The position numbers and the translations under genes were made by a program. The notes under the pieces were generated by a model. The model saw nothing but the letters and a program-made list of their open reading frames with translations. It was not told the DNA's origin and did not search any database. From positions 62,001 through 126,000 of the IMG/VR virus record IMGVR_UViG_3300027816_000052: a DNA stretch of 64,000 nt, one strand, 5' to 3'. This document shows, in pieces, positions 1 through 64,000 of this stretch. Positions within the stretch are counted from its first letter, which is position 1. Each line of letters opens with the position of its first letter.

Positions 1-1023
1 CTATATACAGCGTTAAAAGAAAAGGATATTCTTAAAGATAAAAAATGTTTTGAGTTATTAGGTTACACTAAAAATGATTTAATAAAACATTTAACTAAAT
101 TACTAGAACCCGGAATGACCTTAGAAAATTATGGTGAGTGGCATATCGATCATATAATTCCAATATCTAAATTTAATTACACCTCAACGCAAGATGATGA
201 ATTTAAGGAATGTTGGTCATTAAGTAATTTAAAACCCATGTGGGGTCCAGAAAACATTAGTAAGAGTGATAAGATTATTGCGCATCAATATAAAATAAGA
301 CAACAAAAAGAAATCGAACAACAAAATGCAATTGATTTTAATATTACAAAAGTAAGTTTAAAGAATTGTGAAATTAGACAGATAACTAGAAAAGAATGTG
401 AACCAATCATAAATGAATATGAATGGTTAGGTTATCTTCCAAGATATACAAATTATTATTTTGGTATTTTCTTTAAGATTGACGATAGAGAAATTCTTGG
501 GGGTGTTGTCGCATATCAACCCGAATATGGTGAGAATATGGGGGTATGGGATAAATATGGTTATACGGGTAAAATAATACAATTAAGCAGAGGTGTTTGT
601 CTTTGGTGGACACCAAAAAATACAGCATCTTTCTTTATTACAAGAACAAATGAATGGTTAAAAAAGAATACACACTATAAGGTAGTTACAGCAACCGTGG
701 ACTCTTCCGCTGGTGAAATTGGTACTATATATCAATCAATGAATTGGTATTATGTTGGTACGTTTGGTGGTAATATAACAAAAACCGGTAAAGAGAGAAT
801 TCGTTATGGTTATATTATAAATGGTAAGACATACAATCAAAGACATATAAGAAGTATGATTGGTACAGCAAAAAAAGAAAATGTGTTAAAGCATTTTCCA
901 GATGTTAAAATGGTTAATTTGGGTAGGAAAAAAAGATATTTTACTTTCTTAGGTAATAAGAAAGAAAACGAAGAACTATTCAAACCAATAAAAAATTTAA
1001 TTAAGGAATATCCGAAACGATAA
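1..1023 (+). CDS. HNH-type endonuclease domain fused to Mom-like (GNAT) DNA-modification domain; 5' end lies outside the window
   Basis: Frame is open from base 1 (LYTALKEK...ELLGYT...HL...GMTLENYGEWHIDHIIP...CWSLSNLKPMW..EN: HNH motif). C-terminal part has Mom-like motifs QLSR...PKNTASFFI...VD...GEIGTIYQSMNWYYVG. Confidence 0.7.
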   Translation, partial: LYTALKEKDILKDKKCFELLGYTKNDLIKHLTKLLEPGMTLENYGEWHIDHIIPISKFNYTSTQDDEFKECWSLSNLKPMWGPENISKSDKIIAHQYKIRQQKEIEQQNAIDFNITKVSLKNCEIRQITRKECEPIINEYEWLGYLPRYTNYYFGIFFKIDDREILGGVVAYQPEYGENMGVWDKYGYTGKIIQLSRGVCLWWTPKNTASFFITRTNEWLKKNTHYKVVTATVDSSAGEIGTIYQSMNWYYVGTFGGNITKTGKERIRYGYIINGKTYNQRHIRSMIGTAKKENVLKHFPDVKMVNLGRKKRYFTFLGNKKENEELFKPIKNLIKEYPKR

Positions 1024-1025
1024 TA

Positions 1026-1268
1026 TTACCAAATTATTTTTTTCCAATCATCAATAAGTTTTTTTCTTTTTTCTTGGTCAATTCCAAGACTTTTTAAATC
1101 GTCCTCAATTTTTTGAACTAGTGTTGTTCTTTGTTCAATGATATTATCAACACCACCACCAAATGAAATTACCTTTCCAATTTTTGTTACATTAGATAAA
1201 ACTTCATGGTATTCTTGGGATGTTAATCCGGTTAAATGAAAGTTTGCTTGATATAATTGTTCACTCAT
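1026..1268 (-). CDS. hypothetical protein
   Basis: 80-aa ORF tightly coupled to 1261..1473. Confidence 0.6.
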   Translation of the reverse strand: MSEQLYQANFHLTGLTSQEYHEVLSNVTKIGKVISFGGGVDNIIEQRTTLVQKIEDDLKSLGIDQEKRKKLIDDWKKIIW

Positions 1269-1473
1269 TGGTCATTATATATCTTAAAGCTTTGGATACA
1301 ACTTCACTCTCCTCAAGAGAAAAGACTCCTCTTGAGTGTGCTGCTTTTATTGCTTGATTTAAACAATAAATTGCTTGTTCATTTGTCATTCCATTTGAAA
1401 AAGCATCCAAATCATTATTTGAATAATAATTTATTGAATTAAATAACGTACCTATTGGTGTTTTTTCTTCCAT
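1261..1473 (-). CDS. hypothetical protein
   Basis: 70-aa ORF with a TTGAAT-N16-TATATTT-like element upstream. Confidence 0.65.
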   Translation of the reverse strand: MEEKTPIGTLFNSINYYSNNDLDAFSNGMTNEQAIYCLNQAIKAAHSRGVFSLEESEVVSKALRYIMTNE

Positions 1474-1532
1474 TTTTATTTAAATATATAAAAATTTATC
1501 TCGCATTCAAGATATTTATTGTAAAAACTTTT

Positions 1533-3134
1533 ATGAAAGTTAAAAAAGAAATAATTTTTAGATTTTTGGATTTAAGATTTAGTCGATATACGTTGGTTAA
1601 ATCAAAATGTTCTGTTACTGGTGATTTGAGTTTTATCGTACCAGCTTGGGCAATGTATGCAATTGAATGCGGTAATTACGAGACATTAAGTGAAGAGGAA
1701 ATTGAAAGTCTTAATGATTTTTTGGATGATTTGGTTAAAACTTATGGTAATGCTGTGTTAGCTTTTGGGGATGAATCATATTTTTCAACAATCAATGATA
1801 TTGATAATTTAGGTGGTGACGTTTTTCAGGCTAGTTTAGTTCCAAGTGTAGTAAATACCTATATTGTGGATTTAAATAACGATAAATTAATAATGAAACA
1901 CGAATTTAAAAGTAATTATGTTTTTTTTAAGGATATAATATTTGAAATGAATTCTATTTTTAGTTTAAAAGAAGACGATTACAATTCACTTAGAGAAATT
2001 ATTAATGAGTGGGTTGAGGACAGATTTAATATACCAAGAAGTTTATCGACATTTCATACATTCTCAAAAATAAATTATCGTAACGATTTAATTTCATGTA
2101 TAATGCGTAAGGCAGTTGAGACAAAAAAACTAGATTATCTTAATAATAAAAAAAATAATGTTTCAGAAAATTCAAGTTCTAGATTTGCTGGTGAATATAA
2201 TGGACCGATTGAGTTGGGTTTAAGAAAGTGGAAAAATCCTGAACTTAAACCTTTTAGTGAAATTTCTTCGCATTTAGCAAATAACGATAGTAAAAGCAAA
2301 ACACTTAAAGATAACATAAAACGTATTGTTGGAATGTGGGAAAAAGGTTCAGATGGAACATATGATATACCAACACATGATGTTGATACAATTAATGAGG
2401 ATTTAGCTGTTTGGTTTGGTAAGAAAAAGAAACCAAAAGGTAGTAAACAACCACAAGGTCCGTGGGTTAATATTTGCAAAAAAGATAAAAATGGTAAACA
2501 TCCCCCATGCGGTAGAGGTGAAGCAAAAACATCTGCATATCCAAAATGTCGTGGATATGCTGCTGCTAGAAGAATGTCAGATGAAGCAAAAAGAAAAGCT
2601 TGTTCTCAAAAAAGAAGAGCGGAAAAAAAAGAACCAAAAACTGGAAAAGGAAATAAACCAACAATGGTTTCACATAAAAAGAAAGTTAAAATTAAGGAAT
2701 CCGACCTTTATAATATTATAAAGCGAGTTCTTCTTGAGCAGGAGGAAGAAAAAAGAACTGTTACATTTCCTGCGGGAGCATTTAAATCTTTCATAACATC
2801 ATCAAATGAAAAATTTGTTAAGATTCTTAATAACAAATATGATAGAGTTATTGTTAGTGGAGATTTGGATTTAGATGAGACAGATATTAAGATTTTACCA
2901 AATAATCTTGAAGTTAAGGGTATTCTCTTCTTAAGAGGGTCTTTGATTAAAGAATTACCAGAAAATCTTAAAGTTAATGGACAAATAGATTTAAGAAGTA
3001 CTAATATTAAATCTTTACCGAATAATCTTGTACATGAAAAAGGTTTTATTTGGATATTAGACACACCGTTAAATTACAATGAAGAATTAATAAATCATTA
3101 TGTGGATAAAAATTACGGGTTTTATAGATATTAA
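1533..3134 (+). CDS. multi-domain (polyprotein-like) putative head-associated protein with C-terminal leader + 3 LRR-like repeats
   Basis: ATG 1533 follows the ATATTTAT motif at 1512 (ORF track starts at 1455). Contains a basic Cys domain (EDLAVWFG..PWVNICK..PCGR..YPKCR) and, from ~2680, KKVKIKESDLYNIIKRVLLEQ followed by repeats homologous to 29139 and 54421. Confidence 0.75.
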   Translation: MKVKKEIIFRFLDLRFSRYTLVKSKCSVTGDLSFIVPAWAMYAIECGNYETLSEEEIESLNDFLDDLVKTYGNAVLAFGDESYFSTINDIDNLGGDVFQASLVPSVVNTYIVDLNNDKLIMKHEFKSNYVFFKDIIFEMNSIFSLKEDDYNSLREIINEWVEDRFNIPRSLSTFHTFSKINYRNDLISCIMRKAVETKKLDYLNNKKNNVSENSSSRFAGEYNGPIELGLRKWKNPELKPFSEISSHLANNDSKSKTLKDNIKRIVGMWEKGSDGTYDIPTHDVDTINEDLAVWFGKKKKPKGSKQPQGPWVNICKKDKNGKHPPCGRGEAKTSAYPKCRGYAAARRMSDEAKRKACSQKRRAEKKEPKTGKGNKPTMVSHKKKVKIKESDLYNIIKRVLLEQEEEKRTVTFPAGAFKSFITSSNEKFVKILNNKYDRVIVSGDLDLDETDIKILPNNLEVKGILFLRGSLIKELPENLKVNGQIDLRSTNIKSLPNNLVHEKGFIWILDTPLNYNEELINHYVDKNYGFYRY

Positions 3135-3532
3135 CCCAAAGACTCCAAAATTCTACTTAATGAGTGTTTAATATTTGAATTAATTTCCTTTTCCATTTGA
3201 AGTCTGCGTTTCTCAACTTCATTGTTAAACTCAGAAATAATTTTTTCATAATTTACGCCCTCCATAAAAATAGTATACGAATATACGTGGTTGACAATTT
3301 TTACCGTACCATCATGAATTACAATAAAAATACCGAGAGAATCGTTTTTAATATATCTTTTTTCACTAATTGGTGTTAAAAGGAGTGTAGTATCCTCTTT
3401 ATGAATTAATTTCTCACAGATTTTAAAACATTTAAATTCATGTTGCTGTTTTTTTGTTAAAGCAACATTACCAAATCTTTTAAATTTAATATAATTTTTT
3501 TGAAAAAATCTTTTAATTTTATGTAATAGCAT
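3131..3532 (-). CDS. hypothetical protein (probably early)
   Basis: 133-aa ORF preceded by a Bacteroidota-type promoter. Confidence 0.7.
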   Translation of the reverse strand: MLLHKIKRFFQKNYIKFKRFGNVALTKKQQHEFKCFKICEKLIHKEDTTLLLTPISEKRYIKNDSLGIFIVIHDGTVKIVNHVYSYTIFMEGVNYEKIISEFNNEVEKRRLQMEKEINSNIKHSLSRILESLG

Positions 3533-3552
3533 GTTGGTTAATTAATTTAATG

Positions 3553-3583
3553 CAAAGATATGGAATGTTTTTCAAATTCCAAA
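3553..3583 (-). promoter_or_regulatory. Bacteroidota-type housekeeping promoter (-33 TTTG / -7 TAnnTTTG)
   Basis: Minus strand reads TTTG-gaatttgaaaaacattcca (19 nt)-TATCTTTG, 20 nt upstream of the 3532 ATG. Confidence 0.7.
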
Positions 3584-3595
3584 ATATTTATGGAT

Positions 3596-5119
3596 ATGAA
3601 AAATATTTTAATAAATGATAATCAGTTAAAAAATTTGGTGGAATCAGTTAAACACATTTTAACTGAAGCCGATAAAAGAAATGTTATTATAGACAAAATT
3701 GGTTATTCAAAAGAATGGGCGGATGAGTTCCATAACTTAAGCGATAAATATTCTGTGTGGATTGCTGACTCTTATCTAAAAAAGAAAATGTCTGATAATA
3801 ACCGAACCAAAGAAGAAGTTTTAAAAAAAATAAATGAAAAAGGACCGGATGCAACATACACTTGGTTTAATGGAATTCAAGCAACATATCAATATATTTT
3901 AGATTGGTTAAAGGTACCAAGAAGAGAAGAAATTGATTTACAAAATTTAACATATGATGATGCTTATTTAAAAGCGCGTGAATGGCATGAATCATTAAAG
4001 ACCGGTGAAACAAAAAAATATGAAGAAACGGGCGAAATTATAATTGATTATCGGAATTCAAGAGGGGTTGGTTATTATTGGGTCAATCGAAAAACAAAGT
4101 ATTGTAGCGAAGAACAAAAAAGAATGGGGCATTGTGGTAAAACAGATTTGGGTGATACATTATTTTCATTAAGAAATGTTAATGAATTTGGTGAAGGACA
4201 AAGTTTTATTACAATAGCCTATAAAAATGATGGTACCGTTTATGACTTCAAAGCATCGGGTAATCAAAAACCATCACCAAAATATCATAAATATATTATA
4301 GACATTTTAACTCAGGATAAATATCCAATTAATAATTTATCAAGTGCTGGTCATTCACCAGAAACAAATTTTAAAATTTCTGATTTAAAACCAGAACAAA
4401 TTGAATATGTGTACTCGAAGAATAAAGCATTAAAATATAATATTAATGATAAATCATCGCATCCATATATTGTTAAAGATATTTTAGACGGTAAACTAAA
4501 TTTATCAAATTACTCAAAATCAGACCAAATTGATTTGATTAGAGCATCGAATGAGAATCCAAAATTAATGGAAATATTTAAAAACGAATTATCACATTTC
4601 AATAATTTATTATTGGGTAACACAAATAATATTAAGTTTATTGTTAAAAACTTTTTGGATGTATTTAAAGATTTATTAATTGGTTATATTAATGAAAAAA
4701 ATTATCCGCAGTTTAAACAAGCGTTGATTGTTATTAGTAGACTATTAAATGATTATAGGATAAATTTAATTGAACCATTTTGCGGAATTTTAGGAAAAGG
4801 TTTTACTAAATTTAAAAATAAGGAACTAGATATTATTAGTACCAGTGAAATTAACAGAGCAGTTTTAAGTTGCGCTAAAAAATATAAGTTAACCGATAAG
4901 TATGCTTATATATCTGATTTAAATAGACTTAATCACAGAATTGTAATTCCGGATGGTAAAGATAAAACGTTTGGTGTTATAGATGAGAAAGGAAATATAA
5001 TTATAGGTTTTAATTATGTTAGCTTAAGTCTTAATAAAGATGGTAATTATATTGGTAGAACATTAGGTAATGAAATTGAGGTATTGGACAAGACTGGAAA
5101 TTTAATTATACCGCAATAA
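3596..5119 (+). CDS. PcfJ-like domain protein with head-leader motif and C-terminal WG-like repeat
   Basis: AREWH...EEQKRMGHCG...LFSLR...ITIAY...FKASGNQKP is PcfJ-like; FGVIDEKGNIII is WG-like; likely start MKNILIND (3596) right after ATATTTAT. Confidence 0.55.
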   Translation: MKNILINDNQLKNLVESVKHILTEADKRNVIIDKIGYSKEWADEFHNLSDKYSVWIADSYLKKKMSDNNRTKEEVLKKINEKGPDATYTWFNGIQATYQYILDWLKVPRREEIDLQNLTYDDAYLKAREWHESLKTGETKKYEETGEIIIDYRNSRGVGYYWVNRKTKYCSEEQKRMGHCGKTDLGDTLFSLRNVNEFGEGQSFITIAYKNDGTVYDFKASGNQKPSPKYHKYIIDILTQDKYPINNLSSAGHSPETNFKISDLKPEQIEYVYSKNKALKYNINDKSSHPYIVKDILDGKLNLSNYSKSDQIDLIRASNENPKLMEIFKNELSHFNNLLLGNTNNIKFIVKNFLDVFKDLLIGYINEKNYPQFKQALIVISRLLNDYRINLIEPFCGILGKGFTKFKNKELDIISTSEINRAVLSCAKKYKLTDKYAYISDLNRLNHRIVIPDGKDKTFGVIDEKGNIIIGFNYVSLSLNKDGNYIGRTLGNEIEVLDKTGNLIIPQ

Positions 5120-5537
5120 TATCACCATCTTCTGTTACCATTATACCATCATCATATTTAAACGTTCCGTTATTACCCCTTATGTACCATTGATTTTTTT
5201 CTTGGTAAATACCAACATTTCTACAATTCAAAAATTTATTTAATCTATCTTTTGTTGTCGGTGTCCACCAACCTTTGGTATCTAATTTTATAATATTTGT
5301 GGGGTCTATTTTAATGATATATGTGCTATGGTATCTAATACCAATTTCGTTAATATCTGTTTTACTTAATAAAGTATTGTGACCAATTTTCTTACTTTCT
5401 CTATTACCTAACTCTTCTTTTAATTTATCATAATTTAATGATGTGCATGATAGATTAACTCTTTCTTTTATTAATCGTTTGGTTGAGTTAATCAAAGTTT
5501 CAAGTTGTGATTCTGTTATTATTATATTCTTTTTCAT
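5106..5537 (-). CDS. hypothetical protein with head-leader motif
   Basis: MKKNIIITESQLETLINSTKRLIKE followed by a small domain (YHST.I...LDTKGWWTPTTKDRLN). Confidence 0.7.
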   Translation of the reverse strand: MKKNIIITESQLETLINSTKRLIKERVNLSCTSLNYDKLKEELGNRESKKIGHNTLLSKTDINEIGIRYHSTYIIKIDPTNIIKLDTKGWWTPTTKDRLNKFLNCRNVGIYQEKNQWYIRGNNGTFKYDDGIMVTEDGDIIAV

Positions 5538-5556
5538 TTTGTTAATAATTTATTAT

Positions 5557-6417
5557 TTATTTATTTCTCCAACCACCACCTTGTTTTTTATACCATTTTG
5601 CCGCCCAACCACTAGCATAAGCCGAAGGCCAAACTTTATATTTTGATTTTGCTAAAGATTTTGCTTTTGACCATAGTTTTTTATTTGTTGGTTCACGTTT
5701 TGTTTCCTCATCCAATGGTCCAACAACAAATTCATCGTCCTCTTCATTCATCATAAAATCAAAAACTTGATCCAAATTTTCTGTTGCGGTTGTAATGTGG
5801 TCATCCGCCCAATCATGTCCATTTTGAAGTATGTCTTCAATCATTTGCGGTTCTAATGATAATAGTTTATCAATCTGTCTTCGCATTTGCTTCAAGTTGC
5901 TAAAAAACATGTAATTACCTGTTTTTTGCTCTTGGATTTTTGCATTTATTAATTCTATTAACTGCGATTCTGTTAATTTAATTGTTTTTTTCATTGTTAT
6001 ATTTCTATTTTCTTTTATTCCATCTCTTTTCTTTATTAAATCCGAAACTTTACCATGTGGGGGAAATTCAATAAACTTAAATAATTCTAATGCCCAACTT
6101 TCAACATAAGGTACAATTTCTTTTCTCTCAACACCCATAGCTGATGTGATATTATCTACTAACATACTTCGCATTGAGACCGAAGTTCTATCATGTTGTG
6201 TAGGTTCAAAACCTATTTCACTAAATTTTTGTTTTTCATTATAAAAAACTATTTCATTTTTAGCGTCACGTAATTCTTCTTCGGTATAGGATGGGTCAGC
6301 AAAAAGTTCAGGACCATAAGCTATTATCATAGCATTATAATATGTCATAACTAAACATTTAGATAATATAGCATCTAAATAAACATAAACCCCCCTCTTT
6401 ATTTTTTCCGGATTCAT
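5557..6417 (-). CDS. multi-domain hypothetical protein with internal leader motif and C-terminal basic WPSAYASG domain
   Basis: Internal MKKTIKLTESQLIELINAKIQEQ (ATG at 5994); C-terminus PTNKKLWSKAK..AK.KYKVWPSAYASGW...YK..GGGW. Confidence 0.7.
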   Translation of the reverse strand: MNPEKIKRGVYVYLDAILSKCLVMTYYNAMIIAYGPELFADPSYTEEELRDAKNEIVFYNEKQKFSEIGFEPTQHDRTSVSMRSMLVDNITSAMGVERKEIVPYVESWALELFKFIEFPPHGKVSDLIKKRDGIKENRNITMKKTIKLTESQLIELINAKIQEQKTGNYMFFSNLKQMRRQIDKLLSLEPQMIEDILQNGHDWADDHITTATENLDQVFDFMMNEEDDEFVVGPLDEETKREPTNKKLWSKAKSLAKSKYKVWPSAYASGWAAKWYKKQGGGWRNK

Positions 6418-8003
6418 TATTTCTTATTAACAATTTGAAATTTAATGGCTCTCTTATAAGTATCCTTTTCTCCACTAGTATTCACTTTTAAGTCAACAAA
6501 ATATTCATTCGGGAGCTTATCTCTCATATCAAAAATAAAATAATATTCATTTGGTGTTCTATTAACTAATGTCCAATCTTGAACCTGAACTTCGGTTTGA
6601 CCCTCTCTCACATAAACTCTATAATAAACCTCAACATCGGTTAAAAGTTGTTGTGTTGTATATGCTTTTTTAACAATAACACCAATTTTTCTAACATCAG
6701 TATTTAATATTTTTTCATCCTGTTTAATTCCATAAAAATCAAATCCTAAAATCGCGGGTTCTTTTGATTCAGTACCAATGTTAAAATAACTACCATAAGG
6801 TTTTATGATTAAATCATTTTCAACATTTGGTAATGGAATTCCATTGATTGCAATATTGCTCCAAACATCGGTATATTGACAAGGTGTTGTAATTCCTGTT
6901 ATAGAGGGAATCGTTACCTCATATATACCTTTTGTTATTAAGCACGTTGTTAACCCCATATAACCAGATATCGGGTCTCCATTGGTATCTAAAATTGATA
7001 CAACTGGATTGTTATCAAAATTTACATAATCACCATTAACATATGCGTAAAGATAAAGTTTGTTTTGTCTGTACTGAACAAAATTATTTCTATCATCTTG
7101 TATTAAATCATCATAAACCGTCTCAAGATATGGTTCATAAAATGTTTGTGTGTGTCTGGTAAAGAATCCAACGGAATAATTTTCAGATAAGCCGGTTAAA
7201 TTCTCAAGTTCAGGTTTAAATGCAATTCCCCAACCTGTAACACCCGTTAATGAACCATTTATAATTGAATTTATTTCATTTGTCATATCAAATTCAATAT
7301 CCTCATTTCCAAATTCAAAATGTTGGATATTGACAATGGTAATTGCGCTATAATTAATATTTCCGTTATTCTCATTGTTATATATTCCCGGTTCAGACCA
7401 ATAATCTAAAGTTGTTCTTTTTAACCAATTTGAGGGTCTCTGAGAGTATGACTTGTCTTCTGGTTCATAAAGTGGAACAGAAGCTCCCTGAGTCGAATTT
7501 AATGAGGTTGAGAAGTTATTATAATCATAACCAACACCTTCATCCCATAAAGCCAGTCCTTGGTCATAAATGCAAGTTGTTATTGCGGTTGGGTTTGGTA
7601 TAATTGGGTCGCAAGGGTCAATTGGTGTTGGTATTGGATTTCCGCTAATTGTACATGCTGCAATTTGGGGAATTCTAAATAAAATTAAATCAAAAGATGT
7701 TGCTCTTCTTCTACCGGAAGAATCTAATATATTTAATAGTTCTTTGTCAAAAGCGGATGTATTTGTCATACGTAACGTGTGGGTCATCGCTGTTGTACAC
7801 CCAGTTGAAATTGTTGTTCCAGTTATCTTATCAATTAATGGTTCTAAGTCCAAATCAAAGATAAATCTTGTATAACCTTTTGGAGCGATAGAATTGGGGT
7901 TTGTACCAAAATACAACTCAGTTACCGGATTTTGTCCGGTGTTTGTGCAATTATTGTAAATAATGGTATTATTTCTGCTAAAATATGACCTGTGTATTGA
8001 CAT
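6417..8003 (-). CDS. putative virion structural (baseplate-region) protein
   Basis: 528 aa, beta-rich composition, preceded by ATATTTAT, near the gp5-like gene. Confidence 0.5.
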   Translation of the reverse strand: MSIHRSYFSRNNTIIYNNCTNTGQNPVTELYFGTNPNSIAPKGYTRFIFDLDLEPLIDKITGTTISTGCTTAMTHTLRMTNTSAFDKELLNILDSSGRRRATSFDLILFRIPQIAACTISGNPIPTPIDPCDPIIPNPTAITTCIYDQGLALWDEGVGYDYNNFSTSLNSTQGASVPLYEPEDKSYSQRPSNWLKRTTLDYWSEPGIYNNENNGNINYSAITIVNIQHFEFGNEDIEFDMTNEINSIINGSLTGVTGWGIAFKPELENLTGLSENYSVGFFTRHTQTFYEPYLETVYDDLIQDDRNNFVQYRQNKLYLYAYVNGDYVNFDNNPVVSILDTNGDPISGYMGLTTCLITKGIYEVTIPSITGITTPCQYTDVWSNIAINGIPLPNVENDLIIKPYGSYFNIGTESKEPAILGFDFYGIKQDEKILNTDVRKIGVIVKKAYTTQQLLTDVEVYYRVYVREGQTEVQVQDWTLVNRTPNEYYFIFDMRDKLPNEYFVDLKVNTSGEKDTYKRAIKFQIVNKK

Positions 8004-8092
8004 TCAAATCTGTTTTCTAATAAATATTGGGTTTTTAATTAAAATTGATTTGTTTCAAGATATTTATATAATACCAAACCAACAACAACCAA

Positions 8093-8509
8093 ATGAAAAA
8101 ATGTTTAATTTTTTTATTGTTTTTATTATTTGGTAATCTAGCTATATCTCAGGATAATAAAACTATGATGTATGTCAGAATAGTTGATAGTAATTTATTA
8201 AATCCTGTGGAGTGCGAAGTTCAGATTTGGAAAGAAACTGAAGGAGGAAAATACACTAGAGGGTCGATAGTTTTTATTCAGCAAGCAAAAATTTCATTAA
8301 GTAAAGGTAAATATACTTTTTATTTTAAAATTAACGATAAAATTATACATAAAGACTATATTGAGGTTGGTCAGTATGATAATAGTATTATATATAATTT
8401 ATACGCTAACCCATTAAAATTATTGGATGCCGATTTTAATCAAATTTCAATAATTACACCGGAAGTTCATAGATTTTTAAATCATAGAACGGTTTATATT
8501 GAATTATAA
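8093..8509 (+). CDS. secreted/periplasmic protein with signal peptide
   Basis: MKKCLIFLLFLLFGNLAIS|Q: basic N-region, hydrophobic core, Gln at the predicted +1 position. Confidence 0.6.
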   Translation: MKKCLIFLLFLLFGNLAISQDNKTMMYVRIVDSNLLNPVECEVQIWKETEGGKYTRGSIVFIQQAKISLSKGKYTFYFKINDKIIHKDYIEVGQYDNSIIYNLYANPLKLLDADFNQISIITPEVHRFLNHRTVYIEL

Positions 8510-8510
8510 A

Positions 8511-10076
8511 TTAGTTAATTCTCACATTTTGATTTAAAATATTATCCGCAGCGTTTCTTATTTTATTTAGAATGTCTTGTGACTGTATTCCAGTTGTGCT
8601 AACAGGAACCGGAGGTAATCCCGGAAATGGATGTACGTGGGTTGTTAAAAACTGAACGATTAAATTTAATAAATCCATTAATTCCTCACCCCTTACCATT
8701 GAATTTGTCTTTGGTAATATTTCTGAATTCATTAGTTCTTGGGAAATTCCATATACCGTTCCATCAATATTTATCTTTCCTTTACTTGGTATTGTGGAAT
8801 TATGTGATAATAAGACCAATTTATCTCCACCCATAATACCGACAGTTTGAGTTAATGGACTTACCGATTTTTCAACATATTCCTCATTTGTAAATTGCAA
8901 TGGTTTACCAAAACTATTTTTTGTATATAATACACCTGTACCAAATATTTTATCAGATGGTTGTAATTTTACATTAGAATAAATATAACTAACATTATTA
9001 AATTGAACCGAATATTGAATTGGGTCTTCGGTTGATATCCATTTATATGTTATTTTATTTGGTCTAAATGCTAACGGAAATACATTTGGTAATGTTATAG
9101 TTACACCTTGTGTTGTTGTAATTCTACCCTCATTATTTAATTTCTTTATTGTATCATTAATGAATTGAGTTGTTAATTCTTTTGTTAAAGAATTAAATTG
9201 AACTGAAGTAACTAGTGTTATATCGCTAGGATTTAATTGCGTATCAACAGTAAACTCAACATTTTTTAGATATTCTATATTATCTTTTAATTGATATAAA
9301 TCAATTGTTCCGGTAAAATTATTAGGTATTGTATTGTTTTCCGGATTAATAATTGACCATTCCAATAAGAATTTAACTTGTGGTGAACCAGTTGTTATTT
9401 TTGTAAGCTTTCTCGTACCAACACTGTTTTCAGTTGTTCTATATGCGGAAAGTTGTAAGAATGATCTTTTATCGTAATATCTAGGAAGTTGATTGATTTT
9501 TTGTGGAATGTTTCTACCTGCTCTTAAAATAACATCATCATCTTTGACGATAATATCACAAGTTCCTCTACCAATAATTGCGTTGTCTCTTGGTTCAGGA
9601 TAAACACCTTTACTGAAATTATTATAATATTCATCAGTTCCCGGTTTTTTAATGTCGGGTAATGGTTTAACTTGCGTACCCTGTGAGGTGTATTTTCTGG
9701 AACTTAAATAACTTTCAAAACTTGATGCAACAGGTGAAGAAAATCCTCCCTGAACGTAATATTTATTTTGATATGGAAATTCTTTATCAGCATAAAAAAT
9801 ATTTACAGATTCCTGAGTTTCAGGTTGTTGATTTATAAAAAATGGTAATAGTGGTAAACATAAAAACGGATCTCTAGTAGTCCACTTATATAATTCTGGA
9901 ATATCTTCTTCAGTATCTTTTGTTGTTTTCTTTAATTCTAAAGCATCGCTCCATACAGCTTGAACAATTTGTACTTTATTGTCTAATTGTGAGACAGCAC
10001 GAATTCTTCCCAATAACAAAGGATCTTTATTATCAATGACAATTGCGGGAAAAATTATTTGATTTTTATTTTTCAT
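8511..10076 (-). CDS. baseplate hub/spike protein (gp5-like N-terminal OB fold)
   Basis: N-terminal VIDNKDPLLLGRIRAV; C-terminal HVHP motif typical of spike tips. Confidence 0.65.
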   Translation of the reverse strand: MKNKNQIIFPAIVIDNKDPLLLGRIRAVSQLDNKVQIVQAVWSDALELKKTTKDTEEDIPELYKWTTRDPFLCLPLLPFFINQQPETQESVNIFYADKEFPYQNKYYVQGGFSSPVASSFESYLSSRKYTSQGTQVKPLPDIKKPGTDEYYNNFSKGVYPEPRDNAIIGRGTCDIIVKDDDVILRAGRNIPQKINQLPRYYDKRSFLQLSAYRTTENSVGTRKLTKITTGSPQVKFLLEWSIINPENNTIPNNFTGTIDLYQLKDNIEYLKNVEFTVDTQLNPSDITLVTSVQFNSLTKELTTQFINDTIKKLNNEGRITTTQGVTITLPNVFPLAFRPNKITYKWISTEDPIQYSVQFNNVSYIYSNVKLQPSDKIFGTGVLYTKNSFGKPLQFTNEEYVEKSVSPLTQTVGIMGGDKLVLLSHNSTIPSKGKINIDGTVYGISQELMNSEILPKTNSMVRGEELMDLLNLIVQFLTTHVHPFPGLPPVPVSTTGIQSQDILNKIRNAADNILNQNVRIN

Positions 10077-10273
10077 TATTTTACTCTAGAAGTATACTCT
10101 GTATGTATTTTATTATAAGTTTCTTCAATTAAATCTAAGTGTTTTGATAATTTAATAATTAAATTTTTTGTCTCTTCAAAATCATTATTTAATGAATCCA
10201 TAGCCATCGTCAAGTCTTTATTTGACGAATTTTTATATTCACTAATTATTGAATTTAATTTTTCTTTATCCAT
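10076..10273 (-). CDS. small coiled-coil hypothetical protein
   Basis: 65-aa ORF coupled within the operon. Confidence 0.65.
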   Translation of the reverse strand: MDKEKLNSIISEYKNSSNKDLTMAMDSLNNDFEETKNLIIKLSKHLDLIEETYNKIHTEYTSRVK

Positions 10274-10278
10274 TTTAA

Positions 10279-12189
10279 TTATGCTTTAATTCCATACAAT
10301 TTTATTGGTGCTGGTGCTGGTAATAAAACATTAACAACACCATTTTGAATGTCTTCGTTTTGCACTCCAGTGATTTCAGCAAATTTTGATGCTAACATTA
10401 AATTTGGACTACCATCTGGCATCGGTCCTGTTGGTAGTCCTAATCTTTGATATTCAGTGATAACATTTGTAAATGCTCTAGAATTGTCAAAGCCGGGTCT
10501 TAGTGGTGCCGCAGCTAAAAGAGGTGTTGGTATATAAAAAGGAGTACTTCTTGTTGCTAATGATAAAATTTGTAATATCTCATCAACAACACTCTTACAT
10601 CTTCTATAATCAGAAACTAAATTTGCAACGACTAACGCTAATTCAATTAAAGATAAAATCATAGCATATCTTTTAGTAATGGCATTTCTTGCTAAATCAC
10701 CAATAATCGCTTGCACTAAAATTCTTAAATCTTTTACTATAATATCAAACAATTCTTTAACAAAAATTGCAAAAATTTTAGAGGTTAAATTAACCATTAA
10801 TTTAATATTCTTTTTTATAAATTCGGTTAAATTGGTGAACTCATAAACAAATGTTTTACCTAATGCTAATGACATAACAACAAAAGGAAAAAGAATTTTT
10901 GGTGTTAAAAGTGCTAAAACAACCGCTCTAGGTAATGATTTTAATATATCTGTATTAATACTAACTTCTAGTCCTGTCGGTAAAGTAATACCGCCCCATC
11001 CTTGGCTTTGTAATAAAGTCTGAGTTAATGAATCTGTTATATTATCTTCAGCATTTGGGTCCGAAACAAAGTTCATTTGATTAATTAAATCAAATAAAGA
11101 ATCGATATCCACAGGAAATTTAACATTATCACAATCAGTAAATTCAACAACACCTAACTGAATATCTGATATTCTAGCATCAATAGTTCTTAAATCAATT
11201 TCCGTTAATTCAAAAAAACTTTGGTCAATTGCGTCAACTTCTGGTGTTTTTGCAATTCCGCTAACATCAATTTCACGATTAAAATCAAAACATAACCCTA
11301 AAATTCTTTGCAAACGAAGTAAAAATTTACTTTGTTCCTCCATATCCGACATAAGTTTAATTGATATTGCGCCAGTCAATATTTCAATAATTTGAGCTAA
11401 GATATTTTTCGACTCAATCACTTTTATTTTTCTAAAGTAGTCAGCAAAAAATTCGGATACTTTTGGGTTTGGTCTATTACCCAATGTAACAATAAACGAT
11501 TCGGTTTGATAATTAAATGGTGGTGGTAATGTTGCTGTTGGGTTAAAGGTAATATCAAATAATGATTGATTAGAGTAACCTAAATAGGATGAACCAAAAT
11601 TCTGATTAAAATAATTAGGGTTTGTGTTTTGTGTTGCATAATAAAAACTTCTATTTAAACTGAACGGTGATGTTCCAATCGATGTACTATCCGATTTTTC
11701 ATAAAAAAGTTTACCAGTTACTGAATTCGGTTCTTGTTTAAGTTGTTTAAATAAATCAATCGACCAAAGAGGTACTGTGACCTGTATTCCCTGTTGATAT
11801 TCTTCTTGCTCAGAACAACCAAGAGCATTTATCATCTCATCCTGTAAAAGTTTCATTATTTTTGGACTACTTCTATTTGCTGAAGCAATTAATGCTTTTT
11901 TAATATAGTTAAGTGTTGTTGAGTTACCCTGAGCACCTCTTCCGTTCGGATTAAATTTCGCAAAATCTAAAAGTCTATCAAATTGATTTTTTACCTCCTG
12001 TTCATATTTTTTAGTCACGTTACTTAACCCATCCGGTAAGCCTTTATTAACGAGCCTATCGGCCTGTGTTAAGTTATTACCAGCGGACTTTTTTAAACTT
12101 TTAATATCGTCAGTGACTTGCTTATATGTTGCATAAGCCTTACTCTTCTCTTCAACTTCCCTATAAGAGCTTTCTAAATCTGCCGCCAT
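10279..12189 (-). CDS. putative structural protein
   Basis: 636-aa ORF in the late-motif-led operon with the gp5-like gene. Confidence 0.5.
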   Translation of the reverse strand: MAADLESSYREVEEKSKAYATYKQVTDDIKSLKKSAGNNLTQADRLVNKGLPDGLSNVTKKYEQEVKNQFDRLLDFAKFNPNGRGAQGNSTTLNYIKKALIASANRSSPKIMKLLQDEMINALGCSEQEEYQQGIQVTVPLWSIDLFKQLKQEPNSVTGKLFYEKSDSTSIGTSPFSLNRSFYYATQNTNPNYFNQNFGSSYLGYSNQSLFDITFNPTATLPPPFNYQTESFIVTLGNRPNPKVSEFFADYFRKIKVIESKNILAQIIEILTGAISIKLMSDMEEQSKFLLRLQRILGLCFDFNREIDVSGIAKTPEVDAIDQSFFELTEIDLRTIDARISDIQLGVVEFTDCDNVKFPVDIDSLFDLINQMNFVSDPNAEDNITDSLTQTLLQSQGWGGITLPTGLEVSINTDILKSLPRAVVLALLTPKILFPFVVMSLALGKTFVYEFTNLTEFIKKNIKLMVNLTSKIFAIFVKELFDIIVKDLRILVQAIIGDLARNAITKRYAMILSLIELALVVANLVSDYRRCKSVVDEILQILSLATRSTPFYIPTPLLAAAPLRPGFDNSRAFTNVITEYQRLGLPTGPMPDGSPNLMLASKFAEITGVQNEDIQNGVVNVLLPAPAPIKLYGIKA

Positions 12190-12198
12190 AATAAATAA

Positions 12199-12567
12199 TT
12201 ATTTTAACTTATATGACGTATTGTCAGAAATATTCTCAATATCTTTTTTCATTAAGTTTTCAATTAATGTTGGATCAATGTCAGCTAAATTATAATCCTC
12301 TTGTTTTCCGGAGCTTTTTTCCCAAATGGACGCTTGTAATTTAGCTAAGGATAGTTTTTTTTCAACAACATCATTAATTATTTTTTGTTGTTTTTCAATA
12401 ACCGGCCCAATCGTTTGCATGTCCTCAGGATCCTTTAACATTACCAACATTTTATTTTGAATTCTAATAGCGGTATTTCTCTGCTCAACGAGTTCGTTGT
12501 AGATTTCCTGCATCATTGCAAGAATCGATTCCTTTGTTAGATTTATTTCTTTTTTCTTCCCTGACAT
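12199..12567 (-). CDS. hypothetical coiled-coil protein
   Basis: 122-aa ORF with ATATTTAT directly upstream. Confidence 0.65.
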   Translation of the reverse strand: MSGKKKEINLTKESILAMMQEIYNELVEQRNTAIRIQNKMLVMLKDPEDMQTIGPVIEKQQKIINDVVEKKLSLAKLQASIWEKSSGKQEDYNLADIDPTLIENLMKKDIENISDNTSYKLK

Positions 12568-12578
12568 AATTATAAATA

Positions 12579-13310
12579 TTAGTCTAACATATTTTTTAAA
12601 GTACCATTATATAGTATTTTAAACTTCTTTATTGAAATTCGTATTTCTTTTGTTGATAAATTTGTTAGTTCTCTTAGTGTTAATAAAATTAAATTTTTAT
12701 TAAATTTATTATTTCTTGTTTCATAAAATAAAGATTGATAATTTGAAAATAACTCTATTAGACCATATGCTAATTTTTTTTCATTCTCATTTAGATTTGA
12801 ATTTTCCGCAAAATTGATTAAATCAGATAAATATGTTTTAACAATATCTTCTTCATCAATTTCATAATTCTCTATTAAATAAGACATTTCATAATTATTC
12901 TCTAGACTACTACATACATCTTCATAAGAAATTTTTTTATTTTTTTCTTTCTGATCTTTAATGATTTGACCCATTAAATAATTTTTACAAATTGTGCCAA
13001 AATAAGAATATGCTTTCTTTTCTCTTGACGGTTTGAATTTATCAACTTTAGTCATTAAAAAAGAATGTGTGTCTGTATGAATTTCTTTAAAATCCATATC
13101 TTTTCTATATAACTTATATCTTCTTATGATAGAAGATATCATTTTGTCAAGAGGGTGTCTTAAATACTCGTTGTATATCTTATTCTTTTCTTCAATTGTT
13201 GTTGCGGATAAGAACACTCTAACCGCGTGTTCTTGTTCCTCACCAAAATAATTTTCTTTTTCTATTTGTTCACCTCCTGTTTTAGTAACCTTTTTTGGTT
13301 TTACAGGCAT
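12579..13310 (-). CDS. late-transcription sigma factor, T4 gp55-like
   Basis: NYFG...KFKPSREKKAYSYFGTICKNYL...IIKD resembles sigma region 2 of the gp55 family (NFDP.K..NPFAYFTQI). Confidence 0.7.
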   Translation of the reverse strand: MPVKPKKVTKTGGEQIEKENYFGEEQEHAVRVFLSATTIEEKNKIYNEYLRHPLDKMISSIIRRYKLYRKDMDFKEIHTDTHSFLMTKVDKFKPSREKKAYSYFGTICKNYLMGQIIKDQKEKNKKISYEDVCSSLENNYEMSYLIENYEIDEEDIVKTYLSDLINFAENSNLNENEKKLAYGLIELFSNYQSLFYETRNNKFNKNLILLTLRELTNLSTKEIRISIKKFKILYNGTLKNMLD

Positions 13311-14116
13311 TAAACTTCTTGTTGTTCATATTTTATGCTTCTATCTTTTGTGAAGAAATATTCTTTTTTAGCAATATTCACCCAGAATTTAACCTCGTCT
13401 TCAGTAAGGACATTTTCACCATTCTTATAATTCCAAAAAATAGAACCTTCTCTTAAATTAATGTGTTTATAACCAACTCTAGGTATAGTCATTATTTTTG
13501 CTGAGTTATATGTCATTCTTAACAAGAACTCATAAACGAAGGTTAATTTCATTGATGCTTTGAACATTCCAAATTCCATTACTTTGTCACGTTTAATAAC
13601 CATTCCAGATGTTTGGAAATTTTGATAATTTTGTAATGTTTCATTTGTTAAAATACCCATTTCCATTGCAAAGTTCGCAGCAAATGTTGCTTCATTCGTG
13701 AAACCCGCAAAAGTACCCTTCGAGTCAACATCAACAACAATTGGAAGAAATGCTTGAACATCTGGATAGATTTCAGCATATTTCTTAACATTTTTAAACC
13801 AAATGCTAGAGTATTCATCATCAAATTCAAAAAATGAAACCCATTCAGATGATGACGATTCAATACCTAAGTTAACTTGGGATGCAAAGTTTGGAGTTTC
13901 GTTATATTCAACAAGTTTAACATTTAACTCACCAAAATCAGTTTCTTTTAGTTTACCAACTAACTGTTCCTCAGTTGTATGTACGATAATTAATTCGTTA
14001 ATACCAACTTGTTGTGTCTGTAATGATTTAATTGCTTTTTCAAAATATTCATTAAAATCTTTTACCAAAGCTGATTTAATTGGTAAAATGACGGATACGT
14101 TTAATTTGTTTTCCAT
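13310..14116 (-). CDS. glycosyltransferase, GT2-like
   Basis: VSVILPI...AIKSL...N.G......WVSFFEFDD (GT-A fold pattern). Confidence 0.7.
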   Translation of the reverse strand: MENKLNVSVILPIKSALVKDFNEYFEKAIKSLQTQQVGINELIIVHTTEEQLVGKLKETDFGELNVKLVEYNETPNFASQVNLGIESSSSEWVSFFEFDDEYSSIWFKNVKKYAEIYPDVQAFLPIVVDVDSKGTFAGFTNEATFAANFAMEMGILTNETLQNYQNFQTSGMVIKRDKVMEFGMFKASMKLTFVYEFLLRMTYNSAKIMTIPRVGYKHINLREGSIFWNYKNGENVLTEDEVKFWVNIAKKEYFFTKDRSIKYEQQEV

Positions 14117-14117
14117 G

Positions 14118-15185
14118 TTATGCTTCGACTGTTTCGTTAAGTTTATTTAATTGTGAGACAAATGATTCCTTTCTTGAATTTAAATAAGAATCAAAAAGTT
14201 CAATTACTTTATTATCAAACTTTTCAGCATCTGAGAATTGTGCTGCGGTTTTTTCAATTTCATCAAATAGTTCTGGTTTAATATTATCTTCAATCCAGTT
14301 TTGAACAAAATCAGCGGTAATATCAGCTAACTGTGTTGGGTTTTCCAACCAAATACCATTTTCTTCTTTCATCCAAGAAGGAACCAAATTTGGGACTTGT
14401 CCAATAACCGGAACACCAACCTTCATTGACTCCAATGGGAATGTACCAAAAGCACTTGTTGGGTCAATCCAAACGGAAAGGAAGCAATCTTTCAATCCAT
14501 TTGCGAATTCTTTTTCAGTTAAACCTCTTAAATCTCTAAATGTGACCCATCTAAACTGGGGATATTTTAAGTAGAATGTTTTAATGAAATTTAAACCATC
14601 TCTTTGCTCTCTAGCATGTACAGCAACAATCGGTTTTGCGGGAAGAGTTGCTTTTTCAAAAGTGTCGGGAATATATGGTTCCAAAATATCAATTGAAGCG
14701 GTTTTCATTATTTTTGAAATGAAATCCTTTTGAGTTTCAGAAGTTGTAATACACTTAACAAAACCATATTGCATCCAAGTTGCACCCGGTTGTAGTGTTT
14801 CCATCATATGGTCATATGCTTGACAAAGAACAATTTTACCGCAAGGTAAGTTTTTAACTTGGTCCATAACGAAAGCAAATATTTCCGGAATTACAAGATA
14901 ATCTTCGGGTGAAATTTCTAAGCTAGTACCCTCAATAGATTTGTGTGGAAGTTCCTTCATATAATCATCACCCAACCAATTTGCAACACCAACATAATCG
15001 GGTTTTTCATGAAGAATTATTGCATTATAACCCGCTCTTTTTAAGGTTAACGCCATTTGATAAATATATCTAATGGAACCTTTAGCATTTCCTTTAGTAT
15101 CTTGAACAAAGAAATAAATTTTAGAATTTTTTTGTTCTATATTTGAAATAGAATTTTTTAATTTTTCAACAACACTATTATCCAT
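14118..15185 (-). CDS. glycosyltransferase, GT-B/GT4-like
   Basis: LVIPEI...; SAFGTFPLESMKVGVPVIG motif. Confidence 0.7.
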   Translation of the reverse strand: MDNSVVEKLKNSISNIEQKNSKIYFFVQDTKGNAKGSIRYIYQMALTLKRAGYNAIILHEKPDYVGVANWLGDDYMKELPHKSIEGTSLEISPEDYLVIPEIFAFVMDQVKNLPCGKIVLCQAYDHMMETLQPGATWMQYGFVKCITTSETQKDFISKIMKTASIDILEPYIPDTFEKATLPAKPIVAVHAREQRDGLNFIKTFYLKYPQFRWVTFRDLRGLTEKEFANGLKDCFLSVWIDPTSAFGTFPLESMKVGVPVIGQVPNLVPSWMKEENGIWLENPTQLADITADFVQNWIEDNIKPELFDEIEKTAAQFSDAEKFDNKVIELFDSYLNSRKESFVSQLNKLNETVEA

Positions 15186-15186
15186 A

Positions 15187-15447
15187 TTAAATTTTGTTAA
15201 GTATTTTATGTTTTATTAATGTATTAAAAGCTAGCTTAAAGGGAATAGAAATTGATTGTCCTTTTAAACCTAATGTTTCATCAATTTGTTCTTCATTAGA
15301 AAGAATGACTTCAATCATCGCTTTAATAACTTCAAATTTAACCGCGCTTATACTGAGTTCAGTTCCACCAGATACGCTTGGTAATGCGACATATTCATCA
15401 AATTGGTCTATGTCAATGTAATATGCGTCTCCAAAAAGTTTAATCAT
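15187..15447 (-). CDS. hypothetical protein
   Basis: 86-aa ORF within the operon. Confidence 0.65.
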   Translation of the reverse strand: MIKLFGDAYYIDIDQFDEYVALPSVSGGTELSISAVKFEVIKAMIEVILSNEEQIDETLGLKGQSISIPFKLAFNTLIKHKILNKI

Positions 15448-16108
15448 TTTTTAATGTTTTAATAATTCCTTCCAATTCCTTAATTTTATTTATTTCGTAT
15501 TTTGAAGGAATATGTTTATTATATTCTTGATTGAATTTTATAACTGTTTTGTTGGATGGGTGATTTACGAGTAAGTCAGGGTTAGCTGTGATTAGAACAT
15601 CAATTTCATCCCACATTGAATTGATTGTGGAATTACTGTAAAATCTTATGGTCTCAATTAAGCAACCAAACTTGGACAAAAAGAATAATGAAGCTGGTTT
15701 TGATTTACCGATTTCATCTGAAACAATAACCAAATCATGTTCATCTCGCAAATTTCGATAAATATCATTTAAATCATTAAATGAGAAGTATTCAATAGAG
15801 GGCGCATGACCAAATATTTGCATGGGAAATTCTTCGTACATAAATGAGTATAATTCATCATCATTTCTAAATGCGAAATGTTCTTTAAGATTTAAAGACG
15901 TTATTGGTCTTTTTATTTCATAGGTAAAGTTATCTTCAGCACTTACTTCGGTAAATGTTGCTTCATCAGTATCTAAACTGGACTCACCTTCATGTTGTTT
16001 TAATGGTTGTTCTTCAACATCTTGCTCAAGATAGGTTTTTTCATAGATTTGAACAATCTTACCAAGAGTATCTCTTAAAACACCATTTAATTCAATACCA
16101 ATTCTCAT
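15440..16108 (-). CDS. 5'(3')-deoxyribonucleotidase-like HAD-fold protein with degenerate motif I
   Basis: RIGIELNGVLRD (vs DxDGV), DVLITANP (vs DxLIDD), YNKH at the C-terminus. Confidence 0.55.
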   Translation of the reverse strand: MRIGIELNGVLRDTLGKIVQIYEKTYLEQDVEEQPLKQHEGESSLDTDEATFTEVSAEDNFTYEIKRPITSLNLKEHFAFRNDDELYSFMYEEFPMQIFGHAPSIEYFSFNDLNDIYRNLRDEHDLVIVSDEIGKSKPASLFFLSKFGCLIETIRFYSNSTINSMWDEIDVLITANPDLLVNHPSNKTVIKFNQEYNKHIPSKYEINKIKELEGIIKTLKND

Positions 16109-16241
16109 TAATACTTTTTATGAAAAATTAAAAAGTAATTTTAATAACTAAATAGTTATTATTTGTAAAACGATATTTTTCTATTTATATCTAAAATATA
16201 ATTTTTATTTTATATTAAAAATAAACATATAATTTATAATT

Positions 16242-16535
16242 ATGGAAAAAATTGAACAGCATGAACTGTCTTTAAAAATTAAAGCGATGTTTAATGATGA
16301 ACGTAACAAGACAAAAAAAGAAGAAAGACCTGAATTCTTATTTTGTAATCACACAAAGGAAGTTAAACAAGTTTTAATTGATTCAGCGGATGTTATTTTT
16401 AATAAGTTACTTGATAGTTTATCTTATTGCGATGAGGGAACAATTAGAAATAACTTAAATTCATTTATAAATGATTTGGTTTTGTATGTAGAAAAAGAAG
16501 TTAATGCTATTCTTATTGAAGAAAAGAAAATTTAA
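16242..16535 (+). CDS. hypothetical protein
   Basis: 97-aa ORF followed by a terminator. Confidence 0.55.
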   Translation: MEKIEQHELSLKIKAMFNDERNKTKKEERPEFLFCNHTKEVKQVLIDSADVIFNKLLDSLSYCDEGTIRNNLNSFINDLVLYVEKEVNAILIEEKKI

Positions 16536-16552
16536 TAAAAAAGTTTAAAAAC

Positions 16553-16590
16553 AAAAAATAAATCCCATAAATTGTGGGATTTATTTTTTT
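16553..16590. terminator. bidirectional intrinsic terminator
   Basis: aaaaaataaatcccat-aaatt-gtgggatttattttttt between convergent genes. Confidence 0.75.
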
Positions 16591-16608
16591 AGAAAAACGA
16601 AGCAAAAA

Positions 16609-18429
16609 TTAAGATTGGTATCTTTTTAATATTTTGGATATTATAGGATTTCTGACAATATCTTCTTCGGTAAATTCAAATAATCCGATTTCATCAATAT
16701 TTTGTAATCTTTTCATTGCATCATATAAACCCGATTTTTCTAATTGTTTAAATTTATCAGATTGCTCAACATCACCAATTATAAAGAATTTACTATTATG
16801 ACCTATTCTTGTTAAAATAAGTTTCATTTCCGCAGGTGTACAGTTTTGACTTTCTTCAAGAAGTAAAATTGAATTTTCAACCGAAATTCCGCGAATAAAT
16901 GAAATTGACATAACTTCAATTATGTTAAAAAACTCTAATTTACCAGCAACACCTTCACCTAATATTTTATTTAATAAATAAAATGATGCGTACATATATG
17001 GGTTCATTTTTTCTCGTTCATTTCCCGGAAGCGAACCTAACCTGCTTTCACCACCCTCTACGGCTGGTCGTATAATTATAATTTTTTCATATGGTGTTGT
17101 GGGATCTAATATTAATTCTATTGCAGTTCTTAATGTGAGGTGTGAATTATGTGTAACTATAAAATTATCCGTTAAATAAAGACCTTTTTCTGAATTAACA
17201 GTAATACATTTAGCTTCTTTATTACCAATAAATTCAACATTTGTTATATATCGTTTTGGTAAATATCTACTTTTTGGTTTGACCAATTTTAATTTTCTTT
17301 TTAATCTAAAAGGAGTAATTTCGTTTGGTAAACAAATACATAATTCGTATGCTAATAATCCCATAATTTTTTCGCCTTCTTTATTTCTATAAAATGGTTG
17401 TTTTAACCATCTTTTAACAACACCACCTAAACTATTAACTAAAAAAACCATATCATCTGCTAATTTTTTAGATGTGGTTGTAAAAAATACTGAACCAGAT
17501 TTTGAATCTACTGTACCGTCAGTATCCATTAGACCTTGTAATAGAGAAATTCTATTTTCAATCGAATTGAACATATATTCATAAGGTATAAATTTATTTT
17601 CACTTTTTTTATAAAGTAAATTTAATTGGTTTAGCTCATTCAAAAATTCGTTTTTCCCGTTCTCACCAATAATTGAATATTTATATTTACCTTTTGGTTT
17701 GTTTAGGTGAATATTTTCTGGAATTAAAGCTTTTATGTTCTCAACAATTTCATTATCTGCACATGTAAACGTAATGTATTGTGTTAATCCCCCATCACCA
17801 ATAAGTACCCCCAATATATATGGGTCAATTAATAATTTTTGTTCATTAAATTGAACAGGTTTTGTAACTGGAATTGAATGATTTTTATCACCTCTTTTTG
17901 TTGTTAATGTTTCTTTAATTTTTTTTAGTGTTTTAACACTATAATCTTTTGGTGAAGAAATTCTTTTATTTAATCTATTTTCACCGACTCGTTTTCTGGC
18001 ATTTCTCTCATAATAAGTTTTTGTATACCATAAATGATCTTCACATGATTCGGTAAAAGTACCGTCATTAAATAATACTCTATAAATCGGCTTTTCCCCT
18101 TGTGGATGAACCGCAATAACCTCAACCGGGTTTCCATTTTCATCAATAACAAAATCTCCTACGACTATATCACCCATATTAACCATTCCGGTGGGTGTAA
18201 TTATTTTGGCATCAATTGGTTGTGCTTTTCCTGTACCAGCACTTCCTGAACAAATTGTAATTTCTTTTTCTTTTAAGAGTTGATAAAATTTTTTTTGGTT
18301 TTCGTTTAAAAATTTTTCTTTTGGTCTTTTTGTTATGATATTAGCAATTAAATCTTTCTTATTTATTTCCTTTGGTTCTTCAGGAACTTGATTTACCGTT
18401 TTTGGTTTTGCTTTTTGTTTTGCTGGCAT
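16609..18429 (-). CDS. phoH: PhoH-family ATPase interrupted by an intein
   Basis: GSAGTGK P-loop, IIIIRPAVE, LGSLPG..EKM.PY, IRG...LEESQN..., LTRIG..SK..I.GD..Q.D, VRNP. Confidence 0.92.
   Translation of the reverse strand: MPAKQKAKPKTVNQVPEEPKEINKKDLIANIITKRPKEKFLNENQKKFYQLLKEKEITICSGSAGTGKAQPIDAKIITPTGMVNMGDIVVGDFVIDENGNPVEVIAVHPQGEKPIYRVLFNDGTFTESCEDHLWYTKTYYERNARKRVGENRLNKRISSPKDYSVKTLKKIKETLTTKRGDKNHSIPVTKPVQFNEQKLLIDPYILGVLIGDGGLTQYITFTCADNEIVENIKALIPENIHLNKPKGKYKYSIIGENGKNEFLNELNQLNLLYKKSENKFIPYEYMFNSIENRISLLQGLMDTDGTVDSKSGSVFFTTTSKKLADDMVFLVNSLGGVVKRWLKQPFYRNKEGEKIMGLLAYELCICLPNEITPFRLKRKLKLVKPKSRYLPKRYITNVEFIGNKEAKCITVNSEKGLYLTDNFIVTHNSHLTLRTAIELILDPTTPYEKIIIIRPAVEGGESRLGSLPGNEREKMNPYMYASFYLLNKILGEGVAGKLEFFNIIEVMSISFIRGISVENSILLLEESQNCTPAEMKLILTRIGHNSKFFIIGDVEQSDKFKQLEKSGLYDAMKRLQNIDEIGLFEFTEEDIVRNPIISKILKRYQS
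17146..18225 (-). mobile_element. class 3 intein (360 aa) with LAGLIDADG homing endonuclease
   Basis: Inserted after the P-loop GK; starts with Ala (AQP), ends THN followed by Ser; W in block B (DHLW), C in block F (AKCITV), T in block G (VTHN); LAGLIDADG motifs LGVLIGDG and LQGLMDTDG. Confidence 0.9.
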
Positions 18430-18516
18430 TAAATTTTTTGATTTTTTTAATTATTATTTATATATAAATATAAATCAAAACTAAAGTAATAAAAATTATT
18501 ACTAATGTTTTTTTAT

Positions 18517-19119
18517 TTAATTTTTAAACTTATATAAACATAAACCAACGGAATCAAATTTTAAATTATCAAAATTTGAATTTTTTTTGTTTGCATGAAG
18601 TTGTTCTTGTAAAATCCATTTTTTAGATTTTTCCATGTAATCTTTTATGATTATGGATTTGGTTGAATAACCTTTATCATACGGTCTATAATAATCCCAA
18701 TCATGCATACAAAAATATGTTCCATCTTCTATATTTTGCTCTAATAATATGATATCATCATATGCTATATTTGGGTCTTCAGGTCCGTCAAACATTATAA
18801 AGTTGGGCTTAATATTTGATTCTAATAAATTGACGAGCATTTTTTGTGACTGCTCTTTAAAATACTTTACAAATGGAAATTCATTAAAAAACTCTTCTGT
18901 TGGTTTTCTTATTGGATCACAAGTAAAAATTTTCGAATTTAAATTATTATTTTTTATTGATTGAGATATAAAATAAGTAGAACCTCCACCGTCACCAGTA
19001 CCAACCTCAAAAATAATATTAGGTTTTATTTCCGAAATCCAATTATATAATTTATATCTTTCATATGGTAACATTTCACCATTATATGTTATTTCTCTAA
19101 AATTTATTTTTTCATCCAT
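18517..19119 (-). CDS. class I SAM methyltransferase (Methyltransf_24-like)
   Basis: IFEVGTGDGGGST...FIMFDG...MHDW. Confidence 0.75.
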   Translation of the reverse strand: MDEKINFREITYNGEMLPYERYKLYNWISEIKPNIIFEVGTGDGGGSTYFISQSIKNNNLNSKIFTCDPIRKPTEEFFNEFPFVKYFKEQSQKMLVNLLESNIKPNFIMFDGPEDPNIAYDDIILLEQNIEDGTYFCMHDWDYYRPYDKGYSTKSIIIKDYMEKSKKWILQEQLHANKKNSNFDNLKFDSVGLCLYKFKN

Positions 19120-19122
19120 ACT

Positions 19123-19752
19123 TTAATTTATTTGTAAATTATCAATAAAAAGGTAATCATGTACCACAAATTTATCTATTTTAGAATAGTTGTTTTTTTT
19201 CATAAAATCAAAAATTTCATCTTTATGTGTCGCCTCTATTAAAATATACTTAGGTCTGTATTTTTTAATATTCATTCCCATTAATACTTCTAACTCATGA
19301 CCCTCAACATCCAATGAAAAAAAATCAATTTTTTCTACTTTTTTTTCGTCTAAAATTGTTTCTAGTTTTTTTGTTGTTAAACTTAAAACATTTTTTTTTA
19401 AACTTTGACAGCGTTCGCCTTCTATTATCCAATCATTATCAGCGTCTTCTGATTTTCTAGAATTTTTTATAAAAGACATTAGATTAACATCATAAAAAAT
19501 AATTTCTTCATTTTCTGTATTTGATAGACAACAATTATAACAATTTGAGTTTGGTCTATTTTTTTTCATTAATTCAAATTTATGTGGTAATGCTTCTATT
19601 AAGATACCGCTCCAATTTTTATAGAATTCTAAATGCGCTGTATTTGATTGAAACATTCCATCATTTCCTCCAACTTCTATATAAAACCCAAATTCAAAAT
19701 TTAGGTACCTATCAATAATTTGTTTATCTATTTTTTCAACACCATAATACAT
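19123..19752 (-). CDS. FkbM-family methyltransferase
   Basis: YIEVGGNDG..SNT...W.GILIEA...IDFFSLDVEGHELEVL. Confidence 0.9.
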   Translation of the reverse strand: MYYGVEKIDKQIIDRYLNFEFGFYIEVGGNDGMFQSNTAHLEFYKNWSGILIEALPHKFELMKKNRPNSNCYNCCLSNTENEEIIFYDVNLMSFIKNSRKSEDADNDWIIEGERCQSLKKNVLSLTTKKLETILDEKKVEKIDFFSLDVEGHELEVLMGMNIKKYRPKYILIEATHKDEIFDFMKKNNYSKIDKFVVHDYLFIDNLQIN

Positions 19753-19754
19753 AC

Positions 19755-20597
19755 TTATAATTCTTTAGATTTATTTTTTATTAAATTTAACCAATAACTA
19801 TATTTTAAACTTTCTCTGCTATTATTTTTTACTTTTTTTATTTCATTTTTTATAAAAACAAAATCTTTTAATTTTTCTTCATCGTTAATATAAACAACTG
19901 GTAAATTTTTATATATTTTTTCATATATTATTTTGTAATCATTAAATGGTCCTACAACTATTGGTATGCCTCCGAGATAAAGAGTTTCATATGTACGAAT
20001 ACATTCAATTCCATTTCCTCTTGGGGAGATTACACCAAGATATGATTTTACATAATTACTAAATTCTTTAAAAGAAATTTCATCATAAGAATCTACATAA
20101 TCAAGTTCATTACAAATATTTTTTATTTTTTGTCTTAAATCATAATTTGTATTTACCCTAAAATTAGAAATCAATTTTTCTTTTATTATTGGCTGCGGAA
20201 TCAAATGTGGGTTTAGTAAATATTCTTTTTTTTCAAAAATACCTTCATTTATTATACCATGACCTAATCTAATAGGTAATATATCTATTTCAATACCCAA
20301 CGGTATTGGAGTGACTTTATCACTATTACAATTTGTGTTAGTTGCAAAAATGTGATAAACATTTTCAGGACATAAAGATAATCGTCTATCGTCAAAAGTT
20401 ATGTCACCATTTGCTATTATTAGAACACACTTATTATTTTTATTTTTTAATCTTATAAATTCTTTTTCTATAAAATCTATTTTACAAAAAACTATTTTTT
20501 CGTCATCATGTAAATCATTACAGAACCTAGTCATTTGAATTAACTCATGATTAATCATCATTATTAATTTTTTTTTTAATTTTAGCAGGGTTTCCAA
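19755..20597 (-). CDS. exostosin/GT47-like glycosyltransferase
   Basis: ISPRGNGIECIRTYETLYLGGIPIV; the real start may be the MM near 20561. Confidence 0.6.
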   Translation of the reverse strand: METLLKLKKKLIMMINHELIQMTRFCNDLHDDEKIVFCKIDFIEKEFIRLKNKNNKCVLIIANGDITFDDRRLSLCPENVYHIFATNTNCNSDKVTPIPLGIEIDILPIRLGHGIINEGIFEKKEYLLNPHLIPQPIIKEKLISNFRVNTNYDLRQKIKNICNELDYVDSYDEISFKEFSNYVKSYLGVISPRGNGIECIRTYETLYLGGIPIVVGPFNDYKIIYEKIYKNLPVVYINDEEKLKDFVFIKNEIKKVKNNSRESLKYSYWLNLIKNKSKEL

Positions 20598-21036
20598 AAA
20601 CTAAACTATTATCTGGAACATCTTTTGTAACGACAGAACCAGCACCTATTAAACTATTTTCACCAATAACTATACCGCAAATTATAACACTATTAGCACC
20701 AATTGAACATCTTTTCTTAAATAAAGTTTTTCTAAACCTATCATTATTTTTCCAATCACCATCAACTTTTGGTCTATAATCATTTGTTGTTACCGTATTT
20801 GGACCTAAAAATACGTTGTCCTCTAATGTAACACCCTCATAAATTAATGAATTATTTTGTATTTTACAATTATTACCAATAATAACGTTTGGACCGATAT
20901 AAACCCCTTCACCAATAGTACAATTTTTACCTATTTTTGCGTTTTTACAAACATGTGAAAATGCCCATATTTTAGTATTTTCACCAATATCTTCTGTCTC
21001 AACTATTGATGTTTCATGTAAAAAATAATTTTTCAT
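20551..21036 (-). CDS. hexapeptide-repeat sugar N-acetyltransferase (WbpD/FdtC-like)
   Basis: IGENTKIWAFSHV..A.IG.NC.IG...; VFLGPN...TND..P; IGAGSVVTKDVP...GNPA. Confidence 0.9.
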   Translation of the reverse strand: MKNYFLHETSIVETEDIGENTKIWAFSHVCKNAKIGKNCTIGEGVYIGPNVIIGNNCKIQNNSLIYEGVTLEDNVFLGPNTVTTNDYRPKVDGDWKNNDRFRKTLFKKRCSIGANSVIICGIVIGENSLIGAGSVVTKDVPDNSLVFGNPAKIKKKINNDD

Positions 21037-21038
21037 AA

Positions 21039-21827
21039 TTAGATAAATTTTGGAATATTAAAAAATAAATTATCTAAATAAGTTTTATGATGATTATAAG
21101 GTCTACATGCATGACATTCTATAAAGAAATTAGAATTTAATTTTGATATATCATAAGATACTTCATTATGTCTATGACAATCAATTCGTCTATTTAAAAA
21201 AGTTGACGCTAAACTCAAGCTTGAAATTCTTGATTTATCTTCAAACGAGGAAAGTATTTTACAACTATAAGCTTCATCCGTACCCCATTTATCTCCCCAC
21301 ATTGTTTTAAGATTTAAAGAATTTATTTTTTTTATTTCCAATTCAAATGATTCTTCAAATTTATAAATATCACAAAAAGTCTGTCCTTTTGCAATATGAT
21401 ATGCTGAAGGACTAAATCCTCCTTCATCCCATTTTTTGGGATATTTGTTTTCAAATTTATATTGGTCGTCAATTAACATAATATAATTATTTTCGTCAAT
21501 TAAGTTAATAGTTTCTTTAAAAAAATAAGTCCCTAATGGTATTTGATCAATACCCATTATAATACAAGTTTCACTTGGATAAAATTTAGTAAAATAAAAT
21601 AAAGCCCAAGTGTATTGCCATTCTGAGATATTAGATATTTTTTTCTCAATTAAAATTTCACCGTATTCAGTAGATAAATTTGCATTTTTTAATTCATCTT
21701 CTTCACCAAAAAAGATTAAAGTTGGGGTTATGCCGAATTTTTCTTTATAAGTATATGATAAATTATTCCAAAAATCATAATATAAAGGGTTATTATTAGT
21801 TACTAATATTACTCTATCTATTTTCAT
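21039..21827 (-). CDS. putative glycosyltransferase
   Basis: Located in the GT island; MGIDQIPL (DxD-like), WGTDE, RIDC motifs. Confidence 0.45.
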   Translation of the reverse strand: MKIDRVILVTNNNPLYYDFWNNLSYTYKEKFGITPTLIFFGEEDELKNANLSTEYGEILIEKKISNISEWQYTWALFYFTKFYPSETCIIMGIDQIPLGTYFFKETINLIDENNYIMLIDDQYKFENKYPKKWDEGGFSPSAYHIAKGQTFCDIYKFEESFELEIKKINSLNLKTMWGDKWGTDEAYSCKILSSFEDKSRISSLSLASTFLNRRIDCHRHNEVSYDISKLNSNFFIECHACRPYNHHKTYLDNLFFNIPKFI

Positions 21828-21833
21828 TTGTTA

Positions 21834-22643
21834 TTAATTAATTTGTACATTATGACTTGCGTGATAATAAGAAATTGTTTTACATTCACTGTAATGTTTT
21901 TCGTTAATTAGCGTTGATAAAATCATACCCCAAATAGGTAAATCGCCCCATCTATTACTATATATTCCGTGAGATAAATCAATTTTTTTTAAAATTTTAT
22001 TCAAAATTTTATTATTTCTTAAAAAGTCAACATTAACAATCATAAAATTAGTATAAGGACATTTGATATTATTAAATGTTTTATGTGGCTGAATATTTGT
22101 TTCAATTAAAAATTCGTTTAATAATCTTTCAAGACCCACAATAACTCTACTATCATCTTGATCTTGAAATTTTGGGCTTACAAAATAAATTTCTTTTTCA
22201 TTCATCTCATTTAAAATATTATTATCAAATTTGGTAATAAAACAATCTTCATCAATTCTTATAATAAATTTATAATCCTTAAGGTATTCTAAAAAATCTA
22301 TTGACCAAAAATGACACATATGTTTATAACCTAACGGAAAATGTGAGGATAAAAAATTAGGAGGACATAAATCATTATTAATTATATTTTTATTATTATC
22401 GAACGCTTTTTTATTTCCACATTCTTTAACATTTTTAAAAATTAAACTTTGTTTTGAATTATTGGAAATATATAATTGATGATCTTCCGGAATATTTCCT
22501 TCATGAAATATTACCATATCAAAATCAAAATTAGATTTACTAATTATATTTTCATAAATTAATGTATTACGTTTAATTAACGAATTATATTGTGATACAT
22601 TTTCATAGCCTCTAGTTAAGACTGTTATCGCTATTTTGTTCAT
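21834..22643 (-). CDS. GT15 (KRE2/Mnt1-like) mannosyltransferase
   Basis: GYKHMCHFW, IRIDED, YTNF, GIYSNRWGDLPI are GT15 hallmarks. Confidence 0.8.
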   Translation of the reverse strand: MNKIAITVLTRGYENVSQYNSLIKRNTLIYENIISKSNFDFDMVIFHEGNIPEDHQLYISNNSKQSLIFKNVKECGNKKAFDNNKNIINNDLCPPNFLSSHFPLGYKHMCHFWSIDFLEYLKDYKFIIRIDEDCFITKFDNNILNEMNEKEIYFVSPKFQDQDDSRVIVGLERLLNEFLIETNIQPHKTFNNIKCPYTNFMIVNVDFLRNNKILNKILKKIDLSHGIYSNRWGDLPIWGMILSTLINEKHYSECKTISYYHASHNVQIN

Positions 22644-22651
22644 ATCTTTAT

Positions 22652-23377
22652 TTAATTTTTATACATAAAGTTTAATATATGTAAATCCTCGACATCACAA
22701 AAATCATATTGAGTCCTAATCCAATCACTTTCTTTTTTAGGGATACCGGTATCAGCTTGACTTCTAACACACCTATCTTTCCAATCATCAAATGTTTTAT
22801 GGTGATAATGATTTAATTGTGCAATATCGTCAGTCCCATTTTCATTAAATGGTCCAGTAAAATAATTTTTAGCTGTATTCATAATTTTTACATTCGGATA
22901 ATGAGGACTAACCATAATACTATCTGATTGTAAATTTAGTATTGTTTTAATATGTTTATCAACATCTTTTTGTCTTATAGTAAATTGTTTAATTAATGAA
23001 TTACTATTTTCACTTCTTGTCAACCTACCACAAGCGCCGAAAAAAACCCAATTAATTCCAATACCATAAGGATTATTAAACTCGTTTATAAAATCTTTAA
23101 TATTTTGATGTTTTTTTAAAACTAAAAATTCATCAACATCAAAGAAAGCTACCCAATCATATTTAGTTTTATATTTTTTAATAAAATCATTATACGCGGA
23201 TATCTGTCTAGCAATACCATCATATTTTATTTTTTTAATAAAATCGTGTTCTAAATTACAAATCCAATCATTTTCATAAATGATTATATCATCAAAACCT
23301 AATTTTTTATGATACAATACCCATTCTTTTATATAGAAATCTTCCATTTTAGCTATACAAACTAATGCAACTCTCAT
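22652..23377 (-). CDS. glycosyltransferase, GT92/GT2_4-like
   Basis: IKEWVLYHKKLGFD.I.IYEN...Q..AYN...WVAFFDVDEF...NW..FG...LNHY. Confidence 0.8.
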   Translation of the reverse strand: MRVALVCIAKMEDFYIKEWVLYHKKLGFDDIIIYENDWICNLEHDFIKKIKYDGIARQISAYNDFIKKYKTKYDWVAFFDVDEFLVLKKHQNIKDFINEFNNPYGIGINWVFFGACGRLTRSENSNSLIKQFTIRQKDVDKHIKTILNLQSDSIMVSPHYPNVKIMNTAKNYFTGPFNENGTDDIAQLNHYHHKTFDDWKDRCVRSQADTGIPKKESDWIRTQYDFCDVEDLHILNFMYKN

Positions 23378-23378
23378 A

Positions 23379-24119
23379 TTATAACAATTTATTATAATTA
23401 TTTATAAACTTTTGTTCACCAATTCCTTGTGTTTGATGACTATCAAATTGAAAATGTGTAATTGTATTATTTAGTATTTTATATGGTATTTGATTTAACA
23501 AATAAAAAACACTAATACTTCTTTCAATCTCATGTCCGGAAAAAATTGATTTTTTAATATCGTTAACTAAAATATCAACCCATTCCATGTATTCATTAAA
23601 CCTATCAAGTTTAAACGTATGATTAGATGTCATACTGCAAATAGTATTTTTAGGTAAAGACTCAATAAAATCAATTATATTAATATTATAGTTTTTAATC
23701 AAAGAAGTAATTAAATTTTGACTCCAAGGTGTATGACGTAAATATTCATATGAATGAACGTTATGTGGTATATAGCCAAAAATATCAAATTTTTTAGTTT
23801 CTATAACTTCATTTAAAATCTCCTCTAAATTAGATATTGTATTTATATCATATTCAAATAAGTTTATATACTTACCTTTAAGTAAATTATTTTTCCATAA
23901 AGCATACCAACCGGTATATGATGTTAATTTAGGATATTCTTCAATATTATTTTCTAAATTTCTTGCTATAATCACATTATCTAAATTTTCTAATTTAGAT
24001 ATATCGTTTTTACCTAAAAAAACATACGTTAAATTACTAAAATTATTAAATTTTTTATGTCTAATAAAATCTAAAATAATATCTTGATTATGAACAAATA
24101 TAAATGTTTGAAACGTCAT
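23379..24119 (-). CDS. putative glycosyltransferase
   Basis: Located in the GT island; LTSYTGWYALWKN, FEYD, GHEIER. Confidence 0.5.
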   Translation of the reverse strand: MTFQTFIFVHNQDIILDFIRHKKFNNFSNLTYVFLGKNDISKLENLDNVIIARNLENNIEEYPKLTSYTGWYALWKNNLLKGKYINLFEYDINTISNLEEILNEVIETKKFDIFGYIPHNVHSYEYLRHTPWSQNLITSLIKNYNINIIDFIESLPKNTICSMTSNHTFKLDRFNEYMEWVDILVNDIKKSIFSGHEIERSISVFYLLNQIPYKILNNTITHFQFDSHQTQGIGEQKFINNYNKLL

Positions 24120-24127
24120 GAATAAAC

Positions 24128-25627
24128 TTAATTAGTTATGAAAAACTTATTTAATTTTCTCATATTATCAATAACAAATGGTGCTAAATTTTTGTTATAG
24201 TCGTTATTCATTAAATAAGAATCCTCATCATTTTCTTTTCTAGTCTGAGACTCATAATGATAAGAAACTAAATTACCATCCAAATAATTTTCAAAACCTA
24301 AAGTAAGGTAATTAAGATTTAATTCGACATCTTCAAAACATGATTGATATGTTTCATTAAACATACCACATTTTTCAAATAAAGTCTTTTTAGTCATCAT
24401 TAATCCGCCCGTATTACCAATTACTTTTTTAAGTGACGTTGAATGATTATAGTATGATTTAAATCCAACGTGTCCAAGAACAAATTTTTTATTCTTATCG
24501 AATCCTGCAAAGATTCCATCATGCTGAACCGTATTATCTCCGAAATGTAATCTACATCCAACAGTTCCAGCTTTATTATTTTCTTTAAAAACTTTTAACA
24601 TACCATAAATAACATTATTTAATAACTTAATATCGTTATTGCAAAATAATAAAAATTCATAATCATTTGTAACATGATTTTTTACAACATCGTTATTAAT
24701 TTTAGCAAAATTATAATAATCATATTCAATTAATTTAATATCACCGAGTGGTAAGATATTATCTTTAATCCATTCTTTTTCATCCGCCGATGAACCAGTA
24801 TCTGCAATAAAAATATCAAATAAGTTTGGATTGCAATGGTCATAAAAAGATTTAACACAATCAAATAACATTTGAACCTTACCTTTAGTTGGGATTATTA
24901 CCGCAACTTTACTGAAACCTTTTATTGACTTTTCTTTTATCTCAGGAACGAATATTTTTTCTGGTTTTAAATCTAATGGTAATTTACTTCCCCATTTTTC
25001 CAAGAATTTATTTTTGCTCTCCCAAAACTCTTGGTTTGGTTGTCCAATTGATTGATGTGTGATTTCAAAAGAAGATGTAACACCAATTTTAACTCCATCT
25101 AAATAATTAGGTACGCAAAATAAATGATCATAAAAATGGAATTTACCTATTGTTTCATCGAATCTATGTTTGATTTTATTTTTATCAAATGCAATAAACA
25201 ATCCATCAATTGTTACAACGGGAATTAAAAATGGAAATTTTGGTGAATATTTACTTAACCATTTCTTTTGACCCTCAGGGTGATGATAAACTTGACCAAC
25301 CATTGTTTGTTGCATTCTTTCCCAATAAACACCTGATTCCGGAAAATAACAAGAACCAGCTTTACCAATTATACCAAAATCAGGATTTTCATTAAAATCT
25401 TTTGATAACTTTACTCCCCAGTTGGTTTCTAATTTTATATCATCATGAATCAAAACAACAATATCATTGTTTGATTCTGAAATAATTTCATTATAAACAG
25501 TTGATAATGATTTAATTCCGGGATTAACTTTCTCAATAACTTGAACGTTTTTTAAACCACAAGTATCGATGATGTATTTAGTAAAGTTTGGTTTACTAGA
25601 TTTTGTACTATATCCGATTGTAATCAT
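24128..25627 (-). CDS. two-domain GT2 glycosyltransferase
   Basis: N-domain IHDD...IDGLF...FHFYD; C-domain VIIPT...NFAKINN...FCNND...VG.RL...QHDG...EDVEL..HYES. Confidence 0.85.
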   Translation of the reverse strand: MITIGYSTKSSKPNFTKYIIDTCGLKNVQVIEKVNPGIKSLSTVYNEIISESNNDIVVLIHDDIKLETNWGVKLSKDFNENPDFGIIGKAGSCYFPESGVYWERMQQTMVGQVYHHPEGQKKWLSKYSPKFPFLIPVVTIDGLFIAFDKNKIKHRFDETIGKFHFYDHLFCVPNYLDGVKIGVTSSFEITHQSIGQPNQEFWESKNKFLEKWGSKLPLDLKPEKIFVPEIKEKSIKGFSKVAVIIPTKGKVQMLFDCVKSFYDHCNPNLFDIFIADTGSSADEKEWIKDNILPLGDIKLIEYDYYNFAKINNDVVKNHVTNDYEFLLFCNNDIKLLNNVIYGMLKVFKENNKAGTVGCRLHFGDNTVQHDGIFAGFDKNKKFVLGHVGFKSYYNHSTSLKKVIGNTGGLMMTKKTLFEKCGMFNETYQSCFEDVELNLNYLTLGFENYLDGNLVSYHYESQTRKENDEDSYLMNNDYNKNLAPFVIDNMRKLNKFFITN

Positions 25628-25715
25628 TAAAATTTATTAAAAATATAAAAAATTTTCTTAAGAAAATCAATCTTTTTTTTTTGGATATATTTATAATGTA
25701 TAAAACATTATAAAA

Positions 25716-26000
25716 ATGAGAACAAAAAATAAAAAACCAACAAGAATAACTGAAAAACAGTTAGTAGCAATACTTAAAAAAGTAATTAATGAGCAAGATT
25801 CTTCAGAATATGATGATAATGAAGATGAAAAAGAAGAACATATTAAATTTATTGAAGATGCGGTATATGATTCGGCAATGAGTATTATAGGAAATTTAAT
25901 AGCGGTTATTGATGACAACTATGAAGAAGGTATTGTTTTTGCTTTAGAGGAATTGGATTCTATTAAAAAAATTATAATGGATGTAAAAACAAGTTATTAA
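25716..26000 (+). CDS. acidic protein with head-leader motif
   Basis: TRITEKQLVAILKKVINEQ; ATATTTAT at 25687. Confidence 0.65.
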   Translation: MRTKNKKPTRITEKQLVAILKKVINEQDSSEYDDNEDEKEEHIKFIEDAVYDSAMSIIGNLIAVIDDNYEEGIVFALEELDSIKKIIMDVKTSY

Positions 26001-26001
26001 T

Positions 26002-26415
26002 ATGAAAAATTTATTAAAAATTACAGAAGACGAAAAAAAGCATATTTTAACTATGCACAAAACCAAAATTAATGAAAGTGATTTTGGTAGAATTGCTGGC
26101 GCTATTGCGGCAACAGGAGCAATAATGACACTAATATTGGCGCAAAGAGCGGTCGATATTTATGATTCAGAAGGAAATTCTGTTGAGGCTAATGTTGGTG
26201 ATACATATACTGGTATTGTAACTGAAATGGTAGCAAAACCAAAAATGGGATTTGTTGTTAAAATGGAAACAGATGATGGTCATACTTTAGATTTCATGAC
26301 ATATTACAATAATTTTGTAACAGGTGATAAAATTAAGGTTGTTATTGGACGAGAATTTAATTCAGGTGGAATGATGGTGTTTCCTGATGTAACACACACA
26401 GAAAAAGTTAAATAA
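26002..26415 (+). CDS. protein with head-leader motif, one hydrophobic helix and an OB-like beta domain
   Basis: KITEDEKKHILTMHKTKINES, then IAGAIAATGAIMTLILA. Confidence 0.65.
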   Translation: MKNLLKITEDEKKHILTMHKTKINESDFGRIAGAIAATGAIMTLILAQRAVDIYDSEGNSVEANVGDTYTGIVTEMVAKPKMGFVVKMETDDGHTLDFMTYYNNFVTGDKIKVVIGREFNSGGMMVFPDVTHTEKVK

Positions 26416-26436
26416 TAAGTTTTATATTTTTAATAA

Positions 26437-26474
26437 AAATTCCCCCACTAGTTTTTAGCTAATTGGGGGAATTT
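26437..26474. terminator. intrinsic terminator between convergent genes
   Basis: aaattccccca...tgggggaattt 11-bp stem. Confidence 0.7.
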
Positions 26475-26487
26475 ACTATTAAAAAAT

Positions 26488-27069
26488 TTAAATTCCAGTC
26501 GATCCAAACCCGTTTGAACCTCTTGTTTTTTCGTTTATTACGTCAACCTCAGAAACTGAAACATAACCACCACAGATTGCAGGTGATAAAACACCTTGTC
26601 CAACCTTCATTCCCTTTTTAATAACAATATCATGACCATTGGTGTTAAACAATATAACTTTTACCTCTGAAGTGTATCCATTATCTATTGTCGCAGGAGA
26701 ATTTAATACCATTAATCCCTGATTAATCGCTAGACCGCTTTTACTTCTAATTTGTAACTCATGTCCAGCGGGTAAATCAAAAGCTAATCCAGTCGGAATT
26801 AAAGCCCTTCCAAACGGTCCAATTGTTACCTCTTCAGTCGAATGAAAATCAAATCCCGAATCACCATCATAATTATATTTTGGTAAAACAGCATCGGGAT
26901 GAAGTTTCTTAACGTTTAATTCAATTTTTGGTTGCGCCATGCTAAATAATGTTGTAAATTCATCAAGTTCAGAATCAATTTCATCACCAATAGTTTCTTG
27001 CCAATTAGGTGATTGCATTTTCTGTTTAAGTTGTTCTAATTTTTCTCTAAGTTCATCAAGACTATCCAT
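26488..27069 (-). CDS. dut: trimeric dUTPase
   Basis: GDSGFD, IRSKSG, ATIDNGY, GQG, RGSNGFGSTG motifs. Confidence 0.93.
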   Translation of the reverse strand: MDSLDELREKLEQLKQKMQSPNWQETIGDEIDSELDEFTTLFSMAQPKIELNVKKLHPDAVLPKYNYDGDSGFDFHSTEEVTIGPFGRALIPTGLAFDLPAGHELQIRSKSGLAINQGLMVLNSPATIDNGYTSEVKVILFNTNGHDIVIKKGMKVGQGVLSPAICGGYVSVSEVDVINEKTRGSNGFGSTGI

Positions 27070-27070
27070 G

Positions 27071-27769
27071 TTAATTTAATTTTTCAAGTTTAGATACGAC
27101 CATCATTAATACCTCGACATCTTTCTCACAATATTCAGCAATTTCTTTAGTCCCCTTGCTCCAATAATGTTCATGTACTTTACTTCCATTTACTTCACCA
27201 GTTTTAGATGAGTCAACACCAAGAGAAGCACACATTAATTCGAGAGTTGCGATTGAGAAATTATTACCATATTGCCAAAAATCTTTTGTATCAATTGCTT
27301 TAACCTCCCAAGGTTTTGTATCAAATGCGGGAAGAATAGCTGGTGGTTTTATTCCATTAATAATCATTCGTTTACATAGCATTGGGATATCGAATAATTT
27401 AATATTATGACCACACAAACTAAAATCCATTTTTGCAACTTTATTAAGCAAAGCCTTAACTTCACTTAATAATGTTTTTTCATCCTCATTTGAAAACGTT
27501 TGAATTTTAATTTCTCCATCAGGAGTTATAAAACCAAAGCTAGCAACAATTATTTTACCAAATTCAGGTAATAAAGCCGATTTACTTAAATAAAGTTCGT
27601 CAATTGTTAAATCTTTATCTTCAGGATATCGTTTTCTAAACCAGTCTTGGTATTTCTCAAACTGAATCGCTAAACTTGGATGATTTTCCTTTAAGGTTGT
27701 GAAGTCTTTTTCAAGCCCAACCGTTTCCAAATCAAAAAAAAGGATTTTACTAATAGGTTTATTAAACAT
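27071..27769 (-). CDS. stand-alone DnaQ/PolB-type 3'-5' exonuclease
   Basis: FFDLET, GHNIKLFDIP, YCEKDV (DEDDy). Confidence 0.85.
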   Translation of the reverse strand: MFNKPISKILFFDLETVGLEKDFTTLKENHPSLAIQFEKYQDWFRKRYPEDKDLTIDELYLSKSALLPEFGKIIVASFGFITPDGEIKIQTFSNEDEKTLLSEVKALLNKVAKMDFSLCGHNIKLFDIPMLCKRMIINGIKPPAILPAFDTKPWEVKAIDTKDFWQYGNNFSIATLELMCASLGVDSSKTGEVNGSKVHEHYWSKGTKEIAEYCEKDVEVLMMVVSKLEKLN

Positions 27770-27773
27770 TTTT

Positions 27774-29023
27774 TTAAATTATTGATTTATAAAATTCCGC
27801 TCTGTTTTTAGTAACAATTGATAATTCATATTTATCTTTGACTGTTTCATAAAGTCTTTCACCAAGGTCTTTAGCCCAATTTGGATTTTGAATAAGTTTC
27901 TTCATGTACTTTGCCCAATCACCATGATTTCTATTTTCATTTACCAAAAGTGCATTACCATCAACAAATTTACCATTTTCCAATGCATGGGTCAAGTCAA
28001 TGGTATATGGACCAACATCTGAAGCTATAATTGCTTTCTTATAGAAACCCGCTTCAATAACTTTAAGCTGCGATTTCATTCGATTAAACATATGATTCAT
28101 AATTGGTGCTAAGGATACATCAAATTTTGTATAATTCTTTGCATATGATGTTATTGGTCGGGTCCAAACTCTTTCATATGGTTCATTCTTAAATTTAGTT
28201 GTATCAAATTCAACAAATTTATCCAATTCTTTTTTATATTCCGGTGAAACCAAATTGTATTTATTTGTAAAAATTTCTTCATATTTAACCCACACCGTTT
28301 CATGTGGTTTAATTGGTCTTTTCTTTTGTTCACCAGTTTGCTGATTAATTTCAGTTATTTCACCTCTAGTATCAAAACCACAAAGGAAAACTTTCATTTT
28401 ATCTTTTTCTGATGAAAGTGCGTTAAATGTACCATCCAACAATTTTAAATCATGTAAGTGAGATGAACCACCTAACCAACCAAAACGAAGTCTCTCATCT
28501 TCTTCTGTAACACCTTTAAATTGTTCTGTTTTTGTATCAATTGCATTTGGAAATACAACAACATCATTATGGAATTTTCTTATTTGGTCAGCAAAAATTT
28601 CTGTTGTTGTTGTAATATATTTTGCATATCTAAGACTTTCAATAATCTTCTCATTAATTTTATGTTGTACAATTACCGAATGCAAAGGATGTTCTTTTGT
28701 GGGTAACCAATAATCATCGATATCTGCAATCGTGATAATACCCATATTGTTAAGCATTTTAACAATTTCTGGAGACCTATCATAATCTCTACCAATACTT
28801 CGATGGTAGTGAACAATTTGATATTGCTTCCAATAATTTAAATTATCAACTTGTGGGTCGTAATCGATATCCACATGAAAATCATCCGGATACATGTTTT
28901 GTAACATTATGTGGGGGTCTACTGATCTGTAGGAACCTAACCAACCCCCGAACGGTCAGATGGGAGTACTAAGACTCGAATCTTTTCACGACCGTTAAGG
29001 GGCGAAATTTGTGTGTTTGTCAT
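27774..29023 (-). CDS. GT4-like glycosyltransferase with a frame break at 28935-28939 (bypass, frameshift or pseudogene)
   Basis: Upstream frame MTNTQ...IRVLVLPSDRSGVG* (29023-28937) continues in another frame as SYRSVDPHIMLQ...; motifs DIDD, GWLGGSSH..DL, APIM...FNRMKSQLKVIEAG. Confidence 0.8.
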
Positions 29024-29138
29024 CTTTATCTATAAGATATAGTAATAATTTATTGTTTTTATAAATTATAATCAAAATTTTTGATTAGTTCAAGTTTTTT
29101 ATAATTTATTTTTTTAAACCAATAGAATATTTATAATT

Positions 29139-29900
29139 ATGAAAAAGATAAAATTAACAGAATCAGATTTATATAGAATTGTTAGAAAGGTTCTTCTTGA
29201 GCAAGAGGAAGAAAAGAGAAGTTTTACATTTTCTCCGGGAACATTTGCGTCTTTTATAACATCATCATCAGGTGAAAGATTTGTTAAACATCTTAATAAC
29301 AAATATGATGAGGTTATTATTAATGGTGATTTGGATTTAGATGGAACACCAATTCAATCCTTACCTGATAATCTTCATGTTGGTGGGGATTTGAATTTAT
29401 ATGGAACACCAATTCAATCCTTACCGGATAATCTTTATGTTGGGAGAAATTTGGATTTAAGAGGAACACCAATTCAATCCTTACCGGATAATCTTTATGT
29501 TGGGAGAAATTTGGATTTACAAGGAACACCAATTCAATACTTACCGGATAATCTTCATGTTGGGGGAAGTTTGTGGTTAAATGGAACACCAATTCAATAC
29601 TTACCGGATAATCTTCATGTTGAGGGAAGTTTGGATTTAAGAGGAACACCAATTCAATCCTTACCGGATAATCTTTATGTTGGGGGATATTTGAATTTAC
29701 ATGAAACACAAATTCAATCCTTACCGGATAATCTTTATGTTGGGGGATATTTGAATTTACATGAAACACAAATTCAATCCTTACCGGATAATCTTTATGT
29801 TGGGGGGACAATTTATATTAATGGAATACCTTTAAATGATAATGATAAGTTGGTTGCAAAATATAAAGAAAAATATAGAATTGATAGAGCACTTATTTAA
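29139..29900 (+). CDS. LRR-like repeat protein (8 x 20 aa) with head-leader motif
   Basis: Leader MKKIKLTESDLYRIVRKVLLEQ; repeats LxVGGxLxLxGTPIQSLPDN. Confidence 0.85.
   Translation: MKKIKLTESDLYRIVRKVLLEQEEEKRSFTFSPGTFASFITSSSGERFVKHLNNKYDEVIINGDLDLDGTPIQSLPDNLHVGGDLNLYGTPIQSLPDNLYVGRNLDLRGTPIQSLPDNLYVGRNLDLQGTPIQYLPDNLHVGGSLWLNGTPIQYLPDNLHVEGSLDLRGTPIQSLPDNLYVGGYLNLHETQIQSLPDNLYVGGYLNLHETQIQSLPDNLYVGGTIYINGIPLNDNDKLVAKYKEKYRIDRALI
29320..29810 (+). repeat. 60-nt tandem repeat array, 8 units
   Basis: Successive 60-nt lines align in register (ggaacaccaattcaatccttaccggataatctt...). Confidence 0.95.
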
Positions 29901-30480
29901 CCTTCTTAGCCTTTGTAATTTTACCCTCAAAAATTGTTTTACCAACTTTGAACTGGATAGTTTCATTTACTTTTGATGTATTTTCAATCAATAACCCATT
30001 TTCCTCTAAAAGTTCTTCAAATACTTCGCGCATCATTGACTTTAATTCATTTTTATTCGGTAATGATGTAATTTGTTTTGATTGAACATTAGACGGAGTT
30101 TCTTGTCGTTTTGTACCCATCAATCTGCTAGCTTTCTCAACTAATTCATCAGATAGTGCTGTTGTTGGTGGTTGCGGTTGCTGAATGGGGTGTTCAATCA
30201 TTAATTTCTTAATTTCATCTGGAAGTCTTGAATTTAAAATTCTATCCTTAACAGGAACCGCTGAATTAATTGGTTTTGGTTTTACTTGCTGTTCTGAAAG
30301 ATATTCCTGTGGGATATTATATTTAACATCGGGAACTTCAAAATCGTCAACCTGAGGTCTTTCTACATTTATTCTAGTATTTTCACTTATTCCTATATCA
30401 CTAGTCTGACCTCTAGGAATTTTATTGTGTTTATCCATTATTTTTTTGGATATCATTAGTTTTTCAATAAGTGCGTCCAT
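29893..30480 (-). CDS. hypothetical protein
   Basis: 195-aa ORF, ILNSRLPDEIKKLMIEHPI. Confidence 0.65.
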   Translation of the reverse strand: MDALIEKLMISKKIMDKHNKIPRGQTSDIGISENTRINVERPQVDDFEVPDVKYNIPQEYLSEQQVKPKPINSAVPVKDRILNSRLPDEIKKLMIEHPIQQPQPPTTALSDELVEKASRLMGTKRQETPSNVQSKQITSLPNKNELKSMMREVFEELLEENGLLIENTSKVNETIQFKVGKTIFEGKITKAKKVK

Positions 30481-30485
30481 AGTTT

Positions 30486-31289
30486 TTAGAATTTAGCATT
30501 AATAATAAGACGATTCATGGATTTGTCACCAGTTCTGTTATAATTTGGTCTAACTTCATTAAATTTTTCATCGGTAGGGATGTAAGTCATGATTTTATCA
30601 ACCCTAAATAAACGCCAACCCGGAAGTGGTTGTGTACCCAAAAAATCTGTGTGTGATGCACCCAAAAAGTCCCAAGCTCTTAATACTTGATTACCAGCTT
30701 TTGAGTAACCAAAAGCAACAGGTTCAATTTCTCTATTACCTTTACCTCCGGGTTCATCACCATCATAATACATGACCGTAATTCGTTTATTTTTTATCGA
30801 ATCCATAATCGAATCAATTTTATTTCCAGTTTTTGGAACATCAGTTGGTATTTCTGGTTCATATTCGTCTGGTCTAAAATTCTTGATTATAAGTTTAATC
30901 GCATCATCGGTATAACCAGCAGATTTTAAATCACCAACTAAATCTTCAGATGGTTCATATTTTCTTTTGAATGTTGTTGTATTAATTAATTCTTTTGCAA
31001 CAGCATCCATAAGATTTTTATCCATACCCGTATTTTTAAGTATGGATGCGGTAATTTTACCAAACTCTTGAACAGTAATTCGCCCTTCTTTTATTGCGTC
31101 AATAAGTTCTTGACCTGTTTTAGCGACAACTGGATTACCTTCAGAATCTACGTAGGTAATACGTTTAAATCTTGAAACAGAATCTAATGCATTTTTGACA
31201 ATATCATCGCTAACCCCCGCAAAAACATCTTCTCTTGCAGGAATTAATTGTTCAATAATTAAACCGGTTAGCGATTCAAGTAATCTCAT
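30486..31289 (-). CDS. WYL-like domain protein with short leader
   Basis: C-terminus YY.G...G.REIEPVAFG...LRAW...WRLFRVDKI; N-terminus MRLLESLTGLIIEQ. Confidence 0.65.
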   Translation of the reverse strand: MRLLESLTGLIIEQLIPAREDVFAGVSDDIVKNALDSVSRFKRITYVDSEGNPVVAKTGQELIDAIKEGRITVQEFGKITASILKNTGMDKNLMDAVAKELINTTTFKRKYEPSEDLVGDLKSAGYTDDAIKLIIKNFRPDEYEPEIPTDVPKTGNKIDSIMDSIKNKRITVMYYDGDEPGGKGNREIEPVAFGYSKAGNQVLRAWDFLGASHTDFLGTQPLPGWRLFRVDKIMTYIPTDEKFNEVRPNYNRTGDKSMNRLIINAKF

Positions 31290-31582
31290 TGTCCAAAATC
31301 AGGATATGGCTTATTGTTGCTGTATTTATTAAATTTTAAATCACCAATTCTTTCGACATTATCTGTTAAATTACCTGCGGCTGTGTTATAAACATCTAAA
31401 TCACCACCGGTACCTTTACCTTTTTCATCTCCGTCAGCAAGAGCATTTGGATTAACATCCGAATATTCGTTCGTTTTCTTATAGTCGTTCTTTGGGAACA
31501 ATTTTGCCCTTTCAGCTTCAGCTATCTTTGAAAGGTTATTATTTTCTATTTGATTTGTATCAATTGGTTCTAAGTTTGCCAT
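31286..31582 (-). CDS. hypothetical protein
   Basis: 98-aa ORF within the operon. Confidence 0.65.
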   Translation of the reverse strand: MANLEPIDTNQIENNNLSKIAEAERAKLFPKNDYKKTNEYSDVNPNALADGDEKGKGTGGDLDVYNTAAGNLTDNVERIGDLKFNKYSNNKPYPDFGQ

Positions 31583-32043
31583 TATAGTAATTTTTTCATT
31601 AAATCATTTATTCTTTTTAGACTTTCAGTAACCTGATTATCAAATTTTTGAATCATTTTACTGTTATTTGCATCGACTTTTGCAATGTTAGGAACAATGT
31701 CGATAAATTCACTATTATCAACAGTATATTCTTTTTTTCTATCTTGTGTTGTTTTTAGAGATTCTCTTGACGAACCTAATGTTTGTTCAATCCAATTTTT
31801 AACTTTGTCTCCACCATTTAATACATAGGGAACATCTTCTTTTCTTCCTTGGTATTTATCGAACCAATTTTTCATTCTTTTCAATTGCTGATACGTAATT
31901 GAATTAGTATTTTGTAGTTCTTGGTTTCTTCTATAACCTTCAATATTAGAATCTGCATCAGGACAAAGACGGAAGCACACTTTTAAATGTTGTCGAAGAT
32001 AGTCAGGAAATGGATATTTTTTACCATATAAATTACTGTTCAT
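31582..32043 (-). CDS. hypothetical protein
   Basis: 153-aa ORF (ITYQQLKRMKNWFD...LNGG..VK.W). Confidence 0.65.
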   Translation of the reverse strand: MNSNLYGKKYPFPDYLRQHLKVCFRLCPDADSNIEGYRRNQELQNTNSITYQQLKRMKNWFDKYQGRKEDVPYVLNGGDKVKNWIEQTLGSSRESLKTTQDRKKEYTVDNSEFIDIVPNIAKVDANNSKMIQKFDNQVTESLKRINDLMKKLL

Positions 32044-32878
32044 TTTTAAGTAAATTAAGTAACTCTTTTATTGATAAACCCTCTCTATTAGCCATTTTCT
32101 TTAAAGACTTCATATTCTTCATAAGAATTTTGCTAGCAGTTTTTTGTTCTTTAGGTCTTACATCATAATCATCAACATATTTTTTAGTTAAGATGTCTTC
32201 AACCATTTTAACCATTTTTTCTTTTTGTTTTTCAGAAAGTGTCATTCTATCCACAAAACCTTCTTTATTTTTTATGCTATTAGGAGCTTTTTTTGTTTTA
32301 TTACCCGAAGGGTCTTTACCAAATTGTTTTGTTCTTTTTTTAGCTTCATCTGATTCTAAACCCATTTTTTCTAAATGTTTTTTAGTTTGTTTACCACTCA
32401 TATTTTTTGTTTCATCATATCCGAAAGCATCTGAAAAATCGGTTTCCGTTATTTCGCCCTCATTATAATATGTTCTAAATCCTCGAAGAAGTGGATCATT
32501 TGTTTGTCTTGTTGCTGGAATTGTCTGATCAGTTGTTTTTCTTGGATGTTGTGTTAAATCCAAAATAGGAATTTTTGAAGAAGATAATGTCCCATCCGCA
32601 TTTATAAATTCTTCAAGCTCATGTTTATCTTTTATTTTAATTAATTCAAATTTTTTCTTAATGTCGTCTTTTGAATATTTTTTCTTTGATTTAGCGATTT
32701 CATATATTAATGATTTAATTTTTGGTAAATCTGAGGTTGGAAAATCGATTTTTACATCATTTTTTCTAGCCTCACTTATTGTCGTCTCAACAGAAAAATA
32801 TAAAGAAATTCTTTCTTTATTCTCTTTTAAGAAGAAATAATAAGGTTTTATAAAATATTCTTTGTTTGTATGAATCAT
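32033..32878 (-). CDS. hypothetical protein
   Basis: 281-aa ORF preceded by ATATTTAT. Confidence 0.65.
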   Translation of the reverse strand: MIHTNKEYFIKPYYFFLKENKERISLYFSVETTISEARKNDVKIDFPTSDLPKIKSLIYEIAKSKKKYSKDDIKKKFELIKIKDKHELEEFINADGTLSSSKIPILDLTQHPRKTTDQTIPATRQTNDPLLRGFRTYYNEGEITETDFSDAFGYDETKNMSGKQTKKHLEKMGLESDEAKKRTKQFGKDPSGNKTKKAPNSIKNKEGFVDRMTLSEKQKEKMVKMVEDILTKKYVDDYDVRPKEQKTASKILMKNMKSLKKMANREGLSIKELLNLLKNEQ

Positions 32879-32946
32879 TTTTCTTTTTAATTAATAAATA
32901 TCATTCACTTTATATTTATCTATAAATACAAGAAAAAACACTAAAT

Positions 32947-34812
32947 ATGGCACAACAAAATATAAATCAACACGTTTTTGATAAATTTTATTTATCGCCA
33001 ATTAATGGAAATATGGATTTAAGTTTAGCGACAAATAATAATTATAATGAAGAGATTATATTTTCAAATGAAGTAATTGCATATCTTGATGGTAATAGAC
33101 TTCCATTACAATTCGATATTAATGATTTGGATTCTAACCCAGAATATACATTAATTTATAAACAATATAATCCAAATAATGTGTTATTATCAACAAATTA
33201 TTGGAATCCAAATAATTTGGTTTTAACTTGTTCTACCATGTTTAACTTATGTGATATTGGTTTAACTGGAACAGATAATGGTTTGGTTGACCAAATGACC
33301 GGAGAAACAATAACCGTAACAAATGGTTTATTGCCGGATGTTGATAAATTTAATAGGTTAATGTTTGACAGAAGAATGAAATTGTTTCAGGTAACAGGAT
33401 ATACTAGTTCACGAAATGAAAGATTTTCTGGCTATTCTGCGACAACATTATATGAGGTGGTTTCAAAGACAGGTACAACTGAAGGAGTTTATCATGAGCT
33501 TTATGGTGGTTTCTATCAAGGATTTTATAAACTATTTGGTTATGATTATCAAACAATGCCAACTAGAATGCCTAAAGGATGGACGGTTGAGTTGATGTTA
33601 AAACCTCGACTATACCCCGAATATTTTCCATCTAGTGGGGAAACAACTCTCAATGGGTATTATCCTGAAAATAGTAATATGTTTTTTTATATGGGGACTA
33701 GAGCAGAAAATAAATATTATCATTATGCGGATGGTTCTCCTGTGTCAGATTCCGGGTATACTAGAGCAACATCTGGTTTAACTTGTTTAAAAACCTGTGC
33801 TTGCTCAAATACTGCGGTAACAAATTCTGATTGTATTGAAGTTTATCCACCATCAGCGGTAACTGTTGACCATTCTTATGGTGGTTGTGGTTACTATAAT
33901 GAAGTTGTTTTAGAACCGGAATTAGACCCCGCATGGGATAGTATATCAAATGCAATTTCGCTGAAGTTTTGTGGCAATTTATCAAATCCTAAACTCGGTG
34001 TTAAGGTATTAAGGTTCGTTGGGGATTGTGTTGTTACCGGAAGTTGTGAAACTACTGGTACTACATATACAACAGGATACACCGTTACAGAATATTGTTC
34101 CCCAAATGGAATTTATGATATTTGTCCATCGGGTAGTTCTTTTGTACAGGTAGAACATTGGGTACAAATTGATGTTGTCTTTGAAAGGAATGCTTGGATG
34201 GATGAATGTGATTTAATTTATAAAGGAGGATTGGGTTCAATAACAAAATTTGAATATTTAGATTCACTTTTAGATAATTCTGTAGCGTTGGTTTCACCAC
34301 CTATAACTCATCAACAAACAACCCCAGAACAAATAGAAATTGTAAAGTTAAATGAAGAATGGTTGCTTGAGAAGAAGTATAGAATGGGAACCTTAAAGTT
34401 TTATGTAAATGGTAAATTATTCTACACAATAGAAGATTTTGAAGAAATAATCCCAAGAGGTGAAAATACTAGGAAAGAAAGACAAATCGGTGTACCGTTT
34501 AATATATCGGTTGGGGGCGGCACTCAAGGATTACACGAAGCATTAATTTTTACTGGGTGTGTAACTGGTTTAACAACAACATATAAACAAGACCCAGAAT
34601 TAGTACCTAACCAAATTTTAAGTGCGACAACATTATCTGGGTTATCAACAAATATTTTAATTGAACCCAATTTTGCGGGTAATTTTGAAGGAGCAATTGC
34701 TCAATTTAGAATGTATATAGAACCATTAAGTGCTGCACAAATCCAACATAATTTTAGAATTTTAAAAGATAAGTTTTTACTATTCGATTATTTTTGCGAT
34801 ACTTGTAATTGA
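32947..34812 (+). CDS. structural protein with LamG/concanavalin A-like fold
   Basis: WTVELMLKP...LKFYVNG...F.GAIAQFRMY..PLSAAQIQHNF. Confidence 0.6.
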   Translation: MAQQNINQHVFDKFYLSPINGNMDLSLATNNNYNEEIIFSNEVIAYLDGNRLPLQFDINDLDSNPEYTLIYKQYNPNNVLLSTNYWNPNNLVLTCSTMFNLCDIGLTGTDNGLVDQMTGETITVTNGLLPDVDKFNRLMFDRRMKLFQVTGYTSSRNERFSGYSATTLYEVVSKTGTTEGVYHELYGGFYQGFYKLFGYDYQTMPTRMPKGWTVELMLKPRLYPEYFPSSGETTLNGYYPENSNMFFYMGTRAENKYYHYADGSPVSDSGYTRATSGLTCLKTCACSNTAVTNSDCIEVYPPSAVTVDHSYGGCGYYNEVVLEPELDPAWDSISNAISLKFCGNLSNPKLGVKVLRFVGDCVVTGSCETTGTTYTTGYTVTEYCSPNGIYDICPSGSSFVQVEHWVQIDVVFERNAWMDECDLIYKGGLGSITKFEYLDSLLDNSVALVSPPITHQQTTPEQIEIVKLNEEWLLEKKYRMGTLKFYVNGKLFYTIEDFEEIIPRGENTRKERQIGVPFNISVGGGTQGLHEALIFTGCVTGLTTTYKQDPELVPNQILSATTLSGLSTNILIEPNFAGNFEGAIAQFRMYIEPLSAAQIQHNFRILKDKFLLFDYFCDTCN

Positions 34813-34825
34813 TATCATTATTAAA

Positions 34826-35008
34826 ATGAGTTTTAACAAAAAAATTATTACTAAAGAAAAATTAATTGAAGCTCTTAATAGTGAGATTTCATTAGAGAAA
34901 TTTTTTTCTGCGGATTCAATAGTTTTTAAAGATGATTTATCTCATTATGCTTTTGGGTTATTTAAAGAAGGATTCTCAAAAGAAGAAATTTTTAAAAAAA
35001 TCTTGTAA
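34826..35008 (+). CDS. hypothetical protein
   Basis: 60-aa ORF. Confidence 0.55.
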   Translation: MSFNKKIITKEKLIEALNSEISLEKFFSADSIVFKDDLSHYAFGLFKEGFSKEEIFKKIL

Positions 35009-35025
35009 ATAGTTGATTACTACGT

Positions 35026-35055
35026 ATTATGAGTTAGTTTTAAATAACTCATAAT
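35026..35055. promoter_or_regulatory. perfect 11-bp inverted repeat (operator or hairpin) just upstream of the GT gene at 35060
   Basis: attatgagtta-gttttaaa-taactcataat, downstream of TTGATT at 35013. Confidence 0.5.
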
Positions 35056-35059
35056 TCAC

Positions 35060-37792
35060 ATGGAAAAAAAACTAAATATTTTAGCACACGCCTCTTTTAT
35101 TGGTAAAACCGGTTATGCTAATCATGCTAAATCATTTTTTTGCGCGTTAAATAAGTATGCTAATGTTAAAGTTAGAAATCTGACAGTAGGTGATAGTTGG
35201 TGTGGATTATCGGAAAAACCTCATGATAAAGAAGAGTATTTTACCGATGAAATGCGTAATATGCTTATACTGCAAACATTATACGAACAAGATAATACAA
35301 GAAAAGATTATCCAATATACGGTTACGATGGGTCTTTCATTCCTGATATTCATATCGTTTTAAATGATGTTAATAACCCATATTTTTATGATAACTATGA
35401 TGGATATCGCATAGCTTATAATGTTTGGGAATCAACGGAATACCCAAAAGATTTTTTTGAAAGATTATTTTATTTTCATGAGGTTTGGGTACCATCTAAA
35501 TGGCAAAAAGATAATTTAATTAAACAAGGTTACCCAAAGGAAAGAATTTCGGTTGTTCCAGAAGGTGTTGACCCTGAAGTTTTTAAACCAACAAATGAAA
35601 TTGATTTATCAGAAAAGTTTACATTTTTACTTTTTGGTAGGTGGGAATATAGAAAATCAACAAGTGAAATAATTAGAGCGTTTAATGAAGAATTTAAAAA
35701 TGAGGATGTTAACTTAGTTGTTTGTGCAAATAATCCATTTGCTAATGATGGGTTTAAAACAACTGAAGAAAGAATAATTGCAAATGGTTTGGAAAATAAA
35801 AATCTTAAAATAGTTAATTTTCCAACTAGAGAAGAATATATTAATTATTTAAAAAATGGTCATGTTTTTATTTCATGTGCTAGAAGTGAGGGGTGGAATC
35901 TACCTTTAATAGAAGCAATGGCTTGTGGTACGCCATCAATTTATTCAAACTGGGGAGCACAACTTGAATTTGCTGATGGATTAGGAATTCCTGTTAAAGT
36001 TACTGATTTTGTTTCAGCTAAAAACCAAGATAATTCATTTGTTGGCGATTATATAGAACCAGATTTTAACGATTTGAAATTAAAAATGAGAATGGTCTAT
36101 AATGATTATAAATCATTTAAAGAAAATGCTTTATTAGAATCTGAAACAATTCACAGAAATTTTAATTGGGATTTGGTGGCTAAAAATGCTAATAATATTT
36201 TACAAAAAAAGGTAAATGACTTTGTTTTTGTTACTACCGGTAACGAAAATTATATGCCTCTTATTGAATGTTTAGTTAAGTCTTTAAATGAGTTTTCAAA
36301 ATTTAAAATTATTGTTTATGGGATAAATTGTGATGTACCATTTGATTATCCAAATTTAATAAAAAGAAGATTAAATATTGAAGAATACTCAGAACATGAT
36401 AGGTGGTTTTGGAAGCAATACGCATGTATTGAGTCAATTAACGAATCATTTGAAAATTTTGTTTGGGTTGATGGGGACGTTGTTGCAAATTTTAATATTG
36501 ATAATATAATCAATTATTTCCCTTATGTTGGGAATTATCCGCTATCTGACATACACAGACAAAAAGAATTCTATGGATTTTTTTATGAAAATGGTGTTAA
36601 ATATGAGCAACTATTTAATGAAAATCTTAGTAAATACTTAAATGTTACACCACATTTACCATTTATGCACGTTTGTCTTTTCATTTACAATAAAACCTGC
36701 AAATGGTTTTTTGATGAGATTATAAACCTCTATAAATCAACAGATTTAAATAAATATAGGCATTTATTCTTATGGAATGATGAAGGTGCTGATAATGCAA
36801 TTAGATCGAAGTTTAATTTAAAAAACCATTTACCGTTATCTAATTTTGATGTTTCATCATATGATGGCGAATCATATGAGTTTATTAATAACCAACTATC
36901 TGATTTTTATACATTTTGGGAGAAAGATGGTCCATATAATTTTAATAAAATTTATGGACTTCAATATATTCCTGAAAATAAAAAAGATATTATCTACTTC
37001 CACGGTAACAAAAATGTTGACGCAGCAAATAAAATGATTGATTTTATTAAAATAAAAAGAGACAATTCTTTTTACGAATCAAATAATTTTTATACTTCAA
37101 AAAATGTAATAACAGATTTTAGTGATATAAAAAATATTGAGGGCGGAACTATTTGGGTTGCTGAAAATTACGGTTGGTCACACGCAATATATCATGAAAT
37201 TTATAACTTACAGGATTACTATTTAAGTAGAAAAAAACAAATAAATGATGGGGATATTGTTGTTGATTTAGGAGGTAATATTGGTATCTTCAATAGATGG
37301 GCTTATTCACAAGGAGCGTCTAAAGTTATCTCATTTGAACCAGATAGAAGATATTTTGAATTATTGAAGAAAAACACAAGTCCTAATTCAATTCTTTTTA
37401 ATGCGGCGATGTCTGATAGGATTGGGGAGTTGAGTCTATTTGAGAGCGACCATTTGGGTGGTTCAAATATATTTGGTGTGCCTAGTAACACAAAAAATTA
37501 CAAGGTCCGGACTTATACATTAGATTTTTTATTTGATACAGATTTAATTACTCACATTGACTTTTTAAAGGTTGACGTTGAGGGTGCAGAACATCTAATT
37601 TTTAAAGGAATTAGCGATAACAATTTATCTAAAGTTAAAACTATTTCAATGGAATATCATCACTCACATTTTAATTTTGATGAAAAATTACGTGATGATT
37701 TTATTAATAGATTTGTTAGTCTTGGCTTCAATTCTTATCTTTTATTTATGGGGACAAATAATGCATTACAAATGATATATTTTTATAGATAA
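35060..37792 (+). CDS. GT4 glycosyltransferase + GT-A domain + FkbM methyltransferase fusion
   Basis: TGYA.H..., WES, GRWEYRK, SEGWNLPLIEAMACGTP; middle WVDGD, YFHG; C-terminus DLGGNIG..FEP..LKVDVEGAE. Confidence 0.88.
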   Translation: MEKKLNILAHASFIGKTGYANHAKSFFCALNKYANVKVRNLTVGDSWCGLSEKPHDKEEYFTDEMRNMLILQTLYEQDNTRKDYPIYGYDGSFIPDIHIVLNDVNNPYFYDNYDGYRIAYNVWESTEYPKDFFERLFYFHEVWVPSKWQKDNLIKQGYPKERISVVPEGVDPEVFKPTNEIDLSEKFTFLLFGRWEYRKSTSEIIRAFNEEFKNEDVNLVVCANNPFANDGFKTTEERIIANGLENKNLKIVNFPTREEYINYLKNGHVFISCARSEGWNLPLIEAMACGTPSIYSNWGAQLEFADGLGIPVKVTDFVSAKNQDNSFVGDYIEPDFNDLKLKMRMVYNDYKSFKENALLESETIHRNFNWDLVAKNANNILQKKVNDFVFVTTGNENYMPLIECLVKSLNEFSKFKIIVYGINCDVPFDYPNLIKRRLNIEEYSEHDRWFWKQYACIESINESFENFVWVDGDVVANFNIDNIINYFPYVGNYPLSDIHRQKEFYGFFYENGVKYEQLFNENLSKYLNVTPHLPFMHVCLFIYNKTCKWFFDEIINLYKSTDLNKYRHLFLWNDEGADNAIRSKFNLKNHLPLSNFDVSSYDGESYEFINNQLSDFYTFWEKDGPYNFNKIYGLQYIPENKKDIIYFHGNKNVDAANKMIDFIKIKRDNSFYESNNFYTSKNVITDFSDIKNIEGGTIWVAENYGWSHAIYHEIYNLQDYYLSRKKQINDGDIVVDLGGNIGIFNRWAYSQGASKVISFEPDRRYFELLKKNTSPNSILFNAAMSDRIGELSLFESDHLGGSNIFGVPSNTKNYKVRTYTLDFLFDTDLITHIDFLKVDVEGAEHLIFKGISDNNLSKVKTISMEYHHSHFNFDEKLRDDFINRFVSLGFNSYLLFMGTNNALQMIYFYR

Positions 37793-40527
37793 TGGCGCAC
37801 GTAGAACAAAGAAATTTTTGCATTAAAGTAAAAGAAAAGTTTCCTGATTTTTTTAAAAATAAAAAAGTCTTGGATATTGGTTCATTAGACATAAATGGTA
37901 GTAATCGAGATTTATTTGAGGATTGTGATTATATAGGATTAGACGTTGGTGAAGGTAGGAATGTCGATGTGGTATCTGTTGGTCATTTATATGATGCTCC
38001 AGATAGTTTTTTCGATACGATTATTTCTACTGAAGTCTTTGAACACGATATGTTCTATGAGGAAACCGTTAAAAACATAATGAGAATGTTAAAACCCGGT
38101 GGCTTATTTGTATTTACCTGTGCCGCACCGGGAAGACCGGAGCATGGAACTAGACGATGTGGTGAAGAGTGCGCTCCATTATTGATACAAATTTCAGAAG
38201 AATGGGCTGACTATTATAAAAATTTAGATAGCCATGATTTTAAAATTATACCAAGTTTTAATGAAACATTTCCCGATGGTTATTTTGAATTAAATAATTT
38301 ATATCTAGAAATACCATCTGATTTGTATTTTTATGGTATAAAAGGTGGTGAGAAATATTACATAAATAATATTGTTACAGAATACAATAAACCAGAATTT
38401 AATGAACATATTTTTGTTATTGATTCTTGGCCTGACGATGAAAAAAAAGAAAATGATTTAGTTAATTTAATTAAAAAATTAAAATCATTTAATATTCAAA
38501 TTTTACTAGCCGGACATTATCCGATTAAAGAAGAAATACAAAAAATGGTGGATTATTATATTTTTGATAAAAATAATCCATTATTACTTTCTAGTGAATT
38601 TAATTCGTTTGATGTTGGTAGTGGAAGATGGGCAGAAACTTCAGAATATAGAATAGATATGTCAATGGTCTTTCATCATGATTATGCAATATGGGAAACA
38701 ATGAGAACGGCATTTAATTTTTGTAAATTTTTAAATAAAAAATACATTCATTTCTTAGAATATGATAATAATCCAAATGTTTTCCAATATAAACAATGTT
38801 TTATTGAACAAATAATTAATCATGATGCAATCATATACGAATATAGTTTAGATTCAGCAAAAAATTTAAATCCATATTGTGCCACTTTTATTTTTTCAAT
38901 AAAAACAGATATCGCATTAAAATTAATTTCACAAATAAATTCAAAAACGGAATATTTTACTAACAAACCTAAAGGTTGGCAGTTAGAGCGAGTTTTTTTA
39001 GAAAAATTAACTAATGTTACAAATAACATAAAACTTTCAGAATATATTGCAAATGAAAATGAATTAAATACTCAAGCAGTTTGGAATAGAGATGGTATAG
39101 TTAAAAATGGTGCAATATTTCAATCCTACTTAGCTGTTGATTATAAAAATCATTTATATTTAGAACTAATATCTGGTTTTGATAGTAAAAAAGCTGATAA
39201 AGATTATATTATAGAGATTGAGTATCTTTCAACAAGAAAGTTTATAACATTAAAAAAAGATAACATGATGATTGTTCCGTTAGGGGAATATCACGTTGGA
39301 GGTTATGTTAAATTATATTATGAGGGGGTTTTAATTTTTAATGAATTTCTATATAAATCAGCAAAAAAATTTAGAGAAGTGAGTTCAATTATTTTAAAAA
39401 ATGAGTCACTACCTGAACCCAAAATTAATATTAATTTTATTGATGGGGCGTTTGTTGAAATATTAGATGATATTGATTCTAAATATGATGTTGAATTTAT
39501 AGATAAGCAAACAAATCGTGTAATTTTTGGAACAACAATAAAAAATAATTGTTGGGCTAAATGTAATAAAAAATATTTTATTGATTGGAAAATCAAAATT
39601 AAATCACAATACGGTAAAGAATATACATATGACTTAGATTTAAAAAATCAAAATGTTTTGATTTCATTTGAGTCTAAATCCTTAGGGGATACTTTAGCGT
39701 GGATGTCATATGTTGAGGCTTTCGGTATCAAACACGGATGTAATGTTATCTGCTCAACATTCCACAATGATTTATTTGTAAACCAATATAAAAATATTAA
39801 ATTCGTTAAACCGGGAAATACAGCTAGTAATATAATTGCTCTTTATAGATTAGGTGTTTTTTATAATGGAAATAATTTTAATGAGGAATATCATTTAATG
39901 GACCCAAAAAAGGAACCACTATTAAAAATAGCTTCCGACATATTGGGATTAGAATATAAAGAATTAAAACCAAGTCTTCCCGTTTTATCAATAAAAAAAG
40001 AAAAACGAGTTTGTATAGCAACACATTCAACCGCACAATGCAAGTATTGGAATAACCCAACTGGTTGGCAAGAAGTTGTTGATTTCTTGATAGAAAATGG
40101 ATATGAAGTTAGATTGTTGTCAATTGAAGAAGATGGATATATGGGTAATAAAAATCCTATCGGTGTTACACAACAACCAAAAGGTGAAATAACAGATGTC
40201 CTTAAAACATTACAGGAATCGGAATTTTTTATTGGTATTAGTAGCGGACTAAGCTGGTTAGCTTGGGCATCTGGAATTAAAACAATACTAATATCCGGTT
40301 TTACTGATAAATATTTAGAACCATTAAATGATATTTATCGGGTAATAAATAAAGAAGTATGTCATGGGTGTTGGCACACACATAAATTTGACGCTGGCGA
40401 CTGGAATTGGTGTCCAATACACAAAGGAACATCTAGAGAATTTGAATGCTCTAAATCAATAACCGCAGACCAAGTTATTAATTTAATTAAAAATGAAAAT
40501 TTATGTTCAAATTGCGTCATATCGTGA
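37792..40527 (+). CDS. methyltransferase + Aah/TibC-type (BAHT) protein O-heptosyltransferase fusion
   Basis: N-terminus VLDIGSLDING..TEVFEHD; C-terminus KYFIDW...SLGDTLAW...STAQCKYWNNPTGW...FIGISSGLSWLAW...LISGF...CHGCW...WCP.HKGT.R.FECSK (iron-finger Cys). Confidence 0.85.
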   Translation: MAHVEQRNFCIKVKEKFPDFFKNKKVLDIGSLDINGSNRDLFEDCDYIGLDVGEGRNVDVVSVGHLYDAPDSFFDTIISTEVFEHDMFYEETVKNIMRMLKPGGLFVFTCAAPGRPEHGTRRCGEECAPLLIQISEEWADYYKNLDSHDFKIIPSFNETFPDGYFELNNLYLEIPSDLYFYGIKGGEKYYINNIVTEYNKPEFNEHIFVIDSWPDDEKKENDLVNLIKKLKSFNIQILLAGHYPIKEEIQKMVDYYIFDKNNPLLLSSEFNSFDVGSGRWAETSEYRIDMSMVFHHDYAIWETMRTAFNFCKFLNKKYIHFLEYDNNPNVFQYKQCFIEQIINHDAIIYEYSLDSAKNLNPYCATFIFSIKTDIALKLISQINSKTEYFTNKPKGWQLERVFLEKLTNVTNNIKLSEYIANENELNTQAVWNRDGIVKNGAIFQSYLAVDYKNHLYLELISGFDSKKADKDYIIEIEYLSTRKFITLKKDNMMIVPLGEYHVGGYVKLYYEGVLIFNEFLYKSAKKFREVSSIILKNESLPEPKININFIDGAFVEILDDIDSKYDVEFIDKQTNRVIFGTTIKNNCWAKCNKKYFIDWKIKIKSQYGKEYTYDLDLKNQNVLISFESKSLGDTLAWMSYVEAFGIKHGCNVICSTFHNDLFVNQYKNIKFVKPGNTASNIIALYRLGVFYNGNNFNEEYHLMDPKKEPLLKIASDILGLEYKELKPSLPVLSIKKEKRVCIATHSTAQCKYWNNPTGWQEVVDFLIENGYEVRLLSIEEDGYMGNKNPIGVTQQPKGEITDVLKTLQESEFFIGISSGLSWLAWASGIKTILISGFTDKYLEPLNDIYRVINKEVCHGCWHTHKFDAGDWNWCPIHKGTSREFECSKSITADQVINLIKNENLCSNCVIS

Positions 40528-41740
40528 CCCGCAATTAATTCCGACAATTAAAAATTTATTAGAAAATTCAAAAAATCCAGAAAATTTAAGGATTGGTATT
40601 GCTAGACAATATCATCCAGAAGATAAATTTGATGATTTGTCTGAGTATGATAACGATGAACGATTTAGAATTTTAAATATTCCATATGAAGAATCTTTAG
40701 GTGTTTGTTGGGCTAGACATTTGATTCAACAACTTTATGATAATGAGGAATATACCCTTCAGATAGATTCTCACATGAGATTTGAAAAAGATTGGGATGA
40801 AACATTAATTAATATGCTTGAAGGATTAAAAAAAGATGGTTATAGAAAGCCACTATTAACAGCATATGTACCATCATTTAATCCTGAAAATGACCCTAAT
40901 GATAGAGTCAAGGTTCCTTGGCGGATGGTTTTTGATAAGTTTACACCAGAAGGTGTTGTATTTTTTCTTCCTGAGGTTATCCAAAATTGGAAACAATTAG
41001 ATAAACCAATTCCTGCTAGATTTTACTCTGCACATTTTTGTTTTACAATTGGACAATTTGCGTTAGAGGCGCAACATGACCCCGAATATTATTTTCATGG
41101 TGAAGAGATTTCTATCGCAGCAAGAGCATATACACATGGATATGATTTATTTCATCCGCATAAGGTCATTCTTTGGCATGAATATACTAGAAAGGGTAGA
41201 ACAAAGCATTGGGACGATATACAAAATTGGTCAGCTTTAAACAAAGAATCACACAGAAGAAATAGAGTATTATTTGGTATGGATAATGAAATTCAAAACA
41301 TTGATTTTGGTAGATTTGGTTTTGGTAAATTAAGAACTTTAAGAGATTATGAAAAATATGTTGGTTTATTATTTGAAAAACGTGCTATACAGCAATACAC
41401 GTTAGATAAAAAATATGCACCAAATCCATATACATTTAATGATGAAAATGAGTGGAAAAATAGTTTTGCATCAAAGTTTAAATATGATATAAAAGTTCCA
41501 AAAATTAATTTACAAGAAAAAGATTATGAGTTTTTTGCTATTGCTTTTCACGACAAAAAAGATGAAACGTTATACAGAAAAGATGCAGACAAGATTGAAA
41601 TTTTTAATTCTTTTAAGACAGTTGATGACTTTATAACAATTAGGAGAGAATTTAATAATGAACAAATTCCGGCGTATTGGGTTGTTTGGCCTTATAGTAA
41701 AACAAAAGGATGGTGCGATAGATTGGTAGGTGAAATTTAA
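40493..41740 (+). CDS. Skp1-type (GT60/Gnt1-like) protein GlcNAc transferase
   Basis: IYVQIASYRD, G.CWAR...Q......LQIDSHMRF..DWD, F.GEEI..AARAYT.GYD, WHEY. Confidence 0.85.
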   Translation: MKIYVQIASYRDPQLIPTIKNLLENSKNPENLRIGIARQYHPEDKFDDLSEYDNDERFRILNIPYEESLGVCWARHLIQQLYDNEEYTLQIDSHMRFEKDWDETLINMLEGLKKDGYRKPLLTAYVPSFNPENDPNDRVKVPWRMVFDKFTPEGVVFFLPEVIQNWKQLDKPIPARFYSAHFCFTIGQFALEAQHDPEYYFHGEEISIAARAYTHGYDLFHPHKVILWHEYTRKGRTKHWDDIQNWSALNKESHRRNRVLFGMDNEIQNIDFGRFGFGKLRTLRDYEKYVGLLFEKRAIQQYTLDKKYAPNPYTFNDENEWKNSFASKFKYDIKVPKINLQEKDYEFFAIAFHDKKDETLYRKDADKIEIFNSFKTVDDFITIRREFNNEQIPAYWVVWPYSKTKGWCDRLVGEI

Positions 41741-41772
41741 TTATTTGATATATTTATTATTAAAAATAATAA

Positions 41773-42138
41773 ATGGAATTCTTTATTAAAAAAAACGCAA
41801 CACTTCCTGTTTTAAAAATGCAAGTTTTAAATAATGGTAGGCATGAATATAAAACATTTATGAATTTACTTGAAACTGCGACAATTTCATTTACAATGAT
41901 TAATGAAGCTACTGGAATACCAAAAATAGCAAATGCTCCAGCATATATAACAGATAAAATTTTTGAAAATCCTAATGCTGATAGGGAATATTATGTTTAT
42001 TATCTTTTTTCACAGAAAGACACTAATAAGGTAGGACGTTATCAGGGTCAATTTGTACTAGCCTTGAATAACGGGACATTAATTTGTCCAATCAGAGAGG
42101 ATTTATACATAAATATAACGGATAGTACAATTTCATAA
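41773..42138 (+). CDS. BppU-like baseplate/fibre attachment protein
   Basis: FFIKKNATLP.L...F.M......Y.F...DT...G.Y...F. Confidence 0.55.
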   Translation: MEFFIKKNATLPVLKMQVLNNGRHEYKTFMNLLETATISFTMINEATGIPKIANAPAYITDKIFENPNADREYYVYYLFSQKDTNKVGRYQGQFVLALNNGTLICPIREDLYINITDSTIS

Positions 42139-42140
42139 AA

Positions 42141-42641
42141 ATGAATTTTTTTATAAAAAAAAATGCAACACTACCATTTTTGGTATTAAAAATAATTAAA
42201 GGTGAGGTAGATGATTTCTATGAATATTTTGATTCATTATCTTCAACCACAATTAATTTCTCAATGAGAGATACTGAAACAAAAAAATTAAAAATAGTTA
42301 ATGATTCATGTAACATAGAAAAAAATGAAAATGAAGAAAGAGATGAATATTTAATTTATTATCAATTTAAAAATCACCATACCAAATTAATAGGTCGCTA
42401 CGAAGCGGAATTTAATATTCAAGAAAATCAAAAAAAAATAGGTTTACCATTAAAAAATAAACTCTATATTAATGTTGTTGATAGTTTTGCGGCAAATAAT
42501 CTTTCATATAGTTCTACTACAGCAACAATAGTAAGTAATAATTGTTGTGTAACATCTATAACACAAGAAACTTTCTTCTTATTAACAGAAGATAATATAA
42601 TACTTGCAACTGAAGATGGTGAAAATATTCTATGGATATAA
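42141..42641 (+). CDS. BppU-like protein (tandem paralog)
   Basis: Same FFIKKNATLP start; C-terminus LLTEDNIILATEDGENIL. Confidence 0.55.
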   Translation: MNFFIKKNATLPFLVLKIIKGEVDDFYEYFDSLSSTTINFSMRDTETKKLKIVNDSCNIEKNENEERDEYLIYYQFKNHHTKLIGRYEAEFNIQENQKKIGLPLKNKLYINVVDSFAANNLSYSSTTATIVSNNCCVTSITQETFFLLTEDNIILATEDGENILWI

Positions 42642-42662
42642 TATTTATATTTAAAAAAGATT

Positions 42663-43931
42663 ATGGCTAATAAAAAAATTAGTAACTTACCTGAGTATAA
42701 CACACCACAACCAAATGATGTGTTACCAATTGTTAATGTTGCTAATAGCGTAACACAAAAAGTACTATTTTCAGCAATTAGTCAAACAATAACATCAGGA
42801 TTAGTTGATGTTTTTGTGACTGGTGGTACTTATTCAGCTGGAACAGCAACATTTATAAATAATACTGGCGGAACGTTTAGTGTTAGTGGCTTTACCGATA
42901 GTCAAGCAGGTTCCTCAGGAACATCAGGGACAAGTGGCTCATCTGGCTCTAGCGGAACATCAGGGATAAGCGGCTCTTCAGGAAGTTCTGGAACATCTGG
43001 TACAAGTGGTTCATCAGGAAGTTCTGGTACAAGTGGTTCATCTGGTAGTTCAGGAACATCTGGAACAAGTGGTTCATCAGGAAGTTCTGGTACAAGTGGT
43101 TCGTCAGGTTCTTCAGGAACAAGTGGTTCATCTGGTAGTTCAGGAACATCTGGAACAAGTGGTTCATCAGGAAGTTCTGGTACAAGTGGTTCGTCAGGAA
43201 GTTCTGGTACAAGTGGTTCGTCAGGTTCTTCAGGAACAAGTGGTTCATCAGGAAGTTCTGGTTCTTCAGGTACAAGTGGAATAAATGGTTCTTCTGGAAC
43301 ATCAGGAACAAGTGGTTCATCTGGTAGTTCAGGAACATCTGGAACAAGTGGTTCATCAGGAAGTTCTGGTACAAGTGGTTCATCAGGAAATTCTGGTTCT
43401 TCAGGAACAAGTGGTTCATCTGGTAGTTCAGGAACATCAGGAACAAGTGGTTCATCAGGAAGTTCTGGCACAAGTGGTTCGTCAGGTTCTTCAGGAACAA
43501 GTGGTTCATCTGGTAGTTCAGGAACATCTGGAACAAGTGGTTCATCAGGAAGTTCTGGTACAAGTGGTTCGTCAGGTTCTTCTGGTACAAGTGGTTCATC
43601 AGGAAGTTCTGGTTCTTCAGGTACAAGTGGAATAAATGGTTCTTCTGGAACATCTGGTACAAGTGGTTCTTCAGGAAGTTCTGGTACAAGTGGTTCATCA
43701 GGTTCTAGCGGAACATCTGGCACAAGTGGTTCTTCAGGAAGTTCAAGTGTTACTAATTTTCCGGTAACTTTTAATAATTCTGGAAGTGGAAATGCATCTG
43801 GGGTTAATTTTGATGGTTCTGTTGCACGAACTGTTAGTTTTAATACAATAGGTGCAAATAAAGTAATAACCTCTGGTACCGCTGCTCCGACCGGAGGTAA
43901 TGATGGAGACATCTATTTACAATTTACATAA
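42663..43931 (+). CDS. fibre protein with a long Gly-Ser-Ser/Gly-Thr-Ser repeat
   Basis: MANKKISNLP N-terminus; ~280 aa of G-X-X repeats; C-terminus SGTAAPTGGNDGDIYLQ. Confidence 0.75.
   Translation: MANKKISNLPEYNTPQPNDVLPIVNVANSVTQKVLFSAISQTITSGLVDVFVTGGTYSAGTATFINNTGGTFSVSGFTDSQAGSSGTSGTSGSSGSSGTSGISGSSGSSGTSGTSGSSGSSGTSGSSGSSGTSGTSGSSGSSGTSGSSGSSGTSGSSGSSGTSGTSGSSGSSGTSGSSGSSGTSGSSGSSGTSGSSGSSGSSGTSGINGSSGTSGTSGSSGSSGTSGTSGSSGSSGTSGSSGNSGSSGTSGSSGSSGTSGTSGSSGSSGTSGSSGSSGTSGSSGSSGTSGTSGSSGSSGTSGSSGSSGTSGSSGSSGSSGTSGINGSSGTSGTSGSSGSSGTSGSSGSSGTSGTSGSSGSSSVTNFPVTFNNSGSGNASGVNFDGSVARTVSFNTIGANKVITSGTAAPTGGNDGDIYLQFT
42908..43746 (+). repeat. 9-nt (GSS/GTS) tandem repeat with higher-order duplication
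   Basis: ggt tca tca / gga aca agt units; the rare GIN unit recurs 351 nt apart (43271, 43622). Confidence 0.9.
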
Positions 43932-43940
43932 TCGCTCAAT

Positions 43941-44120
43941 ATGATTAAAATAGAAAAAAATACAGAAGTAGAATCAAACATAAACTACATAACTTGTGAA
44001 AGTGGGGAATTTAACGATACCGATTTAGTTAAGTGTAGACTTAAAACCAAACTTTCAGAAAACACCGTTATGTTTCTAGTATCACAAATAAAAAACACAA
44101 CCAATGAAAGTAGCATTTGA
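43941..44120 (+). CDS. small hypothetical protein (59 aa; not in ORF track)
   Basis: Hand translation MIKIEKNTEVESNINYITCESGEF...NESSI*; fills the gap and overlaps the next start. Confidence 0.55.
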   Translation: MIKIEKNTEVESNINYITCESGEFNDTDLVKCRLKTKLSENTVMFLVSQIKNTTNESSI

Positions 44121-46245
44121 ACAGATATTTAATGGGTCGCTAGACCAAGTTGCAATAGGTGGTGCTTATGACGCAACAAAAATAAACAGAGGTAAGCATA
44201 CAGGACAATTCAATCTTGGAGCAAACGCGATTGATAAATTCGTAGGTCCAGCACCTGTTGGTGTTGCTAACTTCGGTCAATCATCATTAGCTATACCCTC
44301 TCAGTTTGTTCATCCAGTCAAAATAACAGACGATTTATTTTGGATTTTTGGTGCGGATGTTGCTAGTGCAGGAGCTACACGTAGAGTCCAATTATGGACT
44401 TTTGTCCCTTCTACCAATACGTACACTTTTATAGGCGCAATTACTTGTACATTTCCTACCGCTACTGCTCATACAGTAAGAGGCATTCGTGTTATTCTTG
44501 AAAACTACACAACAGGTACAGTAGGTGTAAGCGGTACGGCAGTAACAGGTTCGGGAACCACTTGGAATACAGACAGACTTTCTGTAGGTTCACGCATAGG
44601 GTTTGGTTCTACCAATCCTAATAATATTACACAGTGGTTTCAAATATCTGCTATTGGTTCTGATACAACAATCACGTTGACAACTTCAGCAGGAACAGTA
44701 GCATCAGGGACACCTTATGTCATTCAGGATTTAATGATTGTGCAAGCTACAACCAACGCAACTGTTACTAATGGTGGATTGTTTGTGACAAAAGGGTTAC
44801 AATATGGCGATTTCCAAAATCCAGCAATAGTCATTCCTGCTGCTACTACCGTTGATAGGATAAAGGCGGTGTATTGGTTGAAAGATGCGGCCACTATAAC
44901 GAATGACGTTATTGGTGGATGTGCCTTAGGAGATAGAGATAGTTGGACTCAACAATACATCTATTCTACTGAAGGTGCATCAACTACATTAGCGATTTAC
45001 CGATATAACATTAGAGCGGCTCTTACTCCAAGTGCGGGTGCATTTACACTTACTGGGACAGATATTGTTATTACGGGAAACCAAGCAGTAACGGGTAACA
45101 TTTCTCAGTTTAACAATGGTAGAGTGGCTACATTGCAACACGGAGCGGGCAGTGGTGTTCCTTCTTTATACCTATTCACTACTACTCGTATTATTCGTGT
45201 TCCTATTTCAAACATAACAGCAGGTAACACTTCCTTTGTTGCAGATACTATGAGCGAAGTCGTTCCGGGCGGTACTGAAACAAATGTTGCTATTGGCACA
45301 TTTGCTACATTTGATGTTGCTCAATCAATGGATAAACTTGTTATCGCTGGGGGGGCAGGCACAGTATCATTGTACATCACCGATTATTACACAGGGGGTC
45401 AGCAAATGGATAGGAGATCAAATATCATATCAACACAAATGGTTTCATCACTGCGTGACGTTGACAGTCCAATTTATGTTCACCAAATTCCAAGCCAAGC
45501 GCCTTCTGTTTGGGTTGAAGATGGATGGTTATTTTGGATGTATGGTACGACCACAACAACTAATACAAATGCTTTAAGTGTATATCCACTTGCAGCAGAT
45601 TTGGATTTTCAAGCTGAAGTAAACAACAGGATAATACTACCTAAAATAACATTGGGTGCTACACCCGCAAAATTATACAGAGTTGCTACCACCAGTATGG
45701 GAAATGTAGGCGATGTTACAATGGGCGTATCGCCTGATTTTTACAGAATTCAGGTTCGCACATCAGGTATTGATAACAATAGTGGAGGATGGACTGATAT
45801 ATCACAAGACGGTGATTTATCAGGACTTGGCACACCTTCAACTATCCAATTTGCTTTGCAGTTTAGAACTGCGGGTGTAATTATGTTACCTGCAAGGGTT
45901 TTAAGTTTGGCTTTATTGTACGAAACTGACGATGCTCTACCTTCTCAATATCGTTGGAATTACGCCGATTTCAACACTTCTAACGGAACATTTGCGTGGG
46001 TTCAAGCAATTCTTTTTGGAACGACGATTGGAACACACACCATCAACATTTATCGTGCCGATACGGATGCCTTGGTGCTTACACAAGCAAGCACATCAAC
46101 TACCAATGGTACATTCGAGAATTGGGATGGTAGTGCGTGGGTAGCTGGTTTAGGTGCCGATACTGTAGGAAGAAGGAGAAGGTTTGTTCCTTCAGGTTCA
46201 TTACCCGGATCAGTTGATTTATATGCTAAAATAACAATTGCTTAA
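44104..46245 (+). CDS. putative tail fibre / receptor-binding protein
   Basis: Thr/Gly/Ala-rich; YTTGTVGVSGTAVTGSGTTW...IGSDTTITL fibre motif; visibly higher GC than flanks. Confidence 0.6.
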   Translation: MKVAFEQIFNGSLDQVAIGGAYDATKINRGKHTGQFNLGANAIDKFVGPAPVGVANFGQSSLAIPSQFVHPVKITDDLFWIFGADVASAGATRRVQLWTFVPSTNTYTFIGAITCTFPTATAHTVRGIRVILENYTTGTVGVSGTAVTGSGTTWNTDRLSVGSRIGFGSTNPNNITQWFQISAIGSDTTITLTTSAGTVASGTPYVIQDLMIVQATTNATVTNGGLFVTKGLQYGDFQNPAIVIPAATTVDRIKAVYWLKDAATITNDVIGGCALGDRDSWTQQYIYSTEGASTTLAIYRYNIRAALTPSAGAFTLTGTDIVITGNQAVTGNISQFNNGRVATLQHGAGSGVPSLYLFTTTRIIRVPISNITAGNTSFVADTMSEVVPGGTETNVAIGTFATFDVAQSMDKLVIAGGAGTVSLYITDYYTGGQQMDRRSNIISTQMVSSLRDVDSPIYVHQIPSQAPSVWVEDGWLFWMYGTTTTTNTNALSVYPLAADLDFQAEVNNRIILPKITLGATPAKLYRVATTSMGNVGDVTMGVSPDFYRIQVRTSGIDNNSGGWTDISQDGDLSGLGTPSTIQFALQFRTAGVIMLPARVLSLALLYETDDALPSQYRWNYADFNTSNGTFAWVQAILFGTTIGTHTINIYRADTDALVLTQASTSTTNGTFENWDGSAWVAGLGADTVGRRRRFVPSGSLPGSVDLYAKITIA

Positions 46246-46547
46246 TGAGTTTACAATTAACATTCGGTGGAGCAGAGACTGTTCTGGTACGAGATACCGG
46301 AACAGCTAATGCTGTGCAAGGATTTGTTAGTGAAGAAATTGTTGTTTCTAAGAACGTAACTGCACTACCTACCAACTTTTTATTCCAATTATATGAATAC
46401 ATTCAGGCTCCACTAGTATCAATAACGGGTACAGTTGCTTGGATAAAAGTAAGTGGAGTTTGGAAGCAAGCCATAGTATGGTTAAAGGTAGGTGGTGTTT
46501 GGAAGATAACAACCCCGTTTATTAAAGTAAGTGGAGTTTGGAAGTGA
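46245..46547 (+). CDS. fibre-associated protein with three (W/F)xKVxGVWK repeats
   Basis: WIKVSGVWK, WLKVGGVWK, FIKVSGVWK. Confidence 0.55.
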   Translation: MSLQLTFGGAETVLVRDTGTANAVQGFVSEEIVVSKNVTALPTNFLFQLYEYIQAPLVSITGTVAWIKVSGVWKQAIVWLKVGGVWKITTPFIKVSGVWK

Positions 46548-46550
46548 TTA

Positions 46551-46580
46551 TTGACAATACTAATCATAATTCTTATTTTT
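46551..46580 (+). promoter_or_regulatory. putative early/middle promoter of the DNA polymerase gene
   Basis: TTGACA-N17-TATTTT upstream of ATG 46641. Confidence 0.5.
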
Positions 46581-46640
46581 AAGAAAAAGGTAAATGTCAT
46601 TATGTATGACAGCAAATAAACCACTTAAATTTATAAACTT

Positions 46641-49514
46641 ATGATTAGTCAAGAAGAAATTAAGTCCTTTTTGGAAGGAAGTGACCCAGAAGAGTTTATT
46701 GTATCCGTAGAGTTCGATTACGTATCAAATTCGATTTTTAAAGTCAAAGAATTACCTAATGGAGATAAAAAAATACTCCAAGATAGATTTACCCCATTTG
46801 CGTGGGTTGGTGATTTAAAAGGTTTAAATTTTTATGAGAACTCAAAACAAAAACAAAAAGAAGCAATAAATAAACATGGTATTGTTATTGAGAAATTAAG
46901 AACTGATAGTAACCAGAGGCTTGAAAATGGTTTAAATTTTATTGTTAAATCATTAAAAGGTTACAGACAGTTAAAACAATTTTTTAGTGAAGGTGGTTTA
47001 GATATTTGGGGTTCAGCTAAAGATAAGGTTCTTATGTTATCTCCAGTAGAACAATACTTAATCTCAAAAGAAAAAAGACTATTTAAAGGGTTTGATGAAT
47101 ATAATGATATTACTAGACTAGTATTTGACTTAGAAACAACATCACTCGAACCAAAAGACGGTAGAATCTTTATGATTGGTATAAAGACCAATAAAGGTTT
47201 TCATAAGGTTATTGAGTGTTCTGATGATGACGCGGAGAGAAAAGCTATTTTAGAATTTTTTAAAACAATTGACGATATAAAACCAACAATTATTGCTGGA
47301 TATAACTCAGCAAACTTCGATTGGAACTGGATATTTGAGCGTTGCAAGATTTTAGGAATAGATATTAAGCAATATTGTAAGACCTTACATACTAAAGTTA
47401 GTATTACAAAAAATGAACAAGTTTTAAAGCTTGGAAATGAAGTTGAGCGTTACAGTCAGGTAACAATGTGGGGTTATAATGTTATTGATATTATTCACTC
47501 TGTTAGACGAGCACAAGCAATTAATTCAGGTATTAAATCTGCGGGTCTTAAATATATAACAAAATATATTCAAGCAGAAGCAAAAGACCGTGTTTATATC
47601 GACCATGACAAAATTGGACCAATGTATAAAAATAATGAAGAATATTGGTTAAATATAACAAATGGTCGGTATAGAAAAGCGGACAATCCTGAATTTAGTG
47701 ATTTGGATAAGAAATTTCCGGATGTTTATATAAAGACAAATGGTGTTGATATTGTTGAGCGGTATCTAGATGATGACTTGGAAGAAACCCTTAAGGTTGA
47801 CGATGAATTTAATCAAGGTTCATTTTTGCTAGCATCATTGGTACCGACCACTTATGAAAGAATTTCTACAATGGGTACAGCTTCCTTATGGAAAATGATT
47901 ATGCTTGCGTGGTCATATAAACATAAATTAGCAATACCTCAAAAAAATAGTAAACAAGATTTTGTTGGTGGTCTATCGAGACTACTTACGGTAGGCTACT
48001 CAAATGATGTGTTAAAACTAGACTATTCTTCGCTTTATCCATCAATTCAGTTGACGCATGATATTTTTCCTGATTGTGATATTACAGGTGTTATGAAAGG
48101 TCTTCTATCTTATTTTAGAGATGCTAGAATTCTATATAAGAATTTAGCTAGCGAACTAGCAGAAACAGACCCAAAAAAATCAAAATCTTATGATAGAAAA
48201 CAACTCCCAATTAAGATATTCATCAACTCAATGTTTGGCGCATTAAGTGCTCCGCAAGTGTTCCAATGGGGTGATATGGACAAAGGAGAACAGATTACTT
48301 GTACCGGTAGACAATACTTGCGACAAATGATAAAATTCTTCACAAAAAGAGGATATAAAATTCTAGTATTGGATACTGACGGTTGCAATTTTAGTTTACC
48401 TGAAGGTGTTGAATCAAAAAAATATGTTGGGAAAGGTCTAAACTGGAAAGTTAAAAAGGACAAAGAATATGTCGGCTATGATGCTGATGTTGCTGAATTT
48501 AATGACACTTTTATGTCAGGTCCAATGGCTTTAGATTGTGATGGTACATGGGTTTCTTGTATAAACTTATCAAGAAAGAACTACGCTACTTTGGATGGTA
48601 AGGGAAAAATTAAATTGACCGGAAATACAATTAAAAGTAAAAAACTTCCCCTATATATTGAAGGATTCTTGGATATCGGAATTAAATTACTCTTAGAAGG
48701 TAAGGGACAAGAATTTGTTGAGTATTATTATGAATATTTAGGAAAAATCTATAACAAAGAAATCCCACTTTCTAAAATTGCGCAACGAGCTAAAGTAAAA
48801 TTATCGATTGAGGAATATATTGAACGTTCCAAAAAGAAGACAAAATCAGGTGGGGCGATGAGTAGAATGGCACACATGGAATTAGCAATAAAGCATGGTT
48901 TAAATGTTAATTTAGGTGATGTTATTTATTATGTTAATAATGGGGTTAAAGCATCCGATGGTGATGTTCAAAAAGTCTCTAAAACCGGAATTAAAGAGAA
49001 TCCGACAAAGGATGATATGAAAAAATATATATCTAAGAATGGTTGGACTGAAGGTCATGGTACGGATAATTGGTTACCGCCCGGAAATAATAATGATTGG
49101 TCTTCTGTTAGTTTAGAAGAGGTGTATGAAACAGCAATTAAAACGGATGTTAAAATAAATTGTTATTTATTAGACCCAAAAACATTAGAGCAAAACGAGA
49201 ATTTAACCGGTGAATACAACGCAGCTAGAGCAATAACAACATTTAACAAACGAATCGAACCTCTATTGATTGTTTTTGATGATGAAGTTAGAAATAATCT
49301 ATTGGTTGATAATCCGGAAAAACGTGGATTATTCACTAGAGCACAATGTGAGTTAATTAATGGTAAACCTTTTGAAGAAGGGGACCAAGATACTATCGAG
49401 GAGTTGTTGACAATAAGTGATGGGGAAATTAAATTCTGGAATAAAGTTAATATGGACCCGAATTATATCTATAAATTAGCTCAACCGGGGTGGGAAGAAA
49501 AAATATCAACTTAA
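46641..49514 (+). CDS. family B DNA polymerase
   Basis: Exo motifs FDLET, YNSANFD, YLDDD; polymerase motifs DYSSLYPS, K...NSMFG, DTDG, KNYA. Confidence 0.95.
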   Translation: MISQEEIKSFLEGSDPEEFIVSVEFDYVSNSIFKVKELPNGDKKILQDRFTPFAWVGDLKGLNFYENSKQKQKEAINKHGIVIEKLRTDSNQRLENGLNFIVKSLKGYRQLKQFFSEGGLDIWGSAKDKVLMLSPVEQYLISKEKRLFKGFDEYNDITRLVFDLETTSLEPKDGRIFMIGIKTNKGFHKVIECSDDDAERKAILEFFKTIDDIKPTIIAGYNSANFDWNWIFERCKILGIDIKQYCKTLHTKVSITKNEQVLKLGNEVERYSQVTMWGYNVIDIIHSVRRAQAINSGIKSAGLKYITKYIQAEAKDRVYIDHDKIGPMYKNNEEYWLNITNGRYRKADNPEFSDLDKKFPDVYIKTNGVDIVERYLDDDLEETLKVDDEFNQGSFLLASLVPTTYERISTMGTASLWKMIMLAWSYKHKLAIPQKNSKQDFVGGLSRLLTVGYSNDVLKLDYSSLYPSIQLTHDIFPDCDITGVMKGLLSYFRDARILYKNLASELAETDPKKSKSYDRKQLPIKIFINSMFGALSAPQVFQWGDMDKGEQITCTGRQYLRQMIKFFTKRGYKILVLDTDGCNFSLPEGVESKKYVGKGLNWKVKKDKEYVGYDADVAEFNDTFMSGPMALDCDGTWVSCINLSRKNYATLDGKGKIKLTGNTIKSKKLPLYIEGFLDIGIKLLLEGKGQEFVEYYYEYLGKIYNKEIPLSKIAQRAKVKLSIEEYIERSKKKTKSGGAMSRMAHMELAIKHGLNVNLGDVIYYVNNGVKASDGDVQKVSKTGIKENPTKDDMKKYISKNGWTEGHGTDNWLPPGNNNDWSSVSLEEVYETAIKTDVKINCYLLDPKTLEQNENLTGEYNAARAITTFNKRIEPLLIVFDDEVRNNLLVDNPEKRGLFTRAQCELINGKPFEEGDQDTIEELLTISDGEIKFWNKVNMDPNYIYKLAQPGWEEKIST

Positions 49515-49841
49515 TTTTAAACCATCGGATGACATAATATACCAGTTATTCATCACTAATCTAAATTCAACACAAGCACCCTTTTCAATATTAATTTCAT
49601 CATATTCCTCATCTATGGAATTATTATCTGGTATAATTATCACGCTAGTTAGTGCTTTAATTGTTATGTGTTCAGTTGTTTTTGAATCTAATTTTATTTT
49701 ACACAAAGGAACATCTTTAACAACAATAAATGATTCACCATGCGTATTATATTGATTTTCAGATATAATAGCAGTTTCTGATACGGTCATAACCGTATTA
49801 TGTATAACTTTATTTACAGGTATACTTTTGAATATTGACAT
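49506..49841 (-). CDS. hypothetical protein (possibly structural)
   Basis: 111-aa beta-rich ORF downstream of the neck gene. Confidence 0.55.
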   Translation of the reverse strand: MSIFKSIPVNKVIHNTVMTVSETAIISENQYNTHGESFIVVKDVPLCKIKLDSKTTEHITIKALTSVIIIPDNNSIDEEYDEINIEKGACVEFRLVMNNWYIMSSDGLKLS

Positions 49842-49852
49842 ATTAAAATATA

Positions 49853-50968
49853 TTAAATACTTAAAATAGGTACAGGGAATGCGCGGAATTTTAATTCTTT
49901 ATTCAAATTCTCCGCTACCTGTGCTGCTTTTTCCATCACTTTTTCGGGTCTTAATCTTTCCAATCTTAATTTAAGCTCTTCCTCTAATTTAGATTTTTCA
50001 TCTTTAGCTTCAGTTAATAAACTCTGATAATCCATTGTTAATTCACTGTCTGGGGTCTTTAAATTACCACTAAATTTACCTCTAACTCTACCACCTAAAA
50101 CTTCTTTACAGTAAGCAACAAACCACCGTCTAACCCATTGTTGTGCTGGATTATTTAAATCACCCCAAGACAATTCCTCTAACGGAACATCTGAAGGTAA
50201 TTTTACAATATCTGGATTAGCTTTTAAACAAGCGTCTCTATCAGCACCTTCGACTTCGTAATACCAATACCAAACTCTGAATCTATTAACCGTGGAATTA
50301 CCAAAATCAAATCTACCGCCCGGAGTATTATATAAGTGAACTAATCTTTTACCGTCAGGCGCTGCGGTAATCCTATATGTTAAATCACCTTGGAAAAGTC
50401 TATTTTTAATGTTAATATCTTGTAGTCTCATTAGGATGTCAAATCCCGGAGTCATGAAGTAATTACCTACAGCCCCTAATTGAGCATAACCACCGGGACC
50501 ACCAAGACCGGGACCGCCCATAAATCCAAATGACCAAGGATCAAATAGAACGTTATTCATTTCTGCGGTAGTAAACCAAAGCAATTCATTTATTTCTCTA
50601 CCAGCAGGAATTTCATAAATTTGTTGATTTTTAACCAAATCGAAATAGTCTTTCTTTAAAACACTATCACCACCAGCTTGTAATCCAACAATTTTAGAAT
50701 ATGCATAAGTATATTGCGTTTCATAATTCATGCTTCTGGTAATCAAAGCCTTAGCAACAGACTGTTGGTCCATATTTAAACCAGCAAGAGTGGTCCACTG
50801 TGACTCAATCAACCAATCTTGTACATACTGAGAATAATCATTTATTGAGAATTCTAAAAAAGAATCCATCATTTCATCTTCTAATTCAACAGCACGAATT
50901 GGTGCTCCTAAAAGATGTCTAATTTTAGTATATAAACTACTTCTTTCTGGTTCTTGTATTATTGCCAT
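49853..50968 (-). CDS. neck protein, T4 gp13-like
   Basis: LGAPIRAVELEDE...WVRRW..A..KE.LG..RGKF....P...L..D...L..EA..E...LEEEL; likely start MAIIQ at 50968, after ATATTTAT. Confidence 0.75.
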   Translation of the reverse strand: MAIIQEPERSSLYTKIRHLLGAPIRAVELEDEMMDSFLEFSINDYSQYVQDWLIESQWTTLAGLNMDQQSVAKALITRSMNYETQYTYAYSKIVGLQAGGDSVLKKDYFDLVKNQQIYEIPAGREINELLWFTTAEMNNVLFDPWSFGFMGGPGLGGPGGYAQLGAVGNYFMTPGFDILMRLQDINIKNRLFQGDLTYRITAAPDGKRLVHLYNTPGGRFDFGNSTVNRFRVWYWYYEVEGADRDACLKANPDIVKLPSDVPLEELSWGDLNNPAQQWVRRWFVAYCKEVLGGRVRGKFSGNLKTPDSELTMDYQSLLTEAKDEKSKLEEELKLRLERLRPEKVMEKAAQVAENLNKELKFRAFPVPILSI

Positions 50969-51009
50969 CTTAATTGGTATTTCTACCAATAAATATCATA
51001 ATAAAAGAA

Positions 51010-52545
51010 TTAATCTAAAATAAATAATAAGTCCTTATCTTTAAAGATACAAACGCCCTCATCAATTATTGTGTTAGCGTTTGAAAATACATATGTTTTT
51101 TTGTTTTTTTCAAAAATTAACCAATCGGTTTTGTATTTTTTTATTGAAGATGACGGTACTATTTTAATGGTATTATTTTCGGTTACAATTTCTTTAGCTG
51201 GTTTTATTTGCGCATTTGCCACCAATCCATTAAGCTTAACTTGCACATCAATTCCTCCGCGCATATCATCACTATTACCGTAACCAGAAATTTTTGCAAC
51301 ATTGTTTTCACCAAATCGTTTAATTAAAGCATCCACCACTAAATTTTCAATCGAATCCCCCTTTTTTGTTGTCTCTGAAAGAGCGGTAATTAATTTTTTA
51401 AATGTTTTGGACTCCTTACTAAAAATTCTATACTTAAATAAATCAATATGTTCCATTAAAGTGGAAATCTGTTTTTTTAATTCTTCCTTATTTTGAGAAT
51501 TATTAAGGAAATCAATAGAATCTTTACCATTGATTTCTAAGACTTTATTAATGTCTTCAGTCAAAATCTTTAATCCTAAAATGTTTGTGTTTAATTTATT
51601 AAGGACAGACCATCCCTTTTTCTCAACATCATAAACACCGTGTATATCATTTATTATTCTAAAATTTTCATTAAAAACTTCAGAGAGAACATTACCAATG
51701 AAAACTTTATAACCTTCAAATAATTCCTTATTTTTTTTATAAACTTCTAAGTAACTTCCGAAGTTTTCTCTACCATAAGATTCTTCTAATATTTCAGAAC
51801 TATTATTCATACTCTCTTTAATATTTTCATTTTGTTGATTTTCTAGTCGTTCATTAATATATTCCCAATTAACGACTCTCCAGAAATTTTCAATATACTT
51901 ATCTTTCTGGTTTCTATAAGTAAGATAGTAAGCATGTTCCCATAAATCAAGTCCTAATAGGGGAAAACCGCCATTATCAACAATACCCATCAACGGGTTG
52001 TCTTGATTAGGTGTGTTCATTATTTTTAATGTACCTCTTTTTGTTAAAACCAACCAAACCCATCCGGAACCAAAACGTTCTTTTGCGGAAGCTTCAAATT
52101 TTTTTCTAAATTCTTTTATTCCACCAAAATTTTTTTGAATTATTTTAAGAATTGGACCGCTAGCTTCTTGTTGTTTTGGAGATAACATCTTCCAAAAAAT
52201 TGCATGATTATATGCTCCACCGGCATTATTTCTAATATCGGTGTTATATTGACTAATTGTTTTGACAATATGTTCTAAATCATCCTCTTTTTTTCCGCTT
52301 TTTGTTAAAGCATCATTTAATTTATTAACATAACCAATATAATGTTTGTTATAATGGTAACTCATAGTTTCCGGGTCAATAAATTTTTTTAGCGAGTCAA
52401 ACTTATACGGTAACTTTTCAATTGGAATTTTACCTTTTACGTTTTTAACCTTTTTTTCTTCTCGAAGGTAACCCTTTTTCATTTCTACTCTGTAGATTTC
52501 TTCCTCCAATCTGTCAATTCTATTAATTAAATTTTTCATGACCAA
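51010..52545 (-). CDS. Mn/Fe superoxide dismutase fused to a PD-(D/E)XK nuclease-like domain
   Basis: LPY..L...ID.ETM.YHY.KH..YV, NAGG.YNH..FW, FGSGWVWL, NQD, DLWEHAYY; C-terminus G...E...DDMRGGIDV.......QIKP. Confidence 0.85.
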   Translation of the reverse strand: MVMKNLINRIDRLEEEIYRVEMKKGYLREEKKVKNVKGKIPIEKLPYKFDSLKKFIDPETMSYHYNKHYIGYVNKLNDALTKSGKKEDDLEHIVKTISQYNTDIRNNAGGAYNHAIFWKMLSPKQQEASGPILKIIQKNFGGIKEFRKKFEASAKERFGSGWVWLVLTKRGTLKIMNTPNQDNPLMGIVDNGGFPLLGLDLWEHAYYLTYRNQKDKYIENFWRVVNWEYINERLENQQNENIKESMNNSSEILEESYGRENFGSYLEVYKKNKELFEGYKVFIGNVLSEVFNENFRIINDIHGVYDVEKKGWSVLNKLNTNILGLKILTEDINKVLEINGKDSIDFLNNSQNKEELKKQISTLMEHIDLFKYRIFSKESKTFKKLITALSETTKKGDSIENLVVDALIKRFGENNVAKISGYGNSDDMRGGIDVQVKLNGLVANAQIKPAKEIVTENNTIKIVPSSSIKKYKTDWLIFEKNKKTYVFSNANTIIDEGVCIFKDKDLLFILD

Positions 52546-52595
52546 AATAATTGTTACCTTTATTATGTGAAAGTCAACAATTATAAATAGTTTGA

Positions 52596-54371
52596 TTATC
52601 TAGAATTATTAATGAAAGAAAGAATTTCTTCAACTGAATCAACTTCATTCATTCCATCTCCCATAACAGTTCTCACTATTTGCTTTTTTCTATTTAGAAT
52701 ATCATAAATTTTACCTTCAATTGTATTTTCAAAAATTGGATAGTATACCAAAACTTTATTTTTCTGACCAAATCTATACGCCCTATCTTCTGCTTGAGCA
52801 TGATCTGCTGGGACAAAGGATAAATCGTTCATTACAACAACTTCCGCTGATGTTAACGTTAGTCCCACACCAGCAGCAATAATCTGTCCAACAAAAATCA
52901 TTGTTTTTTCATCGTTTTGAAACTTATCAACAGACTCTTGTTTTTGTTTCGAATTCATACTACCATCTAACTTAACCGCTTTATCACCAAAATGCTCATA
53001 AATTTTATTTAATGGTTCAATAAAGTTGGTAAATATTATTATTTTTTTTCCTTGTTCAAGGATATCTTCACAAAAATCAATTGTTGACTGTATTTTTTCC
53101 AATGAAATTAATTTTCTAACTTTCATTAATTTTGTAAACTGTACGGTCAAAGACGATGATTCTTCTTTTTTATTATCATACCAATCATAATATTCACCCA
53201 TAAAATTTTCATATTCTTTAGATTTTAATCTAAGATAGATTGGTGTAATAATTTTTTCAGGTAAATCTAAAATATCTTCTTTATGTCTACGTAAAATGTA
53301 TTTTGAAGTCCTTTCTCTTAATTCATCTAAATTACTAGCGCCACTAACATTCCATATTTTTCTTTTTCCGGCTTTAAATTGGAATCCATTACAGTATCGT
53401 TTAACATATGCCATCCAATTATTTGCAACAGGACAATCTATCAATTTTAATAAATTAAAATAATTAATCGGTCTAGACGTAATTGGGGTACCGGAAAGCA
53501 ACCAAATTTTTTTTATTTTACCTGAAATAGCTAAAATAATTTTAGTTCGTATTGTTTGTGAATTTGCAATTTTATGCGCTTCATCAATAATACATAAATC
53601 AAAATTTGAAATTATTAATTCGGAATTTTCAGGATTATCCGAATCATAGAAATTCTTTAGAATATCATAATTTATTATTGTATACGTGACATCATCTTCA
53701 ATCCAAATTTTACCATCAATTATTGCCACTTTATCATTAGTATATAATTCAATCTCTCGTTTCCAATTTATTTTTAATGATGCTGGACAAATTATTAAAA
53801 TTTTTTTTGCTTTAGACTCTAATGAAGCAATTATTGCTGATGTCGTTTTTCCAACACCCATCGAATCTGCTAAAATAAATTTATCATTCTTTAATAACGT
53901 CTCAATTGCAATTTTTTGGTGCTCTAACGGTGGACGATGTGCATATTTTTCATAATCAACTTCAACCTTTACGTTACTTGTTTTTAAAATCGCTACTTTA
54001 GGTAACCAAATATCTGTAAGCTCTTCATTTTCAAAAAATTTACCCCAAATATGATAAGATGTATCTTTTTCAACCAAAAGTTTTTCAACATATATTTTTT
54101 CAGGAATTTGAATATACGCTTTATCATTTGCAAATTTTTTTGCAAAATATATATCCAAATCAACCCATTTTTTTGCAACTTTTGGAACAATAGTTTCATA
54201 AGTAATAATATAATCTGCTTGAGTTCTGGTTGGATAAAATTTTTTATTTTTAAGGTATTTTTCCTTTAATTTTAAAATAAAATTATTCACCCCACGATAT
54301 TCATCAAGGATTTTTAACGCTTTTTGTTCTGGTATGTTGTTTATATCAATCAAACAAGTAATAATAATCAA
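52596..54371 (-). CDS. SNF2-family (HARP-like) helicase/ATPase
   Basis: LADSMGVGKT, CPAS, DEAH, LSGTP, GVGLTL, QAEDRAYRFGQ. Confidence 0.92.
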   Translation of the reverse strand: MIIITCLIDINNIPEQKALKILDEYRGVNNFILKLKEKYLKNKKFYPTRTQADYIITYETIVPKVAKKWVDLDIYFAKKFANDKAYIQIPEKIYVEKLLVEKDTSYHIWGKFFENEELTDIWLPKVAILKTSNVKVEVDYEKYAHRPPLEHQKIAIETLLKNDKFILADSMGVGKTTSAIIASLESKAKKILIICPASLKINWKREIELYTNDKVAIIDGKIWIEDDVTYTIINYDILKNFYDSDNPENSELIISNFDLCIIDEAHKIANSQTIRTKIILAISGKIKKIWLLSGTPITSRPINYFNLLKLIDCPVANNWMAYVKRYCNGFQFKAGKRKIWNVSGASNLDELRERTSKYILRRHKEDILDLPEKIITPIYLRLKSKEYENFMGEYYDWYDNKKEESSSLTVQFTKLMKVRKLISLEKIQSTIDFCEDILEQGKKIIIFTNFIEPLNKIYEHFGDKAVKLDGSMNSKQKQESVDKFQNDEKTMIFVGQIIAAGVGLTLTSAEVVVMNDLSFVPADHAQAEDRAYRFGQKNKVLVYYPIFENTIEGKIYDILNRKKQIVRTVMGDGMNEVDSVEEILSFINNSR

Positions 54372-54420
54372 TTAAAAATAATTAATCAATATTTTTTAAA
54401 TCAATAGAATATTTATAATT

Positions 54421-55539
54421 ATGAAAAAGATAAAATTAACAGAATCAGATTTATATAGGATAATTAAACAAGTTCTTTTTGAACAGGAGGAAGAAAAGAG
54501 AAGTTTTACATTTTCTCCGGGAGCATTTGCATCTTTTATAACATCATCATCAGGTGAAAGATTTGTTAAACATCTTAATAACAAATATGATGAGATTGTT
54601 GTTAATGGGGGTTTGGATTTACAAGGAACACCAATTCAATCCTTACCGGATAATCTTAAAGTTGGGGGATGGTTGGATTTACGAGGAACACCAATTCAAT
54701 CCTTACCGGATAATCTTCATGTTGGGGGAAATTTGGAGTTAGATGAAACACAAATTCAATCCTTACCGGATAATCTTTATGTTGGGGGAAATTTGGAGTT
54801 AGATGGAATACCAATTCAATACTTAGGGAATAATATTCATGTTAAGGGAAATTTGGAGTTAGATGGAATACCAATTCAATACTTAGGGAATAATATTCAT
54901 GTTGGGGGAAATTTGTATTTATATGGAACACAAATTCAATCCTTAGGGGATAATCTTCATGTTGGGGGAAATTTGGATTTATATGGAACACCAATTCAAT
55001 CCTTACCGGATAATCTTCGTGTTGGGGGATGGTTGGATTTAAAAAGAGCACCAATTCAATCCTTACCGGATAATCTTCATGTTGGGGGAGATTTGTTTTT
55101 AAGTAAAACACCAATTCAATCCTTACCGAATAATCTTCATGTTGGGGGAAGTTTGTATTTACAAGGAACACCAATTCAATCCTTACCGGATAATCTTTAT
55201 GTTGGGAGAAATTTGGATTTAAGAGGAACACCAATTCAATCCTTACCGGATAATCTTCGTGTTGGGGGAGATTTGTGGTTAAATGGAACACCAATTAAAT
55301 CCTTAGGGGATAATCTTTATGTTGGGGGAAGTTTGTGGTTAAATGGAACACCAATTCAATACTTACCGGATAATCTTCATGTTGAGGGAAGTTTGGATTT
55401 AAGAGGAACACCAATTCAATCCTTACCGGATAATCTTCATGTTCCAAAAATTATTTTAATTAAAACCACGCCATTAAGTGATAATTATGAATTGGTTCAG
55501 ACATATAGTGAAAAATATAAAATTAATAGTACTTTTTAA
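54421..55539 (+). CDS. LRR-like repeat protein (14 x 20 aa) with head-leader motif
   Basis: Near-identical leader/N-cap to 29139; repeats LxVGGxLxLxGTPIQSLPDN. Confidence 0.85.
   Translation: MKKIKLTESDLYRIIKQVLFEQEEEKRSFTFSPGAFASFITSSSGERFVKHLNNKYDEIVVNGGLDLQGTPIQSLPDNLKVGGWLDLRGTPIQSLPDNLHVGGNLELDETQIQSLPDNLYVGGNLELDGIPIQYLGNNIHVKGNLELDGIPIQYLGNNIHVGGNLYLYGTQIQSLGDNLHVGGNLDLYGTPIQSLPDNLRVGGWLDLKRAPIQSLPDNLHVGGDLFLSKTPIQSLPNNLHVGGSLYLQGTPIQSLPDNLYVGRNLDLRGTPIQSLPDNLRVGGDLWLNGTPIKSLGDNLYVGGSLWLNGTPIQYLPDNLHVEGSLDLRGTPIQSLPDNLHVPKIILIKTTPLSDNYELVQTYSEKYKINSTF
54601..55440 (+). repeat. 60-nt tandem repeat array, 14 units
   Basis: Lines 54601-55381 align in register. Confidence 0.95.
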
Positions 55540-55548
55540 TTATAAAAA

Positions 55549-56061
55549 ATGGAAAAAAAAGTTCCAATAACTAGAATAGGAAAATTTTTTGGAGGTGAAG
55601 ATTTCGCTTTAGATATTTCTATGGGTGAAGAATGGTTAGTAGGTGATATGAATTTTAAGTTAATTCTTTATAGAATAGATAAATATAAAACAAAAAATGA
55701 TGATGTTTATGGTGAAGCGGTAAAAGATGGAATAAAATTTTTACCGCCAATTGAATTTAATGCGTATGTTAAAGTTGTTCAGCCAGAAAATAAATTTCTT
55801 GGTCAGTCGATGGTATCACAAACCGAACCGGGTAATATGACGTTTTCTGTTTATCAAAAAACACTAGATGAACTTGGAATTGAAATTAATTTTGGTGATT
55901 ATATTGGTTATTATGAAACCGAAACCAGAGTTAGATACTATACAGTTAATAATGATGGTCGTATTGTATCTGATAATAAACATACATATGGTGGATATAA
56001 GCCGTTTTATAGGACTTATGTTGCGTCACCAGTAACAAATAATGAATTTAGAGGACTATAA
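55549..56061 (+). CDS. head closure/neck protein, gp14-like
   Basis: YRID..KT..DDVYGEA...; G.M.F.V....L.E......GD.I; position before the tail terminator and sheath genes. Confidence 0.6.
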   Translation: MEKKVPITRIGKFFGGEDFALDISMGEEWLVGDMNFKLILYRIDKYKTKNDDVYGEAVKDGIKFLPPIEFNAYVKVVQPENKFLGQSMVSQTEPGNMTFSVYQKTLDELGIEINFGDYIGYYETETRVRYYTVNNDGRIVSDNKHTYGGYKPFYRTYVASPVTNNEFRGL

Positions 56062-57107
56062 TGGGTTTACCAAAAAAAATAAAAAAAGATTTAAACCTTA
56101 CGCCAGAAAAAATTCTTCTTGAGAGAAGAGAAGAGTTATTGGAATATATTAATGAGGATGGAACTTATTTACCAAAATCAATTTTACATGCTGATTTAGA
56201 TAGAGGGTTTTTAGATTTTGTTAAAGATAAACTCAGAACCGTTGTTGAGGGAAAAGAAGTTCCAATGATTGATGTTATCATTACAACACAAAATTGGGCG
56301 CAGTTTACCGAAACTTGGAAATTCCAAAATATGGATGATAATCCGGAACCTCCGTTCATTACTGTTGTTAGAAAAAAGGAAACAAAATTTGGAACAAATC
56401 CCGCATTAAAATATAACATACCAAATAGAAGACAATATTTTTACGCTGCGGTACCAACATGGACTGGAACAAGAAAGGGGGTTGATATATACACAATACC
56501 CCAACCAATTCCCGTCGATATTAATTACAGCATAAAAATAGTTTGTAATAGGATGAGGGAATTAAATGAATTTAATAAAAATGTTTTAAGAGAGTTTGCA
56601 TCCAGACAAGCATATACAACAGTTAAAGGTCATTATATCCCAATTATAATGGATAATATTAGTGATGAATCGGTTAATGAATTAGAGAAAAGAAGATATT
56701 ATATGCAAAATTATGATTTTACTTTATTGGGTTTCTTAATAGATGAAGATGAATTTGAGGTAAAACCAGCAATTTCTAGATCACTTGCTCTAATTGAAAC
56801 GGATAGTTCGTTACCCAAAAAATCTAATGGTAAAATAAATCAAAGACTTGATTATGGTAATCAAATGATTTTTAATAGTGGTGTTACTGAATTAACACAA
56901 GTTTTCTATTCTCAAACTAATATATCATTACAACAAACATCAAATGTTGATTCATATGATGTTTATATAAATAATGATTTATATGGTAGTGATATTCAAA
57001 AATTATTATTAAATAGTGGTGATGTTTTAAGAATTGTCATCACAAAAACAGACAACGGACAAAAAGGAATAATTAATTTTCAAACTGAAATTAACTATTC
57101 ACCGTAA
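56061..57107 (+). CDS. tail terminator / sheath stabiliser, gp15-like
   Basis: DLD..F..F...P.P.P.PVDINY.I.I......ELN; directly upstream of the sheath gene. Confidence 0.55.
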   Translation: MGLPKKIKKDLNLTPEKILLERREELLEYINEDGTYLPKSILHADLDRGFLDFVKDKLRTVVEGKEVPMIDVIITTQNWAQFTETWKFQNMDDNPEPPFITVVRKKETKFGTNPALKYNIPNRRQYFYAAVPTWTGTRKGVDIYTIPQPIPVDINYSIKIVCNRMRELNEFNKNVLREFASRQAYTTVKGHYIPIIMDNISDESVNELEKRRYYMQNYDFTLLGFLIDEDEFEVKPAISRSLALIETDSSLPKKSNGKINQRLDYGNQMIFNSGVTELTQVFYSQTNISLQQTSNVDSYDVYINNDLYGSDIQKLLLNSGDVLRIVITKTDNGQKGIINFQTEINYSP

Positions 57108-57253
57108 ACATCTTTTTTTTCTTTACACTTTTCAATAATTAAAGATTCCAAAAATTTATAAATTTTGTAACCTTTTTTATCGCAATATCTTTTTAAGATA
57201 TCGTGTACTTCTGGGTCAATTTTTAAGTTTTTAATTTTTTTGTTATTTGGCAT
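57095..57253 (-). CDS. ribbon-helix-helix DNA-binding protein (52 aa; not in ORF track)
   Basis: Hand translation MPNNKKIKNLKIDPEVHDILKRYCDKKGYKIYKFLESLIIEKCKEKKDVYGE*: beta strand-helix-Gly-helix RHH pattern; ATATTTAT upstream. Confidence 0.7.
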   Translation of the reverse strand: MPNNKKIKNLKIDPEVHDILKRYCDKKGYKIYKFLESLIIEKCKEKKDVYGE

Positions 57254-57330
57254 GGTAGAAAAAAGGAAGAATTTTTTCTTCCCATATTATAAATATATTG
57301 ACTTTTTGCTGATTTTTAATAAAAACGTAG

Positions 57331-57338
57331 ATATTTAT
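57331..57338 (+). promoter_or_regulatory. candidate phage late promoter motif ATATTTAT (representative copy, before the sheath gene)
   Basis: Same sense-strand octamer precedes genes at 1512, 3584, 8027(-), 8060, 12579(-), 18471(-), 25687, 29127, 32901(-), 32912, 41750, 42641, 50996(-), 54409, 57296(-). Confidence 0.7.
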
Positions 57339-57370
57339 TGAAAAATAAATTAAAAAGAAAATTTTAAAAA

Positions 57371-60300
57371 ATGGCAACATCCAATAAAGTCTTTGTATCT
57401 CCGGGGGTTTACACTTCAGAGCGAGACTTAAGTTTTGTGGCACAAAGTGTAGGTGTCACAACCTTAGGTATTGCTGGTGAAACTCAAAAAGGTCCGGCTT
57501 TCGAACCTATATTCATCACAAGTTACGATGAATTTGAAACTTATTTTGGTGGAACATCACCAGAAAAGTTTATAAACACACAAATTCCAAAATATGAAGC
57601 TGCTTACATAGCAAAATCTTATTTACAGCAATCAAACCAATTGTTTGTATCAAGAATTCTTGGTCTTTCTGGTTATGATGCTGGTCCTTCATGGTCAATT
57701 AAGATTAATGCTAATATGAATCCAGCAACGGTTTCATTATCTAGCTGCACAACTTATTGCTCCGCTGGTGAATATTTAACAAGCGGTTGCACCGTAGAAG
57801 CACCAATTACATTTACAATTAATTTTACAGGTAATACTTGTTCACTTAGCAGTATTGTAATTAGTGGTGATTCAAATTACAACAGCATTATTGGTCAATA
57901 TGCTACAAGTGAATATGAGCAGTTTAATGGAAGTATTTCAACATTAGAAGAAGATTTAAAAGAGCAAATCTTTGGTGTTATGAGTTCAACCGGTACAAGC
58001 GGAAGCTCAGTTTATTACTTCGGTTCTATTCCCGCTTCAGCAACAACTGTATCACCCTTAAGTGCTTACACAGCATCAACAAATGCGGTTAACGTATTTA
58101 GTGTAGCTGACCCGGTTAGCTTGAATCAATTAACATCAAGATTAAACGATTCTTGGTACTTTGCAACATTCAATCAATTTGCACCTAATGTAACGGTACT
58201 ACCTAACGGTGAATCGGTAACACCTAACTACTCAGGTATTTCATTCTATAGTGTTGTTAATAGTTTAGTGTTCTCAGGTCAGGTATGTACAACAGCATCT
58301 ACGTCAACTACAACATCGACAACAACAGATCCTTGCGCTGCTCCAGTACCCTCACAAACACCTGTTGCTCCGGTGGTTACATGCTGCAATTACTTTACAG
58401 GAACATTAACGGGTACAATTTACACATTATTTGGTAAACAATTTAATGATTACCAAGATTTGGTTGTTGCAACTCTAAGATCTAGAGGTGTTGTTGATTA
58501 TGTGTCAAGTAATGGACCTGTTTATGAAATCTCAACATTAAATTATGTTGGTCTCGATTGTACCACAGATTCTTATGAATTAGTACAAAAAAATCCTTTT
58601 ATGTCATTTGCAATTACTGGTTTTACAGATGCGGGTCAATACTTTAACTTCAAAACCTCAATGAGTAACACCGATAAGAACTTCATTGATAGAGTTCTTG
58701 GTTCGGGTAACTTTAGCAAACCAAAAACCGAAGTTCCTTTATTTGTTGAAGAAAATTATTCAAACTTATTAACTTATGGTTGGAATAAGGGTTATGTAAG
58801 AGGTTTACAATGTAACTTATTGGCTTTAGATAGTGCGAGAAGTAATGATGGAAATTCTATCGGTTGGTATCTTGATAGATATCAAACACCAATTACTCCG
58901 TTTATTGTGTCTGAATTAAGAGGTAATAAAGTATTTAAGCTCTTTAAATTCCATAGTATTTCAGATGGTACAAATGCAAATACTGAAATTAAGATTTCAA
59001 TCGCTAATATTTCATTTGCAAATGGAACATTTGATATCTTGGTAAGAGATTATAATGATACTGATCAAAATCCGGTTGTAATTGAGAAGTTCTCAAACTG
59101 TAGCATGAATCCTTCTCTTAATAACTTCGTTGCTAAGAGAATTGGTACTGTTGATGGGGAATATGAACTTAAGTCAAAGTATGTTATGGTTGAATTAAGT
59201 GATGAATATCCTACTGATGCATTACCTTGCGGTTTCGAGGGTTACTTAATGAGAGAATATGATAATGAAACATCTCCGTTCGTTGTCTACAAAACAAAAT
59301 ATGATTTTCCGGGTGAAGTTATCTACAATCCTCCATTTGGTACATTAGCTGGTGCTGAAGATTCAATCACAAGTAGCGGCGATAGAGTAAGAAATACTTA
59401 CTTAGGTATTTCTTCAGAAATTCCGGTTGATTCAGATTTCTTCTACTACAAAGGTAAGAAAAATGTTTCATCAGTTGAGCTTTGCACAAGTGAAACATCA
59501 GATTCTTGGTTGTATTTAACAAAAGGTTTCCACATGGATTCTGGTGCTAGCGTTGTAAAGATTTCTTCTGATTATGTAACATCAGGTAAACCTGCGTTTG
59601 ATGTTGGTGTAACTTCATTCAGGAGTGAACCCACATCAGCAAATAATCCTTACTACAAATTACAATCTCGTAAGTTTACTCTCTACTTACAAAATGGTTT
59701 CGACGGTTGGGACATTTATACAGAATCAAGAACAAATACTGATAGATTCCAATTAGGTGGTTCCGGTTACCAAAATGGTGCTTGTCCTTCAGTTAGATAT
59801 CCTGATGCAACCGGTGTTGGATTGTTAAAACAAATCTCTGTAAATGACACATTTACCGATTATGCTAACACTGACTTCTACGCTTACTTGTATGGTATCA
59901 GACAATTTGCAAATCCTGAAGCAACAACAATTAACGTTCTTGTAACTCCGGGTATTGATTTTGTAAATAACTTACAATTAATTGAGGATACAATTACAAT
60001 GGTTGAACAAGAAAGAGCGGATTCACTTTATGTCATGACAACTCCTGACATGAATATGTTTGTTCCAACAGCTTCAGATCCTGCTGATTTCTACACACCA
60101 ACAGATATTGTTGATCAGTTAGAAGCTGCAAATATTGACACAAACTACACAGCAACTTACTATCCTTGGATTCTTGTTAAGGACACGGTAAATAATACTC
60201 AGGTATATATTCCTTCTACGGGTGAAGTTTGCAGAAACTTCGCACTAACCGATAACATTGCATTCCCTTGGTTCGCAACCGCTGGTTACACAAGAGGTAT

Positions 60301-60760
60301 CGTAAATTCTGTTAAAGCAAGAAAGAAGCTCACTCAAGAGGATAGAGACACCTTGTATCAGGGTAGAATTAACCCGATTGCAACCTTCAGCGATGTTGGT
60401 ACTGTAATTTGGGGTAATAAGACTCTACAAGTTGCTGAATCCGCTCTTGATAGAATCAACGTTAGAAGATTGTTGTTACAAACAAGAAAGTTAATTTCTG
60501 CTGTAGCTGTTAGATTGTTATTCGAACAAAATGATAGTAAGGTAAGACAAGACTTCTTGGATGCTGTTAATCCGATACTTGATTCGATTAGAAGAGATAG
60601 GGGTCTATACGACTTCAGAGTAACGCTCTCATCAAGTCCTGAGGATTTAGATAGAAATCAATTAGTTGGTAAAATTTACATTAAACCAACAAAGTCGCTT
60701 GAGATAATTGATTTGGAATTCTTAATTACACCTACTGGTGCAAGTTTCGAAAATATCTAA
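57371..60760 (+). CDS. contractile tail sheath protein (gp18-like)
   Basis: FVSPGVYTSERDLS, G..QKGPAFEP; C-terminus YYPW, PWFATAG..RG, RDTLYQGRINPI, WGNKTLQ, LDRINVRRLL, IYIKPTKSLE.I.L.F. Confidence 0.95.
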   Translation: MATSNKVFVSPGVYTSERDLSFVAQSVGVTTLGIAGETQKGPAFEPIFITSYDEFETYFGGTSPEKFINTQIPKYEAAYIAKSYLQQSNQLFVSRILGLSGYDAGPSWSIKINANMNPATVSLSSCTTYCSAGEYLTSGCTVEAPITFTINFTGNTCSLSSIVISGDSNYNSIIGQYATSEYEQFNGSISTLEEDLKEQIFGVMSSTGTSGSSVYYFGSIPASATTVSPLSAYTASTNAVNVFSVADPVSLNQLTSRLNDSWYFATFNQFAPNVTVLPNGESVTPNYSGISFYSVVNSLVFSGQVCTTASTSTTTSTTTDPCAAPVPSQTPVAPVVTCCNYFTGTLTGTIYTLFGKQFNDYQDLVVATLRSRGVVDYVSSNGPVYEISTLNYVGLDCTTDSYELVQKNPFMSFAITGFTDAGQYFNFKTSMSNTDKNFIDRVLGSGNFSKPKTEVPLFVEENYSNLLTYGWNKGYVRGLQCNLLALDSARSNDGNSIGWYLDRYQTPITPFIVSELRGNKVFKLFKFHSISDGTNANTEIKISIANISFANGTFDILVRDYNDTDQNPVVIEKFSNCSMNPSLNNFVAKRIGTVDGEYELKSKYVMVELSDEYPTDALPCGFEGYLMREYDNETSPFVVYKTKYDFPGEVIYNPPFGTLAGAEDSITSSGDRVRNTYLGISSEIPVDSDFFYYKGKKNVSSVELCTSETSDSWLYLTKGFHMDSGASVVKISSDYVTSGKPAFDVGVTSFRSEPTSANNPYYKLQSRKFTLYLQNGFDGWDIYTESRTNTDRFQLGGSGYQNGACPSVRYPDATGVGLLKQISVNDTFTDYANTDFYAYLYGIRQFANPEATTINVLVTPGIDFVNNLQLIEDTITMVEQERADSLYVMTTPDMNMFVPTASDPADFYTPTDIVDQLEAANIDTNYTATYYPWILVKDTVNNTQVYIPSTGEVCRNFALTDNIAFPWFATAGYTRGIVNSVKARKKLTQEDRDTLYQGRINPIATFSDVGTVIWGNKTLQVAESALDRINVRRLLLQTRKLISAVAVRLLFEQNDSKVRQDFLDAVNPILDSIRRDRGLYDFRVTLSSSPEDLDRNQLVGKIYIKPTKSLEIIDLEFLITPTGASFENI

Positions 60761-60775
60761 AATAAAATAACTAAG

Positions 60776-60810
60776 AAAAAACCCCCTTCAGAAATGAGTG
60801 GGGGTTTTTT
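60776..60810. terminator. bidirectional intrinsic terminator after the sheath gene
   Basis: aaaaaacccccttca-gaaa-tgagtgggggtttttt. Confidence 0.8.
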
Positions 60811-60814
60811 ATTT

Positions 60815-61045
60815 TCATATCTTTAACTTAAAAATATGTCTATAATCAACATCGCAAAATAGTGTAAATTTAATCCAAATTAAATTAAGTGAAATATACC
60901 AATACCAAGGTTGAATACCACTTGTTGTTTTGATATATGTACCCTTTTTAAACTCTAAACCAAGTTGTTTTGGTAATAGTCTAATAGTTATATCAGACCA
61001 AACTGATTTGACTCTAAATTTTAAATCAATATTAAAAATTTTCAT
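60815..61045 (-). CDS. hypothetical protein
   Basis: One of a series of small overlapping ORFs. Confidence 0.5.
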   Translation of the reverse strand: MKIFNIDLKFRVKSVWSDITIRLLPKQLGLEFKKGTYIKTTSGIQPWYWYISLNLIWIKFTLFCDVDYRHIFKLKI

Positions 61046-61281
61046 TAACTAATAATTTTAACCTCACTTTCAGTTTCAATTACAACCCTAGCACCACAAC
61101 TTAATAAAGGTTTAGCATCACAACCATGACCACCATAAATTATTTTGCTTGGACCAAGAATTTCAACTTCGTTACAATATGTATTTTTTTTACCTTGTTT
61201 AACTGTTATAACAGGTAAATCAGTCCCATTTGTTTTATTGGAACGAATATTGTGTTGGTTAACGTGAATTTTGGTTTTCAT
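61045..61281 (-). CDS. hypothetical protein (IHVNQH...KPLLSCGARV motif)
   Basis: 78-aa ORF; motif pattern familiar from large phages. Confidence 0.65.
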   Translation of the reverse strand: MKTKIHVNQHNIRSNKTNGTDLPVITVKQGKKNTYCNEVEILGPSKIIYGGHGCDAKPLLSCGARVVIETESEVKIIS

Positions 61282-61478
61282 TCAATATCTTTTTGATAAA
61301 GTACCTCAACTTTTTCTATGGTTTCATCCAATAAATCAAAACAAGGTTCAGAAATAAGATTTTTTAGTATATTATCGTCATCTTTTAAATAACTACGTAT
61401 AACTTCTAAATTATTCATTACATCCCACAATGGATGATTAATATCGTGTTTTTTTATATTATTCATCTTCTTCAGCAA
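61278..61478 (-). CDS. hypothetical protein
   Basis: One of a series of small overlapping ORFs. Confidence 0.5.
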   Translation of the reverse strand: MLKKMNNIKKHDINHPLWDVMNNLEVIRSYLKDDDNILKNLISEPCFDLLDETIEKVEVLYQKDIE

Positions 61479-61731
61479 GATTATTAAATTTTAATATTGT
61501 ACCATCATTAAAATGAAGTTCTTTCGTACCTCTAAATGAATCATCAGTCCAAATAAAAGCTTTCATCGCAGAATTTGGATATTCACCATTTATTTTTTTA
61601 TGTTGTTTTTTTAACTGAGTTATTTTAATCATTAAATCAGTGAAATCAATCATTAGATTTGAAAAATTTTCAGGGTTGATAATATCAACAAACTCCTCAA
61701 TTGTTGATATTGTATATTGTTTTTCTTCCAT
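61459..61731 (-). CDS. hypothetical protein
   Basis: 90-aa ORF. Confidence 0.55.
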   Translation of the reverse strand: MEEKQYTISTIEEFVDIINPENFSNLMIDFTDLMIKITQLKKQHKKINGEYPNSAMKAFIWTDDSFRGTKELHFNDGTILKFNNLAEEDE

Positions 61732-61744
61732 CTTTTATAATTTA

Positions 61745-62224
61745 TTAAATTTTTGTTACCGATTCAATATAATACATAATTCCATTTATACCACCACCGG
61801 TTCTCGCATCAAATTTCATAAAATCAGAACATATAATTACATTATATTTTTCACCAGTATTTTCATCATATTTAACTAAAATATCTTTAATTTTTTCATC
61901 ACCTTCGGAACTAGCACCAAGTGATGAGTATGAACCAATATATACGGTATCACCAATAGTTAAATCTTTTAAATCTTTCATTTTTTCTTCTCTTTTTATA
62001 TATTCCTCTTCTATTTTTTCATTAAGAGATGTGTATCGGTCAAGAATATATTCAGTTTCTAAATTTTTATAAAATTTCTCCCAAGCTAATTGAATTTGTT
62101 GTATTTTTCTACCACAAACACCACAACAATCACCTTCAGATTCCAAATCCATAAAATCTGAAATATATTGACATTCCTCGCAATCCCATTTTGGTGAATC
62201 TAATTTATTTGTATTCATTTTCAA
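61745..62224 (-). CDS. hypothetical protein with CxxC...CxxC zinc-ribbon motif
   Basis: CEEC...CGVC. Confidence 0.55.
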   Translation of the reverse strand: MKMNTNKLDSPKWDCEECQYISDFMDLESEGDCCGVCGRKIQQIQLAWEKFYKNLETEYILDRYTSLNEKIEEEYIKREEKMKDLKDLTIGDTVYIGSYSSLGASSEGDEKIKDILVKYDENTGEKYNVIICSDFMKFDARTGGGINGIMYYIESVTKI

Positions 62225-62402
62225 TTCTTATTTCGTTTATCGCTAAATTAAGATAAAAATGCGACTTTTCCAAACATTCTGTTAAAGTTTCAGATGAACC
62301 ACCATATAATTCACCATAATTAGCATCTGGTTGACATATTGACCAGTACCATCTAAATCCATTTGATGGGTGTGGTTTATCTATTATTGTTTCTAATAAC
62401 AT
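62205..62402 (-). CDS. hypothetical protein
   Basis: 65-aa ORF. Confidence 0.5.
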   Translation of the reverse strand: MLLETIIDKPHPSNGFRWYWSICQPDANYGELYGGSSETLTECLEKSHFYLNLAINEIRIENEYK

Positions 62403-62737
62403 TATTGTATTATGTTAATTGGGTCATATAAAATAACTTTTTCATAATTCACACCAACATATAACATATCTTCTGATATTTTTTTATTATCAGCCCCATA
62501 CCTATATGTATATTTACACACATAACCTAAATTTTTGTGATTATGTATTTTTGTTTTTGGTTGTGTTATTTCAACTATAAGTTTACTGCGCTCTTGAAGT
62601 TTATTATCAAACTGTATAGATAGGTGTTCTAATTGTTTTTCAATAAATCTATCAAACCACCGTTCTTCCACGGTGTATCGTAAATTAACATAACCATCAA
62701 TATAATCGGGTTCATAAATAACATAAATATATTTCAT
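62402..62737 (-). CDS. hypothetical protein
   Basis: 111-aa ORF. Confidence 0.55.
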   Translation of the reverse strand: MKYIYVIYEPDYIDGYVNLRYTVEERWFDRFIEKQLEHLSIQFDNKLQERSKLIVEITQPKTKIHNHKNLGYVCKYTYRYGADNKKISEDMLYVGVNYEKVILYDPINIIQ

Positions 62738-62750
62738 TTTTTTTAATTAA

Positions 62751-63074
62751 TTAAAAAGGTAAATCTTCATCAAATTCATTCGGTACACTACTATTCTTAT
62801 AACCCATTTCTTCCATCCTTTTAAAATCTTCATCAATAAAATCTTTCCAAGGTTGGTTAAGTTCAGTTAATAATTTTAATATCATTTCTAAATCATATTC
62901 ACTTAAAAAACCGCCTCTTCTTGGTGCATCATAATAAAAGAAACCATCCTCAAGCATCTGAAACTCACCAACATAGGCGCTTTCATTAAAATAAATCTTA
63001 TAGTGAGTTGGTTCTTCCTCCTTATTCGGTATTAGTTTAAATTTTTCTTTCATTTTAATATCCAAATGCTTCAA
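62751..63074 (-). CDS. hypothetical protein
   Basis: Likely start MKEKF near 63053; ends in acidic EDLPF. Confidence 0.55.
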   Translation of the reverse strand: MKHLDIKMKEKFKLIPNKEEEPTHYKIYFNESAYVGEFQMLEDGFFYYDAPRRGGFLSEYDLEMILKLLTELNQPWKDFIDEDFKRMEEMGYKNSSVPNEFDEDLPF

Positions 63075-63735
63075 TTGTATGTTTAAATGGATTACCTTCG
63101 ATATTTTTAACTAAGTCCAGCATTTCTTGTGTAAGTTCTCTTACTTCAACCTGAGCATGTTCGCTATTGCGTAGTTGTTGGAAGTGTGCAAAACTTCTCC
63201 AGTTAAACATAATATCCATTGTGATTTGTGAATTGAATGTTTTAAAGAATCTAGCAGACTCTTTTGCTCTTTTTCTACCTAAGATGGGTGTTAAATCAGA
63301 CAAACATTCGTGATAGAGAGCGTTACCTAAATCAGTATAAGATTTTAATGCTTCAAACCAACTATTGATATTACCATCGTTATCATAAAAAAACTCATTG
63401 GCGTGACCCTGAGAAATTTCAATTCCTTTCCAATCTTTAGGTAGATACGTCTTATCTTCCTTCAACTCTTTATAACGAGCACTTTCACCATTAACACTTA
63501 CACCTATTCGGTGCTTCAATACATGAATATGTGTTGCTTGATCGACTGTAACTAGAAAATGTAAGCTAGATTTTTCAAAAGGAGTGTGATGACCTTCTTT
63601 TGCTAACATTGTTAATAATTTAGGTACACGTTCTAATTTTTCAGGTGTCAATTCACGCGAGGTAGATGTCCACGCTGAACAAGCGTGTGTTAAATCATCA
63701 CCATAGTAACCAAGTAATTCTACTTTATTGTTCAT
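63055..63735 (-). CDS. thyX: flavin-dependent thymidylate synthase
   Basis: H.TPFE, KHR....VNGESARY, KESARF, NWRSF.HF..LR...HAQ.E.R. Confidence 0.92.
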   Translation of the reverse strand: MNNKVELLGYYGDDLTHACSAWTSTSRELTPEKLERVPKLLTMLAKEGHHTPFEKSSLHFLVTVDQATHIHVLKHRIGVSVNGESARYKELKEDKTYLPKDWKGIEISQGHANEFFYDNDGNINSWFEALKSYTDLGNALYHECLSDLTPILGRKRAKESARFFKTFNSQITMDIMFNWRSFAHFQQLRNSEHAQVEVRELTQEMLDLVKNIEGNPFKHTIEAFGY

Positions 63736-63772
63736 TTCTTATTAATAATTAATGTATTCATATACGCCCATT

Positions 63773-64000
63773 TTAAGAGTGAATTATAAAATGATTATAT
63801 ATGTTTAAAATTGTAAATTGCATTTCAAATTTTGGGCATGGTTTCATTTTCCACAAATCTAAGGAAAATTTTAGATTAAAAAAAGTTATACCATCAGAAA
63901 ATGAACGATTTTTTGCTAATAGCTGCAAATCAATATATTTTCTTTTAAAGAATGAAATTTTTCCGTATATACATAAACCGTTTATTATTCTTGTTTTAAT
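63773..64000 (-). CDS. partial hypothetical protein (5' end outside window)
   Basis: Open frame IKTRIINGLCIYGK...NHFIIHS* of 76 codons. Confidence 0.45.
   Translation of the reverse strand: MKTRIINGLCIYGKISFFKRKYIDLQLLAKNRSFSDGITFFNLKFSLDLWKMKPCPKFEMQFTILNIYNHFIIHS

What the first reader, a model, noticed from the sequence alone, without database searches (positions are those of the whole stretch)
2679..3134. Third, older LRR family member fused to the end of an unrelated multi-domain gene
The same leader + N-cap (KKVKIKESDLYNIIKRVLLEQEEEKRTVTFPAGAFKSFITSS.EKFVKILNNKYD), three diverged repeats and the same C-cap (I..TPL..N.EL...Y..K) sit in-frame at the 3' end of 1533..3134. DNA similarity to the other copies remains in the leader (gttcttcttgagca.gaggaagaaaa; ttataacatcatca) but the repeats are not homogenised. 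This suggests the cassette has moved to at least three sites, possibly by recombination through the shared leader, and that this copy has dropped out of module exchange.
Basis: partly seen in the sequence, partly recalled or inferred. Interest (0 to 1): 0.6.

Follow-up and report, generated by a model that had tools for sequence, protein, structure and literature searches.

The report
Phage LRR cassette fused onto another gene
In one lineage of a large freshwater T4-like phage, a small leucine-rich-repeat gene that sister phages keep as a separate gene 2 kb away has been moved and joined in frame to the end of an unrelated conserved phage gene. The join lies in a short helix motif that both genes share, so this is a clean but fairly ordinary example of phage domain shuffling.

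Summary
ORF 1533..3134 (533 aa) ends in a leader, an N-cap, three 20-aa LRR units and a C-cap, all homologous to the LRR genes at 29139..29900 and 54421..55539. It is not the third copy: the 256-kb phage record holds at least 10 leader+LRR genes. This is the only one with the leader inside a longer ORF.

The fusion is real. Three other metagenome contigs are identical across it, and contigs from four sequencing runs bridge the junction.

The fusion is derived, not ancestral. Orthologs of the host gene at 65-67% identity are 403-405 aa and have no LRR tail. Two of those lineages carry the orthologous 154-164-aa LRR gene standing alone. In the one with DNA on hand it lies about 2 kb downstream on the other strand, at a site that is empty in the window. 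Synonymous divergence of the cassette (1.08) matches that of the flanking genes (1.04-1.20), so the cassette was relocated rather than newly acquired.

The 5' junction lies where the host gene's leader-like C-terminal tail meets the LRR leader. The repeats are not homogenised (63-70% against 91-94% for six core copies). The leader, however, shows a recent exchange with another copy. The function of the cassette and of the leader is unknown.

The parts
1533..3134 (+). Fused ORF, 533 aa: host gene X plus the LRR cassette.
   Evidence: The identical protein P0002 is in the protein collection. Three other contigs are identical over 2560..3140.
1533..2147 (+). N-terminal part of X (about aa 1-205). 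It is lineage-specific and was found only in about five close orthologs.
   Evidence: There is a weak DUF6926 hit below the Pfam cut-off. The AF2 model is poor.
2160..2663 (+). Conserved, basic core of X (about aa 210-377) with four invariant Cys. It belongs to a phage-only family with more than 4,000 hits.
   Evidence: 4,353 hits; invariant columns; phrog_23735; only phage hypothetical proteins in the Atlas, the nearest named family being DUF5872.
2664..2684 (+). Last X-derived codons (M-V-S-H-K-K-K). This is the 5' junction zone and is microhomologous to the 5' end of the stand-alone LRR genes (ATGGTT ... AAAAAGA).
   Evidence: The blastn breakpoint against L014 falls at 2684.
2685..2750 (+). 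LRR-type leader helix (V-K-I-K-E-S-D-L-Y ... E-Q-E-E-E).
   Evidence: AF2 models a helix at model residues 14-28. The tract 2697..2747 differs by 2 bases from copy A.
2751..2867 (+). N-cap of type 1, 78% DNA identity to copies C, E, F, H and J.
2868..3047 (+). Three 20-aa LRR units, not homogenised.
   Evidence: AF2 pLDDT is 94-98 over this region.
3048..3134 (+). C-cap and stop codon. The closest C-caps are those of the site-2 genes of sister phages (P0127, P0131).
3138..3165 (+). Remnant of X's ancestral last codons, now downstream of the new stop. It is kept because it overlaps the 3' end of the minus-strand gene 3131..3532.
   Evidence: Alignment to L014 5165..5215.
5112..5113 (.). Empty 'site 2'. 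Sister phages hold the orthologous stand-alone LRR gene here, on the minus strand.
   Evidence: Window 3141..5112 matches L014 5193..7184 and window 5113..6019 matches L014 7656..8557, so L014 7185..7655 is missing from the window. The gene order is the same in L097-L099. P0003's contig has a 154-aa minus-strand gene in the same order (gene table only, no DNA), which matches P0127 on a 6,082-base contig.
29139..29900 (+). Stand-alone paralog E (8 units), homogenised.
54421..55539 (+). Stand-alone paralog F (14 units), homogenised.

Best explanation
This is a lineage-specific, in-frame gene fusion in a roughly 256-kb freshwater T4-like phage. The common ancestor of this phage and its nearest sampled relatives had two genes here. 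Gene X was about 404 aa and ended in a short basic run plus an amphipathic helix. A separate 150-165-aa gene, made of a leader, an N-cap, three LRR units and a C-cap, lay about 2 kb downstream on the opposite strand. In the window's lineage the LRR reading frame, and only that (456 bp, without its conserved 5' flank), now replaces the last 17 or so codons of X. The old site is empty. The 5' join lies in a microhomology (ATGGTT ... AAAAAGA) at the matching position of two similar motifs, X's tail helix and the LRR leader helix. The product therefore keeps a helix where X had one, and keeps the leader in front of the LRR. The 3' join is immediately after the LRR stop codon. The most likely mechanism (inferred, not shown) is ectopic, microhomology-guided recombination or break repair that copied the cassette into X's 3' end, followed by loss of the original copy. 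At least 10 leader-bearing LRR genes in the genome supply substrates for such events. The tail is predicted to fold as a short capped LRR solenoid, which is a protein-binding module. What it binds, and what the leader does, are unknown.
For: The frame is open and the tail is homologous. The junction is real: three other contigs are identical, and bridging contigs occur in two DNA and two RNA libraries. Orthologs P0003-P0006 (65-67% identity, full coverage) are 403-405 aa and end in their own tail, without LRR. Synteny with L014 shows the cassette reversed at another site, that site empty in the window, and breakpoints at 2684/2685 and about 3135. L097-L099 share L014's gene order, and P0003's contig has a 154-aa minus-strand gene in the same order. 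The cassette's nearest relatives are those site-2 genes. Its dS against L014's copy is 1.08, against 1.04-1.20 for three flanking ortholog pairs, and dN/dS is 0.36. All nine other copies have the leader at their N-terminus with a conserved box just upstream, which the fused copy lacks. The same point of the X family is a recurrent junction. Some members are fused to other leader-bearing modules, even keeping the leader's Met (P0030, P0031, P0036, P0038). One member ends early and is followed 13 nt later by a leader-bearing gene. The AF2 model has pLDDT 88, and its best structural matches are solved LRR domains (LIC11098 Z 10.4, SspH1 Z 8.8).
Against: Polarity rests on two sister lineages that may be each other's closest kin, so a never-occupied site 2 in the window's lineage cannot be strictly excluded. 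The N-cap of L014's copy is of another type, so the cassette is a mosaic and 'orthology' holds best for P0127 and for the C-terminal half. Tree supports are moderate (83/74 and 90/38). The similarity between X-family tails and the leader is weak by HMM: only 4 of 119 reach 8 bits, though shuffled sequences never exceed 1.5 bits. dN/dS mostly reflects time before the fusion, so it does not show that the fused tail is still useful. Nothing shows that the fused protein is made as one chain. RNA-library contigs may be DNA carry-over.
Confidence: 0.82

Rival explanations
1. The tail is an ancestral, fixed C-terminal domain of gene X.
For: None beyond the open frame.
Against: Four ortholog lineages at 65-67% identity lack the tail and end in their own conserved tail. 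More than 100 listed family members end within 20-30 aa of the core.
Confidence: 0.01
2. It is an artefact: two genes were merged by an assembly chimera at the repeated leader, or by a sequencing error that hides a stop or a frameshift.
For: The leader is repeated at least 10 times in the genome. Contigs L095 and L096 start inside an LRR gene and look chimeric.
Against: This copy's leader and flanks differ from all others, 70-93% identity. Three other assemblies are identical over 581 bases. Contigs of four runs bridge the junction with 0 differences. The upstream side of the junction is X-specific sequence and the downstream side is cassette-specific.
Confidence: 0.02
3. The join is real but functionally two products. 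Either the LRR part is translated on its own from the retained ATG at 2664, or the chain is cut at the leader (I-K-E|S, a T4-type L/I-x-E site) by the phage's prohead protease. In either case the fusion would be nearly neutral.
For: An ATG-GTT lies 7 codons before the leader, as in the stand-alone copies. The genome has a T4-type prohead protease, a scaffold protein and a capsid protein with an I-N-E|A motif at the expected maturation site. The T4 consensus itself is quoted from memory. A second in-frame 'internal leader' lies at 5557..6417. Fusions recur at the same point in other members of the X family.
Against: The ATG belongs to X's invariant M-x-S motif, so it is not evidence for a start. 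The conserved upstream box of the stand-alone copies is missing. No cleavage data exist. Typical X-family tails have T/K-N-E rather than L/I-x-E.
Confidence: 0.25
4. The tail is a decaying passenger: a recent accidental read-through fusion with no function, on its way to loss.
For: It is the shortest and most diverged copy, with no homogenisation.
Against: There are 152 codons without a stop in a 30% G+C genome. The AF2 model is confident and the caps are intact. dN/dS is 0.36. The leader was recently exchanged with copy A. The sequence is identical in many freshwater samples.
Confidence: 0.1

Closest known systems
T4-even internal proteins (IPI, IPII, IPIII and relatives) with their shared capsid targeting sequence
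   Same: Both are a set of otherwise unrelated or fast-diverging small phage proteins that share only a short N-terminal motif, in a phage with a T4-type protease, scaffold and capsid module. In T4 only the targeting sequence is conserved, and it directs the proteins into the scaffolding core (PMC3012670). Here about 19 ORFs share the leader.
   Different: The leader sequence is not the T4 one. Packaging and cleavage are untested. The conserved part of this leader extends about 12 residues past the putative cleavage Glu. The motif also occurs at the C-terminus of family X.
Short bacterial LRR domains of 20-residue period (the LRR domains of SspH1 and IpaH, and Leptospira LRR proteins such as LIC11098)
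   Same: The period is 20 aa, and the repeat pattern (L-x-L-x-x-T-x-I-x-x-L-P-x-N-L) and capped solenoid are similar. The predicted structure aligns with LIC11098 (Z 10.4, 114 residues, rmsd 3.2), SspH1 LRR (Z 8.8) and IpaH1.4 LRR (Z 7.4).
   Different: Sequence identity is only about 14%. There is no NEL ligase or any other effector domain. Pfam LRR models do not reach threshold. Foldseek gave no hit at E <= 0.001. The caps differ and are specific to this phage family.
Concerted evolution of repeat-protein gene families by gene conversion, and mosaic (modular) evolution of phage genomes
   Same: Six copies share near-identical units across loci. N-caps are swapped between lineages. A cassette was relocated through short shared sequence.
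   Different: Here the exchange made an in-frame fusion with a different gene family. The fused copy takes part only through its leader.

Membership tests
The phage's own leader+LRR family | Leader, N-cap, 20-aa units and C-cap in that order | tested here: met
   all four parts are present, with 55-62% identity to the paralogs.
The phage's own leader+LRR family | Stand-alone gene with the leader at the N-terminus and a conserved box just upstream | tested here: not met
   the leader starts at residue 385 of a 533-aa ORF, and the upstream box is absent.
LRR superfamily | Tandem units with the L-x-x-L-x-L-x-x-N/T-x-L core forming a solenoid | tested here: met
   The period is exactly 20. AF2 pLDDT is 94-98 over the units. 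The top structural matches are LRR proteins, Z 10.4 to 7. This rests on a predicted structure only.
LRR superfamily | Match to a curated Pfam LRR model above its cut-off | tested here: not met
   no LRR model hits P0001. For paralog E, LRR_14 reaches only E 0.076.
IpaH/SspH-type effectors | LRR domain joined to a NEL E3 ligase domain | tested here: not met
   there is no such domain. The partner here is phage family X.
T4-type capsid-targeted internal proteins | Genome encodes a T4-type prohead protease and scaffold | tested here: met
   PF03420 at 78.8 bits, with the scaffold-like and Gp23-like genes next to it.
T4-type capsid-targeted internal proteins | N-terminal targeting sequence cleaved at L/I-x-E, and the protein found inside heads | not testable with these tools
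   The leader has L/I-T/K-E-S. That is a resemblance only, and no proteomic data were available.
Phage family X (phrog_23735-containing, more than 4,000 hits) | Conserved basic core with four invariant Cys and the M-x-S-(Y/H)-K motif | tested here: met
DUF5872 (PF19197) | Pfam gathering score | tested here: not met
   no hit for P0001. One search gives only an Atlas lead, score 0.80.

The most novel reading that the evidence does not exclude
The 'leader' may be a portable address tag of this phage group, for example a capsid- or scaffold-targeting and protease-processing signal like the T4 capsid targeting sequence. In this genome it is carried by about 19 unrelated proteins, and a similar motif ends a phage family with more than 4,000 hits. 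The expanded, gene-converting LRR family would then be a diversifying set of packaged, perhaps injected, host-binding proteins. In-frame fusions at the tag, as seen here, at 5557..6417 and in several relatives, would be tolerated because the tag is cut or works in either position.
Probability: 0.2. Interest if true: 0.7.

Novelty: new member of a known kind. Interest (0 to 1): 0.42.

Why it matters
This is an unusually well-resolved example of how phage proteins gain domains. Both the 'before' and the 'after' states are sampled, both breakpoints are mapped to within a few bases, and the age of the cassette is tied to the age of the phage split. It also points to two uncharacterised things that may matter more than the fusion itself. 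One is a short helix motif shared by many unrelated proteins of freshwater T4-like phages, which marks a recurrent fusion and split point. The other is a phage-specific LRR gene family of 10 or more copies that evolves by concerted evolution.

Tried and rejected
- DNA search of the phage collection with 1..8000 found nothing related.
- Literature search for the leader as a text string found nothing relevant. A search for LRR families in jumbo phages found only plant and animal papers.
- Foldseek against PDB gave no hit at E <= 0.001. The exhaustive aligner was needed.
- The AF2 model of the X part (1-400, 43-row alignment) was too poor to search: pLDDT 48.
- The Atlas gave only phage hypothetical proteins.
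- The 142-aa extension in front of the second internal leader has no relatives outside the same phage.
- A leader HMM detects typical X-family tails only weakly, so the tail-to-leader resemblance is stated as a resemblance, not as shown homology.
- Contigs of P0003 and P0005 could not be read as DNA; only their gene tables were available.
- No complex prediction was run, because no binding partner is claimed.

Full report
**What the window is.** The window is bases 62001-126000 of a 256,029-base IMG/VR virus record, about 85% complete and 30% G+C. It carries T4-type head genes just upstream of the window: a portal region, a prohead protease (PF03420, 78.8 bits), an acidic scaffold-like protein and a Gp23-type capsid protein. 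Inside the window are baseplate, sheath and tail genes, a family-B DNA polymerase, ThyX and many glycosyltransferases. Runs that hold the locus are mostly labelled freshwater or lake water; several are labelled 'fungus metagenome'.

**The observation.** ORF 1533..3134 gives a 533-aa protein, P0001.
- Its start matches that of its orthologs.
- From residue 383 onward it aligns with the stand-alone genes 29139..29900 and 54421..55539 through a leader helix, an N-cap, 20-aa units and a C-cap.
- The three units lie at 2868..3047 with a period of exactly 20.

It cannot be chance: the tail matches the paralogs at E 1e-42 to 1e-22 in the genome-wide search.

**Size of the family.** The whole record holds ten full leader+LRR genes, here called A to J.
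- They lie at G000 positions 635, 27142, 42879, 64673 (copy D, the fused one), 91139, 116421, 146940, 152846, 162302 and 227519.
- There is also a cut copy at the contig end and a distant one near 222,300.
- In nine of the ten the leader follows the initiator Met directly, and a conserved box (ATATTTAT-GGTT or -AATT) lies just upstream. Only D has the leader inside a longer frame.
- Copies C, E, F, H, I and J share near-identical 60-nt units across loci, with a mean best identity of 91-94%. Copies A, B, D and G do not; D reaches only 63-70%.

**Is the fusion real?**
- Three other IMG/VR contigs from different metagenomes are identical over 2560..3140.
- Contigs from two DNA runs (2365..3320 and 2423..3036) bridge the junction without a difference.
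- Contigs from two metatranscriptome libraries do the same: one covers the whole of 2300..3400 and the other covers 2454..2791.
- The RNA libraries may contain DNA, so this shows presence but does not prove transcription.

**Is the tail ancestral?** No.
- A protein search with residues 1-380 found four ortholog clusters at 65-67% identity with full coverage. They are 403-405 aa and end about 27 residues after the conserved M-V-S-H-K-K-K in a tail of their own.
- Only the identical protein P0002 has the LRR tail.

**Where the cassette is in the relatives.** The related contig L014 is colinear with the window at 73-87% DNA identity, apart from four differences:
- L014 has two extra genes after the Mom-like gene.
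- Window 2685..3140 (456 bp, the cassette) stands where L014 has 52 bp that encode the end of X's tail.
- L014 has a 164-aa leader+LRR gene on the minus strand at 7177..7671, between the 519-aa gene and the Kyano_Gp96-like gene. In the window these two genes abut at 5112/5113.
- The window has 378 extra bases at 6020..6397.

The window's cassette aligns with L014's gene in reverse orientation at 66% identity. The gene order of L014 recurs in three longer contigs. P0003's contig (gene table only, no DNA) has the same gene order with a 154-aa minus-strand gene. That gene matches P0127, a 154-aa protein on a 6,082-base contig.

P0127 is colinear with D over its whole length, N-cap type included. 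L014's copy shares the three units and the C-cap but has the other N-cap type.
- In the tree of the N-terminal part, D pairs with P0127 (support 83/74).
- In the tree of the C-terminal part, D groups with P0127 and P0131 (support 90/38).
- Nei-Gojobori dS between D and L014's copy is 1.08, against 1.04, 1.18 and 1.20 for three flanking ortholog pairs. dN/dS is 0.36, against 0.19-0.23.

The cassette is therefore as old as the split of the two phages. It is the same gene at a different place.

**The junctions.**
- On the 5' side the window follows X up to the codons M-V-S-H-K-K-K (2664..2684) and then follows the LRR leader.
- The stand-alone LRR genes read ATGGTT-ATG-AAAAAGATT at this point, and X reads ATGGTT-TCACAT-AAAAAGAAA. 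The switch therefore lies in a microhomology.
- On the 3' side, similarity to L014's LRR gene ends at the stop codon (3132..3134).
- A few bases later the window resumes X's ancestral last codons. These are retained because they overlap the end of the minus-strand gene 3131..3532.
- Only the reading frame moved. The upstream box did not.

**Why it happened there.**
- The tail that X lost (K-K-K-T-N-E-E-Q-I-K-R-L-V-D-L-I-V-L in the orthologs) and the leader that replaced it (K-K-V-K-I-K-E-S-D-L-Y-N-I-I-K-R-V-L-L) have the same make-up: a basic run, then x-E-S/E, then an amphipathic helix.
- Nearly all listed members of the large X family end in such a tail.
- By HMM the similarity is weak. Only 4 of 119 members reach 8 bits, while shuffled sequences never exceed 1.5 bits. 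A further 29 tails score above that control at the right place. I therefore call it a resemblance.
- The same point is a recurrent junction. Several family members continue past it into other modules that begin with a full leader, Met included (P0030, P0031, P0036, P0038; also P0025, P0042, P0033 and P0106).
- In L106 the X homolog stops right after the basic run, and a 467-aa gene with a canonical leader starts 13 nt later.
- Fused, tailed and split states thus all exist in nature.

**The leader is not specific to the LRR genes.** An HMM of the motif finds about 19 ORFs in the genome.
- Ten are the LRR genes.
- The others include the 519-aa gene at 3560..5119, the Kyano_Gp96-like gene at 5106..5537, the DUF5872-tailed gene at 5557..6417 and the small genes at 25716..26000.
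- Seventeen have the motif at the N-terminus.
- The second internal case, 5557..6417, is also lineage-specific. Its L014 ortholog starts at the leader's Met, and the 142-aa extension occurs only in this phage.

**Module exchange.**
- D's units are not homogenised, but its leader is 93% identical to copy A. Within that, a 51-nt tract at 2697..2747 has 2 differences.
- The leader is 85% identical to its own ortholog and 70-78% identical to the other copies.
- Contigs of copy A were picked up on exactly this tract.
- So D still exchanges sequence through the leader.

**Fold.**
- With a 17-row alignment, AF2 gives pLDDT 88 and pTM 0.75. The model has a helix for the leader (lower confidence), a small helical N-cap, a short solenoid and a helical C-cap.
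- Foldseek found nothing at E <= 0.001.
- The exhaustive aligner ranks LRR proteins first: LIC11098 (Z 10.4, 114 residues, rmsd 3.2), a flagellar-motor chain 8z5u_0 (Z 9.0), SspH1 LRR (Z 8.8), IpaH1.4 (Z 7.4), XopL (Z 7.2) and LegL1 (Z 6.6).
- The tail works like a short bacterial-type LRR domain. It is not a member of the effector families, because it has no NEL domain or other effector domain.
- Pfam LRR models do not reach threshold.

**Gene X.**
- Its N-terminal 205 residues occur only in the close orthologs.
- Residues 210-380 are a very conserved, basic, four-Cys core found in more than 4,000 phage proteins. It has no Pfam family; it matches phrog_23735, whose function is unknown.
- The model is poor. 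The Atlas offers only a lead to DUF5872.
- Its function is unknown. A nucleic-acid-binding or head-internal role is a guess from its composition and from its position next to the head genes.

**Distribution.**
- The short cassette family is rare: 18 proteins in the word-indexed search of 5.8 billion.
- Relatives also join the LRR module to other domains. P0140 has a leader and LRR followed by a 250-aa C-terminal part. P0142 has a 230-aa N-terminal part followed by LRR.

**Verdict.** 'Third', 'older' and 'dropped out of exchange' need correcting. As an event it is an ordinary kind of phage domain shuffling. The shared leader motif and the expanded LRR family are the parts worth further work.

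Noticed in passing
window 5557..6417 (-), leader Met at 5992..5994: A second in-frame 'internal leader'. A 142-aa extension found only in this phage runs without a stop into the leader-bearing, DUF5872-tailed gene. The L014 ortholog of that gene starts at the leader's Met. The extra DNA is window 6020..6397.
   Followed up: partly
whole genome G000; in the window e.g. 3560..5119, 5106..5537, 25716..26000, 26002..26415: About 19 ORFs with unrelated bodies begin with the same motif: a basic run, then L/I-T-E-S/K-Q/D-L, then an amphipathic helix. No description of it was found in the searchable literature.
   Followed up: partly
L095 1..1125 and L096 1..1110: Contigs from other metagenomes carry, at the locus of copy F, a gene whose 5' half equals copy C and whose 3' half equals copy F. 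Both contigs start inside the gene, so this could be a real recombinant or an assembly chimera.
   Followed up: no
L106 2390..2530: An X-family gene ends right after its basic run, and a 467-aa leader-bearing gene starts 13 nt downstream. This is the 'split' counterpart of the fusions.
   Followed up: partly
window 16609..18429 (-): A PhoH-like ATPase is interrupted after its P-loop by an insert of about 370 aa with a LAGLIDADG homing-endonuclease domain. It is probably an intein, and unusually it seems to begin with Ala.
   Followed up: partly
window 51010..52545 (-): A phage-encoded Fe/Mn superoxide dismutase (both Pfam domains) carries an uncharacterised C-terminal extension of about 270 aa.
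   Followed up: partly
window 42663..43931 (+): A protein made mostly of G-S/T-S-G-S-S triplet-like repeats, which produce long shadow ORFs in other frames. It sits among tail genes and is probably a fibre.
   Followed up: no
window 2708..3064 (-), 29320..29811 (-), 54842..55294 (-): Long antisense open frames lie over every LRR gene. They are most likely shadows of the repeat's codon pattern, not genes.
   Followed up: no
L014 1805..3451: The sister phage has two extra genes (382 aa and 165 aa) between the Mom-like gene and the small minus-strand genes. The window has none there (1024/1026).
   Followed up: no
fold search of the tail model: The second-best structural match, which has the highest sequence identity (23%, and 32% in Foldseek), is chain 0 of a polar flagellar motor structure (8z5u). 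It was not examined.
   Followed up: no

Follow-up and report, generated by a model that had tools for sequence, protein, structure and literature searches.

A tag of about 22 residues recurs on small, otherwise unrelated proteins in a T4-like jumbo phage, uncultured and infecting freshwater Bacteroidota, and in hundreds of its relatives. On the most likely reading, to which we give about an even chance, this tag is a long, highly conserved counterpart of the capsid-targeting sequence (CTS) of T4. The window is the whole stretch of DNA analysed, 64,000 nucleotides (positions 62,001 to 126,000 of IMGVR_UViG_3300027816_000052). The first-pass annotation of the window had proposed a capsid-targeting, prohead-protease tag, and the circumstantial features required of a T4-style capsid-targeting propeptide were all found. 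The reading is based on T4-type head genes, bracketing by (L/I)xE motifs, interchange with other propeptides, synteny, enrichment of a promoter motif and the absence of recognisable replication enzymes among the cargos. Against it stand the lack of similarity to the T4 CTS, the Q that follows the terminal E, the multi-copy proteins (28% of the top-scoring ones) and the binding modules among the cargos, of which peptidoglycan-binding proteins are the commonest.

Definition of the tag and its copies in the window

The consensus of the tag is M-K-K-(I/V)-(I/V)-(K/R)-L-T-E-S-D-L-x-(R/N)-(I/L)-(V/I)-(K/R)-(R/K)-V-(I/L)-x-E-Q, abbreviated MKKxIKLTESDLxRIVKRVIxEQ. The L/I-T-E element is near-invariant, the length is 22–27 residues, and conservation ends directly after E-Q. 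As the first-pass annotation had suggested, a hidden Markov model (HMM) of the leader was built from outside sequences. It was trained on 217 leaders from IMG/VR loci and library proteins, with the window excluded, and was run against the six-frame translation of the window with 30 shuffled windows as the control. Six copies were found at 15–48 bits, all above the best match across the shuffled windows (13.0 bits), and the next-best match in the window scored 4.8 bits. These copies and one degenerate copy are as follows.

29139..29204, + strand: canonical tag MKKIKLTESDLYRIVRKVLLEQ at the N-terminus of gene 29139-29900, with LRR-like repeats; 48.3 bits
54421..54486, + strand: canonical tag MKKIKLTESDLYRIIKQVLFEQ at the N-terminus of an LRR-like paralogue (gene 54421-55539); 48.3 bits
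2676..2747, + strand: internal tag KKKVKIKESDLYNIIKRVLLEQEE in gene 1533-3134 (previously placed at 2679); 38.5 bits
25716..25796, + strand: tag MRTKNKKPTRITEKQLVAILKKVINEQ in gene 25716-26000, a 94-aa acidic protein (HMM match at 25731); 30.6 bits
5926..5994, − strand: tag MKKTIKLTESQLIELINAKIQEQ in gene 5557-5994, 'YMFFSNL'/DUF5872-like family (HMM match at 5991); 27.5 bits
5463..5537, − strand: long-variant tag MKKNIIITESQLETLINSTKRLIKE with 3 extra residues in gene 5106-5537, a Kyano_Gp96-domain protein (HMM match at 5534); 14.8 bits
3596..3667, + strand: degenerate long-variant tag MKNILINDNQLKNLVESVKHILTE↓ADKR in gene 3596-5119, a 507-aa protein; no HMM score (arrows here and below mark cleavage sites, predicted in this lineage)

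The first-pass annotation had cited ten sites, and six of them correspond to the HMM copies. The copy at 3596 was recognised through an orthologue only, and the tag was unsupported at 26002, 31289 and 52545; for 26002, only identical copies turned up. The copy at 3596 is a decayed tag, because its 67%-identical orthologue, L127, starts with MVKKDIVITESQLNHLVNSVKVILTE↓ADKR (ITESQL...VILTE↓A) and has the same +3 spacing as the copy at 5537. In the more distantly related orthologue L128, the only such element is MKLLDNLTSIILE↓AS. Owing to its 3 extra residues, the HMM score of the copy at 5537 covers the first half only. In the 5106-5537 protein, PF23790 spans residues 54–131, and cyanophage homologues align only from approximately residue 38 and are therefore without the tag.

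In the window genome, gene 5557-5994 has a 141-codon in-frame extension upstream, to 6417, and the Met at 5994 is the start in 25 orthologues of the family. The copy at 2676 lies inside gene 1533-3134, which consists of an extra N-terminal part, a head-module family designated g237, the tag and LRR in this order. The gene probably starts at ATG 1533, which ATATTTAT precedes by 13 nt. The g237 proteins of relatives either stop right after a tag-like helix or run on into other cargo. The 54421 and 29139 genes are paralogues, with their upstream region duplicated as well. Many metagenomic homologues of the 29139 protein share the tag, and generic LRR proteins lack it. Since 2679, 29139 and 54421 are mutually paralogous (tag and LRR-like repeats), the window holds four independent cargo types in addition to 3596.

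Distribution of the tag

The claim of a portable leader on unrelated cargos was borne out far beyond the window. A degenerate DNA pattern of the tag recurs in at least 120 IMG/VR stretches, against a chance expectation estimated at roughly one or fewer, and 862 protein clusters (50% identity) match a tag-only profile at E<=1e-3, nearly all at residues 2–35. In 1.01 Mb of loci, a Met was located just upstream in 167 of 173 tag copies, and the reading frame was open for a median of 8 codons upstream. Two or three copies are present in 39 of the 141 top-scoring proteins, including internal copies without Met and copies at the extreme C-terminus. Such arrangements are not predicted by a simple N-terminal leader.

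Outside phage contigs the tag is nearly absent: a search of 596 Gb of cellular genomes gave only 2 matches, both on Bacteroidota MAG contigs. When 50,697 GenBank phages were searched by tblastn with a 30-aa tag, with a protein carrying two tags and with two proteins of the window, only cargo homologues without the tag were retrieved, and no cultured phage was found to carry it. The contigs of two divergent tag-bearing proteins look phage-like, and their context was uninformative.

When queried with the tag alone at E<=10, Pfam and PHROGs yielded no relevant match, and no NCBIfam model covers the tag. No relevant paper emerged from a full-text literature search for the motif strings, an ESM Atlas search gave single-helix noise only, and a word-indexed search limited to the tag region gave near-identical proteins only. 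A module of 22 residues that is common to at least 862 clusters and that neither Pfam nor PHROGs nor NCBIfam covers merits a family definition, whatever its function.

The conserved element could in principle be a nucleic-acid signal, either an element of translation initiation for ribosomes that carry the phage's bS21 or, at the borders between cassettes, a sequence for recombination. Relatives encode ribosomal protein bS21 within the head module (bioRxiv 10.1101/2021.10.11.463225), and many independent cassettes led by a promoter have the tag at their 5' end. At conserved positions, however, every synonymous codon is used for L, S, T and R, with six each for L and S. The freedom of synonymous codons to vary indicates selection on the tag peptide, and a signal at the nucleic-acid level was rejected on this ground. 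The internal and C-terminal copies, the helical periodicity and the invariance at the amino-acid level across the 862 clusters also speak against it, and we regard such a signal as very improbable.

Promoter motif upstream of tagged genes

A promoter-like motif, (A)TATTTAT, was found at the following positions.

29128..29134, + strand: 4 nt ahead of the ATG at 29139
54410-54416, + strand: ahead of the gene at 54421
25688-25694, + strand: ahead of 25716, with ATATTTAT 19 nt upstream
1513-1519, + strand: ahead of 1533
57332-57338: tail sheath gene
8020..8026, − strand: ahead of gene 6417-8003, which is followed by tagged 5557-6417 and 5106-5537

Genes 6417-8003, 5557-6417 and 5106-5537 are presumably co-transcribed from the motif at 8020..8026, given their shared strand and tight spacing. 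Within 50 nt upstream, TATTTAT is present for 64 of the 126 tagged genes as against 271 of the 970 remaining genes (Fisher p=5e-7). It precedes genes for sheath, fibre, adaptor-like, scaffold and protease proteins but not those for DNA polymerase or helicase, and in related loci it precedes the scaffold, gp21 and g237 genes. The late motif noted in the first-pass annotation ahead of tagged genes is real and enriched, but its sense strand reads ATATTTAT and it is not the T4 late promoter TATAAATA. The latter occurs 19 times in the window, close to chance, and shows no enrichment upstream of tagged genes (6.3% vs 5.2%); at 29139, 54421 and 25716 it is just the reverse complement of the sense motif. 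We regard ATATTTAT as the structural-gene promoter motif of the lineage, and the identity of the genes behind it suggests that it is late. In metatranscriptome contigs, the depth over the LRR gene was inflated by paralogous repeats, and the DNA control was also low over the helicase used as the early reference.

Head module and candidate cleavage sites

Related tag-bearing loci matched PF03420 (7.5e-23), PF07068 (2.3e-71) and PF07230 (4.2e-67). The T4-type head genes of the lineage are Portal_T4 (gp20), Peptidase_S77 (gp21 protease), Gp23 and an acidic scaffold. The gene for gp23, the major capsid protein (MCP), of the window's own genome adjoins position 1 on the left, where the head module begins, and the tail sheath gene is inside the window. 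Two tagged families are fixed in the head module and syntenic with gp23 and gp21; the 'YMFFSNL'/DUF5872-like family is located 3–4 kb from gp23 in many loci.

The T4 gp21 protease cuts after L/I-X-E, and the T4 CTSs are propeptides of 10–20 residues (PMC9026906, PMC5694885). In the lineage studied here, the MCP propeptide has a conserved ending, ...LINE↓A, gp21 starts with MKQLRILE↓A and g237 starts with MKRNRISE↓A. An (L/I)-x-E motif flanks the tag itself on either side: it opens with L-T-E and closes with (I/L)-x-E. The closing motif occurs at +13..+15 in 199–213 of the 217 copies, which were collected with a search pattern that biases this count; among 46 copies found without use of the tail, E was at +15 in 36 and I/L/V/M at +13 in 39. 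The residue behind the terminal E of the canonical tag is Q, whereas it is A at the other predicted sites of the lineage, as is usual in T4. Judging from the sequences, orthologues interchange the tag with short (L/I)xE↓A propeptides: members of the 3596 family have either a long tag or MKLLDNLTSIILE↓A, and g237 proteins have either MKRNRISE↓A or MLSEIIKKVLRE↓A. The N-terminal helix of the scaffold (…EEINQLVKESLSEQ-acidic), which is conserved among scaffolds, resembles the tag by eye; the match between the two was 1.2 bits and not significant.

If the tag is a capsid-targeting propeptide, it would act as a portable docking peptide that is made late. It would bind a conserved component of the prohead core, such as an acidic gp22-like scaffold or a gp21-type protease, and the tag-bound core would carry the fused cargo into the assembling head. 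The prohead protease would then remove the tag at its two flanking sites, and the freed cargo would remain in the capsid and exit with the DNA at the next infection. Core binding, cleavage, packaging and ejection are the steps that we infer for the tagged proteins.

A tag of this kind would exceed by a wide margin, in conservation and in breadth of use, any capsid-targeting signal that we are aware of. It would extend the T4 rule of propeptide targeting and (L/I)xE cleavage to a distant branch infecting Bacteroidota, and would provide a small handle by which foreign proteins could be loaded into capsids. Small hypothetical proteins of abundant lake phages would become a defined class of candidate injected effectors, including anti-defence, host-takeover and envelope-binding proteins.

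Cargo proteins

The 270 tagged cargos fell into 113 BLASTP groups, 89 of which were singletons, and only PG_binding_1, LysM, Kyano_Gp96 and Annexin were recognised among the groups. PG_binding_1 formed the largest group (47 of 270). Most cargos are 40–150 aa long and have no recognisable binding fold, and no recognisable replication enzyme was found in the 113 groups; the tagged cargo is small and non-enzymatic. In the window, LRR proteins, a Kyano_Gp96 (PF23790) protein and the DUF5872-like family carry the tag. Among the cargo labels assigned previously, LRR was retained, PcfJ-like and WYL proteins were not found in the window, and the SOD and membrane proteins are untagged.

A role at the surface or in the periplasm fits the peptidoglycan-binding cargo no worse than packaging does. 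The tag might accordingly be a structural anchor that is retained, a helix docking diverse binding domains onto the virion exterior (capsid decoration sites, head fibres, whiskers or the baseplate), comparable to the conserved N-terminal anchors of receptor-binding proteins (RBPs) with variable C-terminal parts. The recognisable cargos are indeed binding modules (PG_binding_1, LysM, LRR and Annexin), several copies per protein would provide avidity or cross-linking, and the tagged genes have the promoter motif of structural genes. Nevertheless, a single helix of 17–22 residues is far smaller than known RBP anchor domains, and the majority of cargos lack a recognisable binding fold. An anchor also leaves unexplained the invariant E in two (L/I)xE contexts and the exchange with (L/I)xE↓A propeptides. 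We consider it unlikely.

For the capsid-targeting propeptide, a wider claim can be put forward tentatively, and we hold it to be possible rather than probable. A single near-invariant 22-residue tag would mark the whole injected, head-packaged protein set of a large clade of uncultured freshwater Bacteroidota jumbo phages (the bS21-encoding phages and relatives), comprising hundreds of families with LRR, peptidoglycan-binding, Cys-rich and multi-tag 'polyprotein' cargos. The phage 'injectome' would then be readable directly from sequence, and the tag, lying between two protease sites and excisable from either cargo end, would be a ready-made handle for protein delivery.

Comparison with known targeting peptides

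Mullaney and Black reportedly described, in 1996, the CTS that the T4 internal proteins IPI, IPII, IPIII and Alt carry. The T4 CTS has been reviewed (PMC9026906, PMC5694885), and C-terminal propeptides occur in T4 Alt and gp21 (PMC9026906). Both the CTS and the tag are short, terminal and propeptide-like, are attached to otherwise unrelated small proteins of T4-type phages and end in the gp21 motif (L/I)-x-E. Both genomes have a gp21/gp22/gp23 head module, and the cargo genes are variable and scattered in both. In contrast, the T4 sequences are MKTYQEFIAE↓A and MKTFKEF...STITE↓A, and T4 ipI, ipII and ipIII (NC_000866) gave no match to the tag HMM even at E<=1000, that is, no detectable sequence similarity. 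The tag is longer (22–27 vs 10–19 residues), far more conserved and present on more than 100 cargo families vs a handful in T4. It has two (L/I)xE motifs, usually with Q after the last E, and also occurs internally, at the C-terminus and in 2–3 copies; its function is a prediction from sequence.

The phiKZ-like phages and SPN3US are likewise jumbo phages with many head-internal proteins, and their ejection and inner-body proteins have propeptides (PMC5694885, PMC7411985). A gp21-related protease processes these proteins after Glu; the propeptides are believed to direct proteins to the prohead, and cuts at internal sites reduce them to small pieces (PMC5694885, PMC7411985). Unlike the tag, these propeptides are often longer than 100 residues, share no single portable sequence and have another cleavage motif. 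They were characterised by proteomics, whereas the tag has been read from DNA.

The tag is predicted to be helical. An AF2 model of low confidence (pLDDT 62.8), to be read for secondary structure only, has a helix at residues 9–23 followed by a 10-residue coil (24–33). The hydrophobic moment of the helix (0.16–0.48) was no better than that of shuffles. Encapsulin cargo-loading peptides are also short and bring diverse cargo into an HK97-fold shell; they lie at the C-terminus, adopt an extended form and not a helix, bind directly to the shell protein and are not removed.

A docking or condensation helix could instead serve a non-virion assembly in the infected cell, with a factory, condensate, chaperone or host target as the hub. 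The modelled helix and coil are consistent with this, and the multi-copy proteins resemble multivalent scaffolds. The peptides of PduP and EutE appear to follow a similar pattern, (D/E)-L-x-x-(I/V)-(I/V)-(K/R)-x-(I/V)-(L/I). Bacterial microcompartment (BMC) encapsulation peptides are helices of ~18–20 residues that sit at the N-terminus, or at times at the C-terminus, of diverse cargo, are connected to it through a linker and can be transferred to foreign proteins (PMC4594438, PMC7221423, PMC12339742). The tag shares this format of a short helix, a linker and diverse cargo at the N- or, more rarely, the C-terminus (PMC7221423, PMC12339742), as judged from the AF2 model and from the copies at both termini. 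However, BMC peptides are host-encoded, weakly conserved and uncleaved and bind shell tiles, whereas the tag is phage-restricted and near-invariant, and the proteins annotated included no BMC shell genes (PF00936, PF03319). A non-virion role is quite unlikely; the near-absence of the tag from cellular genomes speaks against it, and the head-module synteny, the structural-gene promoter class and the (L/I)xE bracketing favour the prohead.

Tag copies in the window

A profile hidden Markov model (HMM) of the tag, a peptide of ~22 residues fused to various cargo proteins, was built from 217 leaders, all from outside the window, and scanned against the six-frame translation of the window. Six copies exceeded the best score of 30 shuffled windows (13.0 bits), and the next window match scored 4.8 bits.

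Tag copies in the window: position and HMM score
54421, tag, 48.3 bits
29139, tag, 48.3 bits
2676, tag, 38.5 bits
25731, tag, 30.6 bits
5991, tag, 27.5 bits
5534, tag, 14.8 bits

The leaders that the first-pass annotation had placed at 2679, 5537, 5994, 25716, 29139, and 54421 were thus recovered by an external model (14.8–48.3 bits). The register is fixed as L0-T1-E2-S3-(D/Q)4-L5 ... (I/L)8-(V/I)9 ... V12-(I/L)13-x-E15-Q16, and the 5537 copy is a long variant with three additional residues. A leader also proposed at 3596 did not score with the tag HMM; its orthologue (67% identity) reads MVKKDIVITESQLNHLVNSVKVILTE↓ADKR (arrows indicate predicted cleavage), the same long variant as 5537, and 3596 is therefore kept as a decayed copy. 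Those suggested at 26002, 31289, and 52545 were unsupported in the scan. The superoxide dismutase once counted among the cargos carries no tag; this Fe/Mn enzyme (51010–52545, minus strand; PF00081 and PF02777, residues 43–233) carries ~280 further residues fused at its C-terminus and has a structural-type promoter motif upstream.

The 2679, 29139, and 54421 genes are paralogues sharing the tag and LRR-like repeats. This family has expanded to at least five paralogues in one genome (window 29139–29900, 54421–55539, and 2664–3134, and, from the same 256-kb contig, loci L025 and L080). The genes are internally repetitive, with a 60-nt period and many staggered self-matches of 83–88%, and short-read assemblies fragment in this region.

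Spread and cargos of the tag

A degenerate DNA pattern of the tag, for which at most ~1 chance match in IMG/VR was estimated from its information content, matched at least 120 IMG/VR stretches. Among the matches listed, almost all have a Met 4–6 residues ahead of K-L-T-E-S, and divergence sets in directly after E-Q. A tag-only profile matched 862 clusters (E ≤ 1e-3) among 1.84 billion cluster representatives, nearly all at residues 2–35, with the consensus MKKVIRLTESDLVRLVKRVINEQ. The fetched loci (1.01 Mb; G+C 27–38% in all) contain 173 copies, 167 of which follow closely on a Met; the open frame extends upstream by a median of 8 codons.

The claim that the leader sits on many unrelated cargos was confirmed: BLASTP sorted the 270 cargos (≥40 aa) into 113 groups, 89 of them singletons. 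Pfam matches were found for only four groups (PG_binding_1, the largest with 47 members, LysM, Kyano_Gp96, and Annexin), and PHROGs added only endolysin-type PG-binding matches. A non-cleaved anchor on the virion surface, which we consider unlikely, would also be compatible with the PG-binding, LysM, and LRR cargos.

The tag is missing from cargo homologues in cyanophages and in the huge phage LR756502, and none of the GenBank phages has it. The pattern was found twice in 596 Gb of cellular genomes, each time as a true N-terminal tag in a Bacteroidota MAG contig; of these two, at least the 164-kb contig with 31% G+C is probably mis-binned phage DNA. No model of the tag exists in Pfam, PHROGs, or NCBIfam, and a literature search with the motif strings returned no relevant paper. 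The motif is a genuine portable peptide, restricted to phages and not catalogued before.

Conservation and predicted cleavage motifs

The invariant positions use all synonymous codons (six for Leu, six including AGY for Ser, four for Thr; AGA, CGA, and CGT for Arg). What has been conserved is thus the peptide rather than the DNA or RNA, and a nucleic-acid signal as the basis of conservation is highly improbable.

T4 gp21 cleaves after L/I-X-E, and the T4 capsid-targeting sequences (CTSs) are propeptides of 10–20 residues that are removed once they have bound the prohead core (PMC9026906; PMC5694885). The tag is flanked at both ends by such motifs (L-T-E and I-x-E). An HMM truncated before the tail, which avoids search-pattern bias, found 46 further copies, of which 36 have E at +15 and 39 a hydrophobic residue at +13. 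The lineage's own gp21 begins with MKQLRILE↓A, and its major capsid protein has a conserved propeptide that ends in ...ENQAS(Y/H/F)LINE↓A(S/T) directly before a conserved VVFPI(V/I)RRVF block, presumably equivalent to the start of mature T4 gp23*. The g237 family, encoded just downstream of gp23, begins with MK(R/K)N(R/K)ISE↓ATGSG. At one and the same junction, the tag alternates with short propeptides among orthologues: HILTE↓ADKR, VILTE↓ADKR, or MKLLDNLTSIILE↓ASKK in the 3596 family, and MKRNRISE↓ATGSG or MLSEIIKKVLRE↓ASGDSGG in g237. In many loci the tagged YMFFSNL (5994) and g237 families show synteny with gp23 and gp21.

The best-supported mechanism, to which we give about an even chance, is that the tag acts as a capsid-targeting, protease-removable peptide like the T4 CTS. 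The residue after the terminal E of the canonical tag, Q instead of A, counts against it. The T4 ipI, ipII, and ipIII propeptides (MKTFKEF...STITE↓A, MKTYQEFIAE↓A) did not score against the tag HMM, so the tag would be an analogue of the T4 CTS and not a homologue. Neither the amphipathicity of the helix, judged by hydrophobic moment, nor its likeness to the scaffold was significant. A low-confidence AF2 model (pLDDT 62.8), built on 25 aligned sequences of the 5994 family, has the tag as a separate helix (residues 9–23) followed by a 10-residue coil. A role of the tag as a helix that docks to a non-virion assembly seems quite improbable.

Internal, C-terminal, and fused copies

Two or three copies occur in 39 of the 141 top representative matches, the internal ones mostly without Met, and a copy forms the protein end in some proteins (P0132, P0157, and P0171). 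In some genomes the g237 proteins finish in a tag-like helix, and in others they run on into another cargo; the window member (gene 1533–3134) continues into LRR. For such multi-copy and C-terminal tags the capsid-targeting reading needs an extra assumption. Upstream cargos might be released at L-T-E and downstream ones at I-x-E; alternatively, multi-tag proteins might be cut into several cargos, like the fragmented T4 gp22, gp67, and gp68. T4 Alt and gp21 also shed C-terminal pieces (PMC9026906; PMC5694885).

Upstream coding sequence is joined in frame to two tagged genes of this genome; in most relatives the gene starts at the tag's Met:
5557–6417, minus strand, tagged gene
1533–3134, plus strand, tagged gene

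The 5994 gene has a 141-codon upstream extension in this genome, and 25 orthologues start at the tag's Met; P0158, from a different cluster, has the same upstream fusion. Internal initiation or polyprotein processing is possible for these genes.

Two basic, Cys-containing motifs are conserved in head-module proteins (window 2300–2660 in gene 1533–3134; 5560–5700, minus strand; L101 2064–2777): DLAVWFGKKKKPKGS.QP.GPWVNIC.K...G.HPPCGR...YPKC and the DUF5872-like K.KF.VYPSAYANGYAVQVCKG..G.DGKK.CS..YC.

A promoter-like motif upstream of tagged genes

The lineage has a structural-gene promoter-like motif, (A)TATTTAT (for example 57332–57338, 29128–29134, and 8020–8026 on the minus strand; also in L101, L036, L061, and L094). 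In related loci it lies 0–25 nt before the ATG of the scaffold, gp21, g237, and g138 genes. In the window it precedes the sheath, collagen-like fibre, and adaptor-like genes, 25716, 29139, 54421, gene 6417–8003, which heads the run containing 5994 and 5537, and 1533, likely the true start of the 2679 gene; it is not ahead of the window's DNA polymerase, helicase, or glycosyltransferase genes. Across loci, it occurred within 50 nt upstream of 64/126 tagged genes versus 271/970 other genes (p = 5e-7), often directly after a terminator-like hairpin. On the reverse strand it resembles the T4 late TATAAATA, which itself was not enriched; the suggestion that tagged cargos follow a late motif thus applies to (A)TATTTAT and not to the T4 element. 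The untranslated leaders of the genes are A-rich and lack a Shine-Dalgarno sequence, which fits Bacteroidota hosts. The 54421 and sheath genes are covered by metatranscriptome contigs, with repeat-inflated depth and a poor early-gene control.

Phage lineage and other genes

The window (~29% G+C; roughly 62001–126000 of the 256,029-bp IMG/VR contig IMGVR_UViG_3300027816_000052) has no close counterpart in GenBank phages at the DNA level. Among its products are a helicase, a family-B DNA polymerase, collagen-like tail fibres, numerous glycosyltransferases, and a tail sheath sharing ~30% identity with gp18 of T4 and cyanophages. Locus L063 overlaps window 7011–1 and continues for another 2.8 kb to the left, reaching a gp23-type major capsid gene; the head module therefore begins just beyond the left edge. 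Related loci encode Portal_T4, Peptidase_S77 (T4 gp21), an acidic scaffold, and Gp23, with a ribosomal protein S21 gene inside the module on the opposite strand:
L101 9629–9820, plus strand (opposite to the module), ribosomal protein S21 gene between the portal and protease genes (PF01165, 34.2 bits)

This gene places the tag-bearing lineage with or beside the bS21-encoding freshwater jumbo phages, whose predicted hosts are Bacteroidetes (bioRxiv 10.1101/2021.10.11.463225).

Further genes of the window are as follows:
115–1023, plus strand, Mom-family protein (PF25680, 7.8e-20) between the capsid gene and tagged genes, N-terminus HNH-like by eye (HIDHIIP)
16609–18429, minus strand, PhoH-like ATPase gene into which an intein or homing-endonuclease segment appears to be inserted (PF02562 mainly residues 429–605; LAGLIDADG_3 and Hom_end residues 281–339; N-terminal part with terminase-like ATPase matches in PHROGs)
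42663–43931, plus strand, collagen-like tail-fibre gene whose G-x-y repeat causes long spurious ORFs on both strands
13310–25627, minus strand, and 35060–41740, plus strand, two long runs of glycosyltransferase/methyltransferase/acetyltransferase-like genes

The two runs, which include multidomain proteins of 910 and 911 aa, suggest that the phage synthesises or modifies glycans extensively.

What the first reader, a model, noticed from the sequence alone, without database searches (positions are those of the whole stretch)
28907..29023. Glycosyltransferase split by GGT-TAG-GT inside a GC-rich hairpin: candidate 5-nt translational bypass
Minus strand reads ...GAC CGT TCG GGG GTT GGT TAG GT TCC TAC AGA TCA GTA GAC CCC CAC ATA ATG. 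A 28-codon upstream frame stops at TAG (28939-28937). A matching GGT lies 5 nt downstream (28937-28935) in the frame of the main ORF. Hopping GGT to GGT gives PSDRSGVG-SYRSVDPH, restoring the D..G.G.YR..P N-terminal motif typical of these GT-B enzymes (414 aa total). The site is enclosed by GGGGGT (28949-28944) / ACCCCC (28918-28913) pairing with an inner TAGG-TT-CCTA, and an upstream AACGGTC/GACCGTT pair, which is unusual GC richness for this genome. Established: T4 gene 60 bypassing uses matched Gly codons, an adjacent UAG and a stem-loop. Alternatives are -1 slippage or phase variation on the G5 run, or a simple inactivating 5-nt insertion.
Basis: partly seen in the sequence, partly recalled or inferred. 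Interest (0 to 1): 0.75.

Follow-up and report, generated by a model that had tools for sequence, protein, structure and literature searches.

The report
Phage gene read by ribosome hopping
A phage sugar-transferase gene is interrupted by five extra bases that include a stop codon. Comparison with about sixty relatives indicates that ribosomes hop over this tiny gap, which was brought in by a selfish homing-endonuclease gene. This looks like the first natural family of 'stop-hops'.

Summary
On the minus strand a 28-codon ORF ends GGT TAG, and the glycosyltransferase (GT) continues 5 nt later after a second GGT. The 5 nt are real: eight independent assemblies and DNA and RNA-library contigs are identical. 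The closest intact allele differs here by exactly these 5 nt.

The window is one member of a family. About 60 distinct uncultured freshwater phage GT genes are interrupted after the same Gly codon. A stop (TGA, TAA or TAG) always follows the take-off codon GGY. A cognate GGN sits directly before the resume codon in all but one. Gaps are 5, 6, 9 or, in that exception, 8 nt. TAG occurs only in 5-nt gaps, where its G starts the landing codon. One gene has AGC at both take-off and landing.

Both coding parts are under purifying selection and no copy is decayed.

The interruption travels in a mobile cassette with a NUMOD3/PD-(D/E)XK homing endonuclease (HEG) directly upstream. The window keeps only a remnant of it.

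Best reading: programmed short translational bypass, a 'stop-hop', parallel to T4 gene 60/mobA. No protein-level proof exists.

The parts
28995..29135 (-). Degenerate 3' remnant of the cassette's homing endonuclease gene; its last codons overlap the GT start.
   Evidence: Minus-strand frames read KKLELIKNFDYNL and KNNKLLLYLIDKDDKHTNFAP*. These match the C-termini of the intact endonucleases in L008, L032 and L078. tblastn at E<=1e-3 finds no full gene in the window.
28940..29023 (-). ORF1: 28 codons from ATG to the take-off Gly codon. It consists of an 11-residue N-terminal extension plus strand beta1 and the Gly-rich loop of the GT.
   Evidence: Intact homologs start MSKIKVLVLPSD. The extension is shared by all interrupted genes. 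dN/dS of the last 21 codons among cassette copies is 0.18.
28990..29003 (-). 5' arm of a predicted upstream hairpin (GCCCC..AACGGTC).
   Evidence: The 96-nt fold is -32.6 kcal/mol, z = -2.75. Across the family 83% of cells are paired and two pairs covary.
28944..28957 (-). 3' arm of the upstream hairpin (GACCGTT.GGGGGT). It includes the family-invariant GGGG(T) run two bases before the take-off codon. The run can pair instead with the downstream ACCCC.
   Evidence: The first Gly of SGVG is GGG in 58/58 site-unbiased interrupted genes (55/55 in the third-position table) against 3/40 intact genes. It is the only invariant four-fold site in the stretch that the search pattern left free.
28940..28942 (-). 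Take-off codon GGT (Gly28).
   Evidence: Take-off is GGY in all 58 site-unbiased interrupted genes and AGC in L122, never GGR. Intact genes use GGT, GGA or GGG here.
28937..28939 (-). TAG stop in the A site at take-off.
   Evidence: A stop follows the take-off codon in every interrupted gene: TGA 39, TAA 15, TAG 4. TAG occurs only in 5-nt gaps.
28935..28939 (-). The 5 untranslated bases (TAGGT). The landing triplet GGT is 28937-28935.
   Evidence: Exactly these 5 nt are absent from the closest intact allele L218. They are present in all DNA and RNA-library contigs.
27774..28934 (-). ORF2: resume codon TCC, then 386 codons plus stop; the body of a GT-B (GT4-like) glycosyltransferase.
   Evidence: PHROG 7162 glycosyltransferase, E 8e-43. 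The AF2 model of homolog P0002 (pLDDT 86) matches GlgM, PglA, MshA and BshA. dN/dS against other interrupted genes is 0.08-0.21.
28913..28918 (-). ACCCCC (codons Asp-Pro), the 3' arm of the predicted hairpin that encloses take-off codon, stop and landing codon.
   Evidence: GAC CCC is nearly invariant in interrupted genes. Three C-to-T changes keep a G.U pair and two sequences break it. Intact genes have GAC in 24/40 and CCC in 14/40.

Best explanation
The GT is expressed by a programmed short translational bypass, a 'stop-hop'. Translation starts at ATG 29023. When the Gly codon GGT (28942-28940) is in the P site and TAG is in the A site, decoding stalls. Peptidyl-tRNA-Gly lets go of the take-off codon and re-pairs with the GGT 5 nt downstream (28937-28935). 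Translation resumes at TCC and yields a 414-aa enzyme with the normal ...SGVG-SYRSVDPH... N-terminus. The interruption was not a random mutation. It is the right-hand end of a mobile cassette made of a free-standing homing endonuclease gene, a new 5' end for the GT (start codon and 11-13 extra residues encoded in the endonuclease's 3' end), and a 5-9 nt insert after the Gly codon. By analogy with T4 mobA/gene 60, the insert most likely breaks the endonuclease's target site and protects the carrier, and the hop keeps the gene usable. In the window the endonuclease has decayed to a remnant while the hop site and the GT stay intact. Shown by comparison: the interruption is real and conserved; a stop and, in all but one gene, a cognate landing codon are always present; both coding parts are under selection; the site is linked to the endonuclease; the cassette is mobile. 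Inferred: the tRNA re-pairing itself, its efficiency, the stimulatory role of the G-run/C-run hairpins and of the nascent peptide, and the immunity function.
For: (1) The interruption is real. (2) A search anchored only on the N-terminal extension, about 45 nt upstream, returned 58 distinct GT 5' ends. All are interrupted right after S-G-V-G. One further gene has the extension but no interruption (L167), and one has a matched AGC variant (L122). (3) Geometry fits re-pairing. Take-off is always GGY and always followed by a stop. GGN lies directly before the resume codon in 57/58. Gaps are 6 nt (51), 5 nt (4), 9 nt (2) and 8 nt (1). The hop product always has the spacing of intact homologs. (4) TAG occurs only in the 5-nt gaps, where its G is the first base of the landing GGY. 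In L122 the take-off is AGC and the 5-nt landing triplet is AGC, built from the A of TGA; intact homologs with SGVSKFRS exist. (5) Stops changed among TGA, TAA and TAG but never to a sense codon, although neighbouring four-fold sites show 3-4 different bases. (6) Selection: dN/dS is 0.18 for the 21 codons before the stop and 0.08-0.21 after it, with pS 0.44-0.69. Of the 58 genes, 38 have a complete 385-403-codon ORF, the other 20 run off the contig end still open, and none is truncated. In a separate tally of distinct GT bodies, 13 have lost most or all of the endonuclease yet keep an intact GT. (7) GGG before take-off is found in 58/58 against 3/40 intact genes, and L167, which has no interruption, has GGA GTT GGA. 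(8) No suppressor tRNA is encoded and all three stops terminate genes in this genome. The -1 and +1 frames are closed in the 6-nt class. (9) Cassette: the endonuclease or a remnant is upstream of 36/40 interrupted but only 4/43 intact genes. GT-body and cassette phylogenies disagree, with at least 13 switches. The pairs L066/L040 and window/L218 delimit the cassette. (10) Precedent: T4 gene 60/mobA, synthetic stop-hops, and landing on any GGN in gene 60 constructs.
Against: There is no protein or reporter evidence. Stop-hops without stimulators are described as low-level in E. coli constructs, so the efficiency here is unknown. L008 (8-nt gap, 2.6x coverage contig) has AGC rather than GGN at the landing position. 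Five genes pair take-off GGY with landing GGA, which is not a perfect match for a GCC anticodon. The AGC/AGC covariation rests on a single contig. The hairpin columns are almost invariant, so covariation support is weak, and the window's 45-nt hairpin is not exceptional (z = -1.56). The phage shows no Shine-Dalgarno use, which argues against an SD-like role for the G run. GT bodies are swapped by recombination with intact alleles, so part of the purifying-selection signal downstream may predate each invasion.
Confidence: 0.72

Rival explanations
1. Null allele. The selfish endonuclease cassette carries a dead 5' end with a stop. The GT is simply inactive in carrier phages, and the intact-looking downstream ORFs reflect recent invasions of functional genes.
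For: The cassette moves between GT backgrounds, so a downstream ORF could be young in its interrupted state. No protein evidence exists. Unstimulated hops are inefficient.
Against: The cassette-borne 21 codons before the stop have dN/dS 0.18 at pS 0.44. The stop never became a sense codon, and the landing codon is kept through indels of 5, 6 and 9 nt and through the AGC variant. GGG and GGY are fixed at synonymous sites. The endonucleases are deeply diverged, with branches up to 0.9, and many have decayed. Yet 0 of 58 GT genes show a second lesion. The window and L008 are sister GT bodies, both interrupted, with dN/dS 0.08.
Confidence: 0.1
2. Another recoding route. The in-frame 6- and 9-nt relatives use stop-codon readthrough, giving 2-3 extra residues. 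The window either uses a -1 slip on the G5 run (product SGGWLGSYR) or is a dead frameshifted derivative.
For: 51 of 58 genes are in frame. The window's downstream frame is open back to 28955, so a -1 shift at the G run would join the frames.
Against: Four distinct 5-nt variants and the AGC variant need a frame change, yet all keep a cognate landing triplet. Under readthrough a sense mutation would be harmless or better, but none is seen. The extra residues would sit at the N-cap of helix alpha1, right after the Gly-rich loop. The Val and Gly codons between the G run and the stop are selected in frame 0; for example GTT to GTG is synonymous only there. The -1 frame is closed in the 6-nt class. 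No suppressor tRNA is encoded. The window type is widespread and has an intact ORF2.
Confidence: 0.1
3. Split enzyme. The 28-aa peptide and an independently initiated C-terminal protein are made separately and may associate.
For: Gene callers annotate a 377-aa ORF from ATG 28907.
Against: That Met is not conserved (K, F, H or R in relatives) and no other start codon is conserved after the stop. The C-terminal piece would lack strand beta1 and half of helix alpha1. There is no ribosome-binding signal, although the phage uses none anyway.
Confidence: 0.04
4. Sequencing or assembly error, or phase-variable length of the G run.
For: Homopolymer runs are error-prone.
Against: The sequence is identical in eight independent assemblies and in contigs of four runs, with no indel. 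The interruption is conserved in diverged relatives with different sequences. Contigs cannot exclude rare length variants.
Confidence: 0.01

Closest known systems
Phage T4 gene 60 translational bypass with the mobA homing-endonuclease cassette (Manning & Atkins, bioRxiv 10.1101/2022.08.31.505936, and work cited there)
   Same: Both have matched Gly take-off and landing codons and a stop codon directly 3' of take-off. The take-off codon lies in the 5' arm of a predicted stem-loop, with a second potential hairpin 5' of it. The site is near the N-terminus (codon 46 in T4; 26-30 here). A homing endonuclease gene sits directly upstream and is often degenerate. The cassette repeatedly invades the same gene of related phages, and the insert is thought to protect against the endonuclease.
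   Different: The gap is 5-9 nt, not 50 nt, so the landing codon abuts or overlaps the stop, or follows it after one extra codon, and no long-range mRNA sliding is needed. Most copies are in frame. The host gene is a glycosyltransferase, not topoisomerase. The host gene is not split in two by the endonuclease. The two cassettes are not homologous.
[quoted passage not shown] 2016, PMC5009743)
   Same: The geometry is that of the 6-nt class: codon, stop, cognate codon. A slow A-site codon provokes re-pairing of the peptidyl-tRNA.
   Different: Those are engineered and low-level. The review states that no natural occurrence of in-frame stop hopping is known. Here the arrangement is natural, conserved across about 60 genes, and accompanied by conserved flanking sequence.
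Magnusiomyces capitatus mitochondrial 'byp' elements (described)
   Same: Both are short GC-richer inserts in an AT-rich genome that spread as mobile elements and are rendered harmless by bypassing. Take-off and landing pairs are sometimes imperfect.
   Different: Byps are 27-55 nt, are numerous per genome, use an unassigned sense codon rather than a stop, occur in mitochondria, and have no linked endonuclease.
prfB (RF2) programmed +1 frameshift (general knowledge, not tested here)
   Same: Both have a G-rich run (AGGGGG in prfB; GGGG(G)U here) 2-3 nt upstream of a P-site codon followed by a stop, and both shift forward.
   Different: prfB shifts +1 onto an overlapping codon and depends on Shine-Dalgarno pairing. 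Here the shift is 5-9 nt onto a separate or barely overlapping codon, and the phage shows no SD use.
Free-standing phage homing endonucleases with NUMOD3 motifs and a PD-(D/E)XK (Vsr-like) nuclease domain
   Same: Domain content, intergenic position, presence/absence polymorphism, a co-converted flank, and frequent decay.
   Different: Here the protected allele carries a translationally bypassed insert rather than only silent substitutions. Relatives L029, L035 and L054 show the silent-substitution solution next to intact GT genes.

Membership tests
Programmed translational bypassing / stop-hop (as a mechanism) | Take-off codon and landing codon are cognate for the same peptidyl-tRNA. | tested here: met
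   Window: GGT to GGT. Family: GGY to GGN in 57/58. L122: AGC to AGC. The exception is L008.
Programmed translational bypassing / stop-hop (as a mechanism) | A slow-to-decode codon (stop) lies directly 3' of the take-off codon. | tested here: met
   A stop is present in every interrupted gene, with all three stop codons used.
Programmed translational bypassing / stop-hop (as a mechanism) | Resuming at the codon after the landing site restores the conserved protein, whatever the frame or gap length. | tested here: met
   Gaps of 5, 6 and 9 nt all give SGVG + (K/S)(F/Y)RS, as in intact homologs.
Programmed translational bypassing / stop-hop (as a mechanism) | A stimulatory mRNA structure has the take-off codon in its 5' arm. 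| tested here: inconclusive
   RNAalifold predicts GGGGU.GGY paired with RUN.ACCCC. 91% of cells pair, against 57% or less when the partner is slid. The columns are nearly invariant. The window fold has z = -1.56 for 45 nt and -2.75 for 96 nt.
Programmed translational bypassing / stop-hop (as a mechanism) | A nascent-peptide signal and a bypass protein product are demonstrated. | not testable with these tools
   An N-terminal extension makes the nascent chain 26-30 residues long at take-off. Its role is unknown and no proteomic data were available.
T4 gene 60 / mobA element (homologous family) | A 50-nt coding gap in the topoisomerase II large-subunit gene next to mobA. | tested here: not met
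   The host gene is a GT-B glycosyltransferase. The gap is 5-9 nt. The endonuclease has NUMOD3 plus a PD-(D/E)XK-like domain.
Free-standing homing endonuclease cassette | Nuclease and DNA-binding domains typical of homing endonucleases. | tested here: met
   NUMOD3 scores 21.6-27.3 bits against a 20.4 cut-off. PHROG 3339 'homing endonuclease' has E 5.5e-10. REase_MTES_1575 is below its cut-off.
Free-standing homing endonuclease cassette | Presence/absence polymorphism at one locus between near-identical genomes, with a co-converted flank. | tested here: met
   L066 against L040, window against L218, and at least 13 switches on the GT tree.
Free-standing homing endonuclease cassette | The enzyme cleaves the empty allele, and the carrier allele is immune because of the insert. 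| not testable with these tools
   Inferred from the position of the insert at the cassette's right end and from the gene 60/mobA precedent.
GT-B (GT4-like) glycosyltransferase | Two Rossmann-like domains, with strand beta1, a Gly-rich loop and helix alpha1 at the N-terminus. | tested here: met
   AF2 model of P0002 has pLDDT 85.9. Foldseek hits GlgM, PglA, MshA, BshA and PimA at E 3e-12 to 1e-9. Pfam Glyco_trans_1_4 and Glycos_transf_1 score only below their cut-offs.
Stop-codon readthrough | The downstream ORF is in the same frame as the upstream ORF. | tested here: not met
   In the window the downstream frame is offset by +2. The feature is met in the 6- and 9-nt relatives, but see the rival explanations.
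prfB-type +1 frameshift | A +1 slip onto an overlapping codon, stimulated by SD:anti-SD pairing. | tested here: not met
   The shift needed is +5. There is no SD enrichment upstream of 205 ORFs (6.8% against 10% background).

The most novel reading that the evidence does not exclude
This is the first natural, evolutionarily maintained family of short-range translational bypasses ('stop-hops' of 5-9 nt). It arose independently of T4 gene 60 but for the same reason: a homing endonuclease protects its carrier by planting a small insert in its own target site, and the ribosome is recruited to skip it. If so, 'endonuclease immunity insert plus recoding' is a recurrent evolutionary solution in phages. 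Many in-frame stops annotated as pseudogenes or readthrough could then be hops.
Probability: 0.65. Interest if true: 0.9.

Novelty: new variant of a known kind. Interest (0 to 1): 0.85.

Why it matters
Programmed bypassing is known from very few systems: T4 gene 60 and its homologs, and yeast mitochondrial byps. The 2016 reference review (PMC5009743) says short stop-hops were seen only in synthetic constructs and that no natural occurrence is known. It adds that counterparts of gene 60 'perhaps involving shorter distances' had long been presumed to exist.

This family would fill that gap. It offers about 60 natural variants to dissect what makes a hop efficient: three stop codons, four gap lengths, several take-off/landing pairs, one matched-codon switch and one natural revertant.

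It would also be a second, independent case linking bypassing to homing-endonuclease self-immunity. That turns the gene 60 story from a curiosity into a principle.

Practically, gene callers split or truncate these genes. All database entries for the window type are 377- or 373-aa fragments.

Tried and rejected
- blastn of the region against deposited phages found nothing. tblastn found only distant GTs of 33% identity or less, so no cultured phage carries this gene.
- The DNA of P0003, a 95% relative with the same truncated call, could not be fetched.
- A scan for more take-off variants (AGY) gave only L122 plus chance hits.
- A scan for the second extension type (PRLDHRE) added only more GGC TGA GGT cases.
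- Rfam has no family at the site.
- An SD-like role for the G run was considered, by analogy with prfB, and downgraded because the phage's 205 ORFs show no SD enrichment.
- A suppressor tRNA or an altered genetic code was rejected. The genome has 22 tRNAs and none is a suppressor, all three stops are used as terminators, and ORFs of 120 aa or more called with the standard code cover 83% of the genome.
- A -1 slip or transcriptional slippage on the G run was rejected as a general mechanism.
- Covariation tests of the hairpins are largely uninformative because the columns are invariant.
Full report
OBSERVATION

On the minus strand the window reads ATG (29023) followed by 27 codons, ending TCG GGG GTT GGT TAG. 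Two bases later comes TCC TAC AGA, in the frame of a 386-codon ORF that ends at 27774.

The downstream frame is offset by +2. It is open back to a TGA at 28958-28956. The 200-nt bin around the site has the highest GC (0.40) in the 6 kb profiled (26000-32000), in a genome of 30% GC.

The window lies in a 256-kb IMG/VR virus record.

IS IT REAL?

The identical sequence occurs in six JGI metagenome contigs from different samples and in two further IMG/VR contigs. Contigs of two DNA runs and two metatranscriptome runs cross 28600-29118 (to 29036 in run X11) with 0 differences and 0 gaps. Assembly error is therefore excluded. If the RNA-library contigs derive from RNA, the mRNA also carries the 5 nt.

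The closest intact allele is L218, which encodes P0002 (92% identical, 403 aa). At this spot it reads TCG GGA GTT GGT TCC TAC AGA. The window has exactly 5 more bases and GGG instead of GGA, and near-identity resumes at the landing codon.

THE WINDOW IS ONE MEMBER OF A FAMILY

Among the 80 nearest viral-contig relatives of the GT, 12 are interrupted at the same codon.

I then searched viral and metagenome contigs with a pattern for the N-terminal extension only. That extension lies about 45 nt upstream, so the search cannot bias the site itself. It returned 58 distinct GT 5' ends, all interrupted directly after S-G-V-G.

- The take-off codon is GGC (34) or GGT (24), never GGA or GGG.
- The next codon is always a stop: TGA 39, TAA 15, TAG 4.
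- In 57 of 58 a Gly codon (GGT, GGC or GGA) lies directly before the resume codon (AAA, or TCC in the window).
- The distance hopped is 6 nt in 51 genes, for example GGC TGA GGT AAA.
- It is 5 nt in 4 genes: GGT TAG GT|TCC in the window type, and GGT TAG GT|AAA and GGT TAG GC|AAA in another lineage.
- It is 9 nt in 2 genes (GGT TAA CCA GGC AAA).
- It is 8 nt in one low-coverage contig, L008, which lacks a GGN landing codon. This is the one unexplained exception.

TAG is used only in the 5-nt gaps, where its last G must serve as the first base of the landing GGY.

A further gene, L122, has take-off AGC (Ser), then TGA, then GC|AAA. Its 5-nt landing triplet is again AGC, built from the A of TGA. 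Intact homologs with SGVSKFRS exist. Take-off and landing codons therefore changed together there.

In every case a hop gives the sequence and spacing of intact homologs, SGV(G/S)(K/S)(F/Y)RS.

A second extension type (PRLDHRE...) also carries GGC TGA GGT.

One gene, L167, has the extension but no interruption. It also lacks the G run, reading GGA GTT GGA AAG.

THESE GENES ARE FUNCTIONAL, NOT DECAYING

Of the 58 interrupted genes, 38 have enough DNA to show a complete 385-403-codon ORF after the gap. The other 20 run off their contigs with the ORF still open. None is truncated.

Among cassette copies, the 21 codons before the stop have dN/dS 0.18 (pS 0.44). The window's downstream ORF has dN/dS 0.08-0.21 against other interrupted genes, with synonymous sites near saturation.

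In the stretch the search pattern left free, every four-fold degenerate site shows three or four different bases, with two exceptions. The Gly codon two codons before take-off is GGG in 55/55, and the take-off codon is only ever GGY. In 40 distinct intact genes that Gly is GGG only 3 times, and the take-off position is GGT 18, GGA 12, GGG 5.

The stop has switched among TGA, TAA and TAG but never to a sense codon.

The genome encodes 22 tRNAs, none a suppressor. All three stops terminate ORFs, and the standard code gives 83% coverage by ORFs of 120 aa or more. In the 6-nt class the -1 and +1 frames are closed.

Only re-pairing of the peptidyl-tRNA on the downstream cognate triplet explains the 5-, 6- and 9-nt forms and the AGC form together.

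WHERE IT SITS IN THE PROTEIN

An AlphaFold model of P0002 (pLDDT 85.9) has the GT-B fold. Its nearest solved structures are GT4-type enzymes: GlgM, PglA, MshA, BshA and PimA. PHROG 7162 'glycosyltransferase' matches at 8e-43, while the Pfam hits are below their cut-offs.

Strand beta1 is residues 4-9, the Gly-rich loop is 10-15, and helix alpha1 starts at residue 16. The take-off Gly (G17 of P0002) is therefore at the N-cap of alpha1. A 2-3 residue insertion from readthrough, or a split at this point, would hit the core of the N-terminal Rossmann-like domain.

THE INTERRUPTION IS PART OF A MOBILE HOMING-ENDONUCLEASE CASSETTE

In the relatives, a gene of about 304 codons lies directly upstream on the same strand. 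It has NUMOD3 motifs above the Pfam cut-off, a PD-(D/E)XK-like C-terminal domain (REase_MTES_1575, below cut-off), and a match to PHROG 3339 'homing endonuclease'. Its stop codon lies 5-29 nt inside the GT ORF. The GT's new start codon and N-terminal extension are therefore encoded in the endonuclease's 3' end.

Among distinct GT genes with enough upstream DNA, the counts are as follows.

| GT gene | full endonuclease | 3' remnant | none |
|---|---|---|---|
| Interrupted (40) | 27 | 9 | 4 |
| Intact (43) | 3 | 1 | 39 |

The window is one of the four interrupted genes scored 'none' at that threshold. A remnant is nevertheless recognisable at about 29135-28995. Most of the space is now occupied by an opposite-strand repeat protein gene (29139-29900).

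The endonucleases next to interrupted genes form one clade (support 100/99) with long internal branches, so the cassette is old. On the GT-body tree, interrupted and intact genes are interleaved. Parsimony needs 19 changes, and well-supported branches force at least 13.

L066 has the endonuclease and the interruption. L040 has neither. Their flanks and GT bodies are almost identical and differ only by the cassette, which ends just after the Asp-Pro-His codons about 30 nt past the gap. In the window the junction is at the landing codon itself.

This is the signature of homing with a short co-conversion tract. It places the insert at the cassette's right edge, where a target or cleavage site would be expected.

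Many cassettes have lost the endonuclease while the GT and the hop site stay intact. That argues against the view that the interrupted allele is a dead passenger.

RNA FEATURES

RNAalifold on 58 aligned 5' regions predicts a hairpin, GGGGU.GGY paired with RUN.ACCCC. It encloses the stop and the landing codon and has the take-off codon in its 5' arm. A 12-bp version pairs in 91% of cells, against 57% or less when the partner is slid. The core columns never vary, so covariation says little. One pair shows C-G, U-G and U-A, and three C-to-T changes keep G.U pairs.

The G run can instead pair with an upstream CCCC in the extension, flanked by AAYGGTC/GACCRTT. That structure pairs in 83% of cells, with two covarying pairs. 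The window's 96-nt fold is -32.6 kcal/mol, z = -2.75.

These resemble the take-off and 5' stem-loops of gene 60, but their role here is inference. An SD-like role for the G run is unlikely because the phage shows no SD signal.

COMPARISON WITH WHAT IS KNOWN

T4 gene 60 has all of the following:
- matched GGA codons and a UAG after take-off;
- a take-off stem-loop and a 5' stem-loop;
- a nascent-peptide signal;
- an upstream mobA homing endonuclease, a pseudogene in T4, whose cassette spreads the split gene together with the 50-nt insert;
- protection of the carrier from MobA nicking by that insert.

The present system matches this logic point for point. It is not homologous, however. The host gene and the gap scale (5-9 nt) both differ, and the endonuclease's domain content is NUMOD3 plus a PD-(D/E)XK-like nuclease.

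Short stop-hops, where 9 nt specify one amino acid, are known from synthetic E. coli constructs. The 2016 review states that no natural in-frame stop-hopping is known. In gene 60 constructs the Gly-tRNA can land on GGC, GGU, GGA or GGG, which makes the mixed GGY/GGN pairs plausible.

Full-text searches found no report of bypassing in a phage glycosyltransferase. No cultured phage has a close homolog, and Rfam has nothing at the site.

VERDICT

The site belongs to a family of about 60 natural stop-hop sites. It is the immunity end of a homing-endonuclease cassette. The window is a copy whose endonuclease has decayed.

What remains unproven is the translation event itself and its efficiency, the role of the hairpins and the nascent peptide, and the immunity function.

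I rate this a new variant of a known kind (programmed bypassing), with high interest.

Noticed in passing
window 29139-29900 (+): A 253-aa ORF made of about nine tandem repeats (GTPIQSLPDNLYVGG...). It gives a weak Pfam hit to pAdhesive_15 (26.4 bits against a 23.8 cut-off). It occupies the place where relatives carry the homing endonuclease. The closest intact relative, L218, has only an 80-nt spacer here, so the gene looks like a later insertion or replacement.
   Followed up: partly
L167 (metagenome contig Ga0214923_10012937), about 6590-6720 on the minus strand of the locus: This GT has the cassette's N-terminal extension and an endonuclease remnant but no interruption and no G run (GGA GTT GGA AAG). 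It looks like a natural revertant or recombinant and would be a useful control.
   Followed up: partly
L008:1440-1470: This is the only interrupted gene without a cognate landing codon: GGT TAA CTAGC ACT, an 8-nt gap with AGC at the landing position. The contig has 2.6x coverage. It could reflect sequencing error, two-out-of-three landing, or a defective copy.
   Followed up: no
L029, L035/L036, L054-L065 (upstream of the GT): More distant homologs of the same endonuclease (44-54% identity) sit upstream of uninterrupted GT genes that lack the extension. In these genes VLVLPSD is changed to VLVAPSD or VLVTPSD. This may be a different target-site immunity solution.
   Followed up: no
P0005 and P0012: P0005 is a mosaic: its C-terminal half is identical to the window's protein while its N-terminal half belongs to another lineage. 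P0012 (443 aa) carries an internal duplication of about 40 residues. Recombination in this gene appears to be rampant.
   Followed up: no
G000:C1:2182-42026 (outside the window): The phage encodes 22 tRNAs, including tRNA-Gly(UCC) but not tRNA-Gly(GCC). If the phage tRNA reads the GGY take-off codon by weak wobble, that could favour detachment. This is speculative.
   Followed up: partly
whole genome (G000): There is no Shine-Dalgarno enrichment upstream of 205 ORFs; the leaders are A-rich instead. Stop usage is TAA 152, TGA 44, TAG 9. This suggests a host with SD-independent initiation, for example Bacteroidota. The host is unknown.
   Followed up: partly
window 27071-27769 (-) and 26488-27069 (-): Downstream of the GT lie a PolB-type 3'-5' exonuclease-like protein (PF10108) and a dUTPase. 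This gene order is conserved in all relatives examined.
   Followed up: no
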